Shown here: positions 1-64,000 of the stretch, piece after piece
How positions within the stretch are numbered: position 1 is the first letter of the stretch
How the letters are laid out: each line of letters begins with the position of its first letter
Virus record (IMG/VR): IMGVR_UViG_3300032331_002637
Location: 1 to 64,000 of that record
DNA: 64,000 bases
Source of the DNA: an uncultured virus (IMG/VR IMGVR_UViG_3300032331_002637)
Lineage: Duplodnaviria; Heunggongvirae; Uroviricota; Caudoviricetes
Reading direction: 5' to 3' (one strand)
Program-made: the position numbers and the translations under genes
Notes under the pieces: model-generated
Told to the model about the DNA's origin: nothing
The model's database searches: none
The model's input: only the letters and a program-made list of their open reading frames with translations

Positions 1-216
1 GTCTTCGTCAGATTCTTCTTCGTCAGATTCCTCTTCGTCTTCGTCAGATTCTTCTTCGTCCTCTTCTGATTCTTCTTCGTCAGATTCTTCTTCGTCTTCG
101 TCAGATTCTTCTTCGTCTTCGTCAGATTCTTCTTCGTCAGATTCTTCTTCCTCCTCTTCAGATTCTTCTTCGTCAGATTCTTCTTCGTCCTCTTCAGATT
201 CTTCTTCGTCAGATTC
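1..216. repeat. Imperfect tandem repeat encoding (D)EEESD/E units
   Basis: Recurrent TTCTTCTTCGTCAGA / TCTTCGTC units of about 15-21 bp. Confidence 0.9.
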
Positions 217-366
217 TAAGTCTTCAGTGTCTTCGCCCTCTTCTTCTTCATCTGTTTCTTCTTCCTCTTCTTCCTCTATTTCAGAGTCTTGCCAAAAATC
301 ATTTTTTGGCATTTCAGAAGGTTTTCTTGAGTTAAACTCTTCGAATGATAATATTTTTTTATCCAT
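1..366 (-). CDS. Extremely acidic (E/D/S-rich) low-complexity protein, 3' end beyond window start; not in ORF track
   Basis: ATG at 366-364 reads MDKKILSFEEFNSRKPSEMPKNDFWQDSEIEEEEEETDEEEEGEDTEDLESDEEESEEDEEESD... with no stop down to base 1; follows the 379..630 gene on the same strand. Confidence 0.9.
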   Translation of the reverse strand, partial: MDKKILSFEEFNSRKPSEMPKNDFWQDSEIEEEEEEETDEEEEGEDTEDLESDEEESEEDEEESDEEESEEEEEESDEEESDEDEEESDEDEEESDEEESEEDEEESDEDEEESDEEESDED

Positions 367-378
367 TTTTTTTGTTTT

Positions 379-630
379 TTATTCAGTTACACCTATAGAA
401 GCTCCGCTTCCTGATTCTGTTGCTCCGTAACCAGGATAATCTATTTTAGAAAATCCATTAAAGATTGCGTCTTTATAACCAACATAATCATAAGCAGATT
501 CTGGTTTTATTTTATGTAATCCAGTTCTGTCTTCTTTACTAAGATTCTCCGGGTTCCAAGGATCATTAGCCACTTTCATAAAGTCTTTATAGCTAAGTAC
601 TTCTCTTTTTTTTACGTTCTTCTGATTCAT
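379..630 (-). CDS. Small hypothetical protein with capsid-targeting-like motif (VLSYKDFMK)
   Basis: 83-aa ORF packed between co-oriented genes 632..1354 and 1..366. Confidence 0.75.
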   Translation of the reverse strand: MNQKNVKKREVLSYKDFMKVANDPWNPENLSKEDRTGLHKIKPESAYDYVGYKDAIFNGFSKIDYPGYGATESGSGASIGVTE

Positions 631-631
631 A

Positions 632-1354
632 TTAATTAGCGAAATTTAAAATACTTGTTAATCCAGTTTTAGCAGCTTTAGCGAATATATTAGGATCTTT
701 ATTTTCTGCACCTTGTATTTCTGATGCTATTTTTTGTTTATCTGCATCTGTAACATTTTTACCGCCTATAACATCGCCTAAGTTAAATCCACAGATTTTA
801 TCACCTATCATAGTTTCAATATTGTTCATGAATGCTGTGTTGTTAGCTGCATTAGTTAAAGCCTCTCTTAGTCCTGCTGCTATAGTTGCTCCCATTCCAC
901 TTTGCATATCCATTTTTAAACCTAATCTAGGTAATAAATATTCTATACCTCTTTCTTGTAATGTTTCAGAAAGGCCTTCTACAATAGCTGTTGCCCAGAA
1001 TTTACAAGATCCTTTTCCAAAATAACTTCCAAGATCTGTAAAATGAACCTGCTCAATAACGTTTCGTATTACTTGATAAAAGAATGTTGGTTGACCCATT
1101 TCATCAAATGGTTCAATACCAAATTTTTCTGCTGCCCAGTCAATAACATAATCTTTAAAAGTGTCAGTAAAACCACCTCCTAATGATCCCAAGAACGAAG
1201 TAAAAATATTTTCATTTATTTGTTCTTCATTTAATCCCTCGGACTTAAGTTTAAGGTATTCATTTTCTAAAAGTGACATTTCATTACTGTATGATACATT
1301 TAATGAAGCATTTTTAGATTCTGCCAGAAATTGTGAATATTTACGAATAGTCAT
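632..1354 (-). CDS. Hypothetical protein, putative head-internal protein
   Basis: N-terminus MTIRKYSQFLAES resembles the T4 IP targeting sequence MKTYQEFIAE; further LNE/INE motifs; GATATATA motif upstream. Confidence 0.7.
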   Translation of the reverse strand: MTIRKYSQFLAESKNASLNVSYSNEMSLLENEYLKLKSEGLNEEQINENIFTSFLGSLGGGFTDTFKDYVIDWAAEKFGIEPFDEMGQPTFFYQVIRNVIEQVHFTDLGSYFGKGSCKFWATAIVEGLSETLQERGIEYLLPRLGLKMDMQSGMGATIAAGLREALTNAANNTAFMNNIETMIGDKICGFNLGDVIGGKNVTDADKQKIASEIQGAENKDPNIFAKAAKTGLTSILNFAN

Positions 1355-1372
1355 TTTAATCTACTTTTAATG

Positions 1373-1407
1373 TATATATCATTTTACCTGTGGGAATCTG
1401 ATATATA
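1373..1407. promoter_or_regulatory. Back-to-back GATATATA motifs (putative divergent late promoters)
   Basis: GATATATA on minus at 1380..1373 (before ATG 1354) and on plus at 1400..1407 (before ATG 1415). Confidence 0.6.
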
Positions 1408-1414
1408 TGTAGTA

Positions 1415-1825
1415 ATGGCAAGAATTTTAAAGATAGACAATTTTACAGATGCTTTTCCCAGCTTTTATGGATTAGAAGGAGATGGTGCTTGTTATAGTGT
1501 TACTAATCCATTTTCAGTGGATATTTTAATATCCTATGATGTTAAAGGTAAAATAGGTGATATAGATTACTTGGAGCCAACTTGGACACAATACCAATGT
1601 CAAGAAGGAGATCTTATAACATGTAACAAAAACGGATGTTATATAGAACCAAAGGCTTCTGAATATTTTGTTGAATGTATGCCTAACGATAAAACCAAAC
1701 CAGGAGAGCCAAACTTTGATAAATTCCCAGTGGAATCTTTAAAAAAAATAGGCATCGATTTAATAAATTCACAATCTATGGGATTTGAAGAAAGAAAGAA
1801 AATAACACTTACATCGGGATTATGA
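1415..1825 (+). CDS. Hypothetical protein (start revised from 1370 to 1415, MARILKIDNF)
   Basis: ATG at 1415 lies just after the GATATATA motif; the 1370 start would overlap the divergent promoter region. Confidence 0.7.
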   Translation: MARILKIDNFTDAFPSFYGLEGDGACYSVTNPFSVDILISYDVKGKIGDIDYLEPTWTQYQCQEGDLITCNKNGCYIEPKASEYFVECMPNDKTKPGEPNFDKFPVESLKKIGIDLINSQSMGFEERKKITLTSGL

Positions 1826-2385
1826 AAAGGATCTTTACATTTAACCAATTTAATCTAGACGAAAGTTCTGCTGCAGGAAATATGGGACAGACATATTCAA
1901 TACCGTTTGCTTATACATCTAACGATCCAAAAGATGGTTATAGTAGTAAAAGTTTTTGCGACGATTTAGAAGCTGTTTTTATAGAAAAACCAAATCTAAG
2001 AAAAGAAATTATTGAATTTTTATCATCCAACTTAGGGATATCAAAAATTGAAGAATTAGCAATAATGCCATTTATAAAAGTAGCTAAAGTCATACCTGAG
2101 ATAGAAAGAATAATAGAAGCAGGTGAATATGAGCCAGAGACCACAATGCCTGGAGGCGGATTACTATTTATAAGAAATAAGATTTTTGCTAATGGCGGAG
2201 GAGCAGATTTCTATATAAATAGAAAAGGCACTAAGGTGGAAGTTGTTACAGAGGACGAAATGGGTAACGAGAAGGTTCGAATATTTGATATAGAAAAATT
2301 CCCTTTCGATCGTTTTGAATTTACAGAAGAGGATAAAGAAGAACTTAATGCTTTAAAAAAAGCTAAAGGGGGATTCAGCTTTTAA
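1822..2385 (+). CDS. Hypothetical protein with capsid-targeting-like N-terminus (MKRIFTFNQFNLDES)
   Basis: 187-aa ORF, ATGA overlap with the upstream gene. Confidence 0.75.
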   Translation: MKRIFTFNQFNLDESSAAGNMGQTYSIPFAYTSNDPKDGYSSKSFCDDLEAVFIEKPNLRKEIIEFLSSNLGISKIEELAIMPFIKVAKVIPEIERIIEAGEYEPETTMPGGGLLFIRNKIFANGGGADFYINRKGTKVEVVTEDEMGNEKVRIFDIEKFPFDRFEFTEEDKEELNALKKAKGGFSF

Positions 2386-3088
2386 ACTTATTCATAATAA
2401 GATCTATAGATTTTTCTTTCCCTAGCTCTGTTCCTATCTCTAAATCAATATCCTTAGATACATCAGCGACTAACACACAATCATATTGAGTGGAAAAGTC
2501 TTTTATGTTTTCTTTTAGAAATTTTTTTATCTTAGCAATATCTTTTGTTGTGTTACATTGAGGATCTAATAATTCGGTCATTAATAAAGCTATATTCTCC
2601 TTACCCGCAACTTTAACTATGGAAAAGAACCAACTAAATATTCTCATGTGTTCTTCACCTTTTTTTCGCACAACTAAAAATCCTTGATCCCAAAGATTAT
2701 ATTTAGCACAATAGCTTTCGACATCAACTAATGAATTATATCTTTCATAAAATTCTCTGTTATCATTAAGAAACTCATTGATTACTTTGATTGAATTTTT
2801 TACAATATTTTCTATCTCTTCTATATCATCAAGATTTTTATCAAGAATATCATACATGTGGCTTCTTTCATCATCTGTCATTTTAGATAATGTCTTTTGT
2901 GTTAGCTCTGTGTTTTTATCAAAGCTCTCTAAATCTTTTTTTATTGTAATTAGATTCTTAAAATACTTCTCAAATCCTTGTGTTTTAAAGCTCTCTTTGA
3001 CTCTCATTAAATAAGCCATAAGAATATAATATCTATATTCTGTATCTATTGGGGATTCTATAAACCAATAAGGCTTTAATTCTTTCAT
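2375..3088 (-). CDS. Hypothetical protein
   Basis: 237-aa ORF; AATATATA motif upstream (3119..3112); N-terminal WF..PIDxEYRYYILMAYL recalls a Bacteroidota hypothetical family (from memory, unverified). Confidence 0.75.
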   Translation of the reverse strand: MKELKPYWFIESPIDTEYRYYILMAYLMRVKESFKTQGFEKYFKNLITIKKDLESFDKNTELTQKTLSKMTDDERSHMYDILDKNLDDIEEIENIVKNSIKVINEFLNDNREFYERYNSLVDVESYCAKYNLWDQGFLVVRKKGEEHMRIFSWFFSIVKVAGKENIALLMTELLDPQCNTTKDIAKIKKFLKENIKDFSTQYDCVLVADVSKDIDLEIGTELGKEKSIDLIMNKFKS

Positions 3089-3165
3089 GTAATCTTGTTA
3101 ATACATTATATTATATATTAAATCAGGGAAAATTATTCATGAATTGAAAATATATCTGAAATATT

Positions 3166-3194
3166 GAAACTATTCTGTGGAACCCGTCTAAAAT
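3166..3194 (+). promoter_or_regulatory. GAAAY-N18-TAWAAW putative promoter for the glycan island
   Basis: GAAAC at 3166, TAAAAT at 3189; same spacing at 17079, 23103 and 37601. Confidence 0.5.
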
Positions 3195-3243
3195 TTTTAT
3201 CTTTAAAATCCCAGGCTATGAATACTTTATATATGATAATCTT

Positions 3244-3864
3244 ATGAGTCCCCAATTTTTAGTAATAGCTTATTATACTGAGAGCACACAATATGAAGTC
3301 CTAGCTGGTAATCTCGAGAAGACTTTACAAAACTTTAGTATTCCTTTTTATATAGAAGATATAGAGGATTTAGGTTCTTGGGAAAAGAATACACATTACA
3401 AAGCACATTTTATTAAGAAATGTTTAAATGACAGAAATCAAGATCTTTTATATGTAGATGTTGATGCACTCTTTAAACAATACCCAAGTCTTATACCAGA
3501 TCTCACATGTGATATAGCATATAGAACGCAAGACTTCAGATGGAGAGCAGACGAAGCCCTATCAGGAACTATCTTTCTAAAGAATAATGACAAGGTTAAG
3601 AGATTTGTTGATCGATGGATCCAACTAAATGAAGCCACACCCGCAGAAAGAATGAAACCTGAAACATGGGAGCAAAAAAATATGCAAAGAGCTCATCGAG
3701 AAATGACCGAGATCGATTATTTCAATCTACCACCAGAATACACATTCATATTTGATCACATGAAAACAATGTATCCTGGAGTACAGCCTGTGATAGAGCA
3801 TTATCAAGAATCAAGGAATGTGCATAGAAATACGAATCAAAATCGTAATTTCAGGATAAGATAA
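3244..3864 (+). CDS. Putative GT-A fold nucleotide-diphospho-sugar transferase
   Basis: DxD motif LLYVDVDA, SGTIFL, WEQ motif, C-terminal IEHYQ. Confidence 0.7.
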   Translation: MSPQFLVIAYYTESTQYEVLAGNLEKTLQNFSIPFYIEDIEDLGSWEKNTHYKAHFIKKCLNDRNQDLLYVDVDALFKQYPSLIPDLTCDIAYRTQDFRWRADEALSGTIFLKNNDKVKRFVDRWIQLNEATPAERMKPETWEQKNMQRAHREMTEIDYFNLPPEYTFIFDHMKTMYPGVQPVIEHYQESRNVHRNTNQNRNFRIR

Positions 3865-3866
3865 TT

Positions 3867-4601
3867 ATGAAATTAAAATATGCTGTAGTCAGCTCCGATT
3901 CAAATCCTGAATATCTTGATTTTTGGCCTTACGTAGCTAAAGCATGGAAAAGAATAGGTATAGAACCAGTACTACTTTATATTGATAAACAAACTCCACC
4001 AGAGAGCGTACATGAACATGGAAAGGTAATATATCTTGAATCAATATCTGAATGGAGTATAGCTCAACAAGCACAATGTATAAGATTTTGGGCAGCTAAG
4101 CTATTAGATGCTCCTTTTATAATATCAGATATTGATATGCTTCCTATTTCTGAAGAATATTATAAAAATGGTGTGGCTTCCATTGGAGATAAAGGTATAG
4201 TTTCTTACAGCTCTGATATTATTAAATATAGATGGTATGTAACTAATCCACAATACCCTATGTGTTATCTTGCAGGAGACACACAAAGCTTTATTGATCT
4301 ATTAGAAATGAATGATAATTCTCATCAGAATTTTTTAAGAAGATTAATGAAAATGAATATAAGATTTGGTACAGATCAGAAGTTCTTTTATAATCAATCT
4401 GTTAAAAATAAACACATATCTATTAAGCATTTAGAAAGAGGATGGATAGAAGAGAAATATGCTAGAGGAAGATTGGATAAAGTGATCTGGCCAAAAACAG
4501 ACTATAATGCAGATGAATATATAGATTGTCATTTACCAAGACCGTTATCCTCAAATATTGGGATTTGTAAAGAATTATTTAATAAAATTAGAATATATTA
4601 A
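3867..4601 (+). CDS. Putative glycosyltransferase-like protein
   Basis: IISDIDMLP DxD motif, GTDQ, YIDCHLPRP; operon context. Confidence 0.55.
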   Translation: MKLKYAVVSSDSNPEYLDFWPYVAKAWKRIGIEPVLLYIDKQTPPESVHEHGKVIYLESISEWSIAQQAQCIRFWAAKLLDAPFIISDIDMLPISEEYYKNGVASIGDKGIVSYSSDIIKYRWYVTNPQYPMCYLAGDTQSFIDLLEMNDNSHQNFLRRLMKMNIRFGTDQKFFYNQSVKNKHISIKHLERGWIEEKYARGRLDKVIWPKTDYNADEYIDCHLPRPLSSNIGICKELFNKIRIY

Positions 4602-5411
4602 ATGAAATTATCAATAATACTTCCCACAGGTGGAAATGACCATCTAAGAAATAGAAATTTTAACGAGTGTCTTACTTGTATTAAAAATCAGACTTTTGTT
4701 GATTATGAAGTTATTGTGGTGGAGCAATCATTAGATAATAATTTTTACAAACAAAGTAATCCAATTATTTCTTATAAACACATAGGAATTAAAGATCCAC
4801 ATGATAGAGGATTTAATCTTAGCTGGTGTAGAAATGTAGGAGCAAGAGAAGCACAAGGTGATATTATAGTCCTGATGGATTCTGATTTTGTTTTTGAAAA
4901 TAATTATTTCACTATCATTAGTGAATTTAATGGAGAATTTGCTGCTGGAGCGGAAACATATTATTGGTGTAATACTGAAGATCCCACTACCGATTGGATA
5001 AGAACAAAAGACTTTAATGTTTTTAAAAAAAGAGGTGGTGGCCCTAGAGACCCTGTATTTCAATTTAGATCTATGTCTAGAGGATGTGGGTACGGAGCTA
5101 TACTAGTTTATAATAAAGAATGGTTCTGGAATACTATGGGAGGATACAACGAAAACTTCTTTAGATATGGCTGGGAAGATAAAGCAACAACGGAAATGAT
5201 TAAATCATTGCTTGATAGGGATGATGAGAGTATGTTAAGAATTCCTTCAGAAGCAGCACATCTTAATCATAGATCTAAAGATGTTAGGAATATGAATATA
5301 AATGAAGCACTTTTTAATAAATTTACTAGAATGGATCAATTAGAGCTTTCAAAAACAATAAAAGAATCATTTGTTGGCAAAAGATCAGAGCCTACTTTAT
5401 TAAATATTTAA
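4602..5411 (+). CDS. Glycosyltransferase (GT2 / GT7 C-terminal-like)
   Basis: LSIILP, FNLSWCRNVGA, MDSD, GGYNENFFRYGWED. Confidence 0.85.
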   Translation: MKLSIILPTGGNDHLRNRNFNECLTCIKNQTFVDYEVIVVEQSLDNNFYKQSNPIISYKHIGIKDPHDRGFNLSWCRNVGAREAQGDIIVLMDSDFVFENNYFTIISEFNGEFAAGAETYYWCNTEDPTTDWIRTKDFNVFKKRGGGPRDPVFQFRSMSRGCGYGAILVYNKEWFWNTMGGYNENFFRYGWEDKATTEMIKSLLDRDDESMLRIPSEAAHLNHRSKDVRNMNINEALFNKFTRMDQLELSKTIKESFVGKRSEPTLLNI

Positions 5412-5414
5412 TTC

Positions 5415-6575
5415 ATGAAAAAACCAGAAAGAGATATATCTGAGGAAAGAAGAGGAAGAAGAATATTAAACAGATTCATTCACGGAAATAAAAATAATAT
5501 CACCTTTAATAAAGAAGTAGAAGATGTTATAACAAATAAGAATCCTATAATAGAATTATACGAAAAAAATAAGTTAGATTATATAATGGAAAAAAATAAT
5601 ACTGATATAGCTAAATATTGGGAACATCTTAGTATAATAAACGAAAATAATATTGATAATTCTCTTCCCTTTTTTATTAATATTTCCACAATTAATTATA
5701 ATGATTTAAGCAATTTAGCGGAAGAAAAAAATAAAGAGCTTTTTAAATGCTTTGATGGATTAACTGTAGATAAGTGTATTGGTGAGTATGATTTGGTTAC
5801 TATAATTCCTTACAGAGGAAGATACATGCATTTAGAAAAAACATTAGAAACATTATTAGCTTCTTCTAATAATTCTTCAAAGAGAATAGGTTTTATTATT
5901 ATAGAAAACTCTAATGAATCTATATTTAATCCTGATAAATTTAATAATCCAGATATACATCACCGATGGATTAATTCAGCTGGTAATATATTTAATAAAT
6001 GTTTTTGTCATAATATAGGATCATTAATAAGTAATACTGAATATTTACATTTTCATGACTGTGATTTATTAGTACCTAATAATTTCTATGCGGAGGTTTT
6101 TAATAAAATAGAATTGAATGATGTAGTACAGTGTTTTTATAATAGAAGAGTTAATTATCTGAATGAAATTCCAACAATTGATTATTTTAACGGTGAAGAT
6201 ATAGAATCTATAATTGTTAATAAACAAACATATAAGGAAGGTGGATATGGAGCACCGGGAGGATCTATTGCAATATCAAAGGATCTTTTTGAAAAATGTG
6301 GAGGATTTGATCCTCATTTTTTCTGGGGATATTCTATAGAAGATGCTTTTTTCTGGAAGAAAGTTGAAAGATTTAAAACCATAATAACATTAGATGATCC
6401 TAAGATAGAATTATACCATTTATGGCATCCTCCTGCATGGGGAAAAAATCCTATGCAAGGTGTAGAGAAGAGAATACACGATTCATTTGTAAACAATAAT
6501 CATAATTGGTTAGATTATGTAAATAAATCGAAAGAACTTTATATTAGAATTAAAAATACTTTTATAAATGAATAA
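5415..6575 (+). CDS. GT7-like (beta-1,4-galactosyltransferase-type) glycosyltransferase
   Basis: IIPYRGRYMHL, FNKCFCHNIG, FHDCD, GGFDPHFFWGYSIED, YHLWH. Confidence 0.85.
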   Translation: MKKPERDISEERRGRRILNRFIHGNKNNITFNKEVEDVITNKNPIIELYEKNKLDYIMEKNNTDIAKYWEHLSIINENNIDNSLPFFINISTINYNDLSNLAEEKNKELFKCFDGLTVDKCIGEYDLVTIIPYRGRYMHLEKTLETLLASSNNSSKRIGFIIIENSNESIFNPDKFNNPDIHHRWINSAGNIFNKCFCHNIGSLISNTEYLHFHDCDLLVPNNFYAEVFNKIELNDVVQCFYNRRVNYLNEIPTIDYFNGEDIESIIVNKQTYKEGGYGAPGGSIAISKDLFEKCGGFDPHFFWGYSIEDAFFWKKVERFKTIITLDDPKIELYHLWHPPAWGKNPMQGVEKRIHDSFVNNNHNWLDYVNKSKELYIRIKNTFINE

Positions 6576-7485
6576 AAAAATATTAATAACAGGAGGTACA
6601 TCACATTTAGCTGAAAGTCTAAAAAAATATTTACCTAATGCTTCTTATATAGAAGGAAGATCTGAATTAGATCTAACTGATTATCAATCAACATTAGAAT
6701 ACTTTAAAAATGAATCTCCGTATTGGGTTTTACATTTAGCAGCTAAAGTTGGTGGTATTAAAAGTAACATGGAAAATCCTTTTGAGTATTTCTATGACAA
6801 TCTATTAATTAATACTAATGTTTTTAGAGCATGTAAAGAATTAGAAATAGAAAGATTAACCTCTATATTATCAACATGTGTATATCCAGCAGATAATGTT
6901 GAATATCCAATAACTGAAGATAATATTATTTTAGGTGATCCAGAAAAAACAAATAGAGGTTATGCTCAATCTAAAAGAATATTAGCAGAACTCACTGATC
7001 TTTATAATCATAAATACGGAAAAAATTATAATTATATTATTCCTTGTAATCTTTTTGGTATGGAAGAATCATATGATCCTAATAAAACACATTTTCTTAC
7101 ATCATTGATTTATAAATCTGCTAAAGCATTATCCAATGGGAATAAAGAACTTGAAATGTTTGGTAGCGGTAAAGTTCTAAGACAATTTGTAACGTATGAC
7201 GATTTTGCAAGAATGTTAGCTTATTGTGTTGACAACGAAGTCACTGAATCTTTTAACTTTTCTCCTGATTATAATTTATCATTAATTGAATATGGAAGTA
7301 TTATAGAGAATATCACTGATAAAAAAATTAAGGTTACATTCAACGGTAATGGACCTGACGGGGTATACAGAAAAGATGCAGATAATTCAAGAATGAAAAA
7401 AATAGCACCTGATTTTGAATTTAGTGTACTAAGAGAAAGTATAAAAGAAGTATTAGATTTTTATTTAGCAAATGATAGCATTTAG
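6568..7485 (+). CDS. fcl: GDP-L-fucose synthase / GDP-colitose synthase-type epimerase-reductase
   Basis: ILITGG, HLAAKVGGIKSN, STCVYP, YAQSK (YxxxK), PCNLFG, GSGKVLRQF, PDG. Confidence 0.9.
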   Translation: MNKKILITGGTSHLAESLKKYLPNASYIEGRSELDLTDYQSTLEYFKNESPYWVLHLAAKVGGIKSNMENPFEYFYDNLLINTNVFRACKELEIERLTSILSTCVYPADNVEYPITEDNIILGDPEKTNRGYAQSKRILAELTDLYNHKYGKNYNYIIPCNLFGMEESYDPNKTHFLTSLIYKSAKALSNGNKELEMFGSGKVLRQFVTYDDFARMLAYCVDNEVTESFNFSPDYNLSLIEYGSIIENITDKKIKVTFNGNGPDGVYRKDADNSRMKKIAPDFEFSVLRESIKEVLDFYLANDSI

Positions 7486-8212
7486 TCACTTAGGAAAATA
7501 TGGTAAATTGGGCAATCAGCTTTTTCAAATTGCTGTTGTTTATTCACATTGTACTAGAAATGGCAAAGAATTTATTTTCCCTGAGTGGAAATATAATTCC
7601 TATTTAAAAACACCAATTAGAACAGGATCAATACCACCAGGACTAATTTTACACAGAGAAAAAGATCCTTTTTCTTTCACACCTATTCCTAATATAGATA
7701 ACATTGATCTCATTGGATATTTTCAGAATGAGAATTATTTTAATGGAGAAGAGGACACGATAAGGGATCTTTTAGAACCAGCAGATTTTGTAAAATCTAA
7801 AATAGAAGAAATAAATTTAGAAGGAATAACTGCTATACATGTAAGAAGAGGAGATTATCTAAACTTCCCTTTACATCATCCTATACCTCCTATGGATTAT
7901 TATAATAGATCAATAGAAAATTTAAAAGATAAGACTAATAACTTTATGATTTTCTCTGATGATATCGGATGGTGTAAAGAAAACTTTCCCTCCGATTTTT
8001 TATTTTCCGAGGAGAAAGATGAGTTTATAGACCTTTATAAAATGTCTAGATGTGCTAATTTTATAATCGCGAATTCAAGTTTTTCTTGGTGGGCATCATT
8101 CTTAAGCAGATCCGAAAATAAAATAATATATGCTCCTGAAAATTGGGTAGGAAGAGGATACTCAGGTACTAGCTGGAGACAAGTTTACAGAAAAGAAATG
8201 AAAATAATATAG
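7472..8212 (+). CDS. GT11 alpha-1,2-fucosyltransferase-like
   Basis: GKLGNQLFQ, GYFQNE, HVRRGDY, FSDDIGWC, IANSSFSWWA. Confidence 0.93.
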   Translation: MIAFSHLGKYGKLGNQLFQIAVVYSHCTRNGKEFIFPEWKYNSYLKTPIRTGSIPPGLILHREKDPFSFTPIPNIDNIDLIGYFQNENYFNGEEDTIRDLLEPADFVKSKIEEINLEGITAIHVRRGDYLNFPLHHPIPPMDYYNRSIENLKDKTNNFMIFSDDIGWCKENFPSDFLFSEEKDEFIDLYKMSRCANFIIANSSFSWWASFLSRSENKIIYAPENWVGRGYSGTSWRQVYRKEMKII

Positions 8213-8216
8213 TATA

Positions 8217-9080
8217 ATGGGAAAAGAAACAATAGGTATTATAGGACAAGGATTTGTCGGATCTGCTGTTAGGGAAGGAATGGAAAAATATTTTGATGTT
8301 ATATGTTTTGATAAGGATCCTAATAAATTTAGCAATTCGGTATCTGTATTTAATGTTGTAGAGAATAGTGTATTATGCTTTTTATGTGTCCCAACTCCTA
8401 TGAAAAAATCGGGGGAATGCGATTTAAGTATAGTTAATAAAGCCCTTAATGAAATTTATGAATGTACTACATCTTTAAATAAAAACCAATATATAGTAGT
8501 GATAAAATCCACTATACCACCAGGAACTACTAGTAAATTAAATTTAGAATTCCCAAATATTTCCATTGTTTTTAATCCAGAATTTTTAACGGAGGCTAAT
8601 TCTGTTAATGATTACTTAGAACAAAACCGAATAATTATAGGTGGAGACAGACCAGCATCATCGAAAGTTAAGATGATTTTTTCTAAAGCATTTCCCCGTA
8701 TACCTATAATTAAAACTAGCTCCACTATTGCAGAGACTATTAAGTATGTAACTAATACATTTTTAGCAATGAAGGTTTCGTATGCTAATGAAGTTTATCA
8801 GATATGTCAGGAATTAAATATAGATTATGATAAAGTTATAGAATACTCAAGATATGATGATAGACTTGGAAATTCACATTGGTCGGTTCCTGGACCTGAT
8901 GGAGATTTTGGCTTTGGTGGACATTGCTTCCCTAAAGACTTAGCTGCTTTTGAATTTATTGCAAAAGAAATGGGTATAGATACAATAATGTTAACTGCTG
9001 CATTAGATAAAAATAAAAAAGTAAGAAAAAACCTAGATTGGGTTAAACAAGTAGGAAGAGCAGTATCGTTAGAAGAATAA
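8217..9080 (+). CDS. ugd: UDP-glucose/GDP-mannose dehydrogenase family, short form without the C-terminal domain
   Basis: GQGFVG, CVPTP, KSTIPPGTT, FNPEFLTE, KYVTNTFLAMKVS, GFGGHCFPKD. Confidence 0.88.
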   Translation: MGKETIGIIGQGFVGSAVREGMEKYFDVICFDKDPNKFSNSVSVFNVVENSVLCFLCVPTPMKKSGECDLSIVNKALNEIYECTTSLNKNQYIVVIKSTIPPGTTSKLNLEFPNISIVFNPEFLTEANSVNDYLEQNRIIIGGDRPASSKVKMIFSKAFPRIPIIKTSSTIAETIKYVTNTFLAMKVSYANEVYQICQELNIDYDKVIEYSRYDDRLGNSHWSVPGPDGDFGFGGHCFPKDLAAFEFIAKEMGIDTIMLTAALDKNKKVRKNLDWVKQVGRAVSLEE

Positions 9081-9081
9081 T

Positions 9082-9699
9082 ATGAAAATACCAGGAATAG
9101 ATAATATTTATTGCATAAATCTAGAAAGGAGACCCGATAGAAGGAATGAAGCTACGGAAGAATTTAAAAGATTTGACCTTGATTTTGAATTTTTTAACGG
9201 CGTCGATGGACATGAATTAAAAGTAAACTCTAGAATAAAACCTGGACACGTAGGATGTGTTATGTCACATCTTAATCTTTATAGATATCTTAAAGAACAA
9301 AAGGGAGATATCTTTATGATAACAGAGGATGATGTTGTCTTCGATGAAAATTTCATATCTAGTTATTTAGATGTAGTAAGACATGTTCCTTCTGATTGGC
9401 ATCTTTTATATTTAGGTGGTAACCATAACGGAATGCCATTAAACATAATAGCACCAAATATACACAGGTTGCAAAAAACATATACTACTCATTGTTATTT
9501 AGTTAAAAAGACACATCTAGATATTTTGATCAAACAATTTGATACTCCTCATATTTTCTATAACGAGGTTGATGTACATTTAGCCCATTTACAATCAAAA
9601 GTACCTTGCTATGGATTTACTCCGTCAATAGCTTGGCAAAGAGATGGATTCTCTGATATAGAAATGAAAAACGTTGAATATAATTTTTTAAAAAAATAA
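9082..9699 (+). CDS. GT25 glycosyltransferase
   Basis: YCINLERRPDRR, GVDG, GCVMSH, EDD, LLYLGG. Confidence 0.9.
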   Translation: MKIPGIDNIYCINLERRPDRRNEATEEFKRFDLDFEFFNGVDGHELKVNSRIKPGHVGCVMSHLNLYRYLKEQKGDIFMITEDDVVFDENFISSYLDVVRHVPSDWHLLYLGGNHNGMPLNIIAPNIHRLQKTYTTHCYLVKKTHLDILIKQFDTPHIFYNEVDVHLAHLQSKVPCYGFTPSIAWQRDGFSDIEMKNVEYNFLKK

Positions 9700-9700
9700 A

Positions 9701-10639
9701 ATGGAAAATACATTTATCTTTACTGAAGCTTTTAATTGTGGAAAGATACTAGCGATTTGCCTAGAATCTTTTCATAGACACCACGATTTAAAAGTACATA
9801 TAATTGGTACATCTAGAGATTTCGAAGAAGCAGGTGATATCATAAATCATCCTAATAATGTTTTAATTAATTGGGATTCTAATGCAGCTGCAAAAGAAAA
9901 ATGGTCCACAGGTCACCAAGGAACTGCACTTGCTTTTGCAACTGCTATGAAAGGAAATATACATTCTGATAAATTTGTAATACATCTTGACTCTGATTGT
10001 TATTTTAAAGGCGAGTGTATATCCGATATAACTTCTATGCTAAATAACGGATATGATATAGTAGGTTCTCCTAGGCCTTATAAGAATAATCTAAGTGGGG
10101 TAAAGGGATTAGATAACACACCCGATTGTGTTTCTACATATTTAATGGGTGTAAATACACATAAGATACCTAATTATGATTTTGATATGTTTACAAGAAT
10201 GTGTGGAGGATGGGCTTCTCCTACTGGACATAGAGTTCTAGATTTCTTTGATCCTGTTACCCATGCAATAATAACAAACGGAGGAAGAATAGGATTTCTA
10301 GACACATACAAATATGGTGGTATAGATTTAAATGGATCTAAGAATAATGGATTTGAATCGAATCTTAATTTTGACTGTGGATCACATATTGCTCATTTTG
10401 GGGGGGTAGGATCAGGTAAAGCAGTTGCTGATAATTTATCTGAGCCACCAAAAGGATATGCTGATTGGGCTTATTACAGATGGAATTTTTTCTCGCATAT
10501 ATTCTTTAACACTGAAGCTTTAGAAAGCCCAGTAGCAGTATATTCATCACCCTCAGATCATCAAGGTAAAAGATGGTGTAACGGTGCAGCAGATTCTTCT
10601 ATAATAAATAACGCAAAAAAAGAACTTAATTTAAACTAA
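9701..10639 (+). CDS. Putative GT-A fold glycosyltransferase
   Basis: VIHLDSD DxD motif, HFGG; operon context. Confidence 0.5.
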   Translation: MENTFIFTEAFNCGKILAICLESFHRHHDLKVHIIGTSRDFEEAGDIINHPNNVLINWDSNAAAKEKWSTGHQGTALAFATAMKGNIHSDKFVIHLDSDCYFKGECISDITSMLNNGYDIVGSPRPYKNNLSGVKGLDNTPDCVSTYLMGVNTHKIPNYDFDMFTRMCGGWASPTGHRVLDFFDPVTHAIITNGGRIGFLDTYKYGGIDLNGSKNNGFESNLNFDCGSHIAHFGGVGSGKAVADNLSEPPKGYADWAYYRWNFFSHIFFNTEALESPVAVYSSPSDHQGKRWCNGAADSSIINNAKKELNLN

Positions 10640-10640
10640 A

Positions 10641-11444
10641 ATGATAAAGCCAATAGTACAGGATCTAATATTAAAAGGATGGGGTGTGGATCCTGATACA
10701 TATTTTGGAGAATATAATAAAAGAGTAGCTATAGAAATAGATCCTTTTCGTGATCCACATTGGATAAATGATGAGTCTTTATTTAAAGTAGTAGTTCAAG
10801 TTGAACCTCCGTCTGTAACTAATAAAGCAGTAGAACAGTATCTTGATGAGGAGGGAAATAAATTCGATCTTATTCTTACATATTATTCTTCTATTCTTAA
10901 ATCGAACAAGAAAGCTAAACTTTTTTATTTCGGTGACTCTTGGATAAAGAAGAAAAGCGAATCTATAGATAAAACAAGAAACGTTTCATTTGTAACATCT
11001 AACAAGAATTTTACTCCTGGGCATGCTGTAAGAATGAAGGTAGTTGATTCTCTTCACTTAGGATTAGCTAGATTTGATTTATATGGTAGGGGATTTAATC
11101 CTATAGAAAAAAAAGAAGAGGGACTTAATGACTATAAATTCTCTATAGTAATTGAGAATGAGTTTATGGAAAATTGGTTTACTGAAAAAATAGTCGATTG
11201 CTTTAGAACTAAAACAATCCCGATCTATAAAGGATGTCCTAATATTAAAGATTTCTATAATGAGAAAGGAATAATAAAATTTGATACTATGGAAGAACTT
11301 TACTCGATATTAAATGACATAAATTATAACGGGGATTCAATTTATGATTCGATGAGAGATTCAATGGAAAATAATTATAATAAATCATGGGCAGATCCTA
11401 CATTTAATGAAAGGGTAGAGATAGAGATAAAAAAATATTTATAG
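10641..11444 (+). CDS. GT10-like (alpha-1,3/4-fucosyltransferase-type) glycosyltransferase
   Basis: FVTSNK, DLYGRG, YKFSIVIEN...WFTEKIVDCF...IPIYKG. Confidence 0.85.
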   Translation: MIKPIVQDLILKGWGVDPDTYFGEYNKRVAIEIDPFRDPHWINDESLFKVVVQVEPPSVTNKAVEQYLDEEGNKFDLILTYYSSILKSNKKAKLFYFGDSWIKKKSESIDKTRNVSFVTSNKNFTPGHAVRMKVVDSLHLGLARFDLYGRGFNPIEKKEEGLNDYKFSIVIENEFMENWFTEKIVDCFRTKTIPIYKGCPNIKDFYNEKGIIKFDTMEELYSILNDINYNGDSIYDSMRDSMENNYNKSWADPTFNERVEIEIKKYL

Positions 11445-11456
11445 TGCGTTAATATC

Positions 11457-11993
11457 ATGAATAAGATTATAATTACAGATTTCGATGGAATTTTTACATC
11501 TCCGGGTTTTATTTACACAAAAGATGGAAAGATAGGTAAATTATTTTCACCTAATGACGGAGGAATTTATCATTTATTATTAGATAATTTAGAATATTTT
11601 GGATTATCGGATGTAATTATATTAACAGGTGAGGATAAATATGAGGGACTTGAAGTCACTGAAAAAAGACTAAGTGATCTTGGTCTTTTAAATAAGCTTA
11701 ATTTTTCCCCTGGTAAAGAAAAATATAATTGGATAAAATCTAGATATAAAATGAATGATGTAATATATTTTGGAGACGACCTTTATGATATAAATATTTT
11801 TAGCGAGTGCTTTTATTCTTGTACTCCTTTGCATTCACCGCTTATATTAAAACGAAATTCTTCTTATTCTTCTGGCTATAAAGGAGGAGAAGATGCTTTC
11901 ACTGACATGATCACACATGTTACAGAAGAAATTCTAAATAAGAGCATCACAGAAATAATAAATAAACAAAAAAAATATGATACTAAATCTTGA
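11457..11993 (+). CDS. kdsC: KdsC-like HAD phosphatase (Kdo-8-P phosphatase family)
   Basis: ITDFDGIFT, F..NDG, ILTG, YFGDDLYD, GGEDAF. Confidence 0.75.
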   Translation: MNKIIITDFDGIFTSPGFIYTKDGKIGKLFSPNDGGIYHLLLDNLEYFGLSDVIILTGEDKYEGLEVTEKRLSDLGLLNKLNFSPGKEKYNWIKSRYKMNDVIYFGDDLYDINIFSECFYSCTPLHSPLILKRNSSYSSGYKGGEDAFTDMITHVTEEILNKSITEIINKQKKYDTKS

Positions 11994-12585
11994 AAACATA
12001 GAAAGTAAATTTAATAATTTACTAAAATCTCCGGAATATAAAGAATTTATTAAGCAGATAAAAGAAGCAAAGAACATATACCTTGTTGGCAATGGAGGTC
12101 TTTGGTCAACAGCAAACCATGCTGCAGATGATTGCAATAGATTACTTACTAAAGCAGGAATTAATAAGATGTTTATTTCTATGGACAGTCAATGTCTAAT
12201 TACATCCGTAGCAAATGATTATGGGTACAACAATATATTTGTTAGATGGCTAGAACTTTTGAAAAAAAATAACACTAAATCATCAGAAACTATGGTTATA
12301 GGTTTATCCTGTTCTGGTACATCAAAAAATGTCATATCAGCTTTGCATTGGGGTAAAGAGAATGGATATAAGACATGTTTAATTTCTGGTCAGAAATCTG
12401 CAGTTATACCCGAAGATATGTTAGAGGTTTGTTTTGATACTGAATTTTTTCACACAACAGAAGTTTTATCTCTTATATTATTTTACCAAATAATCATTGA
12501 ATGTGGAGCTTCCTGTCCATCAATAAAAGAAGAAATTATAAGAAAAGGTGCTTCACAGCCATTAACAAGGCCTACAGACGAATAA
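11977..12585 (+). CDS. gmhA: GmhA-like SIS sugar-phosphate isomerase
   Basis: LVGNGG..STANHAADD, ITSVANDYGYNNIF, GLSCSGTSKNV. Confidence 0.75.
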   Translation: MILNLENIESKFNNLLKSPEYKEFIKQIKEAKNIYLVGNGGLWSTANHAADDCNRLLTKAGINKMFISMDSQCLITSVANDYGYNNIFVRWLELLKKNNTKSSETMVIGLSCSGTSKNVISALHWGKENGYKTCLISGQKSAVIPEDMLEVCFDTEFFHTTEVLSLILFYQIIIECGASCPSIKEEIIRKGASQPLTRPTDE

Positions 12586-13421
12586 TGTCATCTAAACAAT
12601 TTTCTGATATAATAGATAAAGAGAAAGGTAAGATTGGGCTAGTAATGGGATTAGGTCCTAGCTTAAAATTTGCTATACCCTATATAAAAAAACTTAAGAA
12701 TAAAAAAATTTCTAAAATATCATGCAACAATATAGATGTAATGTGTGATATTAAAATTAATTACTGGATACTTGCCCAGCCGACTGATTATCAGAATCCT
12801 TTACATATACCACTAGCTAAAGAAAGATATAATAAAATGGGTGCTACATTTCTTTATACTGATTGTCTCGATTTAACACCAAGAGATGAGGTTAAAGAAA
12901 TGTTAAATTCTATAGATTATATAGGATATGATCAAAGGCATATTAATTCCGAAAAATGTGGATGGTTAGATGTTCACGGAAGACCACCTTCCTGTTGTAA
13001 TGGTATTATAGATGGAAGACTTTGTATACAAGAAGAATTTCAAAAATATACTGGAAGTGATTATAAATACGGTGCTGGTGATACTGTTGGTGTTCATATG
13101 GTTGCTTTAGCTGTTATGTTAGGATTAAATCCTATCTACATATCAGGTATAGATTTAGATTATACTAATGGATATTTTAATAATGACTTTGAAGGTGAAG
13201 ATGGAACCAAAAAATTAGGAATGAGAATAGGTGAAAGAATAAAAATGGGAATGGATAGTATAAATAACTCTCCAGACATGGTAGACAGAATAATAATAGA
13301 CCTAACAATAATTAATGAATCTGCTAAAAAAATTGGTATTAAAATATATAATACAAGCAAAGAATCAAGACTCAGCGAGGTCTTTGATTATTTTGATATA
13401 AGTAAACTTTTAATAAAATAA
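12585..13421 (+). CDS. GT42 (CstII)/Maf-like ulosonic-acid transferase (start revised to 12585)
   Basis: MGLGPSL, SCN, GVHMVALAVMLGLNPIYISGIDLDY, matching CstII GNGPSL and GVYMCAVAIALGYKEIYLSGIDFY; ATG overlaps the upstream TAA. Confidence 0.72.
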   Translation: MSSKQFSDIIDKEKGKIGLVMGLGPSLKFAIPYIKKLKNKKISKISCNNIDVMCDIKINYWILAQPTDYQNPLHIPLAKERYNKMGATFLYTDCLDLTPRDEVKEMLNSIDYIGYDQRHINSEKCGWLDVHGRPPSCCNGIIDGRLCIQEEFQKYTGSDYKYGAGDTVGVHMVALAVMLGLNPIYISGIDLDYTNGYFNNDFEGEDGTKKLGMRIGERIKMGMDSINNSPDMVDRIIIDLTIINESAKKIGIKIYNTSKESRLSEVFDYFDISKLLIK

Positions 13422-13425
13422 GGGT

Positions 13426-14202
13426 ATGAGTAATTATCCTGAATGGGATTCATCCGCAGTAAATCCTGATATTTATATAGAAAAATATACCGATTACGTA
13501 AAAACTTCTGAGCTCCGAGAAATATTAGACGGAAAAACAGTAGCTATAGTTGGACCTTCATCTCATATATATGGACAAAATCTTGGTAATTATATAGACT
13601 CATTCGATGTTGTAGTGAGAGTGGGATTTTTAGAAGAACCTACAGAAATAGCTATGAAAGACTACGGTAGTAGAACCGATATAATAATACATTCATTTAA
13701 CTCATTTGAAATACCAGTTGCTTCCAGAAATATAGGTTACCTTTCTAAGTGTAAGCACATTATATGTGGAATGGTTTCTAGTGATTTTATAGATGACCAT
13801 AAATCTTTTTTTGATTCTTTAAGAGCAATAGGTATTAAAGTACAAAATGTAGACGATAGCTATTTATACGGATTTTTTAGAAGTGTTGGAACAATATGTA
13901 ATCTAGGAACAGTAGGAATAGAAATTATTCTTAAGTATGAAATTAAATCTCTTTTTGTTACTGGTATAAACTTCTATAACATGGGAAAATACGGTAAGGT
14001 ATACAACGAGGAATATTTCAATGTTGTTTCATCTAAAATGGGAGTTTACAAGAATGAACTTAATGGAATAGTTACTGGTATTTCAGCAAGATCTGATTTG
14101 CATTCGCAGAAACCTCAGATAGAGCATTTTAAATCAGTAGCTAGATCTGATGATAGAGTATTGTTGGATAAATATTTAGAAAATAATTTATTCGTTTCTT
14201 GA
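13426..14202 (+). CDS. GT29-like sialyltransferase-fold protein
   Basis: Sialylmotif-L-like VAIVGPSSHIYGQNLGNYIDSFDVVVRV...DYGSRTD; S-like LGTVGIEIIL...LFVTGINFY; late His (HSQKPQIE). Confidence 0.8.
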   Translation: MSNYPEWDSSAVNPDIYIEKYTDYVKTSELREILDGKTVAIVGPSSHIYGQNLGNYIDSFDVVVRVGFLEEPTEIAMKDYGSRTDIIIHSFNSFEIPVASRNIGYLSKCKHIICGMVSSDFIDDHKSFFDSLRAIGIKVQNVDDSYLYGFFRSVGTICNLGTVGIEIILKYEIKSLFVTGINFYNMGKYGKVYNEEYFNVVSSKMGVYKNELNGIVTGISARSDLHSQKPQIEHFKSVARSDDRVLLDKYLENNLFVS

Positions 14203-14787
14203 TCCTCCCCACCATACTAATTCATAATGAAATTTTGTATTGAATCCTAATTTATTTAGATCCTTTATAATTCTGTACATATATCCTTTTTTAATCCCCT
14301 TGTTTCTGTGGAATTGTATTTGTATATTTTGTACAAGGTCTAGACATTTATTTTCTATAAGATAAGGTACTAGGTCATATTCGTATCCTTCAATATTGAT
14401 CATTAGTACTGCTATTCTTTGATCTTTTATAAAATCTTTTGCGTCTTTGATTAATATTACTTCTTCACCTTCATTTGATATTGATGATCCATCTTCATCT
14501 AGATTTATTTTATTCTCTTTATTCTCTAGTCCTAATGCAAAATTGTGCACCTTAATTTTTTCTGGAAATACCACATACTCTATGAAGCTTTTTATTGGCT
14601 CGAATCCTATTCCATTACATCCATATTTATTGTACATATCAATAAGCCATTGACCTTTGTATGCACCAATATCTACTATTAGATCATCTGGACCTAAATT
14701 GTAATTCCTTAAATGATTCTGATCTCCCGAATCTCCGAACCATCTCTCAATGGTGCTTCTAAATTCGTTATCCTGTTTTGTACTCAT
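14188..14787 (-). CDS. FkbM-family methyltransferase
   Basis: VDIGAYKG, FEP, NFALG, INIEGYEY, IQIQFH. Confidence 0.88.
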   Translation of the reverse strand: MSTKQDNEFRSTIERWFGDSGDQNHLRNYNLGPDDLIVDIGAYKGQWLIDMYNKYGCNGIGFEPIKSFIEYVVFPEKIKVHNFALGLENKENKINLDEDGSSISNEGEEVILIKDAKDFIKDQRIAVLMINIEGYEYDLVPYLIENKCLDLVQNIQIQFHRNKGIKKGYMYRIIKDLNKLGFNTKFHYELVWWGGSRNE

Positions 14788-15932
14788 AGAATAGATTTTT
14801 TTATAATTTCTAAAGCTTCTTTAACCTCTTCGTCTTTTACTGCTAAATTTGGCCTAATTCTAATTGATGTATCGCCTGCAGAATTAACAAGTAATCCATT
14901 GTTTTTAGATCTAATGATAAAAGAATTTCTTTGTTCTTGATTTTTAAAATCGAAAGCTACCAACAGCCCACAAGATCTAACATTCATTAGACCAATTTCT
15001 TCTAGTCCTGTGTGTAATTTATATCCTTGTTTTATAGCATTACCTTTAAGATCTTTTTCTTTAATTGCTTTAATTATGTATGTGGACCTAATCATATCAA
15101 TAATATCACCATCCCATGTTACACAATATCTTGAAGGGTCTATAACTTTATCTGATATCTTTTGTATAGCCATTGCGCCAGATACCTGTGATTTTTTACC
15201 AAATATTAAAATATCTGGTTTATATCCATTATTTTCAAAGTACCACGTTTTACCCGAAGTACAAAATCCTGTTTGTATCTCATCATAAATAAGAGGTATA
15301 TCATATTTGTCTGCTATTTCTCTTAGTCCTTTAAAAAAACTCAAAGAATAATAAATGTCACCGTTTGTACATTGTATAGGCTCGAATAATATAGCAGATA
15401 TAGAAGGGTCTTTTTTAATTGAGTATTCTAAATCAACAAGGTCATTAAACTTTGGCCATACATTATCTCCTGGAAATCCGTTAAGTCTTTCGTAAACTCC
15501 TCCTTCTCTACCAGTTACTATATTTCCGTACGATGTTATTCCGTGAAAGCTTTTATTGTGGGATATTACCTTTGGGTTTTTTTTATCTGAATATTCAAAT
15601 GCCATCTTTACCGCATGTTCAACTGCAAGTGATCCAGTGCAAGTAAAATGCGGATTTTTAAAAATACTAAATGAAGAAAATTCCATAAAATCTTTTTCAA
15701 AAATTTCCCTTTCATCCGATGTATGCTCACAATTTGTTACTCTAATACCTGCCCATTTATTTACTGATTCTAAAAATTCTGGCCTCTTAAATACTTCATG
15801 ATTATATCCTAAAGCAAGTGAAGAATACATTGACATAAAATCTAAATAATTCTTTCCATCTAACTGATTATGTAAATAGCTATCCTGTGATTTTTTAGGA
15901 TCTATTTTTAAGTTGTATATGCTGTTTATCAT
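14784..15932 (-). CDS. Class III PLP aminotransferase (lysine-6-aminotransferase-like)
   Basis: YLDFMSMYSSLALGYNH, TGSLAVEHAVK, SFHG, EPIQ, DEIQTG, FGKKSQ, IRIRPNL. Confidence 0.9.
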   Translation of the reverse strand: MINSIYNLKIDPKKSQDSYLHNQLDGKNYLDFMSMYSSLALGYNHEVFKRPEFLESVNKWAGIRVTNCEHTSDEREIFEKDFMEFSSFSIFKNPHFTCTGSLAVEHAVKMAFEYSDKKNPKVISHNKSFHGITSYGNIVTGREGGVYERLNGFPGDNVWPKFNDLVDLEYSIKKDPSISAILFEPIQCTNGDIYYSLSFFKGLREIADKYDIPLIYDEIQTGFCTSGKTWYFENNGYKPDILIFGKKSQVSGAMAIQKISDKVIDPSRYCVTWDGDIIDMIRSTYIIKAIKEKDLKGNAIKQGYKLHTGLEEIGLMNVRSCGLLVAFDFKNQEQRNSFIIRSKNNGLLVNSAGDTSIRIRPNLAVKDEEVKEALEIIKKSIL

Positions 15933-17047
15933 ATTTTTGTAATATCACCCGTGTATATGTGATCAACATCTTCTCTAGAAACTGCTAATCTGATAGCTGG
16001 CACATTCCCTGTAGCCTCTATTCTATGAATTCTATTTTTTTCTATAAAAACTATATCGCCTTCTTTAACATGTTTATTTACCCCCTCTATTTCAAATATC
16101 CATTCGCCTTTAATAATTAGCCACCATTCGTTCCAATCTGCATGATAATGTCTTCTATTACCTTCTCCTGGATTTTGACATATTAGACAAGCGCTGTTGC
16201 TTTCAGTATTTACTAATCTTTTACTCCATGATTTTTGGTCCATTGAATTTATAACATCATATATGTTTAAAATCTCTTTATTCGAATCATTTAAATCGTT
16301 ATATTCTACACCATCTTTAGCCAATATACTAGGAACGTCATTTTCTTTATGAAAATCTATAGAATCTTTTTCTTTCCTTTGTATATGTTCTGCTATTATT
16401 TCTGCAATATTAAAATCTTCTTCGTTGTCAATGTCGACTGTTGAAAATCCTTTTAATTCAAAAGTGTCCTTTGGATAATCTCCCCCGTGATATGCAGCTC
16501 CATACATTTTCATGTTTTTCTTGTATTCTTCTGTGGTCCATGCCATTAATGAACATGCATAAGCTTTTATGGGTTCTAAATCTTGTGAAGGTGGTGTTAT
16601 CTTAGTGGGATCAAAGTTAATAGGATTATCTTTATAAATAGATTCTATTTGTACATTTTTAACTGATATTAATGTATTAACATCTCCTTTTTTAATTCTT
16701 TCGACAAATGCTATTATTTCTTCCGGGGTAATAAAAGGTGAAGTTGGTAATATTTGAACTAAAATATCACAATCTACTTTATAAATAAACTCTTGAGCAA
16801 AATGATCATTTGTAGCATCATCGCTTGAGAGATGCTCTGGCCTTTTATGAAATTTTATACCGCTTTTTTCTGCAATTTCTTTGAATATATCAGACTCTGA
16901 ATTTATGTATATTTCATCAAAAACACCGGATGCTTTAACTGCATCAATTGGATATTGAATTAGTTTTTTGCCTAATATCTTTCTAAGATTTTTTTTAGGA
17001 ACTCTTTTGCTACCCATTCTTGCGGGAATCATTGCTACTATTTTCAT
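15929..17047 (-). CDS. NeuA-type acylneuraminate/Kdo cytidylyltransferase fused to a C-terminal cupin
   Basis: IPARMGSKRVPKKN, LPTSPF, VDIDNEEDF; cupin HYHADWNEWWLIIKG...GDIVFIEKNRIHRI. Confidence 0.9.
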   Translation of the reverse strand: MKIVAMIPARMGSKRVPKKNLRKILGKKLIQYPIDAVKASGVFDEIYINSESDIFKEIAEKSGIKFHKRPEHLSSDDATNDHFAQEFIYKVDCDILVQILPTSPFITPEEIIAFVERIKKGDVNTLISVKNVQIESIYKDNPINFDPTKITPPSQDLEPIKAYACSLMAWTTEEYKKNMKMYGAAYHGGDYPKDTFELKGFSTVDIDNEEDFNIAEIIAEHIQRKEKDSIDFHKENDVPSILAKDGVEYNDLNDSNKEILNIYDVINSMDQKSWSKRLVNTESNSACLICQNPGEGNRRHYHADWNEWWLIIKGEWIFEIEGVNKHVKEGDIVFIEKNRIHRIEATGNVPAIRLAVSREDVDHIYTGDITKI

Positions 17048-17064
17048 ATGTAAGTAATTTAGTT

Positions 17065-17107
17065 TATATATTTTACTCGAAACCTATATGATTATTTCAT
17101 GTATAAT
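17065..17107. promoter_or_regulatory. Divergent promoter region inside the glycan island
   Basis: AATATATA on minus (17072..17065); GAAAC(17079)-N18-TATAAT(17102) on plus. Confidence 0.55.
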
Positions 17108-17122
17108 AATAAAAAAAATAAT

Positions 17123-17752
17123 ATGAACTTAAATAAACAAGAAGATGAGTACAACTGGAAAAATTACACTCCGGAATATTCCGATCAATTAATAGGAATG
17201 GTTAAAAACGAGGGTTTTGATTTTTTTGTAAAAAACTACGAAATAATTAACGACAGCCCAGTTTTTCATGATAATTTAGTTAGTAACTGGAAAGAAATAT
17301 ACTCTCTTATTTATAAAATAAATCCTAAGAGTATTTTTGAATTCGGGTGTGGTGCTTGTTATCATTTAAGAAATATTATGACATTATGCCCTGATATTAA
17401 AGTTTCTGGAGCGGATTATCTAGGAACACAGATAGAATTCGGTAAAGAATTTATTCCAGAGGGTATGGAATTTCCTAAAAATGTATCTGTTAGAGATTTA
17501 ACAGAAGATGTATCAGATATACCTAAAGCAGAATTAGTCTATTCACAAGCAGTAGTTATGCACTTAAACTCAGAGAAGGCTGTAAAAATGATGCAGAACA
17601 TGGGTGAGGTAGCAGAAAAATATATAATAATGGTTGAGGGCGTAAGGAATCACGAGAATTGGTATGAGCTTGTTAATTATGCTTTACCAGATTGGAAAAT
17701 GACTTTAACTAATAATTACATTGATTACGGTATAATATTAGAAAGAAAATGA
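17123..17752 (+). CDS. Class I SAM-dependent methyltransferase (start probably 17123)
   Basis: IFEFGCGACYHL, GAD, YSQAVVMHL; the 17099 ATG lies within the putative promoter. Confidence 0.8.
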   Translation: MNLNKQEDEYNWKNYTPEYSDQLIGMVKNEGFDFFVKNYEIINDSPVFHDNLVSNWKEIYSLIYKINPKSIFEFGCGACYHLRNIMTLCPDIKVSGADYLGTQIEFGKEFIPEGMEFPKNVSVRDLTEDVSDIPKAELVYSQAVVMHLNSEKAVKMMQNMGEVAEKYIIMVEGVRNHENWYELVNYALPDWKMTLTNNYIDYGIILERK

Positions 17753-18918
17753 AAAATGTAAAATTGGTATCAGACACAATATCAAAAAATGATATAGAAA
17801 AACTAGTGACGTGGATGTCACAAGATGATATACCACAATTAACAAAAGGTCCTTTAACAATAAAATTTCAGAATGACTTCTCTAATTTTTTAGGTGAAGA
17901 TTTAAGAAGCTGTTTTATTAATTCGGGATCATCTGCTATTCTTTTATCTCTTCTTGCTCTTAAGATAAAGAACAATATAAAAAAAGTTGTTGTACCTTCA
18001 GTTTCTTGGGCAACGGATTTAAGCAGTCCTATGGTTCTTGGATTAGAAACTATATTGTGTGATTGTAACTTACAAGATCTATCATTAGATCTGGACAAAT
18101 TAGAAAAAATCTTTCAGGAAGAAAGTCCAGAGGTTTGTATATTAGTTTCTGTATTAGGATTAGTGCCTGATATGGAGCGTATAATGAGTCTTTGTAAGAA
18201 ATATAGCGTTATTCTTTTGGAAGATGTTTGCGAGAGCTTAGGATCAAAATATAAAGGTGATTACCTTGGAACTTTTGGTCTTATGTCATTCTTTTCTTTC
18301 TATTATGGTCATCATATAAGTACCATAGAGGGAGGAATGATTACAACAGAAGATAAAAACATGCATGATATTTTAGTTTCTATACGTAATCATGGATGGG
18401 ATAGAGATTGGAGTGAGGATCTAAAAAAAGAATATCGAGAGAAATACGGAATTGATTCTTTTTCTAGCATGTATGCTTTCTATTTTCCTGGACTAAATCT
18501 CAGATCTACTGATCTTCAAGCATTCCTAGGAATAAATCAGATAGAAAAAATAGAACCTTTTTCCTCAGTTAGAAATAGAAACTTTCTTAAATATTCGGAA
18601 CTTATAAAAGAAAACTATTTGAACGTTAATCAGAGAGATGGCGATTTCGTTTCTAATTTCGCTTATCCTGTAGTACACTCAGAAAGAGCTTCAATCATTG
18701 CTAAGATTAAAGAGCATAATATAGAAGTTAGACCTCTTATTGCAGGATCTATGGCTAAGCAACCATTTGCAACAGGGGTTAATAAAAAATATGGAACTGG
18801 TAATTCTGATATAATTCACGAGAAAGGATTTTATTTACCTAATCACCAGGATTTATCTTTAGAGCAGGTTGAGTTCATTGCATCTTTGGTTAATTCAGAA
18901 AAAAATAATTTAAAATGA
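17749..18918 (+). CDS. colD: DegT/DnrJ family, ColD-like GDP-4-keto-6-deoxymannose 3-dehydratase
   Basis: [37 protein letters not shown] (His at the usual Schiff-base Lys position), RNHGW, RPLIAG; no Fe-S Cys cluster. Confidence 0.8.
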
Positions 18919-19922
18919 AAAAAGCTATAATAACAGGAGTTAACGGGCAAGACGGAAGTTATCTTGCTGAACTCCTTCTCGATAAAGGATATGAAGTACA
19001 CGGTACTATTAGAAGATCCTCATCTTTTAATACATGGAGAATAGATCATATTAGATCTCATGAAAATTTTCATTGGCACTATGCTGATGTTACAGATCCT
19101 GTATCTATTAGTAACCTTATATCTAGAATAAAGCCAGAAGAATTTTATAATTTAGCTGCTCAAAGCCATGTTAAAATTTCTTTTGAAATTCCTTACTATA
19201 CAGGACAAGTTGATGCTATAGGAACACTTAATGTACTTGAAGCAATAAGAACGCATTCGCCAATTACTAAGCTTTATCAAGCATCAACATCAGAACTTTA
19301 TGGAAAAGTTCAAGAAATACCACAGAATGAAAATACACCTTTTTATCCAAGAAGCCCTTATGGAGTTGCTAAGCTTTATGGATTTTGGATAATAAAAAAC
19401 TACAGAGAAGCATACGACATATTTGCATGCAACGGAATTCTTTTTAATCACACATCGCCAAGAAGAGGAGAAAACTTTATGGAGAAAAAGATTGTAGATT
19501 CTCTTGTAGCTATTCACAAAGGGGGTAAAGAAATTCTTAAGCTTGGGAATCTTGATGCTAAAAGGGATATTGGTCATGCTAAAGAATATGTTGAAGGCAT
19601 GTGGAGAATGCTTCAACAAGAAACCCCCGAAGATTTTGTTCTTGCTACTGGTATGTGTTTTTCTGTAAGAGAAATAGTTGAAACCGTTTATCAAATTTTA
19701 GGTAATAAAATAAGATGGGAAGGGGAAGGACTAGAAGAAAAAGGTTTAGATGTGGAAACTGGAAAAATCGTAGTTTCTATAGACCCTAAATATTTTAGAC
19801 CTTCGGAGGTTGATCTACTAATTGGTAATCCTAAAAAAGCTAAAGATATTCTTGGGTGGGAAAGTAATAGCACAATTGGGGGAATTTTAGAAGAGATGGT
19901 TAACGAGCAAATCAAAAAATAA
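18915..19922 (+). CDS. gmd: GDP-mannose 4,6-dehydratase
   Basis: [61 protein letters not shown]. Confidence 0.97.
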
Positions 19923-20509
19923 TGGACTATAAAGGTTTAATTGAAAAAGAAATAGAGTATTTAAGAAAGATACCAACCGAAAGAATTGGCGATATAGTAA
20001 GAATAATAAATTCAAATCTAAAAAGCGGAAGAATAATAACTTCCGGTATGGGAAAGGCAGGACAAGTTGCTAATACCTTTGCAACTACACTCTGCTCTAC
20101 AGGAACCCCTTCTTTTTTTCTACATCCTGCAGAAGCTCAACATGGAGATCTTGGTATGATAATGCCAGGAGATATAATTATAGTTTTTAGTAACTCAGGA
20201 AAAACTAGAGAAGTTATAGAGCTTATAGAACTTGTACATTCTTTAGAATATAATAATATTATATTTGGTGTTATAGGAAAAAGAAATGCTCAATTAGATC
20301 TAATATTTGCAGATTATATTGAATTTGGTGAGGTGGAAGAAATATGTCCTCTTGGATTAACACCAACCACTTCAACAACTTGTATGTCAGTTATTTGTGA
20401 TCTTATGGTAGTTGGAATAATGGCTAATAAAGAATTTACCAAAGAAGAATACGCAAAATTCCATCATGGCGGATATTTGAATTTAAAGGCTAAAGGAATT
20501 TCTAATTAA
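19922..20509 (+). CDS. kdsD: Arabinose-5-phosphate isomerase (KdsD/KpsF), SIS domain only
   Basis: SGMGKAG, STGTPSFFLHPAEAQHGDLG, SNSGKT, CPLGLTPTTSTT, FHHGGYL; no CBS pair. Confidence 0.9.
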   Translation: MDYKGLIEKEIEYLRKIPTERIGDIVRIINSNLKSGRIITSGMGKAGQVANTFATTLCSTGTPSFFLHPAEAQHGDLGMIMPGDIIIVFSNSGKTREVIELIELVHSLEYNNIIFGVIGKRNAQLDLIFADYIEFGEVEEICPLGLTPTTSTTCMSVICDLMVVGIMANKEFTKEEYAKFHHGGYLNLKAKGISN

Positions 20510-20527
20510 GATAATTTAATAATAGAA

Positions 20528-20986
20528 ATGAATAAAACGATAGGAATTACTTGCTCTACTTTTGATCTTTTACATACTGGACATATAATTATGCTAGAGG
20601 AGTGTAAAAAATACTGCGATTATTTAATATGCGCAATACAAGTTGATCCCTCATTAGATAGAATTGGAAAAAATAAACCAGTGCAGTCTTTAATTGAAAG
20701 GTACATACAATTAGATGCTGTTAAGTATGTTGATAAGATTATACCATACACTAATGAGAAAGAGCTTGAATTAATATTTATGTCATTAGATTTAGACGTT
20801 AGAATTATAGGTGAAGAATATAAGGATATAGATTTTACAGGTAAGAATATTTGTATAAAAAGAAATATTAAATTAATATACAATAAAAGGGAGCATAATT
20901 TTTCTACAACTAATTTAAGAAAATCAATATACTTAAATGAATTAAATAAAGAATTAGAAAAAAATAATAAGCCGGATGGAAATTAA
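20528..20986 (+). CDS. TagD-like (glycerol-3-phosphate) cytidylyltransferase family
   Basis: TFDLLHTGH (HxGH), KNKP, VKYVD, R.HNFSTT. Confidence 0.88.
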   Translation: MNKTIGITCSTFDLLHTGHIIMLEECKKYCDYLICAIQVDPSLDRIGKNKPVQSLIERYIQLDAVKYVDKIIPYTNEKELELIFMSLDLDVRIIGEEYKDIDFTGKNICIKRNIKLIYNKREHNFSTTNLRKSIYLNELNKELEKNNKPDGN

Positions 20987-21764
20987 ATATAATAAGATTC
21001 TTATAGCAGGTCCTTGCGTAATTCAAAGTTGGGACACTTGTTATGAGATAGCTATTGAAATTAAAAGATGTGCACTTCTGTATAATTTTACACCTATCTT
21101 CAAAGCAAGTTTTGATAAAGCTAATAGAACTTCGTCTAATGGATTTAGAGGCGTTGGTATAGATAAAGGATTAGATATACTATCTAAGATCAAACAGAGG
21201 CTAGATATACCTGTTATAACGGATGTACACGAAACTGAACAAGTTGAGCAAGTAGCATCAGTTGTGGATTACTTACAAGTTCCTGCTTTTTTGTCTAGAC
21301 AGACAGATCTTATTGAAGCATGTGCTAAAACAGGATTACCTGTGTTAGTTAAAAAAGGACAATTTCTTTCTCCTGAAAGTTGTAAATTCATTGAGGATAA
21401 ATTTTACAAAGCTGGGGGTACACAATTACTAATAGGTGAAAGGGGTAACAGCTTTGGGTATAATGATTTGATAGTTGATGTCACATCAATTTCTAGATTA
21501 AAAAAATCCTGCGAAAATTCAAAGATTATAATGGATTGCACACACAGTCTGCAAAGACCCAATGGAATTTACGGAAAGACAGAAGGGAGAGGTGATATGA
21601 TCGAAGAGATGGTAAAATATGCTTCAGTAATGAATGCTGATGGAATATTTATAGAAACACATCCATACCCAGAACTCTCCCCGTCGGATTCTGAAAATAT
21701 GTTAGAACTTAGTAAATTTGAAAATATAATAAAAAAATCAAGATCGATATATGATACCCACTAA
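20976..21764 (+). CDS. kdsA: Kdo-8-phosphate synthase, metal-dependent type
   Basis: IAGPCV, FKASFDKANRTS, TDVHE, QVPAFLSRQTDL, KKGQFLSP, ERGNSFGYNDL, DCTHSLQRP, FIETHP. Confidence 0.95.
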   Translation: MEIKYNKILIAGPCVIQSWDTCYEIAIEIKRCALLYNFTPIFKASFDKANRTSSNGFRGVGIDKGLDILSKIKQRLDIPVITDVHETEQVEQVASVVDYLQVPAFLSRQTDLIEACAKTGLPVLVKKGQFLSPESCKFIEDKFYKAGGTQLLIGERGNSFGYNDLIVDVTSISRLKKSCENSKIIMDCTHSLQRPNGIYGKTEGRGDMIEEMVKYASVMNADGIFIETHPYPELSPSDSENMLELSKFENIIKKSRSIYDTH

Positions 21765-22467
21765 ATTAATGGATATAGTGATTGTTAGCTATGCTAAAGA
21801 TGACTACTGTAAGGGTTTAACTGAAAATTGTATAAAGTCAATTCTAGAGTCAGAAAATTATTCTGAGAAGCTATTTAATATAATTGTTGTTGAATCTGAA
21901 CCTGGTGTAAAATGGGAACATCTATCCGATATAGTTCACACATTTGAAGCTCCTTTACCTTATGGTTATCACAAATTTCTTAACTTTGGTAGAAAGCAGG
22001 GAAATTCACAATTCGTTGCTCTCTGTAATAATGATTTAGAATTTAAAGAAAAATGGTTTACTAATATAATGAAAGCATCTGTTATGGAATCTGATGTCAT
22101 ATCATTTTCTCCTATATGTCCGATGACTCAGACAATTTACGAGATATACGAGCACTCAGGAAATATTGAAGGATACGAAATAAGAAAACATATATCTGGA
22201 TGGTGTATAATACACAAGAGGGAAATTTATAATATAATTGGGGATCTTGATGAAAGATTTCATCATTGGTTCTGTGATAATGATTATTCAATGGAGCTTC
22301 AATATCATGGACTTAAACACATGCTTGTCACTGATTCAATTGTGATACATCACGATAAAAATATAGGAAAAACCACAGAAAGAGTTATAACTGATAGAAA
22401 TCAGATGTATGATATGACTAGTGGTTCTTTGCCTATCTTTCAAGAAAAATGGAGAAATAAAATATAA
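21751..22467 (+). CDS. GT2 glycosyltransferase
   Basis: DIVIVSY, LNFG, LCNND, GWCII, IGDLDERF, FCDND. Confidence 0.85.
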   Translation: MIPTKLMDIVIVSYAKDDYCKGLTENCIKSILESENYSEKLFNIIVVESEPGVKWEHLSDIVHTFEAPLPYGYHKFLNFGRKQGNSQFVALCNNDLEFKEKWFTNIMKASVMESDVISFSPICPMTQTIYEIYEHSGNIEGYEIRKHISGWCIIHKREIYNIIGDLDERFHHWFCDNDYSMELQYHGLKHMLVTDSIVIHHDKNIGKTTERVITDRNQMYDMTSGSLPIFQEKWRNKI

Positions 22468-22477
22468 AATATAAAAT

Positions 22478-23101
22478 ATGAAAAGATATGAAATGATCAA
22501 CCGTGTTATCGAATCAAAAGGATACACGAATTATTTAGAAATAGGAGTGAGAGACGGTGAATGCTTCAAAGAGATTTGCTGTAAGAATAAAACCGGGGTG
22601 GATCCTAATCCCACTAGTGATCATACAACACATATAATGACTTCTGACGATTTCTTTTATGAATTAGACGAGAATTCTATGTTTGATGTGATATTCATTG
22701 ATGGGTTACACTTAGATCATCAAGTAAATAAAGATATTGAAAATTCATTAAAGCATTTAAAAGAAGGTGGAACTATACTTCTTCATGATTGTAATCCACC
22801 AACTAAATATCATGCTGCAGAATCCCCTGTTTATTCTGCACCTGCTAACGGTGATTGGAATGGTACTGTGTATCTTTCCTTGATTAATTTAAGATTATAC
22901 AGAAATAATTTGAGATTAAGAACGGTGGATTCTGATTGGGGAGTTGGCTTATTAACAAAAGAGACGAGCGAGACTTTAAATGCTTTTCCTAATGATGCTA
23001 TGTCATGGGAATTCTTTTACGAAAACCGACAAGAAATACTCGATTTAGTTACAGTTGATGAATTTATTAATCTTTATCCTGTCAATCTTCTAGTTGACTA
23101 A
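22478..23101 (+). CDS. Class I SAM-dependent methyltransferase (Methyltransf_24-like)
   Basis: YLEIGV, GVDP, FDVIFIDGLH, GGTILLHDC, WNGTVY, DWGVG. Confidence 0.88.
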   Translation: MKRYEMINRVIESKGYTNYLEIGVRDGECFKEICCKNKTGVDPNPTSDHTTHIMTSDDFFYELDENSMFDVIFIDGLHLDHQVNKDIENSLKHLKEGGTILLHDCNPPTKYHAAESPVYSAPANGDWNGTVYLSLINLRLYRNNLRLRTVDSDWGVGLLTKETSETLNAFPNDAMSWEFFYENRQEILDLVTVDEFINLYPVNLLVD

Positions 23102-23102
23102 T

Positions 23103-23131
23103 GAAATTATTCCAATTTATTAGAGTATAAA
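23103..23131 (+). promoter_or_regulatory. GAAAY-N18-TAWAAW putative promoter
   Basis: GAAAT at 23103, TATAAA at 23126, ATG at 23139. Confidence 0.45.
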
Positions 23132-23138
23132 ATTTATT

Positions 23139-23399
23139 ATGAAAATAGAAAATGGTTATAAACTATGTTTGACTAAAGAAAAAGGCAAGACTAAAATAGA
23201 GATAACTAGGCATAAAAATCCAGTAATGGATAATATTTTAATAATAAACAGCATAGGAAGTACAAGATACGAAGACACATGGATAATAGAGAAAGATTTA
23301 GATGGATGGTTATCCAGTTTAAAAAATGAAGGTTTTACTGAAATAAATATAAACGAGGATGTGGAATCTCCTAAAGAAAATAATAAGAAAAAAAAATAA
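23139..23399 (+). CDS. Hypothetical protein
   Basis: 86-aa ORF directly after the putative promoter. Confidence 0.65.
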   Translation: MKIENGYKLCLTKEKGKTKIEITRHKNPVMDNILIINSIGSTRYEDTWIIEKDLDGWLSSLKNEGFTEININEDVESPKENNKKKK

Positions 23400-23400
23400 G

Positions 23401-23979
23401 ATGGAAAACATAGAAGAAATCGATATTGAGTACCTTGATAAAGAACTAAGCCCTTTTGTTTATAAATGGACCAAAGGAGATAACGATGGGGAAATATGTG
23501 AATATGAAAACTTATTTAAAGATCCAACTACTGGAATTATTTGGATAAACTTTAGAGGTGGTAGTAGAATTAATTATTTATTATTAAATGATTTTATGCT
23601 ACAGATAGAACCTTCAGCGGTTAAGGAAGAAGCTATAGAGCAATTAGCAAATCTTCCAATGAGAAATGTTATGCTTTCTGATAATAAATCTAAAGTTACA
23701 CTTCCTGATAATCCTATTGTTTCTTTATTACAGAAACAAAAGCCAAACTGGGTCGAGGTTGGTATTAATCTTAAATTGAATCTACCTACTAAGAATCTTT
23801 ATAATGTATTAACTAGCTCTTTTGAAGATGCGGAAGAAGAAATTATAGAATTTGTAGTGAGGGATCTTGATATAGAATTAATTAAAGACAGTTTGAGGAT
23901 AAATATAAAAGATATATATAATAAAAGTAATGGAACTTTACGAAAAAGCGGATCCCAAGATAATACAAAAGACGGGTAA
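23401..23979 (+). CDS. Hypothetical protein (start probably 23401, MENIEE)
   Basis: ATG 2 nt after the upstream stop; track start 23359 overlaps the previous gene. Confidence 0.7.
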   Translation: MENIEEIDIEYLDKELSPFVYKWTKGDNDGEICEYENLFKDPTTGIIWINFRGGSRINYLLLNDFMLQIEPSAVKEEAIEQLANLPMRNVMLSDNKSKVTLPDNPIVSLLQKQKPNWVEVGINLKLNLPTKNLYNVLTSSFEDAEEEIIEFVVRDLDIELIKDSLRINIKDIYNKSNGTLRKSGSQDNTKDG

Positions 23980-24493
23980 TATAGAGGTTATTGATATAGA
24001 TGACCATTTATTTATACGACAAATAAATCCAGGGGTTATTATAATGCCTTACACTTCCGATGAGTCAGGATTCCCTGTTAAAATAGGTGTTATTTCTGAG
24101 GTATTAGATCAAAGACCTGGTGGAATGTCTATGACACTTATTACGGGATCGACAGAAGATGATGATAAAAATATTTATCAAACAGCAGTTAGGGAGTTAA
24201 GGGAGGAATCAGGATTTGAAATTAAAGATTTAAAAAGATGGAAATTCTTAGGAAGTCTATACACATCTAAAATGGTTATGAACTCCAATCCTTGTTTTGC
24301 TGTTGATATTACAGGGACTGTAGCTGAGGAGAAAGAAACTGACGGATCACAATCAGAGAAAGATTCAAAATTTGAATTAATTAGTGTGGACAATGCTTTG
24401 GATCTAGAAGATTCATTAGTTAGCACTTTATTTATAAAAACATTTAAAAACCTTTTTAATAAAAATGAACAAGATACAGAATCTCCCGAATAG
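23930..24493 (+). CDS. NUDIX hydrolase
   Basis: Nudix box GSTEDDDKNIYQTAVRELREESGF; GATATATA at 23911 upstream. Confidence 0.88.
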   Translation: MELYEKADPKIIQKTGNIEVIDIDDHLFIRQINPGVIIMPYTSDESGFPVKIGVISEVLDQRPGGMSMTLITGSTEDDDKNIYQTAVRELREESGFEIKDLKRWKFLGSLYTSKMVMNSNPCFAVDITGTVAEEKETDGSQSEKDSKFELISVDNALDLEDSLVSTLFIKTFKNLFNKNEQDTESPE

Positions 24494-24653
24494 AAAGGAT
24501 AGAAGAAAAATGGCCAAAGACCTTGGTCTTTTTGGTAAGAAAAAAGATAAAGCAGAAACGGCTGAATCTAAAGAAAGAACTAAAGCTGTAGGAAATCTTA
24601 TTAGACTTAGGAATCTTACGGAGCAAAGAAATAATAACAAAACTAAAGACTAA
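24465..24653 (+). CDS. Small basic hypothetical protein
   Basis: 62 aa, NRKDRRKMAKDLG; co-oriented in operon. Confidence 0.6.
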   Translation: MNKIQNLPNRKDRRKMAKDLGLFGKKKDKAETAESKERTKAVGNLIRLRNLTEQRNNNKTKD

Positions 24654-24656
24654 AAG

Positions 24657-24986
24657 TTGGAGTGTTTTAAATCATTTATAGTATCAAAATCTGATAAGGT
24701 TAAAACAATAGATGCAGATTCTATTGGTCCTTATCATGTTATAGATGTAAATATGTGGTTTAAAACAAACAGTTTAACCCCTTCAAATATGAACGAAATT
24801 CGCCAATACATATTTGAAGAATGGCTACATAAAAAAATAGTTACTTCTAAAACAAAAGTTGTTTCTGGTAGTAACTTAGTGGTAGTTTATGATAGTCCTA
24901 CCGATCCTTTTATTGATTTATTAAAAAATAAAATTTCCGAAATTCTTGAATTTGAATTTTGTGATATTATTTTAATAGATGAATAG
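24657..24986 (+). CDS. Hypothetical protein (TTG start)
   Basis: 109-aa ORF filling the gap before the structural module. Confidence 0.55.
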   Translation: MECFKSFIVSKSDKVKTIDADSIGPYHVIDVNMWFKTNSLTPSNMNEIRQYIFEEWLHKKIVTSKTKVVSGSNLVVVYDSPTDPFIDLLKNKISEILEFEFCDIILIDE

Positions 24987-25005
24987 AAAGTAAGGTATAT
25001 AATAC

Positions 25006-26829
25006 ATGGCAGCACCTTTCTCATTTTCATCAGATGTACAAGATTTTGAAAGATCTGGTAAGAATATATTTAAGTTCGATAGCGACAAAGTATTTGCTAC
25101 ATACGAACTATCCGATCTAGCAACTCTTCCTAAAAGTTTATTTTATGATGCTGCAACAGCAGATGGTGCGGGATATGCTGGTCTTTTTGCTTATTATGTT
25201 TTAGGTAGGGGTGCTGGAGGACAAAATGTTAAATATCATTTATCTGAGACAACTAATGAATTAAAAAACGTAACATCACAAGAATCAAGAAATCCCACAG
25301 CAGCTCAAATAATATCAATAACTTCAGGAAAAACTAGTGAAAACTCTGTGCCTGCTTATTTAGATCCTAAAAGTCCTTATAGAGGACAACTTTATAATGT
25401 TAAGGATTTTATATTTTGTAAATATTATGGTATTATTCCTAATAATAGGATGATAACTTTGAGAAGATTTCCGCATCCTACATTAGATTCACTAAGAACT
25501 ATTCCAGATGGAGGTGTTGGAGATTTTGGATTTTCTCAGAAAGATAAAAAGAAAATAACTTTTGAAGCTAGAGGAGTTCCTGAACTAGGTAAATTACATG
25601 ATAAAACTGGGGAACTTAACACATCCCTTCCTGTTGCACAAGCGGTTACATTTTTTGGTGGTGACACAGGTAACTCACTATCCACTGTATTAGGAATAAA
25701 CACGGGTTTAAATTTTGGCGCACAGACACAGGAAGCTGTAAAAAATGAACAAACAGGGGATCCTGGGTTAATGAATTCTCCATATGGAGATTTAATAAAA
25801 TCTTTAATAACTGGGACTGGAATAGATTTTGATCCAGAGGTAGCGGATAATTTAGCTGGTACATTATTAACTCCGGAGAAAAACAGAAACAGATTACAAA
25901 GAATGTTATTAGATCAGGCAGTAAGTGAAGACGGGCCGTTATCTAAAAAAATATTTGTCAATGTAAATACTGTTAATCAGATGATGATCAGATCGCAAGG
26001 TTTTAATGGGGGATTTGATTCCTTTAGCTTGGATTTTCATTATAATTTAACATCAGTTGGTAGAATTAATTCTAAGATTCTATTTCTTGATCTTATGACT
26101 AATCTTTTATCTATAGGATCAGATTATGGCCAATTTTTATCACCAGAGCTTAGATTATCTCAAACTAGTGTGGGATTAGGATTTCCTGGTGGACCCGCAG
26201 GATATGCAAAATCTATAGTTGATCCCATAGGTTATATTAGAGATACTGTTTCAAAAATGCTTTCAAAAGATAATGTTGATAGGCAATTAGAAAACGAAAA
26301 AGGATTAGCTGACCGGGTGTCACAGATAGCAGCAGAGGTTAAAGCTTTTGCTAATGATCCATCAAAAGGTTTAGGACCAGATTCAACACTAATGAAATCT
26401 ATATCTGTAATGTTAAGTGATGCTTTTCTTAAGAAGGTTTATTTTTCTCCTATTATGCTTAGTGGATATCCGACCGGAGATTGGCATATGGTAGTTGGTA
26501 ACCCTTTAAATCCTATTGCTATGATAGGAAATTTAGTTTGTACAAATGTTAAAATCACCTTCGGTGATGATCTAGGACCTGATGATTTTCCTACTGAATT
26601 AAAAGCTACATATACTTTACAACCAGGAAGACAAAGACATAGAGGCGATTTTGACTCAATGTTTAATAGAGGTAGTGGTAGACTATATCTTGGTCAATTA
26701 GTATCTTCTGGAGAATCTACTAAAGCATTTATTAATACCAGAGGAATATTCACTAATGAAATAAAAAATATAGACCAGACAGTAATACAAGGATCTAGTA
26801 CAACTACAGGATCGGAAAAAGTAAATTAG
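25006..26829 (+). CDS. Putative baseplate/tail-tube-initiator-like virion protein
   Basis: C-terminal GNLVCTNVKITFG...FPTELKATYTL resembles gp48/tube-fold strands; precedes the gp53-like gene; GGTATATA motif upstream. Confidence 0.5.
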   Translation: MAAPFSFSSDVQDFERSGKNIFKFDSDKVFATYELSDLATLPKSLFYDAATADGAGYAGLFAYYVLGRGAGGQNVKYHLSETTNELKNVTSQESRNPTAAQIISITSGKTSENSVPAYLDPKSPYRGQLYNVKDFIFCKYYGIIPNNRMITLRRFPHPTLDSLRTIPDGGVGDFGFSQKDKKKITFEARGVPELGKLHDKTGELNTSLPVAQAVTFFGGDTGNSLSTVLGINTGLNFGAQTQEAVKNEQTGDPGLMNSPYGDLIKSLITGTGIDFDPEVADNLAGTLLTPEKNRNRLQRMLLDQAVSEDGPLSKKIFVNVNTVNQMMIRSQGFNGGFDSFSLDFHYNLTSVGRINSKILFLDLMTNLLSIGSDYGQFLSPELRLSQTSVGLGFPGGPAGYAKSIVDPIGYIRDTVSKMLSKDNVDRQLENEKGLADRVSQIAAEVKAFANDPSKGLGPDSTLMKSISVMLSDAFLKKVYFSPIMLSGYPTGDWHMVVGNPLNPIAMIGNLVCTNVKITFGDDLGPDDFPTELKATYTLQPGRQRHRGDFDSMFNRGSGRLYLGQLVSSGESTKAFINTRGIFTNEIKNIDQTVIQGSSTTTGSEKVN

Positions 26830-26846
26830 AAAAATAATAATAATAG

Positions 26847-27452
26847 ATGTTAATTATTGATATAATAGAAGCAAAACCTTATAGGACAGATCCCAATACT
26901 AAAATATCTTTATTGGATCTTGTTAGTCCATCTTGGGATCCAAAATCTATTGGTTATGAATTAAAAAGTATTGCCATAGTAACTGACGAAACTGAAATGA
27001 GACCTGATTTAATTGCTCTTTCATATATGAGTGAAGCTAGTCATTTAGGTACATTATTAAAAATAAATAATATATCTAATCCTCTTAGCTTACTAAGAGG
27101 TGAGGTTTTATTAGTACCATCGGATAAGATGATGAAAAATTTATTCGCTAGCGGACAAGCTGTAAATAACCAGAAACAGAAAGCTAAATCTTTCAGAAAA
27201 GAATTACAGGAAAAAATATCACAGGTCAGTCAGGAAAGACTTGAGTATTTGAATTCTAAAAATATATCAAATCTAACAGAAACTCCTCTTCCACCAAATA
27301 TGTTAAAAGAAGGAGAACAACAAATATTAGTTGAAGGTGGGAGATTAATATTTGGACCTGATATAGGAACTTGTAGAGCTAAGACAAAAAAGAATGTTTC
27401 TATTACTGATATAAAGTCTAAGCTTGCACAGAAGAACATTTTTAAAAGATAA
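26847..27452 (+). CDS. Baseplate wedge gp53/LysM-like protein
   Basis: MRPDLIALSYM...LLKINNISNPLSLLRGEVLLVP. Confidence 0.7.
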   Translation: MLIIDIIEAKPYRTDPNTKISLLDLVSPSWDPKSIGYELKSIAIVTDETEMRPDLIALSYMSEASHLGTLLKINNISNPLSLLRGEVLLVPSDKMMKNLFASGQAVNNQKQKAKSFRKELQEKISQVSQERLEYLNSKNISNLTETPLPPNMLKEGEQQILVEGGRLIFGPDIGTCRAKTKKNVSITDIKSKLAQKNIFKR

Positions 27453-27455
27453 TAA

Positions 27456-29069
27456 ATGGCTGTAGATTTTAATTTAAGAAAAGCTATATTACAATATAGA
27501 GATCCCACTATATTACTGGATGAATTAGGAATAGTTGACACGTCCTCACAGGAAGGGGATATAACAGCAAATGACCAAAGATCTGGAAATATACAAAAAA
27601 AATATACAGGGCTAGCTGAGCCTTTAGTAAGGATTAATAATGCTACTATTACAGGTATTAAATATTTTAATCTGGATCTGACTGGATTTAAACCCACACT
27701 TTTATTTAGATTTGAAACAATAGATGAGAGATTTCTTTTCACGTCATATCCTAAAGACGGTGATATAGTTTCTTTGTATATAAGGCCTTTTGGTGAATTA
27801 TTTAAACCTATCAGGATGGATTTTATTATAAACGAGGTGATATCTCCTTTTAATAATGGACCATATAACACAAATGAACCATCAACTGGTAAATTCCTTT
27901 CCTTTACTGTAATGTGTGAAGTGAGAATACCAAAACTATATAAACATATATGTAAGAATATTAGAGGAACAAGTACAGAAGCATTAATAAAAATAGCGGA
28001 AGATCTTGGTCTAGGATATGCTTCTAACGAAGTAAAGATGAACGATCCAATGAATTGGCTTTCACCTAATCTTGATTACGAATCTTTTATAAAAAATATA
28101 GTTAATGGTGCTTGGTTAGGAGAGGATGATTATTTTGATTGTTGGATAGATCAATATTATAATATAAATCTAGTAAATCTTAAAAAACAATTTGACGAGC
28201 AGAATTCTAAAATTGACACAATGAGAATGGCTTACGGTGTTGATTCATTCGGTGATTTAAGTGGAGGTGCAGAACCTGCTGAAGTTGAATTCCCTATTGT
28301 TCTTACAAATTCAACGCAATTTGAGAAGTCTCCCCTTTTTATTAAAGATCTTGCTTTGGAACAAAACTCTGGGTCTATTAATAAAGATCTAGGATATTTT
28401 CAAAAGATTCAATTCTACGATGATAAATTAAAATCAGATAAGCCTAAAAATAAGTTCGTTGAATATTCTATAGAATCAGTAACTAATAAGGATTTAAGTT
28501 CTAGGGACACTTTAAATAAAGGAAGATTAGGAGAGGATGTATATAAGGACGAGGAAAAGAAAACTTATATAGGTACGATGTACTTTGATAATGTTCATGA
28601 AAATTTTCAACAGGCATCTATACAAAATATACTTAATAGAAATGATAGTTATAAGACTATATTAAAAGTGAAAAATAGAGCATGGACTCCTTTTTTATAT
28701 AGAGGACAAACATTCCCTGTAATTATTATGAGCGAAGGGAGTACTACAGCTTCTTCAGATTCTGCAATGGGTCCAGGAGGAAAAAAAGCTTCTTTAGCAC
28801 CAGACGGAGATAAAAGAGTACCTAATGTATTTCTCTCTGGTAATTATGTTGTTCTTGGTTTTAATTTAGAGTTTAATCCTAATGATGGGATATATCAAAG
28901 TATGATTCTTGGTAAAAAACAATGGACTTTAAATCCTGGGATTATTTCAGATCCTAAGACATTAGATCCTAAAGTTGATGATGCACAATTTAATGATTTA
29001 GTTAAAAATTCATCTACTATATTACAACAAGAAGTTGGCAAAATAAAAAGCAGCATATTTGCTGGATAA
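27456..29069 (+). CDS. Putative baseplate hub (gp27/gpD/VgrG-like)
   Basis: Position between gp53-like and spike genes; LIKIAEDLGL, C-terminal LSGNYVVLGFNLEF pattern. Confidence 0.5.
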   Translation: MAVDFNLRKAILQYRDPTILLDELGIVDTSSQEGDITANDQRSGNIQKKYTGLAEPLVRINNATITGIKYFNLDLTGFKPTLLFRFETIDERFLFTSYPKDGDIVSLYIRPFGELFKPIRMDFIINEVISPFNNGPYNTNEPSTGKFLSFTVMCEVRIPKLYKHICKNIRGTSTEALIKIAEDLGLGYASNEVKMNDPMNWLSPNLDYESFIKNIVNGAWLGEDDYFDCWIDQYYNINLVNLKKQFDEQNSKIDTMRMAYGVDSFGDLSGGAEPAEVEFPIVLTNSTQFEKSPLFIKDLALEQNSGSINKDLGYFQKIQFYDDKLKSDKPKNKFVEYSIESVTNKDLSSRDTLNKGRLGEDVYKDEEKKTYIGTMYFDNVHENFQQASIQNILNRNDSYKTILKVKNRAWTPFLYRGQTFPVIIMSEGSTTASSDSAMGPGGKKASLAPDGDKRVPNVFLSGNYVVLGFNLEFNPNDGIYQSMILGKKQWTLNPGIISDPKTLDPKVDDAQFNDLVKNSSTILQQEVGKIKSSIFAG

Positions 29070-29083
29070 ATAATTTTTAAAAA

Positions 29084-31459
29084 ATGGCAGATTTTTTTGG
29101 TGATTTTGGTGACGAGGCCAAAAAATCTTTAAATAGAAAGATAGATTATCAAAGGGAAAAATTTCTAAAAGGGATTTCCACCTCTAAGCACGGAAAAAAA
29201 GAAGATCCTACATATTTACATTTTAGATTTATCTTTGATGAGGGTATTTCTGATCAGATAGATCCTGAGACATTTTTAGCACCATCTCCATTATTTAGCC
29301 CTTATAAAAATCCAGCTAAAGCTACAGGTGTTGAAGGTGCAACAGGAAATGCTGAGCAACCAACCCCGCCTTCTTTTGTAACAGGTGGTTCTAATTTCTT
29401 TTATCAATCTAAATTTCGAATTGATGGAATGGAAGGTTTTGGTGCTATTGACCCACAAGATGGATATGCTTATATGGGTGCTCAAGAATATTTATTTCAA
29501 AGATCTACACAAAGAAGAGATATGCTTAACGCATTCAGAAATGGATTTCTTTATATAAACAAAAATAGTCCATATTATTTTCAGAGCATATCTGGACTAG
29601 ATCAATTATTAAAATCTGATATAAAAAACATACACAAAGGAGCAAGTAAACCACAAAGAATGGGTACTTTATCAATAGATTGTTTAGAATCTATTGATAT
29701 GAGAATGTTTGCTCTTTCCGAACTTTACAGAAAAGCTATTTATGATTATAAATATCAAAGATCAATGCTTCCTGAGAATCTTAGAAAGTTTAGAATGTGG
29801 CTGGTTATAACGGAGATTAGAAATATACAATTAAGTTATGGAATTGGTGATGTGCTAAACCCTTTCTCTATACCTTCGGTTGCAAAAGCTGCTAATGCTT
29901 TAGATAGTTTTAATTCACAGACGGGATTTTTGGATAAAATATCCGGACTTAATCAAAAAAGTACAAACACAGAAAAAGCTCCTCCAGAAAATAATGCCTT
30001 AGGAACCGACGAGTTAGGGCCATATGCTTTTATTTATCAATTTGATCAATGTGAATTTGATTTTGATGATAGCTATCCATCATATTCCTCTATAGATAAT
30101 AAAGGAGGTTCAGCAGTGACTAGTAAATTTAAAATACATGTCGGCAGGGTTAAGGATTATAAAATACAATTCAATCAATTAGCCGATATTATCGGGAAAA
30201 ACGATAATGTAAAACAAATGGTTATTAATGACACCTGGGGATCTTTAGGTAGTAGTTATAGAGATTATGATTATGTAGGAACTCAAGGGATATCAGATCT
30301 TGTTATGGACGAAAATGATCCTGCTGGGTTTTTTAAAGAGATGGCTTCCAATTTTATAACTAATACTGTTGCAGATCTTAAGAATATAGGTGTTTCTAAA
30401 TTAGAAAATGCTTTACTAGGTAACATTTACGGATTAGGTGGATTAAATATAGCGTCAGCAGGAAGGAGTGCTTTTTCTGTAGCTAACACATTTAATGATC
30501 TTAAGAATAATGGAATACCTGATCCCAGAAAAGATAATTCACCTCAAGGACAAGGTCTAGGAGGACCAGGACAAAGACAATATCCCACTATCAACGAAGA
30601 TGCTTATACCGGAACTTCATCACAAAATAACGAAAATTTAGGAAATGTTTTAGGTGGTAGTACTAATCCTCCTGGTACATTATCTGGTGATGTTTATCCG
30701 AATGTTCCTGGTACAGATTTAGGTGGACCGGATAGGCAATATCCTTCAAATGATTCGGATGAGTATAATAATGTACCTGGGGCAGATTCGGGTGTACCCG
30801 GAAGAGTTTACCCGGTTCCTTCTGGAGATACATACCCCACTGTTCCTGGTACAGATTTAGGAGTACCTGATAGGCAATACACAACAAATGATTCGGATGA
30901 GTATAATAATGTACCAGGCACAGATTCGGGTGTTCCTGAAAGGGTTTACCCAATTCCTTCTGGAGATACCTATCCCACTGTTCCTGGTGCAGATTTAGGA
31001 GTACCTGATAGACAATATTCACAAGCAGGAGGAGATGAGTATACTAATGTCCCTGGCAGCGATTTGGGTGTGATAGGTAGGGTTTATGATGAACCAGTAG
31101 GCGATGTCTATTCTAATGTGCCCGGATCGGATTTAGGAGCACCTGATAGACAATATTCGCAAGCAGGAGGTAACGAATACCCAGAGGCTGAAATAGGAGT
31201 TGCCCCTAATTTTACTAAAGTATACCCAGATGCTGATAATAAATACCCTAAAGTAAATGACAGGGAATATAAAGATTCCATTAAAGAATTTAATGATAGT
31301 ATGGGTGATGTTTATAAAAATGTACCAGGACCAGATTTAGGGGGCAAAGGAAGAAACTACGAATCTATTAGGACGGATGAATATAAAGATATTCCCCCGC
31401 AGCCTCAAATTAATTTAGGAAGGACTTATACTAAATCTAATAATTCCGAAAACTCCTAA
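29084..31459 (+). CDS. Virion protein with tube-like N-terminal domain and C-terminal 23-aa tandem repeats
   Basis: TLSIDCLESIDMRM...YRKAIYD and YQFDQCEF tube-like strands; repeats YxxVPGxDxGxPxRxY. Confidence 0.55.
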   Translation: MADFFGDFGDEAKKSLNRKIDYQREKFLKGISTSKHGKKEDPTYLHFRFIFDEGISDQIDPETFLAPSPLFSPYKNPAKATGVEGATGNAEQPTPPSFVTGGSNFFYQSKFRIDGMEGFGAIDPQDGYAYMGAQEYLFQRSTQRRDMLNAFRNGFLYINKNSPYYFQSISGLDQLLKSDIKNIHKGASKPQRMGTLSIDCLESIDMRMFALSELYRKAIYDYKYQRSMLPENLRKFRMWLVITEIRNIQLSYGIGDVLNPFSIPSVAKAANALDSFNSQTGFLDKISGLNQKSTNTEKAPPENNALGTDELGPYAFIYQFDQCEFDFDDSYPSYSSIDNKGGSAVTSKFKIHVGRVKDYKIQFNQLADIIGKNDNVKQMVINDTWGSLGSSYRDYDYVGTQGISDLVMDENDPAGFFKEMASNFITNTVADLKNIGVSKLENALLGNIYGLGGLNIASAGRSAFSVANTFNDLKNNGIPDPRKDNSPQGQGLGGPGQRQYPTINEDAYTGTSSQNNENLGNVLGGSTNPPGTLSGDVYPNVPGTDLGGPDRQYPSNDSDEYNNVPGADSGVPGRVYPVPSGDTYPTVPGTDLGVPDRQYTTNDSDEYNNVPGTDSGVPERVYPIPSGDTYPTVPGADLGVPDRQYSQAGGDEYTNVPGSDLGVIGRVYDEPVGDVYSNVPGSDLGAPDRQYSQAGGNEYPEAEIGVAPNFTKVYPDADNKYPKVNDREYKDSIKEFNDSMGDVYKNVPGPDLGGKGRNYESIRTDEYKDIPPQPQINLGRTYTKSNNSENS
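30689..31171 (+). repeat. Seven tandem 69-bp (23-aa) repeats with a 138-bp higher-order period
   Basis: DVYPNVPGTDLGGPDRQYPSNDS / DEYNNVPGADSGVPGRVYPVPSG alternate; degenerate copies continue to about 31390. Confidence 0.92.
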
Positions 31460-31481
31460 TCAAAATTAACTATAATTTTAT

Positions 31482-32420
31482 ATGAGCTTAGTTAATAGAG
31501 AAAAATTAGAAAGACCAAATACGGAGATAACTCATTATTTAGGTGTTGTGGTCGATAATAAAGATCCAGAATTTAGAGGAAGAGCAAAGATACGTGTTTT
31601 TGGACTATTTGATCAAATAGAAGATGTGGATCTACCTTGGTCACATCAAAGATTTGAGATGAGCTACGGATTAGGCGGGGGATCTGGTAGAATATCTGTT
31701 CCTAAGTTAGGTTCAGTAGTTCATGTGCAATTTAATAATGGTAACTATTATAGTCCAGAATATAAAGCAGTACAGGAATTATCACCAGATTTAATAGATG
31801 AGATAAGAGTTAGTTATGATGGTGCTCATTCTCTTATATACGATGGTATAGAAAGATTAAAAATGTACTATACTGTAGAGAAAGGTCTTGTAATAGATTT
31901 GAAAGATTCTAAAATTATAATAAGGAATGATAATTCTATACTAATAACTCACGCAGATGATACAGCTTCAATAGAATTAAAAGGAGGTAAAATAACTAAA
32001 TATGCAGATCAAGAGATAGAGAATACTGCGGTTACTAGAATTAAACATTCTTCTGAAGAGGTTTGGATGGATGGTAAAACAACTAATCTTGGACACTCTC
32101 CTGTTTTTTCTGCTGTATGTGCAGAACCTCTTTGGGACTTCTTAAAAAAATTAGCTATATCAGTAGACAGTAAAATGCCAGCTACACCTGGTGTTAATTC
32201 AACACTAGCATCTAGCTTTGAACAATTAGCAACAAGCCAAACAGTAAGGGTTACTAGAGAAAATACACCAGATCTTCCTACTACGCCAGCACAGAATAAT
32301 ACTCCTGTATCATTACCTAATACTGGACCTACTGGAATATTAGGAATTACTGGATTAACTGGACCTAATGGAATAACTGGACCAAATGGAATAAACACTA
32401 CAGGAGCTACGGGAGGATAA
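31482..32420 (+). CDS. Baseplate central spike, gp5 N-terminal OB-fold / gpV-like, no lysozyme domain
   Basis: YLGVVVDNKDPEFRGRAKIRVFG, LPWS, SVPKLGSVVHVQFNNGNYYSPEY; beta-strand repeats; G-x-x tail. Confidence 0.88.
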   Translation: MSLVNREKLERPNTEITHYLGVVVDNKDPEFRGRAKIRVFGLFDQIEDVDLPWSHQRFEMSYGLGGGSGRISVPKLGSVVHVQFNNGNYYSPEYKAVQELSPDLIDEIRVSYDGAHSLIYDGIERLKMYYTVEKGLVIDLKDSKIIIRNDNSILITHADDTASIELKGGKITKYADQEIENTAVTRIKHSSEEVWMDGKTTNLGHSPVFSAVCAEPLWDFLKKLAISVDSKMPATPGVNSTLASSFEQLATSQTVRVTRENTPDLPTTPAQNNTPVSLPNTGPTGILGITGLTGPNGITGPNGINTTGATGG

Positions 32421-32421
32421 T

Positions 32422-35400
32422 ATGGCGAGTATAGAAAAAAGAATAGATAAGCTCCTTAGTAAGGATTTTACAACAGTTAGCTCTGATGAAATAATCAATA
32501 TAATAACTGACGGGAAAGTATCAAATTTACCTTATGATGATTTACAATCAGAAGAGGGATTTAATAAGGAACTTGAAAAAAATCAGAAAGAGGTAGAGAA
32601 TATATTAGCAAGCTTAGAACCACAGAAGCCTCCTATTTCTATGAAAATGATAGAGAAATTGGCTTGTAATTATGAAGGTGATGATTTGTACAGTGTTATA
32701 TTACTCGAATCTTTAAAAAAAGAAAAACCAAAATTATATAAAGAATTAATATCTTCTGACGAATTTAAAAATAATTCTGCAATAACAGAGAAAGATCTTG
32801 GAGTAACTGTAACTAATACTAAATCTTTTAAATACCAATACAAAATACCTTCTTCGGGTATTATTAAATTTCTTGAGGCAAAAAATCCCGATTTTTTAGA
32901 AATTGCTAATGAGAAAATTTTTGATAATATGGATCCTTTATTGTTAGGTAAACCTTCTAATTCGGGAGCCAGAAAGAAAAGAGAAATGAATGTGCTTGGA
33001 TTTAAAATTCCTTTGGAATTTATAATGTCTGGTAAAAAAGTAGTACATGTTAAAATAGGAAGTGAAAAACAAACTAAAAAAGAAGCTTTAGATAAGATCA
33101 ATAGCGTACTAGATAAACAATATAAGAATTCAAAGCCTTGTGATTTTGAAGGTCTTGGTGAAAATATTAGATCAGAAAGATCAGAAAGATTAGATGACTA
33201 TGATTCAAATTTCTTTCCTGATGGTGATGACCCTATATTAGATGATGATTGTTTACCCGGTGTTCCTGAAGATCCTATTACAGGAGATCCTATAGTAACA
33301 GCGGATACATTTAACAACTTAACTGAAGATTTTTGTGATCCTCCCGAATACGATTTTACAGATGCTAATGGAGATGAATTAGATCCAGTAGGTAATCAAG
33401 TTGATGTGGATGCAATAGATGCTTGTATAGATTCGGCATTAAAAAAATCCAAAAAGATTGAAGACGATAGCAAACTATTAGCTAGATGGAATCTTATTGA
33501 AAGAAGTTTAGAAGAAATATTTTATCACTACGAAATAATATATGAGTATCAAAAGACATTATCAGAAAACTGGAGAAATAGAATTCCTGTGAATCCAGGA
33601 GGTGGTCCTAGTAATCTTGATCTTGCAATTAGTATATTAACATATAATGATACCATAAAAGAAATTGATAAAGATATTGCTGATCAGAAACAAAAAAATG
33701 ATGCGGACAAGAAAAATTTTATTCAAGAGAACGACATATTTACTGAGGATATTTTTCTTTTAAGTGGACTTGACACTGAATTAAATACGATAGAATTAAC
33801 TAATCTATTTAACTATCAAATACAGGCTAATAAATCACCTATACGTTATGATTCAACAACACAATCATGGCCAGTTTCTGAAGGTGTTAGTGATTTTCAA
33901 AAAAATGTAGAGTCAATAAGAGTTATATTAATAGAGAAAGGATTTATATCTAATTTAATAAATGATAGAGATCAGAAGGTTTCTTTAAGAGATGCTGACC
34001 TTGTCACTTTAAAAAATAGACTAGGCAGAAATGTAACATATAATGATCTTGAGAGTGGATTCACGTCTGGCAGTTCAGTAGCTACAGAAACATCAGGTTC
34101 TAGTGGATCATCAGGCTCAAGTGGTACTTCAGGTTCTTCAGGAACTAGTGGTAGCTCAGGTTCAAGTGGAACAGACAATACAGCTGAAAGGGTTTTTAAA
34201 AGTGCTTTGGTTAATGGAACATCTGCTAATACTTATGATTCTTATGGATATGAATTTTTAGAAAAATTAAAAGAATTCTCTGTAAGATTTAAAAAAGTAG
34301 AATTTAATAACAGCTTAGGAGAATTACAATTTGAGCTTTCTTTTATGACAGATTATGGGCGTCCGCTTCCGTATGAGATAGTAGAAAAACCAGCACCCAT
34401 ATCTTTTAAAAATAAAGTGACTAAGCCTATGAGCAAAGTTTCTGAGCCTGATATAAAGAAAATAAAGATTGGTAACGAATATGCAGGTAATGGTGGATTA
34501 TTAGCTAATACATCTCCTTCTTATTTAAAAAGCTATAAATTCATAAAAATAAATAACATTAAAACAGTAGAACCCGATATTGCTAATTTTTATGATTTCA
34601 TTGAGACTATCATAAAAAAAGATGATAGCAAATCAGCAATAATTAAAAAAATAGTTGATGATAGAGGTATTTTATACGGGCAACTTATAGAAAAATCTGC
34701 TTCTCCTTGGTTATTTTTTACAGCTGAAGAAAGAGGAGATAACGATTCTAGAGATCCTGCAAAAACTAGACCTTCCAGTTTTACTAAAGACGGTGACCCA
34801 AATAAAACTTTTACTGATTTTTGGGGAAAATTTAAAGATAAATGGGACAGTAAATATAAGGAGAATAAAACAAGATATATTGATCCTGCAATGGTAGCAT
34901 TAAAAAATGAAGCTAGAAAAGCAGGGGAAGGCTTGGGTAAGACATTGCCGACTAGTGATGCTATAGGAGTTAGAATATTCGAAAACTATTTCGATGTTAA
35001 ACAAAAATACGAGCAAATTCAGTACATTATATTATATGTAGCACAAAAAAGAGCTGAGATAGAAGGATCTTTAAGTCCTGAGAATTTGAGTAAATCTTTC
35101 TCTGATGTTAAATGCTCAGGAGGAGATGGACAAGGAAATGGGGATGATCCAGAAAACTGCCCACCTAAATGTTGTGGACCTGCTGGTACGGATTTTAATT
35201 CTGAAAATTATTTAACTTCTGCAGGACCAAGTTCAGATTGCCCTACGATGTATCAAAAATGCTGGTGGAAGCAATTCTGTAAAGATTTAACAAAAGTCGG
35301 CTTGCTTCCTTATCCTAACGGATTACCTCCTATTGAAGATCCTAAGTATTTCTTGGCAGCTGGTCCTAGTGTTAGATTGGGATTGAAATATTGGCCTGTA

Positions 35401-37593
35401 GGATATTTACCTCCTGCATTTATTCCTATACCTTTTGCTAATCCAGTAGACGGACTTCCTTATATAAGAATTCCGTTACCTATGATATGGACAACTATAC
35501 CACCTATACTTATTCCTTTGCCATTTAATTTAGGTATAATTGTTATATTCATTCCCCTAATAGGCGGATTTATGCCTACACCTCTAGTTTATATAAAGGA
35601 ATTTATTTTTGGTAACTCTTTATTTCTTACTGGAATAAGAGGACCTAGATTTATACCAAGAAAATCTGATCCACAAATAAAAGATTCATTAGAAAAAATT
35701 AAACAAGCTCTTAGCTTTGGTATTCCTGACAAGTTAATTCCTTTACCTGGATTTGGATTAGATAATCTGGATTCAGCTACTAGGGTTTTAGGAGATATAC
35801 AAGGAAATTTAACTAAGATTTTTGATAGTGTTCCTCCTCCTGGTAATATACAGGCTTTAAGAGATTTACAAGGAATGGAGAGGGGTTTAAAAGAAGCAAT
35901 TAGGGAAAAAAAGAGAGATTATGATAAAAAATATGCTCTTATAGATCTTCCTGCTCCTAATTTTGAAGAAGACAATGAAAAATTAAAAGAATTAATTAGG
36001 GAGAGAAAGAATGTACTTAAAAAAGTAATTAATGAATATATTGATAAAGGTATACCTAATCCTAAATCTATTTATTTTCCTAAGGACAAGGATAAATTAA
36101 AGATAGACATTCCAGGTATTATTAAGTCTTTAAGAATACTAAAGGAGATGCGAGCAAGCTTTATACCTACTCATTGCTCAGATTATATAAATTTTAAAGA
36201 TGAAATGAGGGAGATCTTAAAGTTAATGAAGATAATTTGTCCCCCAAAATATTTCTTAGAAAATCAAGAAGTTTCCAATGTTAATAAGATATTTCTTAGA
36301 ATAGAGAAAGACCCTAGATTAATGAATGAGGATGAGTTTTCTGAGCTAGTTAAAGAAATAAAAGGTGTCTCATTAATTATTACTAATATAATATTAAGAG
36401 GTAATAAATTTTCAGTGATTAAAAAAATGAGAAAAGGTGCTTTCTCTATAATAGATGACTGCGGTTATCAGGGAAATTTTTTATTCCCTCCTATAAAAAT
36501 AACAAATTCTGCACCTAAGGCATTAAAGTTCATAAATGTAAAAAACCCAATAATAGAAGCTATTTATCTTAGACTGATGGCAGGAATGTCAAAGGCTCAA
36601 TATAAACCTGAGGACTTTGCAAAATATGTAAGGTATAATGGAGAAACCCCTTTATTAGTTATAAGGGTTAAGGATCTTAAAAAACTAGTAGCTAAAAAGC
36701 TAGGATTAAGTAAAAGAGGACCTTTTGATTCAGAAAGACCCTTAGATAAAGAAGAACCCCTAATTTCTAAATTCCCACACCCGGAAGGACCTTTATGTTG
36801 TTTGGAATCTTTAAATGGTGGATTCGGTAATGCTGTTGCTGCATTTGAACTTCCCACAGTATTCCCCCTTAAACAAGATCAGATTTCACAGACTCCTGGA
36901 TTAGGGGGAATGATTCAGGTAACCATACCGGGTAAGGTGATTAAGTCATTTATAAAAGAATCAATAATTAAATTAATAGATAATGGTCTATTGGAAAAAA
37001 TGATACCTGAAATAAATGATCCTCTATCTCCTAAATTTATAAATATGGATCCTTCGGATATTCAGAAGATAACTAGGAATATAGTTAGAGATTTATTTAA
37101 CCCAGATTCTCCCGACATACCTAAATTTTTAAATATTATTAAAGCACCGCCATTTCCTTTGGCAAGACCTACTGACATGGTAGAACAAGCGTTAATAGGT
37201 TTGGGTGCACCTCCTGCTGCTAGAATAGTTTTTAATAATTTTTGGAAGTATTACAAATCTTTGCCTAAGACTCCTTTGGGTGATATAATAACGCTTCCTG
37301 CAATAGAGTTATCTGCTAGTATATTAAATAAAATTCCTTGGCCTTTAACAGTACTTATTGGAAGAAGTGTAGTGAATTTACTAAATCCAATAGCTATGTC
37401 TGACGATCATCCAGTATGGAGAAGAATGAGTCTTAAAAATGTTTATTATGTTATTTACTTGGATGAATTTTTAAGAAGCGCTGCTGATGTATCTGGGCTA
37501 TTTAAGTTCTTTTTAGGATCAGCGGATCCAGTATACCCTATACCAGAATTTCCATCAGAGCTTAAAAAAGCATTAAACATAAAAAAATATTAA
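32422..37593 (+). CDS. 1723-aa putative virion/baseplate-associated protein
   Basis: Directly after the spike gene; coiled-coil-like stretches, SG repeat, Cys cluster, Pro-rich hydrophobic segment. Confidence 0.6.
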   Translation: MASIEKRIDKLLSKDFTTVSSDEIINIITDGKVSNLPYDDLQSEEGFNKELEKNQKEVENILASLEPQKPPISMKMIEKLACNYEGDDLYSVILLESLKKEKPKLYKELISSDEFKNNSAITEKDLGVTVTNTKSFKYQYKIPSSGIIKFLEAKNPDFLEIANEKIFDNMDPLLLGKPSNSGARKKREMNVLGFKIPLEFIMSGKKVVHVKIGSEKQTKKEALDKINSVLDKQYKNSKPCDFEGLGENIRSERSERLDDYDSNFFPDGDDPILDDDCLPGVPEDPITGDPIVTADTFNNLTEDFCDPPEYDFTDANGDELDPVGNQVDVDAIDACIDSALKKSKKIEDDSKLLARWNLIERSLEEIFYHYEIIYEYQKTLSENWRNRIPVNPGGGPSNLDLAISILTYNDTIKEIDKDIADQKQKNDADKKNFIQENDIFTEDIFLLSGLDTELNTIELTNLFNYQIQANKSPIRYDSTTQSWPVSEGVSDFQKNVESIRVILIEKGFISNLINDRDQKVSLRDADLVTLKNRLGRNVTYNDLESGFTSGSSVATETSGSSGSSGSSGTSGSSGTSGSSGSSGTDNTAERVFKSALVNGTSANTYDSYGYEFLEKLKEFSVRFKKVEFNNSLGELQFELSFMTDYGRPLPYEIVEKPAPISFKNKVTKPMSKVSEPDIKKIKIGNEYAGNGGLLANTSPSYLKSYKFIKINNIKTVEPDIANFYDFIETIIKKDDSKSAIIKKIVDDRGILYGQLIEKSASPWLFFTAEERGDNDSRDPAKTRPSSFTKDGDPNKTFTDFWGKFKDKWDSKYKENKTRYIDPAMVALKNEARKAGEGLGKTLPTSDAIGVRIFENYFDVKQKYEQIQYIILYVAQKRAEIEGSLSPENLSKSFSDVKCSGGDGQGNGDDPENCPPKCCGPAGTDFNSENYLTSAGPSSDCPTMYQKCWWKQFCKDLTKVGLLPYPNGLPPIEDPKYFLAAGPSVRLGLKYWPVGYLPPAFIPIPFANPVDGLPYIRIPLPMIWTTIPPILIPLPFNLGIIVIFIPLIGGFMPTPLVYIKEFIFGNSLFLTGIRGPRFIPRKSDPQIKDSLEKIKQALSFGIPDKLIPLPGFGLDNLDSATRVLGDIQGNLTKIFDSVPPPGNIQALRDLQGMERGLKEAIREKKRDYDKKYALIDLPAPNFEEDNEKLKELIRERKNVLKKVINEYIDKGIPNPKSIYFPKDKDKLKIDIPGIIKSLRILKEMRASFIPTHCSDYINFKDEMREILKLMKIICPPKYFLENQEVSNVNKIFLRIEKDPRLMNEDEFSELVKEIKGVSLIITNIILRGNKFSVIKKMRKGAFSIIDDCGYQGNFLFPPIKITNSAPKALKFINVKNPIIEAIYLRLMAGMSKAQYKPEDFAKYVRYNGETPLLVIRVKDLKKLVAKKLGLSKRGPFDSERPLDKEEPLISKFPHPEGPLCCLESLNGGFGNAVAAFELPTVFPLKQDQISQTPGLGGMIQVTIPGKVIKSFIKESIIKLIDNGLLEKMIPEINDPLSPKFINMDPSDIQKITRNIVRDLFNPDSPDIPKFLNIIKAPPFPLARPTDMVEQALIGLGAPPAARIVFNNFWKYYKSLPKTPLGDIITLPAIELSASILNKIPWPLTVLIGRSVVNLLNPIAMSDDHPVWRRMSLKNVYYVIYLDEFLRSAADVSGLFKFFLGSADPVYPIPEFPSELKKALNIKKY
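34093..34173 (+). repeat. (S-G-S/T)n triplet repeat, Gly every third residue
   Basis: SGSSGSSGSSGTSGSSGTSGSSGSSGT encoded with varied synonymous codons. Confidence 0.9.
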
Positions 37594-37600
37594 AAACTTG

Positions 37601-37629
37601 GAAATTTTATCTACTCTTAATACTAAAAT
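37601..37629 (+). promoter_or_regulatory. GAAAY-N18-TAWAAW putative promoter of the S1 gene
   Basis: GAAAT at 37601, TAAAAT at 37624. Confidence 0.5.
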
Positions 37630-37649
37630 AAATACAAACTCTAAATAAA

Positions 37650-38759
37650 ATGAAAAATAAAAATTTTAGCTGCTTTGAATATGAAGCAAATGAAAGAGAA
37701 AGATTGAAAAATCTTTATTCTGAAACTTTCCCTGAGACAGACACAAAGATGTCAGGTAAAGATTTACAAGAGAATAGCTCAGAAAGAATTGTAGTTACTG
37801 GATATGATAGCGAAAAAGGAGTAGCATTAGGCGAAACTGCATTCGGACAAACAATTATAATCGATACAAAGAAGGAAGAAAAGCATATGAGAAAGCTTGG
37901 GTATCCTGCTATAGAAATTATACCAGGACAGGTTCTTGATGTTGTTATTCACAAAGATGCCTCGGGATCATTCAACGGATCTGTTTCAGCAGGATATGAG
38001 AAAGCTTTAAAAATAGAATTGCATAGATCTATTAGAGAAGAAGACTGCGCATTTAAAGTGAAGGTTAAAAATGTTTGTAATGGAGGATTTATAGTTGATC
38101 TTTCAGGTATTGAATGCTTCTTACCTGGTAGTTTAGCTGCTGCTAATAGAATCATGAACTTTGCTGATTATGTTGGAAAAGATCTCACTGTTATGATAGA
38201 GATATACGATCAAAAGAGAGATATTTTTGTTGTATCGTTTAAAAAATATCTTAAAAAGATTATTAATTCTGAAGTGAAAAATCTTTCATTCTCTAAAAAA
38301 TATGAAGGTAAAGTTACAGGAGCTTCTGGAAATAATATTTTTGTTGAATGGGAAGAAATCTATACAGGTATTATTTCAATTGACGAAAACAACAGAACAA
38401 AATTAGAAGCTTTACAAACAGGGGATTTAGTTGAATTTTATGTTGTAGATATTAAAAATCCGCAAAGAATAGGTCTTTCTATTTTAGAACCTAATGATAA
38501 GTTAAAGAATATTCAAAATTTAAAAGATACCTCATCTCAAGTTTTAGGCGAAAATACTGAATTAAAAACTTACAAAGCAGAGATTACTAAATTAAAGACA
38601 TTTGGTGTGTTCGTTAAAATCGAGAATGGTCTATCCGGACTTATCGAAAAAGAAAAATTGGTAAAAGATATTAAAGACTACGAAGTTGGTCAATCTGTTA
38701 ATTGTTCAATATCGAGTGTAGATACAGCTACTCTTAAAATACAATTGACCGAGGTTTAA
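37650..38759 (+). CDS. rpsA: Phage-encoded ribosomal protein bS1 homolog (about 4 S1 domains)
   Basis: GGFIVDLSGIECFLPGSL...YVGKDL...FVVSFKK matches bS1 domain 2; KLKTFGVFVKIENGLSGLI...YEVGQSV is a canonical S1 domain. Confidence 0.82.
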   Translation: MKNKNFSCFEYEANERERLKNLYSETFPETDTKMSGKDLQENSSERIVVTGYDSEKGVALGETAFGQTIIIDTKKEEKHMRKLGYPAIEIIPGQVLDVVIHKDASGSFNGSVSAGYEKALKIELHRSIREEDCAFKVKVKNVCNGGFIVDLSGIECFLPGSLAAANRIMNFADYVGKDLTVMIEIYDQKRDIFVVSFKKYLKKIINSEVKNLSFSKKYEGKVTGASGNNIFVEWEEIYTGIISIDENNRTKLEALQTGDLVEFYVVDIKNPQRIGLSILEPNDKLKNIQNLKDTSSQVLGENTELKTYKAEITKLKTFGVFVKIENGLSGLIEKEKLVKDIKDYEVGQSVNCSISSVDTATLKIQLTEV

Positions 38760-38787
38760 TATTAATATTTAATAATATTTTTGAATT

Positions 38788-38820
38788 AGAGTTTTACTTA
38801 TAAGTAAAACTCTTTTTTTT
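38788..38820 (+). terminator. Rho-independent terminator after the S1 gene
   Basis: AGAGTTTTACT-TATA-AGTAAAACTCT inverted repeat followed by a T run. Confidence 0.85.
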
Positions 38821-38929
38821 GTGATTATCTAGAGGTAATTTATTATCGTTTTTAATTGATAATACAAATAAGAAATAAAGATATAAAAAGCTAAAAGGGT
38901 TTATCTTTTCTTTTACGAATATATAGTAT

Positions 38930-40357
38930 ATGGATATTAGCACAAGAGATTTTTTATACTCTGCCCAATGTGGTTTTGAATTTGAGTTTTTTAGTAACTT
39001 AAATAGAAACGAGATAGCAGATTCGCTAGGGAAAACTTTAGGTAAAAAAATTCTTCTATTTAGTAAGTATCATTCAGGTTTTAAACCCACTAAGGATATT
39101 TTTAAATTAGAACCAGATTACTCAGGAGGATCTAAGATGACCGAATTAATAACTGGGCCTTTACCTTATTTTGAAGCGATAGTGATTCTTATAAAGACTC
39201 TTAAGTGGATTGATATGTATGGATATACAGATAAGAAATGTGCATTCCAATTTGGAATAAGCATCGATACATCTATATTCCCTGAGGTTCCTCCGGTATC
39301 TCAAATAAACCCTCTTAAATTTATTTTAGGATTCGATGAGAATATTATCTATAAAAGATTCCCAGAAAGAGCTGGATCTTTGTATGCTAAATCTATAAAA
39401 AGAATATTACCTGCTAATAAATTTGTAGATCCTTCAAATATTTCATTTATAGATAAGAATCTTTTCGAAATACCAGTAGAAAAAAATATGGGTATAAATT
39501 TTACTAAATTATCGGATGGATATTTTGAAGTGAGATATTTAGGAGGTAAAGATTACCAGAGGAAGTACTCAAGTATAAAAGAAATATTAGATTATATAAT
39601 AACATATACTATACAGACTCTTAAGTTTAATAATTCATTCACAGATAATGATTTAAAAGTTCTTAAAATGTTCTTAGCAGAGATCTATAAGAGTTCTTCG
39701 ACATTTATAGATCCTGAATCTTTTCAAAAGAATTACCCACATTTAAATATAATGGTAGATCTTAGATCGGATCCACAAATAGTTAGAACATTTTTCCTGA
39801 CTATTAGAGAAATTCTTTATGATATTATTGTAGATAATGGTATTAAAGAAGGTGTTATTAATTATGATAGTTCATTAGGTAAATTTCAATTGAAGGACGT
39901 AAAAACTACAAGAGCTTATTTACTTAAAGATTATGATATTCTTAATAGTGAAATTTCAGGAAATATATTGAATTGTAGGTTGTTTTCGTGTGATCTTAAC
40001 GACTGTGCTGTTGAAGATTGTGATCTAGTTACTAATAATGAAGTTAAGCGATCTAAGATCATGTATTCGGATATTATGTTTAGTAATGTAGTACACGAAA
40101 CTTATATTGATAACAAAGAGAAGGAAATAAACTGTGAAGTATTTGGTGGAATAATTAGATCCGGGTATATTGGAAAACTTGCTACAATTTCACCAGAGAC
40201 TGAAATAGTTAAAGATGCTGAAGACGATAAAAAAATGAAGGGAAGTTCTAAAAAGAAAGGATTTCCTGATAGAAATGACGGGGAAGCATTATCTAAACCT
40301 GTTAGATTTAGTAACAATAATAGTAAGCCCTCAGGAATTCCTGGGACTAGCTTCTAA
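38930..40357 (+). CDS. Putative amidoligase (COOH-NH2 ligase, Amidoligase_2-like) with a beta-helix-like C-terminus
   Basis: CGFEFEF, KLEPDYSGG, ELITGP, GINF, FEVRYLGG; AATATATA motif at 38918..38925. Confidence 0.7.
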   Translation: MDISTRDFLYSAQCGFEFEFFSNLNRNEIADSLGKTLGKKILLFSKYHSGFKPTKDIFKLEPDYSGGSKMTELITGPLPYFEAIVILIKTLKWIDMYGYTDKKCAFQFGISIDTSIFPEVPPVSQINPLKFILGFDENIIYKRFPERAGSLYAKSIKRILPANKFVDPSNISFIDKNLFEIPVEKNMGINFTKLSDGYFEVRYLGGKDYQRKYSSIKEILDYIITYTIQTLKFNNSFTDNDLKVLKMFLAEIYKSSSTFIDPESFQKNYPHLNIMVDLRSDPQIVRTFFLTIREILYDIIVDNGIKEGVINYDSSLGKFQLKDVKTTRAYLLKDYDILNSEISGNILNCRLFSCDLNDCAVEDCDLVTNNEVKRSKIMYSDIMFSNVVHETYIDNKEKEINCEVFGGIIRSGYIGKLATISPETEIVKDAEDDKKMKGSSKKKGFPDRNDGEALSKPVRFSNNNSKPSGIPGTSF

Positions 40358-40374
40358 TTAAATAACCAATTAAA

Positions 40375-41154
40375 ATGACTGAAGCAGACTTAATTCAGGA
40401 AATTAGAGATGATATATCTCATTCTTGTGCATTGCCCTATAACTTAAATGACCAAGAAATAAAAAGAATTATAAAAAGAGCTAGGGCTTATTTTTATGAT
40501 AATTACCAGTATGCAGTAGAAGATAGAATATTTGTACTAGGTAAAGATCTATTTTCTAATCCCTCTTTTAGAGCTACCAGACAAATACAATTGCCATCTT
40601 GTGTGGTATCTGTATATGATGTTAGAGAAGTTAATGGCTCGGGTCTTACCGGTACACCGGATAAAGATTTTGGAGATTCTAAATTATTAGGGTCTGAGCT
40701 TATGTTATCGCCATTTGCAGGAGATAACTTGGTTTATCGTACTGTTCTCTATTCATTCTTTGATTTAGCTAAAGCCTATTTACTAGAGAGTTATGCTTAT
40801 AATTACAATAAGAACACCAAGAAATTAACAATACTTGGTAGAGATCCTAATAGGACTAGTGTAACTGATTCTGGAAGTTCTTCCACATTATTTTCTGGTA
40901 CTGATGTGGGTGTTAAAGCTTGTATAGCTATACCAGAAGAGAGTCTTTATGATGATGAATTATTCGTAAGATTCTGTCTTGCTGAAGCTAAAATTAACAT
41001 TGGTAGGTTATTAGGTACATTCGAATATAACCTCCCAGGTGGTGTTAGAGTTAACTACAGTAATATTCAAACAGCAGGAACAACAGAAAAAGCTGAGATT
41101 ATTCAGATGATCAAAGACGAAAACACACCTAGTTATTTTTTGCAGTGGAATTGA
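40375..41154 (+). CDS. Neck/head-completion protein, T4 gp13-like
   Basis: LNDQEIKRIIKRARAYFY, YNYNKNTKKLTILG, GRLLGTFEYNLPGGVRVN. Confidence 0.72.
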   Translation: MTEADLIQEIRDDISHSCALPYNLNDQEIKRIIKRARAYFYDNYQYAVEDRIFVLGKDLFSNPSFRATRQIQLPSCVVSVYDVREVNGSGLTGTPDKDFGDSKLLGSELMLSPFAGDNLVYRTVLYSFFDLAKAYLLESYAYNYNKNTKKLTILGRDPNRTSVTDSGSSSTLFSGTDVGVKACIAIPEESLYDDELFVRFCLAEAKINIGRLLGTFEYNLPGGVRVNYSNIQTAGTTEKAEIIQMIKDENTPSYFLQWN

Positions 41155-41213
41155 AAAATATACATTATATTTGGATATATGACAAGAATGGGAAAAGAAC
41201 AATAAAATAGTAT

Positions 41214-41567
41214 ATGAAAAATTTAATAGAATATAATAGCTTCTTATTAGAATCTAAATCGATTAATGATTCTAGATCCTTTGAGGATAGAGTTAAGTTT
41301 CTTAGGGGTGTATCTGACAATAATAAAAAAATTGCAATAGATTTACAAAAAGAATATTCTAGAGCAAATAAAGGTGTAATAACAGAATTAAATTTACATC
41401 CGGATTTAATTAAGAAGATTAAGGAAAAAAAATACCCAGATGGATTCAGCATGGGTATTGATAAAAATGGATTCTTTGTACATACTCATAGGGCTAGATC
41501 TAAATCACACGAAACTCCTTCTGGTATAACAGCAAAAGAAATGAAATTCATAGATTCTACTGGCTAA
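41214..41567 (+). CDS. Hypothetical protein with capsid-targeting-like N-terminus (MKNLIEYNSFLLES)
   Basis: 117-aa ORF; GATATATG upstream at 41174. Confidence 0.7.
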   Translation: MKNLIEYNSFLLESKSINDSRSFEDRVKFLRGVSDNNKKIAIDLQKEYSRANKGVITELNLHPDLIKKIKEKKYPDGFSMGIDKNGFFVHTHRARSKSHETPSGITAKEMKFIDSTG

Positions 41568-41674
41568 TTATTTAAAACTAATAGCGGATTTATTTTAATT
41601 TACCTATCTATAATTATATAAGAAATTGTCATAAAAATATTGCAGATATATTTCTTTGAATATATAGAACTAAG

Positions 41675-42046
41675 ATGGCAAGATTCTCAGAAATTTATCC
41701 TAGAACACCGGATGATCCTAGATACAAAGAAGGATTATTACATACTGACGATGAAGTAGAAATACTAATCGGTATGATTAAGCAGTGTATGTTAACTACA
41801 CCAGGTGAAGTTCTTGGAGATCCTTATTTTGGTATAGATCTAGAAGGCTTATTATTCAATTTTAATGTGGATCAAGTCACTTTAGAAAGAGCAATAAGAC
41901 TACATTTAATAACATATGTGCCTTTAGCATCAAGTAAATTTAATGTGAATTTTACTGTGGGATTCTTTAAAGGAGAAACTAGAGATTCATGTGTTATTGA
42001 TTTTGCTATAAAAGGTAACCCTATATTGGGAATTAAAATAATATAA
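41675..42046 (+). CDS. Baseplate wedge gp25-like protein
   Basis: MLTTPGEVLGDPYFGIDLEGLLF...YVP; AATATATA at 41659..41666. Confidence 0.88.
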   Translation: MARFSEIYPRTPDDPRYKEGLLHTDDEVEILIGMIKQCMLTTPGEVLGDPYFGIDLEGLLFNFNVDQVTLERAIRLHLITYVPLASSKFNVNFTVGFFKGETRDSCVIDFAIKGNPILGIKII

Positions 42047-42047
42047 T

Positions 42048-43745
42048 ATGGATTTATTAGATAAGAACAAAGCAAAAATATCAGATCTATTATCACAGAC
42101 TTTTGATTTAATACAGGCAAGATATGGCATGTCTGAGCAACTATTTACTGTTGCTTCTGTTTGGGGACAAATAATATTTGTATTAGATAATCTATCCCAA
42201 TTTATTTTATTCTTTATTGAAGATTCAATAACAGAGCTTAATATAAATACAGCAACACGAGAATCATCTATATACGGATTAGCAACATTAGCTGGACACA
42301 ACCCAACAAGATCAATAGCAGCAAAGGGTGAGATTATAGTAAAATGGAACGGTAAAGGTCTAGAAAATATTGGGGGTGGAGCTATTCTTATACCCAATAA
42401 TGCACAGGTAAAATGTGTAAACAATGGTAGAACCTATCTTCTTAAATTAGGACAAGAATATGTTAGGATAAATCTTGATAACACAGCAACTTTATCTGCT
42501 TCAATAATAGAAGGAACATTAAATACTAATCAATATACAGGAACAGGAAGAAAATTAGAAAGCTTTAATATATCGGCTAGAGGTACATCAGGAATAGAAA
42601 ATTTTGAAGTTGCTGTTAGAGTAAACGGTAACACATGGAAGAAATATGATTCTTTATATGATATACCAAGAAATGCAAGAGGCTATATCGTAAAAAGTTC
42701 TTTAATATCAGGTATAGATATTTTCTTCGGTACAGTAGATTTTGGGTTTCCCCCACCAGCTGGTTCTATAATAGAAGTTGATTATTTAGAGTGTGCTGGA
42801 GCGGGTGGTAATTTATTAGTAGATGATTCATCTCAAGCTCTTTTTAAATTTGATTCAGACGGAACTGATATATTTGGTAGAAATGTAACACTGAGTGAAG
42901 TTCTACAAGTTGCCTGTACAATAGCTCCACAATTGGGAGCTAGTCAAGAGCCTATAGATTTAACAAGACTTCTTGCACCTAAAACATCTAGAAGTTTTGT
43001 TTTAGCAAACCCTACAAATTATATAACATTCTTCGAAAAATTTGGACAGTTTTCAATCATAGAAGCATTTACTACTTTTGATGATCAATACTTAGATGAC
43101 GATAATATTATCTATTTAATTCTTGTACCCGATATTCAATTAACACTAAAAACTAATGAAACATATTTTGATATTTCTCTTTCTAGATTCAAATTAACTA
43201 ATGCTCAAAGAGATAGGATTTATCAGTTGTTAGATGAGAGTGGACAAAAAATAGTTACTACTGTGGTAAAAATATTAGATCCCGTACTTATTAAATATGT
43301 AGTAAATATTGCTTTAACTATATTTGAAGGTAATGATCCTTCCACAATAAAAAACCAAATAACTAGTATTTTAAGCGATTATTTTCTTAATATAAGAAGA
43401 AGAGATAAGATACCTAGATCTGATTTAATTGCAGCAATAGAGTCTATTTCTGGTGTGGATTCAGTTTCTCTTTACTTTGTAGGTGAGGCTAATGAATCGG
43501 CCAAATTACAGAGTCCAAATTCTCCGGATATTGGATTTGATGAATTTGGTGATATTGTTATGGGTAAAGACGAAATTGTTGTTATATCCGGAGGATGGGA
43601 AGATAGAAATGGTATTTATTATGACTATGGAGCTGGTATGGACACTTTATCTTCTGTGAATATAGATGTTAGATCTATTGTACCAGTAACTTATAACACT
43701 AAGGTAAATAATATATTAAAAAGCTCACTAAATACAGGAAACTAA
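42048..43745 (+). CDS. Baseplate wedge gp6 / baseplate-J-like protein
   Basis: ELNINTATRESSIYGLATLAGHNP, IFFGTVDFGFPPPAGSIIEVDY...GAGGN, LIAAIESISGVDSV; follows gp25. Confidence 0.85.
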   Translation: MDLLDKNKAKISDLLSQTFDLIQARYGMSEQLFTVASVWGQIIFVLDNLSQFILFFIEDSITELNINTATRESSIYGLATLAGHNPTRSIAAKGEIIVKWNGKGLENIGGGAILIPNNAQVKCVNNGRTYLLKLGQEYVRINLDNTATLSASIIEGTLNTNQYTGTGRKLESFNISARGTSGIENFEVAVRVNGNTWKKYDSLYDIPRNARGYIVKSSLISGIDIFFGTVDFGFPPPAGSIIEVDYLECAGAGGNLLVDDSSQALFKFDSDGTDIFGRNVTLSEVLQVACTIAPQLGASQEPIDLTRLLAPKTSRSFVLANPTNYITFFEKFGQFSIIEAFTTFDDQYLDDDNIIYLILVPDIQLTLKTNETYFDISLSRFKLTNAQRDRIYQLLDESGQKIVTTVVKILDPVLIKYVVNIALTIFEGNDPSTIKNQITSILSDYFLNIRRRDKIPRSDLIAAIESISGVDSVSLYFVGEANESAKLQSPNSPDIGFDEFGDIVMGKDEIVVISGGWEDRNGIYYDYGAGMDTLSSVNIDVRSIVPVTYNTKVNNILKSSLNTGN

Positions 43746-43746
43746 T

Positions 43747-43992
43747 ATGGACAAGCAGAGTTGGTACGAATTTATAGAATCACAAAATGATGATAGATCT
43801 AATAAAGGATTTGATTATGAAGGAAAGATCTTTGAAAAGACACTTTCTAACCAAATAATAAATGGTGATAATAATAGAGTAGATATATTAGCAAGTATAG
43901 AGAAAGTTGTTTATAAATTATTTGAAACCACTAAATACATAAAGAACTATATTAATTATACAGTTCCTAAAAATAATAAGTACGTAAGATAG
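43747..43992 (+). CDS. Small hypothetical baseplate-region protein
   Basis: 81-aa ORF with 1-nt gaps on both sides. Confidence 0.65.
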   Translation: MDKQSWYEFIESQNDDRSNKGFDYEGKIFEKTLSNQIINGDNNRVDILASIEKVVYKLFETTKYIKNYINYTVPKNNKYVR

Positions 43993-43993
43993 G

Positions 43994-46900
43994 ATGACAA
44001 CTCAAAATCTTTTATTTTTTAATAAAAAAGGGGATCAATATAATTTTCAATGGAATGGAAATTATTGGGAAGGTGCAGTTCTTTTTCCTATTGTTTCAGA
44101 AAAACTTTTTGAAGTAGATAACATATTTATAATAGAAAAATTTTTAGATCTTTCTTCTGATATAAAATACGGATATCCTCATGCAGAATTAACAAGTCCA
44201 GGATCTCCTGTATGGAGAACAAGATGGGAATCTGACTATGACGGAACAACAGATGTATCTTCCACAATTTACACTTACGAACTTGGTGTAGATTCTGTTT
44301 TAGATGCTCCTGTATTAGTTAAAGCTAATAGTGTAGAGTTTTATCCGGAATTAGTACCAGGAGACACTATATCATCTCCTGAAGGTATAGTTGTAACATC
44401 AGATATCACTTCATCTTCAATGCAAATTAATATTGCGCTTAATTCTGATAGTGAAGGAATATACGATCGCACATTAATATTTGAGGATTATACAGATCCT
44501 AATAATCCTGCTACTATTTTAAGAGTTAGTTTTCATGGTGAGGTTGAAGGAGAAGATAGTAGATTGGCTGTTATGCTCGGAAACTTTGGTAGAGAATTTA
44601 CCAAATCCGACGCATTCATAGTTAGAGATGGTGATATTAAAGAACCGTTACCTGACTATGAAATAATCAATAAGAAAAGGAAGGAGCTATTATTAGAAGG
44701 AGAGAGTATATTTCCTTACTTAGGATCTTATAAATCGCTTTTTAATGCGATTAAATTCTTTGGCTATTATGATTTAAGGGTTAAAGAATATTGGCTTAAT
44801 ATAAAGACTGATACAGCTGATACATTAACTCCTTTACAACAGAATAATAATATATTAAACCAACTTGCTAAACCTAATATGCAAGGAGAAAGCTCTTTGG
44901 AACTTATAAGTAGTTTATTAAAAGACGAAAATCAAGGTAAATTTAAACAGGTAGAGGTTTACGGAAAAAGAAAAGATGGTACTTTCGGATTAAAAAAACA
45001 ATTTGAAGAAATATTCCCAACTAAATCTTACAAGAAGACTTCTCTCTTTGGACTTTTTTACGATATTAATCGTGTAGCAGAAGGGCAAGACGAGGATCAA
45101 TATGGATACCCTATTGTTGAGGATTCTTTTGTTTTTAGTCCGGAGGAGGTTTTAATTAAATTATTCGGATTAAAAGAAAGATTAAAGAGAGATTATTTGC
45201 CACTTAATGCTAGAATTGTTGATATAACTGGTGAGGGTGTATATTTCAATATCTATAAAACAAGAGGATGGACAGACGTACTAGATGTTTCTGAAGTAAA
45301 GACAGGTATACAAGTAGACTTTAGTGTATTTCCTAAGGAAGGTTATATTGAGGATTTAAGAGTATTTTATACTAAACCCAATCAATCTGGTATATTATAC
45401 CCTGCTGTAAATGGAACAGAGCTAGGAATAAGTTATTATGGTAATACCGTGGATCCTTATTCTTATTTTCAAGAATATCCTATATCGGCTATTCCTTTAT
45501 TAAAGACTGCAATTGATAATTACTATCAAGATATAGATAATGGAGAAATGCCTAAATTTTTAGGCGATGGCGATTACAATCCTCCGGGATATAAGTTATT
45601 CTCTGATGGATCTGATTATGTTCTTCCTGCAGGATGTCCTGTAATAATAAAAAATAATACATTCAATCTTTCTTGGGATGAAACAGGGGTAAGCTGGAGA
45701 TCTTTAGATACCACCATTACTACAACACCTTTAGAAGTTGCAGACTATAATTCAACTACCGCTAATAATCCAGGGGGTCAATTACAGATTGCTAACAGTA
45801 CAACTTCTTTAATACTAGATCCTTTATTACCTAATGGTATAAATATAAATATAGGTACAGGTAAAGATTGGTTTGATACCACATTACCTGAGACATTATT
45901 TGTGAGAATTGAATCTATAGATTCTCCTGGAAATTTATACTTAGGATATGTTAGTGCTGGAGATTATAATACAGTTACTGGTAATCTATTTGTACAGGTA
46001 GTTTATACTAGAGGCACAGGAACTTATGCTAATTGGAATGTCACTCCTACAAATATAGGATTTAGTGCATACACTTTTGAATACTATGAGAATTTTGTAC
46101 AATCTGGGGGATTCTATTCTTGGGATAGATTACCTTATTTAGATTTCTATGAAATAGAATGGACAATATACAAAGAAGATAGTAGGCCTTATTACTTTCA
46201 AATTAGAGGAAAATTACCAGAATTAGAAACACTAGTACATTTCTTACCTTATGATGGTAATTACAATGTTAAATGTAGGGTTTGGGACACTTTAAATTCA
46301 ATTTCTTTAGGAATAAAAAGAAGTGTAATAAAAGTCAATAAGAGACAAATAGAACTTAATACACTTACAAGATTTAGAGAATCGGAAGTTTATGATTGGA
46401 ATAATGTTCCTTTGAAATGGGAAAGTTATCCTTCACAATGGATATTCCCTGTAGAGAATACGAATAAGATATTAGATATTTCAGATTTTATACAAAAATA
46501 TCCTGAGTATTCTAATAATTTTAGTGAGGGACAAACATGTGAAATATTAACTAAATTACCGGAAGTAAAAGCCACATCAACTTTTGATATTTCGATAATT
46601 AAAATCAATATAACAAATATAGTTAGTCCTTATAATTCGGGATACAGTTTAGCTGTAGTTACTACTACAACTCCTCATGGATATACAACAGGAGATACTG
46701 TATGGATTTACGATTCTGTTGGAGCTCCTTATGGACAATTTCCTATAATAGTAACAGGGACAAACACATACGAAATCCCACAAATAATAACTACCTCTAT
46801 TACTGGTGGTTATTCTTATGGCGCTGGTAGTATAAAAGTGATAGTTGATTCAATAGTTATTGCAGATTGTAATTTCATGGGGGATTTAAACTCCACTTGT

Positions 46901-49900
46901 AGTTTAATATATTCATCAATAAACCTTTCATTGGTAACTCCAAAATGTAAGGTGATAAATTTAATAGATTCTAATATTTCTGGTTATAAGACTTTCACTA
47001 TACAGGCTCCTAATGATTCGGGCGATATATTTAATGGCAAATCTTTAATTTTACAAACAACGGGGTCAATAATAGCAACACCAACAGTGACTTCTTTCTC
47101 TGGAGGATTAAACCAGAGAGAAGAATATCTTTCATATGATTTTAATACAATTCCAAATTCCATAATTAAATATTGGGGTACTAAAAGATTATCATGGGAT
47201 ACATTTGAAGATTTTGAATTCCAAAAAGCATATGCTCACACTTGGGATATGTATGATTACCATAATGATTGGTTAGGTGGATTTGATTTATACTCTTTAC
47301 AGTATGGTGACAGAGTGAAAGTTACTGATGATTCTACGGGTATTGTATTTGGAGAAACAGATTCACCTATTAATAGTTATTTAGATCTTTCCGAAGCTGC
47401 AGATCAACTTAATGATTCAATCGATGATAATATAAAAAGATTTGATTATATAGTTAGAGGATTTTCTGAATTACCAAATAGGTTTTACCCTAATGGCGAT
47501 CCTATATCTCCAGATTTAAGTACTAATCCTGGACCTCAAAATATTAGATCTACATTTTATAAAATCCCTGAATACTCACCTGTAGCATTTTTACCTACAG
47601 GAATTGCTTGGGATGGTGATGGGGATATATGGATAACAGGAGAAGACGTAGTAAAATTTGATGGTGCTAATTATGTTACATATAATTCTGCTAACAGTGT
47701 TTTACCAGGGATTGGCCTATCTACTAATTGTATAAAAATAGACAGAAACGATGTTAAATGGATTGGTTTAGAAAATAGCCTTAATCCGCTTGTTAAAATA
47801 GATGATAAGGATCCCACAAATAGCATTGCATATTCTGTTAGTGATTTTGTTGATAATGGTGGTAATCCAGTTTCTCCAGTAATAGCTTCGAGTATACATG
47901 CAATTGAAATAAATCCGCAGTCGGGAGATATATTTGCTGCATTTGTTTGTAATGCTTCACCTTCCTATGATGGACTTTTATTCTACGATTCATATGCTAA
48001 ATCATGGAATCTTTATACGGTATTAAATTCTAATATTCCTTCTGATAATATAAGAGATATTAGATTGGAATATTACGGAATAAATAAATGGTATCTTTGG
48101 ATTGCTACTGATACAGGTCTTTCTAAATTTAATGGTGTAGATTTTAAAAATTACGACACAACAAATTCTGGTATTCCTTCCAATTCAATTTATTCTATAG
48201 AGCTTGATTCATTGAATCATAAATGGTTAGGCACAGCAGATGGATTAGTTTATTGGGATAATATAAGATGGGCAGTATGGAATAATGCTACTAATCCTGA
48301 ACTATCTTTAGGTACATTCGGTAATATAGTGGAAACTGGAAATGCTAATATATGGTTTACTATAGATCCTTCAACTTCTCCTGGAGACACAGAATTATAT
48401 TTCTTTGACGGATACTTTTTCACTAAAGTACTATATAGAAATGACGGAACAACATTAATAAATCCTTGCAATATATTTCATGGAAAAACTCTTCTTTCTG
48501 CTCCTTGGAAAACTATTAAAAATGGTGAAACCACTTACCCTAAAAATTTACTACTTGTTACAGATCTTGGAGAACTTGCTAAGATTGATTATGTGATACC
48601 ACATATACATGCCACTTCAAAATTTCCGGGCACACAAGGATGGGATTTCGTTTATCATGATACTTCTACACCTTTACCTGCGGTTCAATACATTTATAAT
48701 GGAGGCATTGGATTCTCTCAATTAGGATTTAACTTTATTATAGGTAACGGAGGAGACAATCTCACACTAAACTCTGATTACACTAGACCTGTCATGCCTA
48801 ACGTAGATAAATACTCTTGGTATAAGCCTATTTGGCAGCGTTATAACATACATAAACTGAAAGACCAGTTTCCATCTTTAAACCTTAACGATGTCTTCTT
48901 ATACGCTCCGCTACGAGATATTATAGAGGGAAAAGCAACCAAAGAAAGTTACTGGAGAAATTCACAAATAGAAAGAATAGCACAGAAGAAGTCTAGAAAT
49001 CTTTTTGAGAATTTTGAATGGATAATCACATTGGGGAATAGCCAACCAGATCAAGGTGTTAAAGTCACCGTTGATAAAGAAGGCGATGTGATTGCAATAG
49101 GAGACTTTCAAGGAACAATATTCATGGGAGAGGTTAATAACATAGGTACACAGGACGTTTATTTAACTAGTGCAGATTCTGGTGTTTATATTAGTAAATA
49201 TAACAAAGGTGGTGTTTTACAATGGGCAAGATCAATCTCAACAACTTCACCACAGGGACCAATATATGCTAGATCAGTTATAACGGATGCGAATTCTAAT
49301 GTCTATGTTGCTAGTGATAATAATCTTACTGGATTTATAGAAATCGATAAGTATAATAGTTCAGGTCTTCTTTTAAACACTGTTAATATACCAATATCTC
49401 CAGATCAATTCTTAGGAGATATTAAAGTCGATAAGTATGAGAATATTTATATTTGCGGAGGATTCCAGGGCACATTAAATCTAGGCATTCACACTTTGAC
49501 GTCGTCACAGGATGTAGGATTTATTGCTAAAATGGATTCAACCCTAAATTTTGTATGGGCAAAAGAGTTAGACTCAACTACATATTCAAGAGCTTATGAG
49601 TTAACTATTATGAATGAGTCTGATATTTATATTACTGGATTATTCCAAAATGATATAGATCTAGGAGCTATTTCTTTAACTGGAGTTGGTATACCTGATA
49701 TGTTTGTAGGTAAATTTTACTCGGGAGATGGTGCTTGTATATGGGCAGAATCATTTGCTTATGATGCTTCAACATCTTTTGTATCACCTTCAATTTGTTT
49801 AGATCCTAAAGGTCATATATTAATTACAGGATCTTTCCAAGGAACTATGTCAATACAGAATAGCAAAATCACATCATTCCCTGGATATGATGATATATTT

Positions 49901-50758
49901 GTTGTTAAAATTCTTTCCACTGGTAAGCTGATATGGCTTAAAATGTGCGGAGGAGCATCAGGAGACACTTCTCATGATATAGAAAGTGATTCGGAAGAGA
50001 ATGTTTATATAACAGGATCTTATACATCTGGTTCTTATTTTTCTCCAGAGGAGATTGATTCAAGAGGTGGTACAGACATATACTTAACTAAATTTAATAA
50101 AGACGGAACTTTAGTAGATATAGTTACTGCTGGTGGAATTAATAATGATTCAGGTGCAGATCTTGTACTTGATGCAGAGGAGAATATTTATATAACCGGT
50201 TACTTTGAAGGCGAAGCGGAATTTTCACCTTATGTTGTTATGTCACCTCCCGGAGGTAGTCTTGATGCTTTCTTAGGTAAAATACCAAAGCAAAGATTTA
50301 ATCCTGGATATAAAATAGGAGCGGTTCAATCTTGGCTAGGATCTCATTCATGGTCTTGGAAAGAAGAAAAATTCTTCCAAGACGAATTTGAAATACCTTT
50401 AGCTACCACTATATTTATAAATCCTATTGATTCTTTAGTACCTGGTAAGAAAGATCATATATGGACTTTAACTGATACTGAAACGGGAGAAGTGATAGCT
50501 AAGATTAGAAAGACACCATATTTTATATGGACATTTGTAAATCCAGGATTCTATACAATCTCTTGTGAGTTACAGGATGCTAATGGTAATCTTTATCAAA
50601 CTGAACATAAAGGTAAGATTAGAGTTATAGATCATAAGGAACCAGCTGCTGGAGATTTAATTCCCGAGATAGTTAATACTGAAGATTATCTTCTGAGATC
50701 AATATATTATGATAGAAAAGAAATGGGGTTTCCGCCTTTGTCTAAATTTGAAATTTAA
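43994..50758 (+). CDS. 2254-aa baseplate wedge (gp7/tail-I-like) protein with beta-propeller domains
   Basis: GSYKSLFNAIKFFGY after gp6; Reg_prop-like repeats (NSNIPSDNIRDI, NSGIPSNSIYSIELD..KWLGT); SBBP-like repeats (DSEENVYITG, DAEENIYITGYF). Confidence 0.7.
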   Translation: MTTQNLLFFNKKGDQYNFQWNGNYWEGAVLFPIVSEKLFEVDNIFIIEKFLDLSSDIKYGYPHAELTSPGSPVWRTRWESDYDGTTDVSSTIYTYELGVDSVLDAPVLVKANSVEFYPELVPGDTISSPEGIVVTSDITSSSMQINIALNSDSEGIYDRTLIFEDYTDPNNPATILRVSFHGEVEGEDSRLAVMLGNFGREFTKSDAFIVRDGDIKEPLPDYEIINKKRKELLLEGESIFPYLGSYKSLFNAIKFFGYYDLRVKEYWLNIKTDTADTLTPLQQNNNILNQLAKPNMQGESSLELISSLLKDENQGKFKQVEVYGKRKDGTFGLKKQFEEIFPTKSYKKTSLFGLFYDINRVAEGQDEDQYGYPIVEDSFVFSPEEVLIKLFGLKERLKRDYLPLNARIVDITGEGVYFNIYKTRGWTDVLDVSEVKTGIQVDFSVFPKEGYIEDLRVFYTKPNQSGILYPAVNGTELGISYYGNTVDPYSYFQEYPISAIPLLKTAIDNYYQDIDNGEMPKFLGDGDYNPPGYKLFSDGSDYVLPAGCPVIIKNNTFNLSWDETGVSWRSLDTTITTTPLEVADYNSTTANNPGGQLQIANSTTSLILDPLLPNGININIGTGKDWFDTTLPETLFVRIESIDSPGNLYLGYVSAGDYNTVTGNLFVQVVYTRGTGTYANWNVTPTNIGFSAYTFEYYENFVQSGGFYSWDRLPYLDFYEIEWTIYKEDSRPYYFQIRGKLPELETLVHFLPYDGNYNVKCRVWDTLNSISLGIKRSVIKVNKRQIELNTLTRFRESEVYDWNNVPLKWESYPSQWIFPVENTNKILDISDFIQKYPEYSNNFSEGQTCEILTKLPEVKATSTFDISIIKINITNIVSPYNSGYSLAVVTTTTPHGYTTGDTVWIYDSVGAPYGQFPIIVTGTNTYEIPQIITTSITGGYSYGAGSIKVIVDSIVIADCNFMGDLNSTCSLIYSSINLSLVTPKCKVINLIDSNISGYKTFTIQAPNDSGDIFNGKSLILQTTGSIIATPTVTSFSGGLNQREEYLSYDFNTIPNSIIKYWGTKRLSWDTFEDFEFQKAYAHTWDMYDYHNDWLGGFDLYSLQYGDRVKVTDDSTGIVFGETDSPINSYLDLSEAADQLNDSIDDNIKRFDYIVRGFSELPNRFYPNGDPISPDLSTNPGPQNIRSTFYKIPEYSPVAFLPTGIAWDGDGDIWITGEDVVKFDGANYVTYNSANSVLPGIGLSTNCIKIDRNDVKWIGLENSLNPLVKIDDKDPTNSIAYSVSDFVDNGGNPVSPVIASSIHAIEINPQSGDIFAAFVCNASPSYDGLLFYDSYAKSWNLYTVLNSNIPSDNIRDIRLEYYGINKWYLWIATDTGLSKFNGVDFKNYDTTNSGIPSNSIYSIELDSLNHKWLGTADGLVYWDNIRWAVWNNATNPELSLGTFGNIVETGNANIWFTIDPSTSPGDTELYFFDGYFFTKVLYRNDGTTLINPCNIFHGKTLLSAPWKTIKNGETTYPKNLLLVTDLGELAKIDYVIPHIHATSKFPGTQGWDFVYHDTSTPLPAVQYIYNGGIGFSQLGFNFIIGNGGDNLTLNSDYTRPVMPNVDKYSWYKPIWQRYNIHKLKDQFPSLNLNDVFLYAPLRDIIEGKATKESYWRNSQIERIAQKKSRNLFENFEWIITLGNSQPDQGVKVTVDKEGDVIAIGDFQGTIFMGEVNNIGTQDVYLTSADSGVYISKYNKGGVLQWARSISTTSPQGPIYARSVITDANSNVYVASDNNLTGFIEIDKYNSSGLLLNTVNIPISPDQFLGDIKVDKYENIYICGGFQGTLNLGIHTLTSSQDVGFIAKMDSTLNFVWAKELDSTTYSRAYELTIMNESDIYITGLFQNDIDLGAISLTGVGIPDMFVGKFYSGDGACIWAESFAYDASTSFVSPSICLDPKGHILITGSFQGTMSIQNSKITSFPGYDDIFVVKILSTGKLIWLKMCGGASGDTSHDIESDSEENVYITGSYTSGSYFSPEEIDSRGGTDIYLTKFNKDGTLVDIVTAGGINNDSGADLVLDAEENIYITGYFEGEAEFSPYVVMSPPGGSLDAFLGKIPKQRFNPGYKIGAVQSWLGSHSWSWKEEKFFQDEFEIPLATTIFINPIDSLVPGKKDHIWTLTDTETGEVIAKIRKTPYFIWTFVNPGFYTISCELQDANGNLYQTEHKGKIRVIDHKEPAAGDLIPEIVNTEDYLLRSIYYDRKEMGFPPLSKFEI

Positions 50759-50766
50759 TAATTATT

Positions 50767-51039
50767 TCAATAACATTCATCTATTAATTTAGCCAATTTT
50801 ATATCTTTTTCTGTTATTATATCTCCCGCATCATGGGTTGATAACTTGAGAGATATTTTATTATAAACCCAATTAATTTCCGGATGATGGTTTTCCGCTT
50901 CGCATATTATTGAAATATCATTTATAAATTTTAAAGCCTGTTTAAAATCAGAAAAATTAAAATTTCTTTCCAGTTTATTATAAACTTCTTTCCAATCGGA
51001 ATTTGGTTGGAATTTTTTATATTTTTTTATGTGTATCAT
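50767..51039 (-). CDS. phhB: Pterin-4-alpha-carbinolamine dehydratase
   Basis: LERNFNFSDFKQALKFI, EAENHHPEI, LSTHDAG, ITEKDIKLAKLID. Confidence 0.93.
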   Translation of the reverse strand: MIHIKKYKKFQPNSDWKEVYNKLERNFNFSDFKQALKFINDISIICEAENHHPEINWVYNKISLKLSTHDAGDIITEKDIKLAKLIDECY

Positions 51040-51082
51040 TATTTTAAAAATAGTTATTTATACTATGTAATAGATTTATTCT

Positions 51083-53155
51083 CTAGTAATTTCTTGAATA
51101 CAGGAAAATAATATAATCTAATAGTGTTGGAAACTTTATTATATCCGAATTTCTCGCAGAAATAGAACCGCACTTTTCCACCAAATCATCTACTTTTTGA
51201 TCATCTGGAGCTTCTGCTAATGATTTTCCTGAATCTTTTCTACTAAATTTTGAATTCATTATAGATTTTTTTATCTCATCTAAATCAGTTAATTCAGTAA
51301 ATGATTCCAATTTTGATAAGATACCCGGACTTGATGATTCTAATTCCCAAACCATATTTCTCATCCTTGAATAATAATTCTTTAATTCTTCGTAAGTTTT
51401 ATTAATATTGCCTAATCTTTCATATTCTGATATTAACTCTTTAAAAGGAACTATTCTAATATCACACACAGATCTATCAAATACAACTACTTCACTTCGT
51501 AAAGCACTTTCAATATATTCTTCTTTTGTTAAAGCAACTTCCCTCGAAACCATTGGTAAATTGACAGGAACTTCCCCATCAGGAGTATTCATATACCATT
51601 TATTAGCCATACCTTTTATACCATAAGGTGTGTATAATCTATTCTCATCTTTTAAACCACCTTGACTTCCACTATCAGATCCACCTGGATTATCATCAAC
51701 CATTTTTACTCCTGGTTTAATTGATAGTTCATATACTCTTTTTGTTATTCTTATAGATATTAATCCGCCTTCTCTTGTACCAAGAATAGTGGGCCAGTTG
51801 TTTGCCCCGGTCATTAATTTAGCAGCATACATACCACCTTGTTCTCTGAAAAGAAAGTCTAAGTCAGTAGGTGATATTTTACCACCATGATATACTTTAC
51901 CACATCCTTCTTCAAGTTTATATACTTCAGAGCCTCCAACATAATCTTCTGATGTAGTAAATCTTTCAGAATAATATTTATCGACATTAGAGTTATAGAA
52001 GTCAAAGAATTCTTTAATAGTCATATCTCCATAGATATTAAGAATATAGTTAATTAGATTAAGAAGACTTTCATTCATACTTGTTTGTAGTTCTTCACCT
52101 TTTGATCTTATCTTTGAAAGTTCTGATTCACTATAATAATACTTAAATATATCTTTAAGAGTATTTAGTTTATCTATAAATTTTTGAGAACTTTGTCTTT
52201 CTGAATTAATCTGATTAGACCAACTAACTACCCTTTCTAATTCTGATTTAAGTAATTTAAGATTTTCTAACTCTGATATTCTTTTACTAAAGTCTATTTT
52301 TTGGATGTAATCTTTACCAAGAGTATCTTCAAATGATTTTGGGTTTTCTTTCCCATAGTCATTTGGCTTATAAGGCTTACCTTGGAAAGCTATAAATGAT
52401 TTCATTAACTTAGCTATATTATTAGATGAAGGACCAACTGAACCCCTTTCATCTATATTAAACTCCGTCACCGGTTTACTATCTCTACCAATTTTCATAT
52501 ATGAAAAAATATCATCATAATACTTTAATAAATTAGTATCTGGTTCTTTAATTTCTTTATCTTCTTCTTTGAATGTGGCTTTTTGAAACTCTTCTTTGTT
52601 TACTACTTTAGATAGTGCTTTTAATAATGTACTTTTGGCTATATTACCTTTTGATGATTCAATTCTAGATTTAATATCTCTTATATCACTTTCATCAAAT
52701 TTCATATAAGCATTAAACTCACTATCTGTGATATCTTCTACTTTGGAAAAGTCAGGATTTCCTTTTATGTAATCCATTAACATTTGAATAAGATCACCTC
52801 TTGATTGTGATTTACTCTTTTTAATATACTCAAGTGAATCTGCCAATTCTTTTTTCCATTCACCAGTCTCTATAATTTTAGTAAAGTTATCTATGACTTC
52901 TTTTACTAATTCATCATCACTTTCTTCTAAGGTGTATGGAAGATCTGTTATTTTTGGAGGTGTGATGGAGTCTTTGAATAATTCAATTTGTCTTGTAACT
53001 GATTCTATTCTATCTTTGGTCTTACCAGTAACGTTTCTCAAGAACTTGTCAAAGAACCCCTCTTTAATATGTCTTAATTCTCTAAACTGATTACCAAAAA
53101 TTCCTTCGCTAACATTACTATTAATAAAATCATTAAAACTTTTTATTCTTCTCAT
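51083..53155 (-). CDS. 690-aa putative head-packaged protein with candidate H-Y-E ADP-ribosyltransferase domain
   Basis: N-terminus MRRIKSFNDFINS; C-terminal half VYHGG...GGMYAA...VYELSI...YGIKG...SEVVVFD. Confidence 0.55.
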   Translation of the reverse strand: MRRIKSFNDFINSNVSEGIFGNQFRELRHIKEGFFDKFLRNVTGKTKDRIESVTRQIELFKDSITPPKITDLPYTLEESDDELVKEVIDNFTKIIETGEWKKELADSLEYIKKSKSQSRGDLIQMLMDYIKGNPDFSKVEDITDSEFNAYMKFDESDIRDIKSRIESSKGNIAKSTLLKALSKVVNKEEFQKATFKEEDKEIKEPDTNLLKYYDDIFSYMKIGRDSKPVTEFNIDERGSVGPSSNNIAKLMKSFIAFQGKPYKPNDYGKENPKSFEDTLGKDYIQKIDFSKRISELENLKLLKSELERVVSWSNQINSERQSSQKFIDKLNTLKDIFKYYYSESELSKIRSKGEELQTSMNESLLNLINYILNIYGDMTIKEFFDFYNSNVDKYYSERFTTSEDYVGGSEVYKLEEGCGKVYHGGKISPTDLDFLFREQGGMYAAKLMTGANNWPTILGTREGGLISIRITKRVYELSIKPGVKMVDDNPGGSDSGSQGGLKDENRLYTPYGIKGMANKWYMNTPDGEVPVNLPMVSREVALTKEEYIESALRSEVVVFDRSVCDIRIVPFKELISEYERLGNINKTYEELKNYYSRMRNMVWELESSSPGILSKLESFTELTDLDEIKKSIMNSKFSRKDSGKSLAEAPDDQKVDDLVEKCGSISARNSDIIKFPTLLDYIIFLYSRNY

Positions 53156-53164
53156 CTAAAATAA

Positions 53165-53839
53165 TTATAAAGTGTATTCCCTATAAACCTCTAGCATTGC
53201 AGGAACAATAGGGTGTCTATGGTTTTTCTTGAGAGTTATTACATTAACTCCTTCAACTCTTGCAGCAAGGGTATTCATAAAGTCAAGCCCTGAGTCTTTT
53301 TTATTTTTTAAATCTATTTGTGATGTGTCTCCACATATTATCATTTTAGAGCCAATACCAAGTCTTCCTAGTACCATTTCCATTTGACTCATTGTTACGT
53401 TTTGTGCTTCATCTACTATTACACAAGCATTAACTAGAGTTCTACCTCTCATAAAAGGAAATGGTAGGATTTCAATAATTCCTTCACTAAGTAATTTTTC
53501 AATTTTTGTCTTGTCGTAGACCATTTCTAAATTGGCGTAGATAGGAGCTAACCAAGGATCCATTTTTTCTTTTAAATCTCCCGGAAGAAATCCTATATCT
53601 TCTTTTGCTACTGTGGGTCTAGTAATAACTAGCTTTTCAATCTCCCTATTAAATAGCATATCTAAAGCTATTTGCACTGCTAGAAGTGTTTTACCTGATC
53701 CTGCTGCTCCCTTAAGAACACTAACTGGATTCTCAAGTATAATAGCTTTAGCTTCTTTTTGCTCTTCGTTTAGATTAATTTTAAATTTAATAGGATTTTT
53801 AGGTTTCCTTTTTTGAGTCCAATTGCTTCCTGTAGTCAT
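53165..53839 (-). CDS. phoH: PhoH-like ATPase (start probably 53839)
   Basis: GAAGSGKT, ITRPTV, IGFLPGDLKEKMDPW, FMRGRT, DEAQN, GDTSQIDL, RHPIV. Confidence 0.95.
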   Translation of the reverse strand: MTTGSNWTQKRKPKNPIKFKINLNEEQKEAKAIILENPVSVLKGAAGSGKTLLAVQIALDMLFNREIEKLVITRPTVAKEDIGFLPGDLKEKMDPWLAPIYANLEMVYDKTKIEKLLSEGIIEILPFPFMRGRTLVNACVIVDEAQNVTMSQMEMVLGRLGIGSKMIICGDTSQIDLKNKKDSGLDFMNTLAARVEGVNVITLKKNHRHPIVPAMLEVYREYTL

Positions 53840-53857
53840 AGATTTTTTATTTTTTTT

Positions 53858-53880
53858 AAGAAACATATTCTATGTTTCTT
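53858..53880. promoter_or_regulatory. Perfect 10-bp hairpin upstream of phoH
   Basis: AAGAAACATA-TTC-TATGTTTCTT. Confidence 0.45.
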
Positions 53881-53923
53881 TCTTTAATGATTGTCCTGTC
53901 TTTTTCTATTGTAAGTAATACAG

Positions 53924-53931
53924 GATATATA
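53924..53931 (+). promoter_or_regulatory. GATATATA putative late promoter
   Basis: Same motif as before other virion operons; 19 nt before ATG 53951. Confidence 0.55.
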
Positions 53932-53950
53932 TCAAAAAAAGGAAAATCAA

Positions 53951-54874
53951 ATGGCAATCACAATTACTGAAATTCTTGGAACCGATTCAATTTCAGGTTC
54001 TAGATTAACTATCAATGCTAACTTTTTGTTGCTTGAGAATGCTTATAACGATTTAGAAAACACATTTAATATAAACGTGTTGACTGGATCACTTGACGTA
54101 TCTAGCGCAACAAATGGACAAATTAAAGCAAAATCATTACTGGCTAACAGTTTAGTTATGCCTGCTTCTGGCTCACCTACTATACAATTGTATGGAACGG
54201 GTGCTAGTGGAGGTTACATTATAGCTTCTAGCACAGTTGTAGGAGCTACCGGTATATTCTCTAATGTTCTACAATCAAACACTTTATCTGCTTCGGGAAC
54301 AGCTACATTTGGAGCTACTGCAACATTTAATAGTGTGCTAAATGTGGAAGGAAGAATGAGCATCGGAGCATCCGGTAATTTTGTTAACACTAACAGAAAA
54401 GCCACTGTGGGTTCTTCTACTGCTTTTCCTAATACACCAGGAGCAGGTGTTACTGGAACTTACTCAACCCCTTACCAATTAACTTTAACGGAAAATGTTA
54501 TTTATATACAATCAAATTATGTTTCGAGTGCGCCAGCTGATGCTGGATTTACTACAGGATTTTTCTTTTACGCTACAACAGGCGCTGGAGCAACTGCTTC
54601 TGATATTCCTGCAGGTTATACTGTAACATTAGTCGACACAGCAACTTCCGCAGGAAAAATTGCTACTGGAGTTACTGGGGGTACTTCTCCTTATTATACT
54701 GGATTTTCAACTGGTGGAAGTGAAGGTGATTACACGGATCCTTTTATACAAACATCGGGAAATCCTTATAAAACATCATTAACTATTATGTGGGAGCCAA
54801 GAATAGGTCAATCAGGAGCTTCACAAAAAGGATCTTGGGTGGTTGTTAACTCTACATCTGGATTTACATTCTAA
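53951..54874 (+). CDS. Gly/Ser/Thr/Ala-rich putative virion fibre-like protein
   Basis: GTDSISGSRLTINANFLLLE N-terminus typical of fibre anchors; GAT/GAS/GVTG motifs. Confidence 0.6.
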   Translation: MAITITEILGTDSISGSRLTINANFLLLENAYNDLENTFNINVLTGSLDVSSATNGQIKAKSLLANSLVMPASGSPTIQLYGTGASGGYIIASSTVVGATGIFSNVLQSNTLSASGTATFGATATFNSVLNVEGRMSIGASGNFVNTNRKATVGSSTAFPNTPGAGVTGTYSTPYQLTLTENVIYIQSNYVSSAPADAGFTTGFFFYATTGAGATASDIPAGYTVTLVDTATSAGKIATGVTGGTSPYYTGFSTGGSEGDYTDPFIQTSGNPYKTSLTIMWEPRIGQSGASQKGSWVVVNSTSGFTF

Positions 54875-54890
54875 TTAAGAAAAATAATCA

Positions 54891-57071
54891 ATGGCAAAAA
54901 CACCTTATATAAGACCGATAGCAGTTCAGGGGGGTACATTTTATACCTTCTCTTCTGCTGCAGAAGATCTCACATTAACATTTAATAATTCATTAAAGAA
55001 ATTTAGTTTTTCTAAGTATGCTCTTTTGAAGATTCCTGAAATGGGATCTCCGACATATAAAGAAAACACTTTGCAATTTAATGCCATTGATACAACTTTT
55101 CTTGATGCAGCTTCTGGTAATTTCGTGTTAACAAACCCTAATAATCTTAGTCCTTCTCCTGAAATTTCATTTCAGAATTATTGTTTAAATTTAGAATCTA
55201 CTGTTATCTCGGATCCTAATTACAATGCAGAATTAAAAAGAAACGTTTCTGAAAGAATTTTTTGGAAATGGATAAAAGAATTAGGGGGTATTAGATACAG
55301 ATCAGCAAATACAAATGAGGTAGTAGCTTCTTTAAACCAGACTACAACCACAACGGTTAATGGGTTTCCTTACTCAGATAAAAGATGGGTAGAAGAAGAC
55401 ACATTATTAACTGGCAATGGTACACCAACTCCTAGATATGAAAGAATAGTACAATATATTGGCGATATTGATGTGGTAAACTCTGTACAAAATACGGATA
55501 ATGCTTATTCGGAGGTTTATATTCATGTGCCAACAGGAGACGGAGGAACACCATATGTTCTATTTAAAACTGTTGCTGATGAGAATTATTATCCCGATAG
55601 AACATTTACACATTTACCTCCAGATCCTTTAGACACTGAATATCTTCAAGGAAGAGATTCGGCTTCAGGTTTATATGGCCCTAACGGATTACCTAAATTG
55701 GCTATATTCGATCAAGACGTTTTAGGAGAACCTGGTGTCACTGGAATATCTGCAACTGGTACATTTTTAAGTAATTGGTATTCACCTAGAGATGAGGCTA
55801 ATTCTTATTTTACTGATCCTAGTTTCTTTGACAATAGCAATTATACATTGGAAAAATATGTATCTACTGCACCTGCTGGATATAGTGTAAATTATAAAAG
55901 AAGTAACCTAGATGGAGTACAAATTGATTTTGAACCATCGTCTTATAAAGCCATTCAAAATTATGTAGGGATTTCTACAATAGAAGAATGGAACGGAACT
56001 CCCACTACAACTTCTTTTGAATTTAATGCAGTTCTTGTTTATTATGATGTTTACGATCCTAATAACCCAACAGATTCAGAAACAAATCTTTATGGTATTT
56101 TATTCTTAAATGATCCTGAGCCTGTTTCTATTAATGCAGCTAAATTCCCCAATTTCAAGAAATTTAAGCCGGATCCTATTACTAAATTAAATGGTAATTC
56201 TTACGGATTCAAAATAAATCTTAAGTTTGATACTGATGTGGAAAGCACAGGAGTAGAGCAAGCAATAAACGATTATTCTTCATTCTCGCTTTCTATCTTT
56301 ATGGATGCAGCTACTGTTTTACAGGATGCAGCTAAGAATCTTAATGATAGAACATTAGAGATAATGGGAATGCAGGATCAAATTACTGCATTGACAGATC
56401 TTATTATTAATACAGACGATAGCACAGATATAAAATTAAGATTAGATACAGTTGAAAAATCATTACAAGCAAATCAAGCTCTTTTTGATAACACTCAAGA
56501 TATCTTAAGTTTAATTGAAAGAAATAGCGATACTATACAAAATATATTACAGAATCAGACATCTATAAACATGACTTATAACCTTGACCTTCTAAAAGAT
56601 GGTGATGGTACTTTTGTCGATAGATCAACTCCTAATATATTAAAAGTTGATGTTACACAGCAAGATTATAATATAGGAACTAATTCTTTATTTACTGTTA
56701 ATCCTGTTGCTGGTAACACAGTATCACTTCAACTTTACACTAATTACCTTAAGCATAAAAATAATGGATTATCTATAACAGCAAATAATGATATTGTTAT
56801 TAAGATAGATGATACCACAAACAAATGGCAAAAGGGACAAGTTCTAAGATTAGTAATAGGTGATGATATAGATTTGGGTATTTATTCTTTGGTTATTTTA
56901 ACTGATTCTTTAGGGGAATATCCCAAAGGAACTCCTTCAGGAGTACCTTATTCTAGTGTAGTTGCAGGATTTATAAATATTCAATTTCAAAATGCTTCTT
57001 ACAAACCTATCTTTGATATTGTTTGTGTAGATGATAAAAATCTAATATTTGAAGTAGACCAAATAAAATAA
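54891..57071 (+). CDS. Putative virion structural protein
   Basis: 726-aa ORF in the late operon; coiled-coil-like segment near aa 480-560. Confidence 0.6.
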   Translation: MAKTPYIRPIAVQGGTFYTFSSAAEDLTLTFNNSLKKFSFSKYALLKIPEMGSPTYKENTLQFNAIDTTFLDAASGNFVLTNPNNLSPSPEISFQNYCLNLESTVISDPNYNAELKRNVSERIFWKWIKELGGIRYRSANTNEVVASLNQTTTTTVNGFPYSDKRWVEEDTLLTGNGTPTPRYERIVQYIGDIDVVNSVQNTDNAYSEVYIHVPTGDGGTPYVLFKTVADENYYPDRTFTHLPPDPLDTEYLQGRDSASGLYGPNGLPKLAIFDQDVLGEPGVTGISATGTFLSNWYSPRDEANSYFTDPSFFDNSNYTLEKYVSTAPAGYSVNYKRSNLDGVQIDFEPSSYKAIQNYVGISTIEEWNGTPTTTSFEFNAVLVYYDVYDPNNPTDSETNLYGILFLNDPEPVSINAAKFPNFKKFKPDPITKLNGNSYGFKINLKFDTDVESTGVEQAINDYSSFSLSIFMDAATVLQDAAKNLNDRTLEIMGMQDQITALTDLIINTDDSTDIKLRLDTVEKSLQANQALFDNTQDILSLIERNSDTIQNILQNQTSINMTYNLDLLKDGDGTFVDRSTPNILKVDVTQQDYNIGTNSLFTVNPVAGNTVSLQLYTNYLKHKNNGLSITANNDIVIKIDDTTNKWQKGQVLRLVIGDDIDLGIYSLVILTDSLGEYPKGTPSGVPYSSVVAGFINIQFQNASYKPIFDIVCVDDKNLIFEVDQIK

Positions 57072-57077
57072 GATAAA

Positions 57078-60000
57078 ATGTCAAACACAAAAAATTCATT
57101 CTCTTCTTTAATAGCTCAATTTTTAAGGCTTCAAAAGAATTCTTTAGAAATCATAAATAAATTGAATGATGTTGCGACATCATCTAAAGATTCTGTTCAA
57201 ATTGAATTTTTGATGGACGATAACACTTCAGAGAATATTCAAATACCTTCTTATGGATTTTTAAAATCTGAGATTAATAGAATTGATAAAAATGTATTAG
57301 CACTTTCTGGGTTAGAAGACACTACAGCAAATATTAGAAAATCTGATGGCACTGTTTCTAAAATATATCAGGCTAATATATTAAAGGATCCTTTATCACC
57401 AGGAAGTCTTCAAGTACCTGGTACATTTCAAGCTAGAAATAATTGGTTTTTTGAATCATTTTTAAATCCTCTTCTTTATGTTTCTATTGATGTAGAGAAT
57501 CAGATCCCAGTAAATTCTGAAAATGTTTACGTAAAAAGAATTATAGCTAACACTCAAACTGATGTGCAAAAAGCATATTTCGATGCTAATTTAAAAGGAA
57601 GAAATGATATTACTGATTCTGATTTTATTGATTCATTAAAAAGCCAGGGAATTCAATATTTTACTGATGAGCAAATAAATGAATTAGAATTAAGAACAAT
57701 AAGATATATTGGATCTTTTGGAGTACTTAGAATTTATGACGAAGAAACTCAGGTAACAGAAAATGGTATCACATCAACTAATACTGTTAGAAAATATAAG
57801 TTAACCACATTAAGATATACAGATACTTTAGCAACATCAACAGATTCTAGAACCCTAACAAAAGGTGACACTTTAATGACATCTGGAGGAACTAAATATG
57901 AAATAACATCAATTGATACCACTAATCAAACAGTATCTTTAAAAAGATTATTTGGATTTGAAGCAATAAAAATAGGGGATAATTCTCTTACTATTTATTC
58001 TAATGTTTTATCGGATAGAATGGTAGATGTTAATGTGGGATTTGATGAAAGACAAGCTATTTTTATTAAATCTATCGACGGTGATTTTAATGTTGCATCT
58101 AGTAAATATAGTCCTGGTGTTTGTTTCTTATCTAATGAATTACAAATAAACACATCTGATGGGGTTAAGACATTATCTGAATTCTATTCTTCACAAGTTT
58201 CGGATTTTAGTAAGATATTTATTTCTTCTGCTAAGGAGAATGTTATTCCTGCAGTTTACGGACAAACACCTTCTGCTCCTATAGTTTCCCCTGGAAACTT
58301 TAAGGTAGTTAAAGTGAATTCACAGATAACAGATTCTAAAGAAAATGTAGATTTTAAAGATAAAATTAAAATTAAAACCTCTTTAAAAAATGAAATAGGA
58401 TCAATAGATAGAGCAATATCACAGACAAGAAAACAGCTTTCTGAGCTAACTACAACTTCTAAAGGGAAAACACCTACTGCTGAATACAAGAAATTAAACG
58501 ATAAGATCACTTCATTAGGCAAAGATAAACAAATCAGAACAGATTTATTAGCTACTACAATTACCGAAGTTAATAATCTAACTATTGCAGCACCTGAATT
58601 AACGGAGGCTCCTAAATATAGAGTCAGAGGATTTTGGCCTATACCTGAGCCAATTATTGATTCTAAAACGGGAGAACAGAATATTGTTCAATTTAATGTG
58701 AGATACAGATACCTTTCATTAACAGGAAATTCTAATGGTACAACTCAGATTGATTATGTAGACAATAATGGGGTACAAAAGACTGGACAATTTACAAATT
58801 GGACACAGTTTACAAGCGATTTAAGAAAGAAAGTATATGATTCTAATACTGGAACATATGTTTGGCAAATTGAAGATGTTAGTGATGCTAATACGGTAAA
58901 TATAAATCAATTAGATATTGCTATAACCAAAGGAGAAAAGGTTGAAATACAAGTTCAATCTATATCTGAAGCTGGTTGGCCCACTAATCCTTTGACTTCT
59001 GATTGGTCAACTTCTGCTATAGTGGAATTCCCTGCTAATTTGGTTGTGTCAATAGACAACGGTGCTTTTATAGCACAAAATAGTATGGATCAGGCTGTAG
59101 TTAAAGTACAGGAGGATTTACAAGCTAAAGGATTAGACCAACATTTATCTACACAGTTTACATCTGGTGATAAATTTTATGCTCATAATTCATCTGCTAT
59201 TGCATCAGGATTCTTTGATGGAGCAGGAAAAGCATTAGATTTATTTCAGAAGTTAACTCAAATTGACAATGAATTACAATCATTAAGAGCATTAGTAGCT
59301 AAAGCAAAAGGCACTTTAGGTGTTTATATAAGAAGCGGTGGTACCTCTAATAAGATTAATCCTGGTAGTACAGTTAATTTATTTGCTGGATATTATGATC
59401 AATTAATAGATCTTTCAAATCCAGGTAATAAAGGTAAAATAGCAACTGTGATTTATTACCTAGAATTAAGAAACGAAGCTGCTACACCTTTAGAGCTTTC
59501 TTCTTTAATACCAGGAGGACAAGGTGTTAAAGCACCTATCACAATAAGCGGACAGAACGATTATAACAATAACAGAAAATACGGAGAAACGCCAATTCAA
59601 TTATCGGGTATTAACTCTGCTAATGTTGATGTTACTACACCAGGAGCATTTATACAAGCATCAGGATATCAAAGTGGTAATGCCTATTCACAATTTGTTT
59701 ACACTAGGTATAAGAGTGTGGGATTAGGCGAGAATCTTTATTTTATTCCACCTACGGGTTTAATATGGAGTAGTACTCAAGGTACTGCTGATGGCACATC
59801 ACAATTACCTATAAATAATGATGGTATACTTATGCCTTTTGAGCAACCAGGAGCTCCTGGAGGAGCTGGTGCTAATGCTAATATTTGGAGCGGAACTTAT
59901 ACTTCAGCTTTACCTGATGGAAATGGTAGTCTAAATGAATTTTGTGTACATATATCGCATCCTGATATAAATGATGGATCTTCCAATTCTTTTTCTAATT

Positions 60001-60575
60001 TAGAAAGACCATTAGTAACTGGATCTGGAACTATGGCTTATCCTGCATTCAGACATGCTTTAGGATTTGAGACTGACACTAATATAACATCTTCCTTATC
60101 GACAAGTTTACAAACACTTTCTACTCAACAATTAAAATACTATCCAGCTAATTCGGCATCAGCATTTGGTATTGACGATAATGCTTATCCTAATAAATTA
60201 GGATTTATAGATTCTGATGAGTTCTTATGTGGTAAGTACTCTTGTGGATCTTATTTATTTATAGCACCAACCTCACACACTGCAATACAAATAGAAGGAT
60301 CAACACAGTTAGCTAAAAAGACATTAGAGTTTGGACAAGAAAACGCAATAACAGTTCCTTTAATTTTTCAAATGAGAGCTCAAGATAAATTAGGATTTAT
60401 TGGAGGATGGAGAAATGCTGGTAACCTTAAAAATATCACATACAGTAAAAAAATAGGAATAGATATACAAGTAAGAAACGAGGATTTATTTTCTCTTGAC
60501 GTTCTTGTAACCGGAAGCTATACTAAAACTTCGTTAGTTTCTCCAGCTTATTCACAAAGTAATCAAACTATTTAA
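57078..60575 (+). CDS. Putative virion structural protein with coiled coils and FN3-like segment
   Basis: 1165 aa; KVEIQVQSISEAGWP...SDWS FN3-like end. Confidence 0.6.
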   Translation: MSNTKNSFSSLIAQFLRLQKNSLEIINKLNDVATSSKDSVQIEFLMDDNTSENIQIPSYGFLKSEINRIDKNVLALSGLEDTTANIRKSDGTVSKIYQANILKDPLSPGSLQVPGTFQARNNWFFESFLNPLLYVSIDVENQIPVNSENVYVKRIIANTQTDVQKAYFDANLKGRNDITDSDFIDSLKSQGIQYFTDEQINELELRTIRYIGSFGVLRIYDEETQVTENGITSTNTVRKYKLTTLRYTDTLATSTDSRTLTKGDTLMTSGGTKYEITSIDTTNQTVSLKRLFGFEAIKIGDNSLTIYSNVLSDRMVDVNVGFDERQAIFIKSIDGDFNVASSKYSPGVCFLSNELQINTSDGVKTLSEFYSSQVSDFSKIFISSAKENVIPAVYGQTPSAPIVSPGNFKVVKVNSQITDSKENVDFKDKIKIKTSLKNEIGSIDRAISQTRKQLSELTTTSKGKTPTAEYKKLNDKITSLGKDKQIRTDLLATTITEVNNLTIAAPELTEAPKYRVRGFWPIPEPIIDSKTGEQNIVQFNVRYRYLSLTGNSNGTTQIDYVDNNGVQKTGQFTNWTQFTSDLRKKVYDSNTGTYVWQIEDVSDANTVNINQLDIAITKGEKVEIQVQSISEAGWPTNPLTSDWSTSAIVEFPANLVVSIDNGAFIAQNSMDQAVVKVQEDLQAKGLDQHLSTQFTSGDKFYAHNSSAIASGFFDGAGKALDLFQKLTQIDNELQSLRALVAKAKGTLGVYIRSGGTSNKINPGSTVNLFAGYYDQLIDLSNPGNKGKIATVIYYLELRNEAATPLELSSLIPGGQGVKAPITISGQNDYNNNRKYGETPIQLSGINSANVDVTTPGAFIQASGYQSGNAYSQFVYTRYKSVGLGENLYFIPPTGLIWSSTQGTADGTSQLPINNDGILMPFEQPGAPGGAGANANIWSGTYTSALPDGNGSLNEFCVHISHPDINDGSSNSFSNLERPLVTGSGTMAYPAFRHALGFETDTNITSSLSTSLQTLSTQQLKYYPANSASAFGIDDNAYPNKLGFIDSDEFLCGKYSCGSYLFIAPTSHTAIQIEGSTQLAKKTLEFGQENAITVPLIFQMRAQDKLGFIGGWRNAGNLKNITYSKKIGIDIQVRNEDLFSLDVLVTGSYTKTSLVSPAYSQSNQTI

Positions 60576-60578
60576 TAA

Positions 60579-63500
60579 GTGGCTAGAAAAATAATAAAAC
60601 AGACCTCATCTTTTGGGGTACTTAGAGCAAATCCTAGAATATCTGGTAATGTTAAAATAACAGTGGATTCTAGTAAAGGGATCTGGCTTAATTCGATAGA
60701 TTCTAATTCGGAAATGTCTAATAGTGCTTATAAAGGATTTAGTATATCACCGGATTCATCATTTGATAAGGATTTATATAGATTTTTTGACGAGGGGAAG
60801 ACTCCACCGCAATTTGTTTTTGGACTTATTGGAGAAGAAGAACCTGTACAAAACCAAACGAATGACCTATCTAGCACATATAATTTCTTTTATAGCTCAG
60901 GTGTATCACCTTTAGCTTCTGATAGATATTCGGAAGATTTCACTTATCTTGCACCTTTATGGCTAGGTGAGGATATTCCTGATCATTTTGTTATATTCAA
61001 AGTGAATGATCCTATAGATTATTCTTATAAGATACCGGTTACATCTTTAGTAGTGGGAAAATTATATAAAGTATTACAGGACACAACAGTAGATGCTACT
61101 GCTCCTGGTTACTTACCTTATAAAATATCAAGTAATACTGTTACATATACGGACGGAAATGTTTTTACTGCTGCATCTACATTATTTAATGTTACACAAG
61201 GAAGCGGAACAGTGATATTATTAGATTCTTCTTATAATATAAGCTCCGTAGAGGACACAGAAAACCATTTCTATGATAAGATCTTACCTAAGGCTACAAT
61301 AGTGTCTACGTTCGATCTCACTGAAGATTCTGATATTGGTAAATATTTAAGAAAAATAAAAACAACTCCAGGATATACGGAGAATTTAATAGACGCAAGA
61401 TTTGAAGATAATCAATTAACTACATTTAATGGGGTTAATTATAACGTTGGTATATTTGATAAGAAAGGCGATTATCTTTTCGACTATTATGAAAATGCAG
61501 AAACACAAATAGGATTTGAAGATTTTATAACTAACGGATTTAGAAATAATGGAATTCTTAGTTATAAACTACTAAATATGGAATTCCTATTTAATGATAC
61601 AGACTCAGAAAATTACACCATAAATAGATATTTTGGACTTTATGTTAATGCTCCAGAGTTAGCTAAATTTAAACTTGATGGGGATTCACTATTTAAAAGT
61701 CTTGGATCTTCAGGAAATACACCAATACCAGATAGAAACGATAAGGGATATTATAACCAAGAAAATAGTTATTTCCAATACAACGACAATGGTGTTAGAA
61801 TTTATATAGATCCCAATTATATCACTGGTGTTCTTCCAAATTCTGATGATGTAAACATTTTAGAGCAAACCAAATTATTTTGGATAAAAGATAAGAATGG
61901 AAATTTTCATTCATTAAAGAGAGAAATAGATTATGGAATAACTTCTCCGGCTTCTTCTTATACAACTTATGGATTAGGTCCAACAGAGAATGAATTAGTT
62001 ATACAAGATGTTTCTTTAGATCTTAGTTTACTTACTGGTAAAGATGATTCAACAAAGAAACAATATAAAGCAGTAAGCACGGGGGAAAAAGGAAGAGGAT
62101 ATTCAGTAATAAGAATTGGCGGAACGTTAACAAACAACAATGAAAATTGTTTCTTATTTTATAATCCATTAGGAGCTTATGGAGTTCCTGGTTCTAAATA
62201 TGATATACTTAGAGCTTCTGATATGTCTTCGATTGTAGATGAATGGGGTCCTGGAAGTTTTTATTCTCAGGATAGCACATACTATTATCATGCAGGAGGA
62301 ACAAAAGAAGATATAGCAAAAGCATTATCCGGATTATTAAACAGTTTTAATTATAATTCATTTGAAGCATTTGAATCTGGTGATGAATTAGTAATAAGAA
62401 CTAAAGCAACAGGTACACAGGAAAATAATAAATATTATCTTGACTTCTTTTTAAATCTGTCAACTAATCAAAGAATGCCAGATTCACAAAGAGGTATCGT
62501 TTTTATAAACGAGAAAGATGCCTGTGATATAAACCAAAAGCAATCTTTTGTTGGAGGATCTAATTATTCTAATACTAGAATAAAAGTTAAAATAGAAGAT
62601 GCAAATAAAATAGAAGTTGGTAAAACTTTTATTGACACAGTAAAAAATACATCAACCGATTCTTTTAGCGGATTATCAACATATTCTAATAAGTCTTCAT
62701 CTGTAGTTATAGGTAAGTATAGGTTCATTGATCAATATTCTAAAGATGAAAAGGGTGAGATTATAGGAATTAAAGACTTTGAAACTCATGCAACTTTAGA
62801 GATTAAGAATTTCACAGAAACTGTAGCCATTGGCTCATCTGGAGATATCTCTGCATTTAATACATACGATATACCTTTAGGAGTATTCTCATTCTACGGT
62901 CTAAGAGAGATTGATATGGATTTTTGGTCAAGTCAATATGGCTATACACCCACTGAGGAATATTATAAATACTTAGATGTTCAGCCTTCTGGAGTTACTA
63001 AAATAATTCCAGGTAAAACATATTTTGTATCTAATGGAGCAGAAATAACATACGGGGCTTCATCTATAAATGGTCCTGATTTCTTTGAAGGTATTGCAGG
63101 AGATGAAGAATATACTTTAGTTACTTCTTCTACAGGAGCAGAGTCTAATGTTTTTCCCACATTATCATCAAGAGGTCTTATAACATCGGGAATAACAGGA
63201 AGTAATTTTGATTATACTTTCTATCCCGATTTAGATGCTTTCCCTGGATTTTATGGGATACAATCTCTACAATTTATTAATAATACTAATGGTATTGATA
63301 CTAAATATGATGTATTAAATTTTGGTAAATTAGACTCTGAATATGATTACACTCAAGATAATTATAATCCTGAATTTGCTTTAAAAAGTAGGGTAAGTCC
63401 TTATATAACAAAATGGGTTTATAACGGAGGAACAGATATTAGAGGAAATGGATACAGACTAAATTCAAATATTGCTTTTAGTCCTCTAAATTTCTCACCA

Positions 63501-64000
63501 AGCTTTTTTAAAAGATCGCAAGATCCACAATACTTTACCCACGAATGGTATCATCTACAGAAACCCCCTTATTCTATACCAGAATCAAATCTTCATATTG
63601 ATAAAAATTATTTAGCAGAAGAAATAGATGAGACTTTATTGACTGATACCAATCCTGCTTTAAGAGATTATTTCTTAGATTATTTCTCAATTGAAGGTGA
63701 GGATCTTAATCCTTATTACCCTACAAGTTCAACAATTGATAAAATAGATTTAACGGAAAGATTCTCACTGTTCAATTTCAATTCAGGAAATGGATTTTCT
63801 GAAACATTATATAGAGGAGCTAAGGTAAGGATCAAGAGAACATTTACTGATTATGCACAGGGTGAATCTATAAAATATGTAGATGATGATACATTTTATG
63901 ATGATTACAAATTCTCTTGTGTAATAGTTCCTATAAAAAATATAAGTGACGAGATACAGACACCGGTAAAAGTTAAAATTATTGAAAATAGAACTTTTAA
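60579..64000 (+). CDS. Very large putative virion protein, open at window end; not in ORF track
   Basis: GTG at 60579 reads MARKIIKQTSSFGVLRANPRISGNVKITVDS...; the same frame reads TPVKVKIIENRTF at the window end (ends checked, >1140 codons). Confidence 0.85.
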   Translation, partial: MARKIIKQTSSFGVLRANPRISGNVKITVDSSKGIWLNSIDSNSEMSNSAYKGFSISPDSSFDKDLYRFFDEGKTPPQFVFGLIGEEEPVQNQTNDLSSTYNFFYSSGVSPLASDRYSEDFTYLAPLWLGEDIPDHFVIFKVNDPIDYSYKIPVTSLVVGKLYKVLQDTTVDATAPGYLPYKISSNTVTYTDGNVFTAASTLFNVTQGSGTVILLDSSYNISSVEDTENHFYDKILPKATIVSTFDLTEDSDIGKYLRKIKTTPGYTENLIDARFEDNQLTTFNGVNYNVGIFDKKGDYLFDYYENAETQIGFEDFITNGFRNNGILSYKLLNMEFLFNDTDSENYTINRYFGLYVNAPELAKFKLDGDSLFKSLGSSGNTPIPDRNDKGYYNQENSYFQYNDNGVRIYIDPNYITGVLPNSDDVNILEQTKLFWIKDKNGNFHSLKREIDYGITSPASSYTTYGLGPTENELVIQDVSLDLSLLTGKDDSTKKQYKAVSTGEKGRGYSVIRIGGTLTNNNENCFLFYNPLGAYGVPGSKYDILRASDMSSIVDEWGPGSFYSQDSTYYYHAGGTKEDIAKALSGLLNSFNYNSFEAFESGDELVIRTKATGTQENNKYYLDFFLNLSTNQRMPDSQRGIVFINEKDACDINQKQSFVGGSNYSNTRIKVKIEDANKIEVGKTFIDTVKNTSTDSFSGLSTYSNKSSSVVIGKYRFIDQYSKDEKGEIIGIKDFETHATLEIKNFTETVAIGSSGDISAFNTYDIPLGVFSFYGLREIDMDFWSSQYGYTPTEEYYKYLDVQPSGVTKIIPGKTYFVSNGAEITYGASSINGPDFFEGIAGDEEYTLVTSSTGAESNVFPTLSSRGLITSGITGSNFDYTFYPDLDAFPGFYGIQSLQFINNTNGIDTKYDVLNFGKLDSEYDYTQDNYNPEFALKSRVSPYITKWVYNGGTDIRGNGYRLNSNIAFSPLNFSPSFFKRSQDPQYFTHEWYHLQKPPYSIPESNLHIDKNYLAEEIDETLLTDTNPALRDYFLDYFSIEGEDLNPYYPTSSTIDKIDLTERFSLFNFNSGNGFSETLYRGAKVRIKRTFTDYAQGESIKYVDDDTFYDDYKFSCVIVPIKNISDEIQTPVKVKIIENRTF

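Follow-up and report, generated by a model that had tools for sequence, protein, structure and literature searches.

Proteins that enter the host together with the phage genome act ahead of phage gene expression; anti-restriction and host-takeover factors are among those of T4. T4 Alt is a large, head-associated ADP-ribosyltransferase that is injected and carries a cleaved leader. IPI, IPII and IPIII, which are internal proteins of T4, bear a capsid-targeting sequence (CTS) that gp21, the prohead protease, cuts off (Mullaney and Black 1996, as summarised in PMC9026906, PMC5694885 and PMC3012670), and mutagenesis of the CTS assigned residues 4 and 7 to targeting and residues 8 and 10 to processing (review PMC9026906). 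Diverse proteins of T2, T6 and other T-even phages have CTS-like leaders, and the CTS may be a general loading route (PMC9026906, PMC3012670); these phages are close kin of T4 with a few small genes. Among the phages with SPN3US/phiKZ ejection proteins, SPN3US likewise has many head proteins whose N-terminal leader the prohead protease cuts, but these leaders mostly exceed 100 aa and have no common short motif. In P1 an N-terminal signal suffices for packaging of DarB, although the Dar proteins have no common consensus. A literature search found no survey of such motifs across whole genomes of Bacteroidota jumbo phages or cyanophages.

Here we describe a leader, or tag, in an uncultured freshwater jumbo phage represented by a 120-kb contig (G000), of which a stretch of 64,000 nt, the window, was the starting point. 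The phage also occurs in lakes of 12 studies besides the possible source. As in the T4 CTS, about ten N-terminal residues combine a basic start, aromatics at i and i+3 and a hydrophobic-x-Glu end, the bodies behind them are unrelated, and a gp21-type protease is found in the same phage. In contrast to the three small basic IPs of T4, about 20 of the 121 ORFs on the contig are tagged, and the bodies reach 729 aa, are non-basic and include host-like enzymes, ATPases and peptidases. As a set, the tagged proteins are not small basic proteins from early or middle regions as the T4 IPs are; this is a trait of the IPs, not of the signal. Also unlike T4, the leaders vary in length, a second Glu site is present, copies occur at C-termini (to our knowledge not known for the CTS of T4), and the protease is fused to a scaffold with a tag-like 14-residue repeat. 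What is new is the scale, the host-like enzymes, the tagging of an acidic protein at both ends and the likeness to the scaffold repeat.

A protein-level motif portable over unrelated folds

The preliminary description listed eight window ORFs sharing an N-terminal motif, and all eight starts and N-terminal sequences were found in place. Seven scored above internal windows (each p<=0.002), while the eighth, at 1415 on the plus strand, did not (score -1.5, p=0.10) and was rejected as a member. The pattern as originally worded matched only the ORFs starting at 366, 1822 and 53155 (3/8), and the remark that ES often follows was true of 3/8. Even so, this exact pattern occurred in 3/57 window ORFs and 3/64 ORFs beyond the window, against 0 matches in 34,820 internal positions and shuffle means of 0.004-0.008. 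When a profile built from the eight sites was applied to the 64 ORFs outside the window with a 99% internal null, 11 passed, whereas 300 shuffles of the ORFs' own N-termini gave 0.7 (maximum 4), bearing out the proposed N-terminal excess. One of these 11 (99855, DUF192) is probably false; only its first residues drive its pass and 0/4 orthologues pass. The original tally was too low, with about 13 further tagged ORFs between 78 and 116 kb on this contig. Six related contigs carry 22-61 tags each, on 8-18% of their ORFs.

The consensus of the clade sites is M-[KR]-[HRNK]-I-[KL]-x-[FY]-x-[ED]-F-[LIV]-N-E. The conserved columns are an aromatic (F/Y in 161/188 sites), a second aromatic at +3 (170/188) and the hydrophobic-x-Glu, and they coincide with the T4 residues for targeting and processing. 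A profile containing no T4 sequence scored IPII and IPIII (starts taken from NC_000866) at 12.8 and IPI at 8.3, above a threshold of 7.5; 11 T4 ORFs exceeded this threshold, only 3 of them known IPs, and Alt, gp22 and gp68 fell below it.

The same leader precedes unrelated bodies: 130/1052 families include a tagged member, and among 21 matches on the contig only two ATPases resemble each other, in agreement with the earlier view that the bearers are unrelated. It is conserved at the protein level, the best orthologue being tagged in 109/143 cases against 25/682 in the comparison set. C-terminal copies numbered 45 versus 15 expected, and copies also occur inside proteins. Tagged proteins have a median length of 198 aa and a median net charge of -0.016 per residue (70/223 net basic). 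The idea that tagged genes turn over fast was rejected, since the opposite was found: 71/223 tagged versus 689/1409 untagged genes were lineage-specific, the untagged set including spurious short ORFs. As first noted, glycan enzymes and baseplate proteins are untagged (0/26 glycan and 0/11 tail/baseplate/neck ORFs), as are replication/nucleotide ORFs (0/16, in a list excluding the tagged adenylate kinase). Among the closest cultured relatives, tags are scarce or absent: MaF61 (0/196), PAU (3/302) and PTm1 (1/309) are at chance level, and MA9V-1 has 6/273 versus 1.8 expected, including ORFs at 122538, 126193 and 176213 and one at the start of its record. The capsid leaders of PTm1 and MA9V-1 contain INE/LNE. 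bS21 was found in G008 only (1/5 records), which does not suffice to assign the phage to the bS21 clades of PMC9723584.

Tagged genes and their candidate cargo

Table 1. Positions of tagged genes, a doubtful member (1415), domains and upstream elements in the 64,000-nt window
Feature	Position	Strand	Details
GATATATA element	1373..1380	-	Ahead of the 1354, 630 and 366 genes; from sequence
GATATATA element	1400..1407	+	Precedes genes 1415 and 1822; from sequence
Very acidic protein	1..366	-	Truncated by contig end; 218 aa in near-identical G001
83-aa conserved protein	379..630	-	Tag spans residues 9-17; lacks a following Glu site
240-aa protein, no family	632..1354	-	Tag, variable linker, INE at E48, glycine-rich helical body
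136-aa protein	1415..1825	+	Motif-like start not above background
187-aa tagged protein, no family	1822..2385	+	LDE site at E14; score 16.1
117-aa tagged protein	41214..41567	+	In neck/baseplate block; LLE at E13; score 12.2
Pterin-4a-carbinolamine dehydratase (PCD)	50767..51039	-	PF01329 E=6e-26; added tag
690-aa tagged protein	51083..53155	-	VSE17 and IKE32 sites; score 22.9; ART-fold domain
ART-fold domain	51416..51958	-	Residues 400-580; H423, Y443, E555 in H-Y-E triad order

The acidic protein (ORF 1..366) carries a tag at its N-terminus and a second copy at its C-terminus. Its 15 distinct homologues (177-277 aa, with a middle of 51-81% D/E) retain the first in 14/15 and the second in 12/15, suggesting a gp67-like core filler or a two-handed tether. 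The tag of ORF 379..630 scored 9.2 (p=0.002), and 25/44 homologues in capsid-gene loci pass the threshold; the motif starts at residue 8. For ORF 632..1354, an alignment of 16 homologues (21-81% identity) has M1, F9 and E48 invariant; leaders range from about 19 to 48 aa, 20/23 homologues are tagged, and an Atlas search with the body returned hits of 0.76 at best. Membership of ORF 1415..1825 is doubtful: homologues passed in 0/2 cases in capsid loci and 0/1 in the relative G007. Its ATG lies inside a longer ORF (1370), behind its own GATATATA, and orthologues begin at the same ATG. The G007 orthologue of ORF 1822..2385 is tagged, with INE, and among the matches listed for ORF 41214..41567, 67/120 homologues pass with varied tags.

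NCBIfam gave names to none of the tagged window ORFs save PCD, whose identity was rightly called. Among PCD homologues 65/120 pass the tag threshold; the copy here lacks a Glu that is retained in many of them, and in a tree 9 rows without a tag-like leader lie on one side of a branch with SH-aLRT 93. The 690-aa protein had been named a candidate ART, and this holds as a fold call. An AlphaFold2 model of the domain from 13 sequences reached pLDDT 83, and the top Foldseek and VIA rows were nearly all ART-fold proteins, at weak scores (E>=7.7e-3, Z<=5.9). E555 is invariant in the 13 sequences and H423 nearly so. Searches of the ORF against Pfam, PHROG and NCBIfam gave no match, and the domain alignment gave nothing significant against PDB sequences and Pfam; a single-sequence fold of the whole protein (pLDDT 33) was of no use. 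Each of the 10 homologues read full-length has a leader at its start, which is of this type in 7 and worded otherwise in 3. The protein is a likely analogue of T4 Alt, from which it differs in its H-Y-E type residues and in its leader, that of Alt failing as a tag (score 2.4).

Elsewhere the tagged set includes adenylate kinase, GNAT and CHAP domains and MoxR-type ATPases with peptidases, and in G007 a Tad3; about 84 of 94 tagged family representatives have no convincing Pfam family. In this phage the cytidylyltransferase (80391) is untagged at the N-terminus and fused behind another domain; an internal tag before the cytidylyltransferase domain, spotted by eye, was sub-threshold in 5/5 sequences.

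The element GATATATA lies upstream of 87/223 tagged genes against 82/1405 (p=5e-37, odds ratio about 10), while TATAAT was not enriched upstream of tagged genes. It also precedes the protease-scaffold gene and is presumably a late-type promoter. RNA runs gave contigs over parts of 344-1333; such contigs cannot demonstrate transcription.

Prohead protease, putative cleavage site and virion content of cyanophages

A gp21-type protease-scaffold and the capsid protein lie directly upstream of the window, as placed by the near-identical contigs G001 and G006 (99% identical to G000 over 18 kb). In these the PF03420 protease is fused to a scaffold with 9 [ILV]NE sites. PF03420 was found in 5/5 related records including G006, and PF07068 in G001, neither being on the G000 contig itself; a PF03420 match in G003, a solitary protein of 137 aa away from the head block, was rejected as head protease. 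The capsid protein has SLNE-SAG at residues 40-46 in 59/59 distinct sequences, so that its LNE propeptide site is invariant. The scaffold contains 8-12 repeats of 14 residues with the aromatic-x-x-aromatic-hydrophobic-x-Glu spacing of the tag; in the protease-scaffold of G006 (residues 1-678) the repeats lie at about residues 275-430.

A matching site is attached to the leaders. [ILV]NE occurs within the first 40 aa of 79/223 tagged versus 52/1231 untagged proteins, and hydrophobic-x-E closes the leader in 17/20 credible tags of the contig; three of the seven window tags (366, 630 and 51039) have no adjoining Glu site. Edges of conservation coincide with the Glu, for example E48 of ORF 632..1354, and the Tad3 domain of the G007 protein starts directly after its LNE.

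Published virion proteomes of cyanophages were also compared. In the S-CREM2 virion table (PMC10665884), 6/8 tagged ORFs were detected versus 45/207 (p=0.0026), including 4/4 of those scoring above 10; gp6, gp13, gp15, gp136 and gp154 of this phage bear the tag, which accounts for only 5/26 non-structural virion proteins. S-SZBM1 showed no enrichment: with 28 virion proteins matched, 1/4 tagged ORFs was found in the set (p=0.42). The top-scoring S-SM1 ORF was virion-detected, with gene-size matching ambiguous for 32/40 sizes. A virion-detected cytidylyltransferase has the top tag score in S-CREM2 and S-SM1 and the third in S-SZBM1; because these are homologues, they count as one line of evidence. 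Cytidylyltransferase/NMNAT has been found repeatedly in purified T4-like cyanophage virions, the authors being undecided between packaging and contamination (PMC10665884, PMC9602691); unlike these tagged proteins, the homologue here (80391) has no N-terminal tag. A literature search did not find T4 61.1 as a term in virion proteomes.

Taken together, the proposed likeness to the T4 capsid-targeting sequence is well supported indirectly, by the shared critical positions, the profile scores of IPI-III, the gp21-type protease and the matching propeptide, and further by the late-type upstream element and the enrichment in one virion proteome.

Probable packaging, possible delivery and alternative explanations

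The motif is probably the T4 capsid-targeting sequence in the form it takes in this clade, serving core binding, packaging and cleavage, with part of the cargo ejected. Late in infection, tagged proteins would be made from GATATATA-led genes. By analogy with T4, the two aromatics would bind the prohead core formed by the fused gp21 protease/gp22-like scaffold, and since the scaffold repeats have the spacing of the tag, the tag might enter the core by mimicking the scaffold. After shell closure the protease would cut behind [ILV]-x-E, the leader being lost like the capsid propeptide, and the freed bodies would remain in the head. Some of them (the ART, the Tad3-like anti-defence protein, small enzymes) may be ejected with the DNA, as are the T4 IPs and Alt, while others, such as the acidic protein, may be core parts. 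Packaging of tagged proteins in this phage is predicted from comparison; injection is less sure because some bearers resemble core parts, and ejection would be the least sure step.

Alternatively, the tag may bind the prohead core while its bearers are transient core or maturation parts, shredded or left in the emptied head, with little or no delivery. Such a role would suit the doubly tagged acidic protein, the tagged genes flanking the capsid gene (160/736 distinct ORF starts in 80 capsid loci), the above-average conservation of tagged genes and the virion-assembly role proposed for the MoxR-vWA-peptidase module (Iyer et al. 2021, PMC7824862), which is tagged here. However, it is not evident what PCD, adenylate kinase, the ART fold, Tad3, GNAT and CHAP would do in an empty prohead, tagged S-CREM2 proteins are still in mature virions, and [ILV]NE is no denser in tagged bodies (1.2 versus 1.0 per 1000 aa), indicating that they are not made for shredding. 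We consider this explanation unlikely.

It is similarly improbable that the motif docks to a non-capsid hub (a phage chaperone, an AAA+ machine or a late assembly site) that gathers late proteins in the cell, its T4 likeness being convergent. N-terminal, C-terminal and internal copies, tags without a cleavage Glu, the T4 false positives and the S-SZBM1 null would all fit a hub, but it leaves unexplained why the attached [ILV]NE is identical to the capsid propeptide site, the agreement with the T4 functional residues and the S-CREM2 enrichment.

That the motif is an export signal, or a by-product of AT-rich starts (translation-initiation bias, or a DNA or RNA element), is most improbable and largely refuted: M-K-[KR]-I starts are common in AT-rich genes and genome GC is 32%, but own-N-terminus shuffles rarely pass, in PTm1, PAU and MaF61, which are AT-rich phages of Bacteroidota, the motif does not exceed chance, the motif Phe codons (TTT:TTC 89:43 and 128:52) match genome usage (0.68:0.32), which argues for selection on the protein, and a hydrophobic stretch of the Sec/lipoprotein kind (9-aa hydropathy >2.5 within the first 40 residues) occurs in 4/220 tagged versus 138/1282 untagged N-termini.

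If the motif is a capsid-targeting sequence, the signal itself is already known from T4 and used for foreign-protein packaging, and the gain lies in scale, cargo type and prediction. With about one sixth of the proteins tagged, much of the head content is probably readable from sequence. The tag provides a ranked list of candidate injected proteins among otherwise anonymous ORFs, and the tagged Tad3 homologue indicates that genuine counter-defence proteins can be on such a list. The tag also suggests a reason why cytidylyltransferase recurs in purified cyanophage virions. More tentatively, and on balance doubtfully, a clade of 250-300 kb freshwater Bacteroidota phages might load 10-18% of its proteome (some 30-60 proteins) by scaffold-repeat mimicry and inject a kit of nucleotide and pterin enzymes, an ART, anti-defence proteins such as Tad3, and MoxR-vWA-peptidase machines with protease-unmasked mature N-termini (E/G-hydrophobic-hydrophobic amphipathic helices). 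Were this so, genomes alone could suffice to list the proteins that T4-like phages inject, with unnamed counter-defence proteins among them.

The N-terminal motif and the T4 capsid-targeting sequence

The preliminary description had placed a shared N-terminal motif, here called the tag, at eight ORF starts in the window (366-, 630-, 1354-, 1415+, 1822+, 41214+, 51039- and 53155-). All eight positions were correct and seven sites held as members (p<=0.002), while 1415+ was not supported (p=0.10 against internal windows). The literal pattern proposed there fitted only three of its own eight sites, yet it was non-random, occurring in 3/64 ORFs outside the window and at 0/34,820 internal positions. 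As a clean test of the motif, a profile built solely from the eight sites was applied to held-out ORFs outside the window at the 99% level of the internal null; 11/64 passed, against a mean of 0.7 (maximum 4) for composition-matched shuffles (300 per N-terminus), and the expected N-terminal excess was thereby observed. Iteration of the profile converged on 20/121 ORFs of the contig, with a score gap from 16.9 to 2.3. A second profile, re-estimated on 188 sites from five related contigs and incompletely independent because it contains the first-profile seed and orthologues, was passed by 21/123 contig ORFs (0.6 expected). The ORF at 99855, among those passing, is probably false. As had been claimed, glycan (0/26) and tail/neck ORFs (0/11) were untagged; likewise, 0/16 replication ORFs carried a tag, in a list that excluded adenylate kinase, itself tagged.

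The motif is genuine, and the clade's tag system is probably a variant of the T4 capsid-targeting sequence (CTS) system, the signal itself being already known. According to the review PMC9026906, CTS targeting depends on residues 4 and 7, processing depends on residues 8 and 10, and the prohead protease gp21 cleaves after L/I-x-E; these targeting and processing residues are the conserved columns of the clade tag. On the clade profile the T4 internal proteins IPII and IPIII scored 12.8 and IPI scored 8.3. Among all 270 called T4 ORFs, 11 passed, a precision of 3/11 on known internal proteins, and Alt, gp22 and gp68 failed. The highest T4 score belonged to a 54-aa ORF at 18966, which we take to be gene 61.1. 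Another T4 ORF, at 58819 (score 9.7), resembles by eye the DUF5856 protein of the contig. In reviews, the CTS had already been generalised to T4 relatives (PMC3012670, PMC5694885, PMC9026906), and P1 is described as possessing a packaging signal of its own (PMC9024508). No genome-wide account of such tags in Bacteroidota jumbo phages or cyanophages was found in the literature searched, subscription journals lying outside its scope.

Spread and portability of the tag

The contig (119,756 bp, 32% GC, CheckV completeness 43%) encodes within the window baseplate, neck and tail-tube homologues, gp32, primase, UvsY/W, a split family-B polymerase, topoisomerase II and NrdAB, and is therefore a T4-like jumbo myophage. 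Its closest cultured relatives by tblastn (25-35% identity) were Flavobacterium phage MaF61, Chryseobacterium MA9V-1/2, PAU, Tenacibaculum pT24/PTm1 and Lak phages; together with the A-rich, Shine-Dalgarno-free start regions of its genes, this points to a Bacteroidota host. For window 400-2400, 68-72% of words were present in lake/freshwater metagenomes of 12 studies beyond the possible source study. The related contig G008 encodes bS21.

A profile built from this contig alone detected tags (score >8) in 28/337, 16/318, 10/72 and 10/195 ORFs of related contigs (internal null 0-0.15%). The second profile gave 61/337, 33/318, 11/72, 24/195, 55/339 and 22/280, counts on training sets that include some false matches, e.g. 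MTREEF repeat genes. When families were made after deleting the first 22 residues, 130/1052 contained a tagged member, and the best orthologue was tagged for 109/143 tagged proteins versus 25/682 others. Phe codons in both aromatic columns matched genome usage, so the motif is kept at the protein level; tagged N-termini contained no hydrophobic signal core. Tags were at or near chance in the AT-rich cultured relatives MaF61 (0/196), PAU (3/302), PTm1 (1/309) and MA9V-1 (6/273 ORFs, against an expectation of 1.8); four of the six MA9V-1 starts are clearly tag-like. Homologues of tagged domains with leaders worded differently (P0128, P0131, P0133 and P0209, of MKILITERQY.. and MSKEIREQIDRV.. types) were also observed, which hints that tag dialects have arisen in parallel in further clades of phages.

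The clearest case of portability is pterin-4a-carbinolamine dehydratase (PCD, 51039-), already named as a tag bearer and indeed tagged. Its homologues passed the threshold in 65/120 cases, bearing tags of many wordings directly ahead of the domain's first Trp, and the remainder include proteins starting at that Trp. In a tree of the domain alone (77 columns, built by a quick method and poorly resolved), a branch with SH-aLRT 93 had the 9 rows without a tag-like leader all on the same side. This pattern suggests that the PCD tag was gained once, at the base of a phage clade; the 90:29 label count underestimates tag-like leaders, many of which the classifier overlooked. For adenylate kinase (97388), 3/4 orthologues were tagged and the fourth scored 7.0; in one, hardly anything separates the tag from the first strand. 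Tags also occur on both MoxR-type ATPases and on the metallopeptidase halves that accompany them, and the vWA halves are untagged. When 94/99 representatives of tagged families in relatives were searched against Pfam, few could be named: Tad3 (E=4.5e-21), OmpA, CHAP (two weak matches), GNAT, HD and one 2OG oxygenase, whose tag is doubtful. Tad3 was present in related contigs G007 and G005 and was not found in G000, G001, G006 or G008.

Features of the contig and its relatives (G000, this contig; G001, G003, G006 and G008, related contigs; L016, sequence record of G001)
Feature	Location	Remarks
GATATATA, two copies back to back	window 1373-1380 and 1400-1407	
Sugar-nucleotide and glycosyltransferase genes, ~25	window 3244-23101	one block; none tagged
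S1-domain protein, phage-encoded	window 37650-38759	within tail block
MoxR-type ATPase / metallopeptidase / vWA modules, two	G000 82434-85891, 110375-113771	peptidase and vWA separate genes, fused in G008
Hc1 histone-like protein	G000 87062-87241	
Two proteins with conserved tag-like motif	G000 87726-88541	motif at C-terminus only
ATG-started 624-aa ORF	G000 92521-94395	resembles off-frame reading across repeat (collagen-like?) gene
Short C-terminal motifs	G000 113787-114656, 115130-116050, and relatives	
DUF5856 protein	G000 114678-115115	short tag-like start, score 6.2
gp21-type protease fused to scaffold, 678 aa	upstream of window, G001/G006	PF03420
Capsid gene	upstream of window, G001/G006	PF07068
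RimK-family ATP-grasp ligase fused to retropepsin-like peptidase	L016:7511-9007 (G001), just upstream of window	between capsid genes and tagged trio; GATATATA upstream
Protease-like protein, solitary, 137 aa	G003:4026-4439	PF03420; outside head block

Prohead protease, leader site and upstream element

Related contigs G001 (99% identity to this contig across 18 kb) and G006 (100% identity to G001 across 10.8 kb) reach beyond window position 1 on its upstream side and locate protease-scaffold and capsid genes ~8-12 kb before the window. SLNE-SAG stood at capsid leader residues 40-46 in 59/59 distinct sequences, and the scaffold has nine [ILV]NE sites. The tag end and the capsid leader site are this same word, which occurred inside the first 40 residues of 79/223 tagged versus 52/1231 untagged proteins. 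Among 16 homologues of ORF 632..1354 (-) (21-81% identity), the only invariant leader residues were M1, F9 and E48, the intervening linker differing by ~30 residues; the Tad3 Pfam match begins at residue 49 (profile position 7), directly after LNE. A repeat filter selected 45 distinct protease-scaffolds, each of which carried 8-12 Y-x-[ED]-Y-[LIV]-x-E units whose spacing is a multiple of 14 residues; on the tag profile the best unit scored 7-10 in 44/45 (shuffles 4-6). The tag may imitate these repeats, or they may be no more than protease sites. A predicted post-cleavage N-terminus of G-hydrophobic-hydrophobic, often an amphipathic helix, was noted in 11/228 tagged versus 3/1241 untagged proteins (e.g. 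contig 110375 and 84302, window 53155- and 1354-, and L016:1831-2718 of G001); possibly, the protease would unmask a membrane-seeking N-terminus.

The element GATATATA lay ahead of 87/223 tagged versus 82/1405 untagged genes (p=5e-37), and likewise precedes the protease-scaffold gene. It is read as a candidate late promoter because it is analogous to the T4 late promoter element, TATAAATA.

Virion proteomes and possible fates of tagged proteins

Used as a proxy for packaging, shallow virion proteomes of three distant phages gave one positive, one null and one anecdote. For S-CREM2 (PMC10665884, Table 3; 51/52 virion proteins matched to ORFs), 6/8 tagged ORFs were in the virion versus 45/207 others (p=0.0026), including 4/4 scoring above 10; the endolysin among the six is likely there by chance, and the tag accounts for only 5/26 non-structural virion proteins. 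For S-SZBM1, no enrichment was found (PMC9146016, Table 1; 28/30 matched), with 1/4 tagged ORFs in the virion versus 27/217 (p=0.42). For S-SM1 (PMC3037559, supplementary Table 8), a cytidylyltransferase had the top score of 237 ORFs and was detected in the virion (25 counts); another detected protein scored 6.6, under the threshold.

ORF 51083-53155 (-) is the candidate ADP-ribosyltransferase (ART) of the tagged set. Its domain at residues 400-580 had 13 relatives among the representative sequences searched, and a model (pLDDT 83) retrieved ART-fold proteins in nearly all top Foldseek and VIA rows, weakly (E 7.7e-3, Z 5.9). E555 is invariant, and H423, Y443 and E555 fit as candidate H-Y-E ART residues in the model; 10/10 fully read relatives start with a leader. 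The acidic ORF at 1..366 (-), complete in relatives, has a front tag in 14/15 and another at its extreme C-terminus in 12/15, like a putative two-handed core filler. C-terminal tag copies numbered 45/1536 versus 15 expected. Second short C-terminal motifs were seen on some tagged proteins, GDLGF-stop in 7/220 versus 4/1282 untagged and LKRFG in 4/220 versus 4/1282.

The preliminary description took the tagged set for injected cargo. Several points speak against a pure form of this picture: no Glu site adjoins 3/7 window tags, the tagged proteins as a set lack a basic character, restriction to a single lineage is rarer among them (71/223) than among untagged ORFs (689/1409), and Iyer et al. (PMC7824862) assigned the MoxR-vWA-peptidase module to virion assembly. 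Packaging of tagged proteins in the head is likely, and their injection on a large scale is rather doubtful; the tagged set is probably a mixture of core parts and ejected effectors.

Follow-up and report, generated by a model that had tools for sequence, protein, structure and literature searches.

Does a phage locus that brings together KdsD, KdsA, a KdsC-like phosphatase, a CMP-transferase and two sialyltransferase-fold proteins encode a pathway to CMP-Kdo? The window, i.e. the whole stretch of 64,000 nucleotides analysed (positions 1 to 64,000 of IMG/VR record IMGVR_UViG_3300032331_002637), comes from a linear fragment with an estimated completeness of ~43%, and its first-pass annotation proposed one complete CMP-Kdo pathway in which sialyltransferase folds have been repurposed to transfer Kdo.

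Gene content of the locus

All open reading frames named in that annotation are present. The features are the following:

11457..11993 (+): HAD protein of the KdsC/Kdn-9-P-phosphatase type, phosphate-removing slot of the cassette (AroB-like and SDR genes in the sister phage)
11977..12585 (+): GmhA-like SIS sugar-phosphate isomerase, cassette core (40/41 viral lineages)
12585..13421 (+): GT42/Maf (CstII-fold) transferase, with a possible extension of the reading frame to an ATG at 12501
13426..14202 (+): GT29-fold transferase with an L-motif-like stretch and an invariant His226, without membrane anchor
14188..14787 (-): FkbM-family methyltransferase, in the inverted block of the CMP-transferase
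14784..15932 (-): class III PLP enzyme, relative of lysine 6-aminotransferase without its Glu243 (38/41 viral lineages)
15929..17047 (-): cytidylyltransferase of NeuA type (SQ subfamily) with a fused metal-binding cupin
17749..19922 (+): ColD-like DegT protein (His for the usual Lys, YGHH) and Gmd
19922..20509 (+): KdsD, arabinose-5-P isomerase, SIS domain only, lineage-conserved module
20528..20986 (+): TagD/RfaE-II-like HxGH nucleotidyltransferase, in most relatives outside both modules
20976..21764 (+): metal-type KdsA (Kdo-8-P synthase), lineage-conserved module
21751..23101 (+): genes for a GT2-like transferase and a methyltransferase, which stay with KdsD-KdsA at the right edge of the island

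The order from the GT25 gene to the NeuA-cupin gene is repeated in an independent metagenome contig (L315) with 93-99% protein identity, which rules out an assembly artefact for this arrangement. The CMP-transferase is encoded on the minus strand, in an inverted block of three genes with the class III aminotransferase and the FkbM methyltransferase, on both of which the first-pass annotation was silent; the GmhA-like isomerase (11977-12585), the second SIS protein of the interval, had also been overlooked. The ColD-like and Gmd genes, together with an Fcl-like gene (6568), probably form a GDP-colitose route apart from the main finding, the His at the usual Lys and the YGHH stretch being presumably the ColD motif. 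A tRNA search found none.

The identifications of KdsD and of a metal-type KdsA are sound. Indeed, KdsA scores 309 bits with NCBIfam model NF003543 (cut-off 242) and 294 bits with TIGR01362, below the cut-off of 314; it has the KANR(S/T) motif and not KPR(S/T), residues C14, KANRT 48-52, H190, E227 and D238 are invariant in 6/6 aligned relatives, and its complete set of Cys/His/Glu/Asp metal ligands (C14, H190, E227, D238) aligns with that of the metal-dependent Aquifex enzyme. KdsD matches the KpsF/GutQ model (E=3e-42, below the cut-off) by a SIS domain alone. The HAD open reading frame is likewise real, but weakly KdsC-like (35 bits, cut-off 107), and its best model is Kdn-9-P phosphatase (54 bits, cut-off 180). 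Its TGE motif is invariant (5/5), as is Asp74. Kdo-8-P phosphatases have an Arg after the TG motif (TGR); a literature search for this feature found no confirming paper. A search for close HAD relatives in viral contigs returned none, and metagenome relatives at ~30% identity have mixed neighbours. Other cassette phages carry small HADs, from which that of the window differs by its KdsC/Kdn-9-P fold.

The CMP-transferase, which bears its cupin at the C-terminus, had rightly been assigned to the NeuA rather than the KdsB type and is nearest to NeuA/PseF: it scores 99 bits with PseF and 31-59 bits with KdsB models, which match the N-terminal part alone. NeuA motifs are present (CTP-binding PARxGSKR..KN, Gln-x-TSP and the DID metal motif); the carboxylate Arg (R165-Q166) and the following NG are absent, and SQ and AC are found instead in 78/78 cupin-length proteins, whereas eight canonical NeuA from the same loci have RQ. 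The cupin-length proteins are thus a distinct subfamily, with SQ where NeuA has RRQ, the mapping of SQ to Arg165 being that of a MAFFT alignment with the canonical NeuA of the loci (at this site, the mouse enzyme is out of register in HMMER alignments). According to PMC2901514, the Arg of the RQ site of NeuA binds the Neu5Ac carboxylate, and the sequences suggest that the sugar pocket is altered in the SQ subfamily.

The GT42/Maf-like and GT29-like calls are borne out by predicted sialyltransferase folds. Indeed (i) the GT42/Maf-like protein (model pLDDT 81) has CstII as top Foldseek match (E=3e-8), with a TM-score of just ~0.5, and carries the GxGPS and GxD motifs, (ii) the GT29-like protein (model pLDDT 92) has ST8SiaIII and ST6Gal1 as top fold matches, scores 23.2 bits in Pfam (cut-off 23), matches ST6Gal1 by profile (E=2e-8) and belongs to GT29, with an invariant conserved C-terminal His (H226). 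Both are predicted to transfer an ulosonate from its CMP donor to an acceptor. NeuB, NeuC and WaaA, previously noted as missing, were indeed not found (0/1 record for each family, in a record ~43% complete).

Distribution of the KdsD-KdsA module and of the cassette

The cassette around the NeuA-like/cupin enzyme is widespread and unstudied, with at least 1652 protein clusters; no description of it was found in the open-access literature (subscription papers on the structures of bacterial polysaccharides could hold the sugar), and no NeuA-cupin was found in cultured phages. Clustering at 95% NeuA identity reduced 57 viral loci to 41 lineages, and neighbours were counted within ~10 kb, the viral records being fragments and related lineages non-independent. 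Among these lineages, the SIS protein occurs in 40, the class III PLP enzyme in 38, GT29 or GT42 in 34, AroB-like and SDR genes in 29 each, NeuB in two, and KdsA and KdsD in one each. In whole-record searches, the KdsA/DAHP-synthase family was present in 2/45 records and NeuB in 2/45 plus one cross-match, and neither was found in the two cassette records more than 90% complete; a PF00793 match in one record (G016), considered as a second KdsA-linked cassette, is DAHP-synthase-like and was rejected. KdsA was found near the cassette in none of 80 cellular loci. Among the cellular carriers, Alteromonas arenosi (locus L063) is in culture.

Among 10 other related records, all 10 have KdsD and KdsA without a CMP-transferase (CTP_transf_3 in 0/10). 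Five relatives with islands intact at both flanks keep KdsD and KdsA and have no CMP-transferase, and searches for GT29 and KdsC, one of them without positive control, gave no match in these five. Furthermore, among the 33 closest viral relatives of the window's GT29, an SQ-type NeuA-cupin is adjacent in 32 and KdsA in two (both sister records), and the GT29s from true KdsB-KdsA operons fall into a clade of their own (support 100/100). KdsD and KdsA are fixed in this phage lineage, and the cassette is mobile, with a different distribution. Synthase, phosphatase and activator are not co-inherited as one unit, and the single CMP-Kdo pathway was rejected on the co-distribution of KdsA, the CMP-transferase and GT29 neighbours. 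The apparent completeness is likely a coincidence of neighbourhood, KdsD and KdsA likely supplying Kdo-8-P to KdsC/KdsB of the host and a different transferase.

In the sister phage (G001), an SDR gene and an AroB-like gene of family TIGR04425 lie exactly at the position of the HAD gene, with 95% identity on both sides, and the CMP-transferase and GT29 match those of the window at 84% and 93%. The two phages, differing by one slot, are a natural matched pair in which the chemistry is directly testable. TIGR04425 (AroB-related putative sugar phosphate phospholyase), for which no tested function was found, marks this sister version of the cassette, and its members retain the AroB active-site motifs (57/57 aligned proteins). 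The slot is AroB-only in 27 and HAD-only in eight of the 41 viral lineages, and holds both in 3/41 rather than 2/41, the HAD pattern having overlooked at least one gene (L133). In cellular loci (n=69), AroB-like (24) and inositol-monophosphatase-like (18) genes never occur together.

The PLP enzyme scores 228 bits with the L-lysine 6-aminotransferase model (cut-off 521); its family keeps the PLP Lys300 and Arg422 in 62/62 and has Thr/Ser for Glu243 in 62/62, so that a lysine 6-aminotransferase function was rejected. In cellular loci, the presence of the cupin varies with that of the PLP enzyme (20/38 vs 1/31). In 40/69 cellular clusters, a Gfo/Idh/MocA and a 2-hydroxyacid dehydrogenase are encoded beside the GmhA-like SIS protein, where YhcH anomerase (11) and 6-phosphogluconolactonase (2) genes also occur. 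The phage Gfo and 2-hydroxyacid dehydrogenases (3/46 records each) were rejected as a general viral source of the skeleton, and a truncated Ugd-like gene (8217) was discarded as the missing oxidase, being near the cassette in a minority of loci. In one phage lineage (L116), a DAHP-synthase-like gene immediately precedes the PLP gene; it has KPCT, not the usual motif, and is adjoined by a second CMP-transferase.

Proposed route and alternatives

The best explanation, whose chances we put at about even, is that of two adjacent modules: KdsD with KdsA, and a mobile cassette for the synthesis, activation with CMP and transfer of an ulosonic acid other than Kdo, which probably has seven carbons and an amino group. 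From the observed gene content, folds, motifs and co-occurrence, we infer its substrate, product and acceptor as follows: (i) the skeleton would be a hept-2-ulosonate 7-phosphate, which is either host DAHP itself or a compound formed from sedoheptulose 7-phosphate via the SIS protein; (ii) the HAD protein would hydrolyse the phosphate, which in the sister phage would be eliminated by the AroB-like protein, with reduction by the SDR to a 7-deoxy analogue; (iii) in the weakest step, cupin and PLP enzyme could jointly add an amino group or deoxygenate; (iv) the NeuA-like domain would form the CMP sugar; (v) GT29 and GT42 would attach it to a phage-built, probably virion, glycan, and FkbM would methylate. 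The C7 skeleton is suggested by the retained AroB motifs, by the cellular dehydrogenase, lactonase and YhcH genes beside the SIS gene and by the DAHP-synthase-like gene of L116. It counts against this route that viral cassettes are mostly without the two dehydrogenases, which leaves both the function of the SIS protein and the carbonyl source for amination unaccounted for. In a more general form, held tentatively and at somewhat less than an even chance, aquatic phages and bacteria would make a CMP C7 amino-ulosonate with no NeuB/KdsA-type condensing enzyme of their own and with a CMP-transferase subfamily without the carboxylate Arg, its hydroxy or deoxy tail being set by a phosphatase or by a repurposed dehydroquinate synthase plus reductase, and it would cap virion glycans.

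It is unlikely that the cassette instead converts Kdo-8-P, from its own KdsA here and from the host elsewhere, to an amino- or deoxy-Kdo transferred by GT29/GT42, in parallel to Kdo8N of Shewanella. Kdo8N (KdnA/KdnB) is an aminated ulosonate obtained with an aminotransferase of the DegT type and an oxidase of the Fe-ADH type, both of which the cassette lacks. Amination of terminal sugar aldehydes is a known reaction of class III enzymes (NeoB), which would fit such a conversion. KdsD and KdsA are also intact 3-4 kb away, the HAD protein has the KdsC fold, and Maf transfers Kdo according to bioRxiv 2020.06.03.131540. A local retooling to Kdo-8-P is possible, since the only lineage with KdsA is this one and its phosphatase has the KdsC/Kdn-9-P fold, and a Kdo-derived donor is thus possible in this phage; the missing phage KdsA elsewhere is no bar to a C8 substrate, since Gram-negative hosts make Kdo-8-P. 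However, KdsA is absent near the 80 cellular loci, the SQ subfamily also occurs in loci of Gram-positive Lachnospiraceae with their own dehydrogenases, a C7 phosphate suits AroB chemistry, and the invariant TGE and Asp74 depart from the TGR of Kdo-8-P phosphatases.

Plain CMP-Kdo made by KdsD, KdsA, the HAD protein and the NeuA-like enzyme and used by both transferases, as first annotated, is improbable. The four enzyme types are all there, the predicted Kdo pathway of CroV has an activator that groups with NeuA (PMC9614988), and a putative Kdo transferase of plants, RCKT1, belongs to GT29 (PMC11288761). However, this leaves no role for the PLP enzyme, the cupin and the second SIS protein, the activator's constant partners; the distributions of KdsA and of the cassette are nearly disjoint; and phages pairing KdsA with a CMP-transferase use the KdsB type (5/5 checked) and another GT29 clade. 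The repurposing of sialyltransferase folds is retained for a CMP-ulosonate-type donor made and used without NeuB, but, given the co-distribution, not for Kdo as the donor from these genes.

It is just as improbable that the missing 57% of the genome encodes a NeuB-type synthase and that the cassette handles a nonulosonic acid, e.g. Kdn: the record is incomplete and the HAD protein scores highest with the Kdn-9-P phosphatase model, but NeuB is rare in cassette records (2/45, and 0/2 near-complete ones) and 7/11 cellular loci holding NeuB and an SQ enzyme also have a second CMP-transferase. Least probable is that the AroB-like branch truly cyclises to a CMP-activated quinate-like (amino)cyclitol acid, as the conserved AroB motifs and the aminocyclitol logic of SDR, aminotransferase and cyclase would allow, since the window is without cyclase yet its CMP-transferase and GT29 match those of the sister, so that both products should be ring-oxygen sugars transferable by a sialyltransferase fold.

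Relation to known systems

The CMP-Kdo pathway (KdsD, KdsA, KdsC, KdsB; WaaA or GT73/GT99/GT107) resembles the locus in its genuine KdsD and KdsA, close to which lie a HAD protein and a CTP_transf_3 enzyme, whereas the locus has a non-KdsB activator not co-distributed with KdsA, no WaaA, and in addition a PLP enzyme, a cupin and a GmhA-like SIS protein; KdsA beside a CMP-transferase need not mean CMP-Kdo. The sialic acid, Kdn, Leg and Pse pathways (NeuB, NeuA, GT29/GT42) have in common with it the NeuA-type activator and the sialyltransferase-fold transferases, but the locus is without NeuB or NeuC, has Ser for the carboxylate Arg and a fused cupin. To our knowledge, the sialic-acid-like sugars described so far come from NeuB/KdsA-type synthases or aldolases. 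The proposed route, if true, would be a new synthase-free one, with a new GT29/GT42 donor, and phage particles would probably carry a new monosaccharide.

Kdo pathways have been predicted in the viruses CroV (crov265-267) and Fadolivirus (PMC9614988), and the cyanophage S-SCSM2R carries kdsA and kdsB (PMC12801897). As far as the accessible parts of these sources go, they resemble the locus by virus-encoded Kdo genes within a glycosylation cluster, but all are in silico only, none is described with this cassette, and S-SCSM2R uses KdsB. Likewise, Arabidopsis RCKT1 (GT29; PMC11288761) and Maf (bioRxiv 2020.06.03.131540) indicate that these folds accept CMP-ulosonates besides sialic acid, whereas the donor predicted for the locus is probably not Kdo. 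Viral Kdo genes and Kdo transfer by GT29/Maf thus have published precedent. A true KdsB-KdsA-GT29 operon occurs in another group of phages and is a better test of the idea first proposed for this locus. A GT42-like gene outside this island is conserved in the lineage, its protein having no PDB sequence match and weak Pfam scores. Kdo transfer by GT29/GT42 folds in phages looks better supported by that operon and by this outside-island gene.

Genes of the cassette and of the Kdo-8-phosphate module

The genes named by the first-pass annotation, which had proposed an apparently complete CMP-Kdo pathway with sialyltransferase-fold Kdo transferases, are present in the window, and are listed here with their neighbours:
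11457-11993, HAD protein
11977-12585, GmhA-like SIS protein
12585-13421, GT42
13426-14202, GT29
14188-14787 (-), FkbM methyltransferase
14784-15932 (-), class III PLP enzyme
15929-17047 (-), NeuA-like CMP-transferase with cupin
19922-20509 and 20976-21764 (+), KdsD and KdsA
21751-23101, GT2-like protein and methyltransferase

Indeed, (i) KdsA is of the metal type, scoring above one curated cut-off and retaining all four metal ligands as well as KANRT, (ii) KdsD is a SIS-only isomerase, (iii) the sialyltransferase folds of GT42 and GT29 are supported by profile and predicted structure, and (iv) the NeuB, WaaA and NeuC families have no match in the record, an absence that says little for a linear fragment (119,756 bases, estimated ~43% complete) whose first 64 kb make up the window. 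The KdsC-like designation of the HAD protein fared less well, its KdsC score being weak and that of a Bacteroides Kdn-9-P phosphatase slightly better. The observation is confirmed in part; absent from it were the minus-strand location of the CMP-transferase, in one block with the PLP enzyme and FkbM, its cupin domain, and the GmhA-like SIS gene after the HAD gene.

Separate distribution of the cassette and of KdsD-KdsA

Loci were fetched with CMP-transferase relatives (57 viral, 80 cellular) and with viral KdsA (12, later 80), and their neighbours were mapped. Among 41 viral lineages (the 57 loci collapsed at 95% identity), the CMP-transferase is accompanied by the SIS protein in 40, the PLP enzyme in 38, an AroB-like protein (TIGR04425) in 29, an SDR in 29, GT29 in 30 and a GT42-like protein in 20 (one or other transferase in 34), and by KdsA in one, KdsD in one and NeuB in two. 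In whole-record searches (48 of the 57 loci submitted, nine near-duplicates being omitted; 45 records covered), the KdsA/DAHP-synthase family matched in 2/45 cassette records and NeuB in 3/45, one of them a cross-match; neither matched in the two cassette records that are more than 90% complete.

Conversely, CTP_transf_3 is absent from 10/10 other KdsA-bearing records of the window's lineage, and neither GT29 (searched without a positive control) nor KdsC was found in the five of these relatives with a whole island. KdsD-KdsA-GT2-methyltransferase thus forms a constant right border to an otherwise variable island, in which the cassette is a passenger carried by two sister phages. Between the window and its sister phage G001, KdsA and KdsD are 99-100% identical, and the CMP-transferase, PLP enzyme, GT42 and GT29 81-93%. 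The real object is a widespread, predicted CMP-ulosonate cassette. The first-pass interpretation is supported in part; since cassette and KdsA are distributed separately, plain Kdo is unlikely for the cassette genes. It would have published precedent in any case, as PMC9614988 and PMC12801897 treat Kdo genes in viruses, and PMC11288761, PMC5811610 and bioRxiv 2020.06.03.131540 link GT29 or Maf with Kdo.

The sister aligns at ~95% on both flanks of one differing segment (11443 to 11952), which encodes an SDR and an AroB-like protein in G001 and the HAD protein in the window. Across the 41 viral lineages, 27 have AroB-like only, 8 HAD only, 4 neither and 2 both (3 with one more gene, in L133), and among 69 cellular loci none combines an AroB-like protein (present in 24) with an inositol-monophosphatase-like one (present in 18); lineages and loci are related, so that these counts are not independent. 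The exact swap and the near-exclusive occurrence make the HAD protein a cassette member. This slot would remove a terminal phosphate, by hydrolysis or possibly by elimination and reduction, and the sister pair constitutes a clean experiment on cassette chemistry.

Local coupling of the cassette to Kdo-8-P in the window phage is possible: its lineage is the one with KdsA among cassette lineages, and its phosphatase is KdsC-fold. However, the TGE/Asp74 pattern of the HAD protein is a mild counterpoint, Kdo-8-P phosphatases having TGR. Other cassette phages could obtain Kdo-8-P from their hosts.

Predicted sugar of the cassette

In the CMP domain, the motifs that NeuA has for CTP and metal are intact, and SQ replaces RRQ in 78/78 cupin-length proteins (a count leaving out one long canonical protein), RRQ being present in 8 canonical NeuA of the same loci. 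In Neisseria NeuA, a model places the corresponding Arg at the carboxylate, and the enzyme is inactive without it (PMC2901514); the CMP-domain pocket therefore differs from that of NeuA. In the PLP enzyme, the Schiff-base Lys and a counterpart of Arg422 are retained, but lysine aminotransferase function is ruled out because Glu243 is missing in 62/62. The PLP enzyme and the cupin covary, which suggests an isomerase/aminotransferase pair.

AroB motifs are kept in the AroB-like family; the substrate of AroB is a C7 ulosonate 7-phosphate. Gfo/Idh/MocA and 2-hydroxyacid dehydrogenases are added in 40/69 cellular clusters, sometimes also with 6-phosphogluconolactonase and YhcH anomerase. The cellular route may run from sedoheptulose-7-P via heptose-7-P and heptonate to a hept-2-ulosonate, using the GmhA-like isomerase and the dehydrogenases. 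Both dehydrogenase types are missing from most viral cassettes; viruses would instead rely on the host for DAHP or for enzymes. Surveys of microbes have met with modified C7 ulosonic acids (PMC8157484), and no description of a NeuA-cupin/PLP/SIS cassette was found in the open-access literature searched.

One locus (L116:7957-12112) encodes a DAHP-synthase I-beta-like protein (KPCT motif) directly upstream of the PLP enzyme, NeuA-cupin, SIS and HAD genes, a second CMP-transferase preceding it. In gut Firmicutes (L075, L076, L079, L097, L103, L105, L110), loci with an SQ-type CMP-transferase that lacks the cupin also encode an HMGL-like aldolase and a HAD protein; KdsD-like genes are present in three loci of this group or its neighbour L109.

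Transferases and the glycosylation island

The 33 viral proteins nearest the window GT29 lie beside an SQ-type NeuA-cupin in 32 cases and beside KdsA in two (the sisters), some bias being left by a query profile made from cassette GT29s; the GT29/GT42 transferases seem to follow the cassette. In a different phage group, a single run encodes a cupin, a KdsB-type synthetase, KdsA, a 216-residue protein and a GT29-like protein, GT29 being present in 16/73 loci, many of them near-duplicates:
L173:9032-12161, KdsB-KdsA-GT29 operon; also L167, L169, L172, L174, L176, L179-L181, L183, L185-L187, L204, L225, L229

These GT29s form their own clade, sharing with the window GT29 only the L-motif region, and no NeuB turned up in these loci. 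As possible phage GT29 enzymes that transfer Kdo, they are far stronger candidates than the window GT29. GT29-like genes and CMP-transferases also accompany an HpcH/HpaI aldolase, not NeuB or KdsA, in other phage loci (L141, L145, L147, L152; L275-L278, L281, L288).

KdsD and KdsA likely raise Kdo-8-P, which host KdsC and KdsB would complete. A candidate Kdo transferase partnering them, with weak family scores, is encoded left of the head genes in the window's lineage:
L233:11876-12658, L234:4655-5446, L235:1501-2295 and L236, GT42/MptE-like gene, 68-73% conserved, adjoined by a UvdE-like gene

It is kept in records G047, G048, G056 (a sister) and G058. The three negative records begin within the head genes or to their right (G001 and G046 as seen, G057 as inferred from coordinates), as does the window record, beyond whose left end the gene's place lies. 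If this gene transfers Kdo, the first-pass idea would be rescued through another gene. Phage contig L170 (9061-12001) encodes KdsA and KdsD between MptE/GT42-like genes on both sides, with no CMP-transferase seen.

The record encodes T4-like baseplate, tail, primase, helicase, split DNA polymerase, topoisomerase and ribonucleotide reductase genes. Its glycosylation island (~3244 to 23101) contains the cassette and KdsD/KdsA, and in relatives has the genes for the prohead protease and gp23-like capsid protein directly to its left and the baseplate genes to its right. An independent contig, L315, carries the genes from GT25 through to NeuA-cupin in the same order at 93-99% protein identity. Three island proteins (206, 244 and 312 aa; 3244-4601, 9701-10639) had no match in Pfam or NCBIfam, the first two forming a left edge conserved in all relatives seen. 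Gmd, ColD-like (His motif) and Fcl/ColC-like genes with GT11 and GT10 (6568-8212, 10641-11444, 17749-19922) probably specify a GDP-colitose/fucose route. A 287-aa UDP-glucose dehydrogenase-like protein without the C-terminal domain (8217-9080) is found again in other viral islands. Furthermore, in contig G000:C1, family B DNA polymerase is split into two genes (89479-90882 and 109159-110331) with 18 kb between them, and a MoxR-like ATPase with phrog_1314 partners occurs in two sets (80391-85888 and 110375-113768).

Follow-up and report, generated by a model that had tools for sequence, protein, structure and literature searches.

Copies of ribosomal proteins carried by phages blur the line between virus and cell, and the idea is that phages can use them to direct translation in the host. 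A viral bS1 was mentioned in 2019 as a metagenomic hint (PMC6375957, in the part of the text accessible to us), and in 2020 huge phages were described that carry 'possible rpS1' genes in Shine-Dalgarno (SD)-poor genomes, with a proposed role in initiation (Al-Shayeb 2020, Nature, PMC7162821, likewise cited from its accessible part). An earlier note on the DNA studied here had pointed out that S1 homologues are known from huge phages, and in this it was right; phage S1 genes and their link to SD-poor genomes have thus been in print since 2020, and the gene presented here adds detail while leaving that picture unchanged. According to the available portions of two further reports, the bS1 of PhiMa05, a jumbo phage of Microcystis, groups with Vampirovibrio ribosomal proteins, which was read as capture from a host-like lineage (ISME J 2026, PMC13157829), and bS21 of freshwater Bacteroidota phages is encoded among structural genes, is expressed late and is argued to substitute into host ribosomes late (Chen 2022, PMC9723584). 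The former of the two also cites autoregulation of rpsA in E. coli. Our literature searches for experimental or structural studies of a phage S1 found none. The contacts of cellular bS1 are described for E. coli, where F5 and F9 stack on F32 of uS2, K43 enters the uS2 zinc pocket of D188, N203, D204 and D205, F79 stacks on H18 of uS2, and K117, F120 and F130 form the mRNA pocket of OB2 (PMC10123108, accessible part). In the same organism, OB1 to OB3 are enough to bind the 30S subunit, to bind mRNA and to melt RNA, as stated in the available text of PMC3858243.

The window analysed here is a stretch of 64 kb, the first part of a virus record of 119,756 bases with an estimated completeness of 43%. 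On its plus strand, an ORF of 369 aa with an ATG start (37650..38759, stop codon included) encodes the phage bS1 homologue that had been proposed for this place; the span 37601-38820 named in the earlier note takes in this ORF together with its flanks. Pfam S1 (PF00575) matches the protein at 3.3e-15, with three S1 matches within the single ORF, and when solved structures were searched with it the best 10 matches were all bS1 (E. coli bS1 at 1e-18). The protein stays far under every NCBIfam rpsA cut-off, the best being TIGR00717 with 81.5 bits vs 577, and it scores sub-cut-off on all 11 '30S ribosomal protein S1' models as well as on the fused IspH/S1 model; three Bacteroidota bS1 used as a control reach 780-940 bits on NF004953 (cut-off 720). 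By the curated standard, then, the phage protein counts as homologous to bS1 but not as an orthologue. The NCBIfam sub-models were also considered as a guide to lineage, but several of them give phage S1 64-82 bits, the model favoured by Bacteroidota bS1 is NF004953, and no lineage is indicated. Judged by its sequence, the homology of the protein to bS1 is genuine, though its divergence is very strong.

The architecture of the protein follows from an alignment of 36 members of the phage family, on which both an AlphaFold model (mean pLDDT 82.9) and our conservation counts are based, and from a profile-profile comparison (hhalign) of that family with 20 Bacteroidota bS1 sequences (probability 99.4, E 3.9e-21). 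The model consists of a helix at residues 13-26 followed by four OB domains, which it places at residues 43-111, 135-196, 217-277 and 308-368. The hhalign match is colinear from the N-terminal motif to OB4 (bS1 columns 24-376 of 619) and stops after OB4, leaving the phage protein without OB5, OB6 and tail; with four OB domains against the six tandem OB/S1 domains of Bacteroidota and Proteobacteria bS1, it is indeed shorter than six-domain bS1, as had been pointed out. At the N-terminal end, where the hhalign match starts, a motif and the modelled helix (residues 6-27; 37665..37730, this and the following domains on the plus strand) resemble the docking helix of Bacteroidota bS1, with Tyr11 and Tyr23 invariant. 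The OB1-like domain (residues 43-111; 37776..37982), delimited by model and hhalign, is divergent, contains insertions and is missed by Pfam S1. The OB2-like domain (residues 131-196; 38040..38237) carries the GGF...CFLPGS signature. The third OB/S1 domain (residues 212-279; 38283..38486) is the weakest Pfam match, with 16.8 bits under a cut-off of 22, in agreement with the divergence ascribed to it before, and it is the fourth (residues 306-369; 38565..38756) that Pfam S1 matches best. In the phage family, the aromatic S1 motifs FVEW and FGxF are invariant (OB3 and OB4, with FGxF in the fourth domain).

Conservation is unevenly distributed over these parts. OB2 had been named as the best-conserved part, and it is: its mean top-residue frequency is 0.84 and 29/66 of its columns are invariant, the bS1 OB2 signature is present, and the other parts range over 0.55-0.78, with the helix after OB2 second (0.78) and the docking helix least conserved (0.55). 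The Bacteroidota OB2 motif given in the earlier note does occur in Bacteroidota bS1 (L117). In structural comparisons, Foldseek with the phage S1 model returned E. coli bS1 chains on top (9gut_B, 2e-22), and VIA-align placed residues 20-280 of the model on residues 2-261 of the ribosome-bound E. coli bS1 chain 9gux_B (Z 13.3, rmsd 6.4, 247 residues aligned). Ribosome-bound OB1-OB2 chains align with the model at Z 10.7-11.6, with model residues 19-24 opposite chain residues 1-3, and OB2 aligns with the S1 fragment on Q-beta replicase (4q7j_D) at Z 10.8 (rmsd 2.2, 91 residues).

Residues at the contact sites were mapped through a MAFFT alignment of E. coli bS1 with phage and Bacteroidota sequences. 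By sequence alignment, Tyr23, invariant in 36/36 family sequences, stands opposite E. coli F9, and F5 falls on Leu19; by structural offsets, F5 is opposite Tyr23 and F9 opposite Phe27, a position that is Phe in 29/36. The helix register is ambiguous by one helical turn and the aromatic pair is matched at sequence level only, yet in either register an invariant aromatic is predicted to face uS2. In the mRNA pocket of OB2, E. coli F120 and F130 correspond to phage F147 and F157, both invariant, and K117 corresponds to Asn144 (Asn in 32/36, Pro in 4/36). Opposite K43 the invariant pair Gly66-Gln67 is found in the MAFFT alignment and by the strand order of the model; only hhalign puts Lys75 there, a nearly invariant residue (Lys in 35/36 family sequences). 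On the side of the probable host, 22 uS2 sequences from Bacteroidota all share the pocket residues D188, N203, D204 and D205. The docking helix with Tyr23 and the OB2 Phe pair are kept; Lys43 has no clear counterpart.

The protein belongs to a large family. A word-indexed protein search gave 449 relatives; the 120 of the 449 that were listed are mostly 366-407 aa long, with a few shorter fragments, at 48-98% identity, and among the matches listed many bear the JGI name 'ribosomal protein S1', with contigs of up to 320 kb. An exhaustive search of cluster representatives yielded 1417 proteins at E <= 0.001, the best 150 of the 1417 being all at most 449 aa long. In IMG/VR, 170 contigs encode an S1 relative, and homologues are present in 15 records of Lak phages as well as in six of uncultured huge phages; that of LR756500.1 is 27.6% identical over 82% of the query. 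GTDB contributed one genome, a Saprospirales MAG in which one 64-kb contig carries a copy at 36% identity and a normal 578-aa bS1 is found elsewhere. To judge by its occurrence on 170 viral contigs and by its fixed genome position, the family is under selection. Among cultured relatives of the phage (Flavobacterium MaF61, Chryseobacterium MA9V-1/2, Tenacibaculum pT24 and Sphingomonas PAU) no S1 match was found, which indicates that the gene is dispensable for the phage group.

The earlier note had proposed a phylogeny with bS1. In such a phylogeny the protein comes to lie outside cellular bS1. A quick tree built by maximum likelihood from 57 rows places 16 cellular bS1 (15 Bacteroidota and E. 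coli) on one side and all 41 short S1 proteins on the other, separated by a branch of 2.22 changes per column with an SH-aLRT of 100; the cellular references come from two phyla only, and the tree cannot name a donor lineage. Given the length of this branch, the family is old or fast-evolving and does not stem from a recent capture.

The genomic position of the gene is constant. The baseplate context noted before is confirmed by PHROGs, which identifies a hub gene (31482-32417) and a wedge gene (42048-43742) on either side of S1, and S1 lies between baseplate hub and wedge genes at all 80 loci examined. The order in related loci is hub, a 1723-aa gene, S1, a 475-aa gene and a 259-aa gene. The last two are present in 80/80 loci, the 1723-aa gene in 75/80 and the hub gene likewise in 75/80, its five misses being loci that are cut short. 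The 475-aa product of the downstream neighbour (38930..40357, +) has a glutamine-synthetase-like amidoligase domain and a C-terminal beta-helix; this gene follows S1 at every one of the 80 loci, directly in 76. In the published 462-kb phage LR756500.1, hub, S1, amidoligase and 259-aa gene stand in the same order. In the five related records searched, no gene except S1 has S1 domains, and one of the five (G033) has a bS21 gene in addition to S1. A relative measures 248 kb with a completeness of 85%. The 119.8-kb record showed neither a tRNA gene nor any further translation gene.

Downstream of S1, an intrinsic terminator with an 11-bp stem, a 4-nt loop and 8 T occupies 38788..38821 on the plus strand (stem 38788-38813). 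Its stem is the longest among the terminator-like sites in the 12 kb scanned, its fold has an energy of -13.1 kcal/mol (z -4.29; 0/200 shuffles equally stable), and 5/11 of its pairs show compensatory changes among 10 distinct relatives. The terminator is real, and its earlier description as clean was apt. The same note had also made S1 a stand-alone transcription unit; this agrees with the terminator present here, but the arrangement is kept in only 17/80 loci. A gap of at least 40 nt after S1 exists in only 21/80 related loci, of which 17 hold a homologous hairpin and T-run followed by GAATATATAG right before the next gene; of the remaining four, three have an extra ~530 nt and one has its hairpin split by a 1.65-kb insertion. 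In 59/80 loci, the next gene abuts S1 and starts within a few bases of its stop, often with TTG. In the window, the GAATATATAG motif is located at 38917..38926 (+), with its end 3 nt ahead of the next gene's ATG. Several genes of the phage have it in front of them, and it is a possible late promoter. The very short leaders of this phage are those after GATATATAG.

Four metatranscriptome libraries of freshwater origin, drawn from four studies, contain only short matching contigs (154-272 nt, 90-99% alike), which give no starts, ends or strand, may include DNA carry-over and say nothing of the parts that they leave uncovered. Contigs starting at 37573 and 37592 cross the region just upstream of S1 into the gene, which weakly suggests that transcription reads through from the gene before it, unless DNA carry-over is the cause. 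S1 is probably a late gene, since it sits in the late baseplate module and is read with the next gene in most relatives.

The region crossed by these contigs is the 56-nt gap between the 1723-aa gene and S1, and it harbours an element composed of TTGGAA, 17 nt and TACTAAAAT (37598..37629, +). In 21 aligned relatives, TGGAAAT, then 17 nt, then ACTAnAA are conserved upstream of S1, with invariant positions G27, A29, A30, T31, T50, A51 and A54. A promoter-like motif of its own had been claimed for the gene; conservation upholds the motif, but its likeness to a promoter fares less well, as a scan with the sigma-70 consensus found no site within the 56-nt gap, and over the region the number of promoter-like sites (57) shows no enrichment over shuffles (63.3 +/- 7.7). 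The element is the sole intergenic match in the 119.8-kb record. Two candidate explanations were tried and rejected. As a general promoter class, it gave 9 matches in five related records vs 5 in the reversed control, with only the two S1-upstream sites alike. As a conserved hairpin, TTGGA...TCCAA can be formed by many of the relatives (-3.8 to -6 kcal/mol), but the gap of the window folds at 0.0 kcal/mol. Being neither a sigma-70 site, nor a stable hairpin here, nor repeated elsewhere, the element is best regarded as gene-specific control; it could be a dedicated promoter or an mRNA operator. Around the S1 gene, Rfam gave no match at gathering level, and one sub-threshold match (E 0.061) lies inside the next gene.

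Food for discussion is what the phage might gain from such a protein in its host. The host is likely a freshwater member of the Bacteroidota, in view of the SD-poor ORFs, the matches of a conserved 1165-aa phage protein, the Bacteroidota-like N-terminus of S1 and the freshwater RNA pieces. The 1165-aa protein matches 31 phage records, 23 of them from Bacteroidota phages (Prevotella Lak 15, Tenacibaculum 5, Chryseobacterium 2, Flavobacterium 1), the others being 2 of Sphingomonas phage PAU and 6 uncultured. The phage leaders had been called SD-less with good reason: 106/116 ORFs are without an SD core, and the regions upstream of ORFs are A-rich and G-poor. The accessible part of PMC7797042 describes the mRNAs of Bacteroidota themselves as lacking SD-led initiation, and bS1 as thought to be especially important in these SD-less bacteria, in which it is loosely bound; bS1 is probably limiting there, as far as that source goes. 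With phage and probable host both SD-less, 'SD-less leaders' do not separate phage from host messages, and no basis for selective translation is visible. The proposal that the phage protein redirects ribosomes to SD-less, A/U-rich leaders is therefore unsupported, as we see no feature that distinguishes phage from host. The family is widespread and probably comes from phages of a phylum whose initiation is thought to rely on bS1, with Shine-Dalgarno pairing switched off.

Of the functions that can be imagined for this protein, we lean, with some reserve, towards a ribosome-bound stand-in for bS1 that is made late. Going by its residues and model, phage S1 would bind the host 30S at uS2 as bS1 does, and OB2 to OB4 would keep A/U-rich, unstructured leaders in place on the side where mRNA exits. 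It could add to the loosely bound host bS1 or take its place, and it would act while the phage makes structural protein in bulk. Homology, domain order, conserved residues, genome position and the terminator are shown here, whereas ribosome binding, the time at which the gene is expressed and any gain for phage messages are what we infer. Counted against the stand-in are the missed rpsA cut-offs, the branch of 2.22, the doubtful counterpart of K43 and the cultured relatives without S1. Some of these points would suit an RNA-binding protein that works off the ribosome, with OB1-OB2 as a handle for a phage or host enzyme and OB3-OB4 binding RNA, where their task might be to stabilise, chaperone or regulate phage messages. 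Q-beta replicase uses OB1-OB2 of the host S1 as a protein-binding part, and OB2 of the phage protein matches the S1 fragment on this replicase. Moreover, OB2 and the helix that follows it are by far the most conserved and the docking helix is the least, so that a partner other than uS2 also fits; the Lys43 contact is not clearly kept, and the long branch from cellular bS1 points the same way. Nonetheless, the Bacteroidota-type N-terminal helix motif with its invariant Tyr11 and Tyr23 is hard to explain without docking to uS2, and no candidate partner has been identified, which makes a role off the ribosome, in our estimation, the less probable of the two by a clear distance.

The retained docking end and the absence of OB5, OB6 and tail could also befit a competitive blocker, which would occupy the bS1 site on uS2, alter or lower host initiation and so aid host shut-off. 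This we hold to be improbable: three OB domains give full S1 activity in E. coli (PMC3858243, available text), from which a four-domain form should be active, and a position in the late structural operon is ill-suited to host shut-off. That same position, between hub and wedge genes in 80/80 loci and in the same order in LR756500.1, together with the abutting next gene in 59/80 loci and its frequent TTG start, might instead speak for a role in the virion or its assembly, in which an OB-fold descendant of bS1, belonging to the baseplate module, would now be structural or packaged. Phage S1 has no PHROGs match at all, structural or other, its bS1-specific docking and RNA-binding residues are invariant, and the published bS21 case is one of a ribosomal gene that sits among structural genes and is itself non-structural; a virion role accordingly seems very improbable to us. 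Equally far-fetched at present is the idea that S1, produced along with baseplate and tail proteins, is carried in the particle, enters the next cell with the DNA and primes host ribosomes in favour of phage messages before phage expression, and weaker still is a variant in which the adjoining amidoligase has the S1 copy, or else a ribosomal protein of the host, as its target for covalent modification; both rest only on the fixed place between the baseplate hub and wedge genes. The bS1 stand-in, for its part, takes a concrete and testable form in the present family: a compact four-domain protein with a docking helix, in which Tyr23, Phe27, Phe147 and Phe157 can be mutated.

How, then, does the family compare with systems described so far? 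In size it comes close to NF005208, a model of 391 positions which we take to represent the four-domain bS1 of low-GC Gram-positive bacteria. Length and the number of four S1 domains are similar, and the match extends over residues 92-366; however, phage S1 reaches 78.2 bits vs a cut-off of 368 and is not a member. With the bS1 of Bacteroidota and E. coli it has in common the helix, the order of OB1-OB4, the GGF...FLPGS signature of OB2 and aromatics at the uS2-stacking and mRNA-pocket positions. It differs from them in its 369 aa vs 578-739 aa, in its 25% identity to E. coli bS1, in a changed K43 loop and in ~9 extra residues between helix and OB1. The rpS1 of Al-Shayeb 2020 (PMC7162821) is like the present family in being a multi-S1-domain protein encoded by a large phage with an SD-poor genome. 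It has up to six S1 domains against four here, and the accessible part of that paper contains neither a domain map nor an analysis of docking residues; the present family adds a Bacteroidota-bS1-like N-terminal motif and a fixed place in the baseplate module. The protein of PhiMa05 is, like ours, a bS1 of a jumbo or large phage, whereas the family described here, together with other short metagenomic S1 proteins, makes up a deep clade of its own. Finally, bS21 is a different protein, and its late expression was measured, whereas that of the present S1 is predicted from position; it nevertheless offers a likeness in several respects, as both are proteins of the 30S platform or initiation region whose genes lie among the core structural genes of large freshwater Bacteroidota phages.

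The gene that directly follows the phage S1 homologue (window 38930-40357) encodes a protein of 475 aa, with a glutamine-synthetase-like amidoligase in residues 1-256 and, fused to it at the C-terminal end, a beta-helix (about 288-430). VIA gave Z ~10 against glutamine synthetases, at an rmsd of 3.6 over 173-183 residues; for the Pup ligase PafA and for Dop, Z was 7.5-8.1. Pfam Amidoligase_2 was matched weakly by 13 of the 18 members of the protein family (best E 7.5e-4).

The S1 terminator itself could be a site where genes insert preferentially, a hot spot. At the S1 locus of a relative that is 95% identical (L006), an insertion of 1.65 kb (7110-8761) interrupts its hairpin and carries an ORF of 420 aa, which, judging by an N-terminal signature, looks like an S-adenosylmethionine synthetase. 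Another ribosomal protein homologue was found in a related 245-kb phage record (G033), whose S1 is 47% identical and which also encodes a bS21 homologue (G033:C1:18962-19114; 47.8 bits, 69-aa frame); bS21 had no match in the closer relative G032 (248 kb), searched alongside.

Elsewhere in the window, genes for sugar nucleotides and cell-surface polysaccharides form a long block (4602-22464). Several glycosyltransferases, a GDP-mannose 4,6-dehydratase, cytidylyltransferases, a SIS isomerase and aminotransferases are encoded here, together with a DAHP_synth_1 family enzyme that we assume to be KDO-8-phosphate-synthase-like. Presumably the block serves an auxiliary function, modifying the surface of the host. 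Beyond the window, the same virus record contains a gene for a DnaJ chaperone of full length, in which the J domain, the CXXCXGXG domain and the C-terminal domain are all present (record positions 104048-105106; L153 3828-4883). Genes of the MoxR-like AAA, DUF2201 metallopeptidase-like and VWA-like types occur in the phage as two sets. Its family B DNA polymerase appears to be divided between two ORFs about 18 kb apart (record positions 89479-90885, L152 9092-10495, and 109159-110334, L153 8939-10111), one comprising the exonuclease and the beginning of the polymerase domain, the other a later part of that domain.

Upstream of the amidoligase gene lies the motif GATATATAG (window 38917-38926), and in relatives the order is likewise S1 terminator, then motif. 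It also precedes the genes that begin at positions 66237, 70012, 86184 and 105445 of the record, with the variant TATAAATAG in its place at one site, and at several genes exactly 3 nt separate the end of either form from the ATG. Should the motif be a late promoter like TATAAATA of T4, the messages downstream would be leaderless, or almost so.
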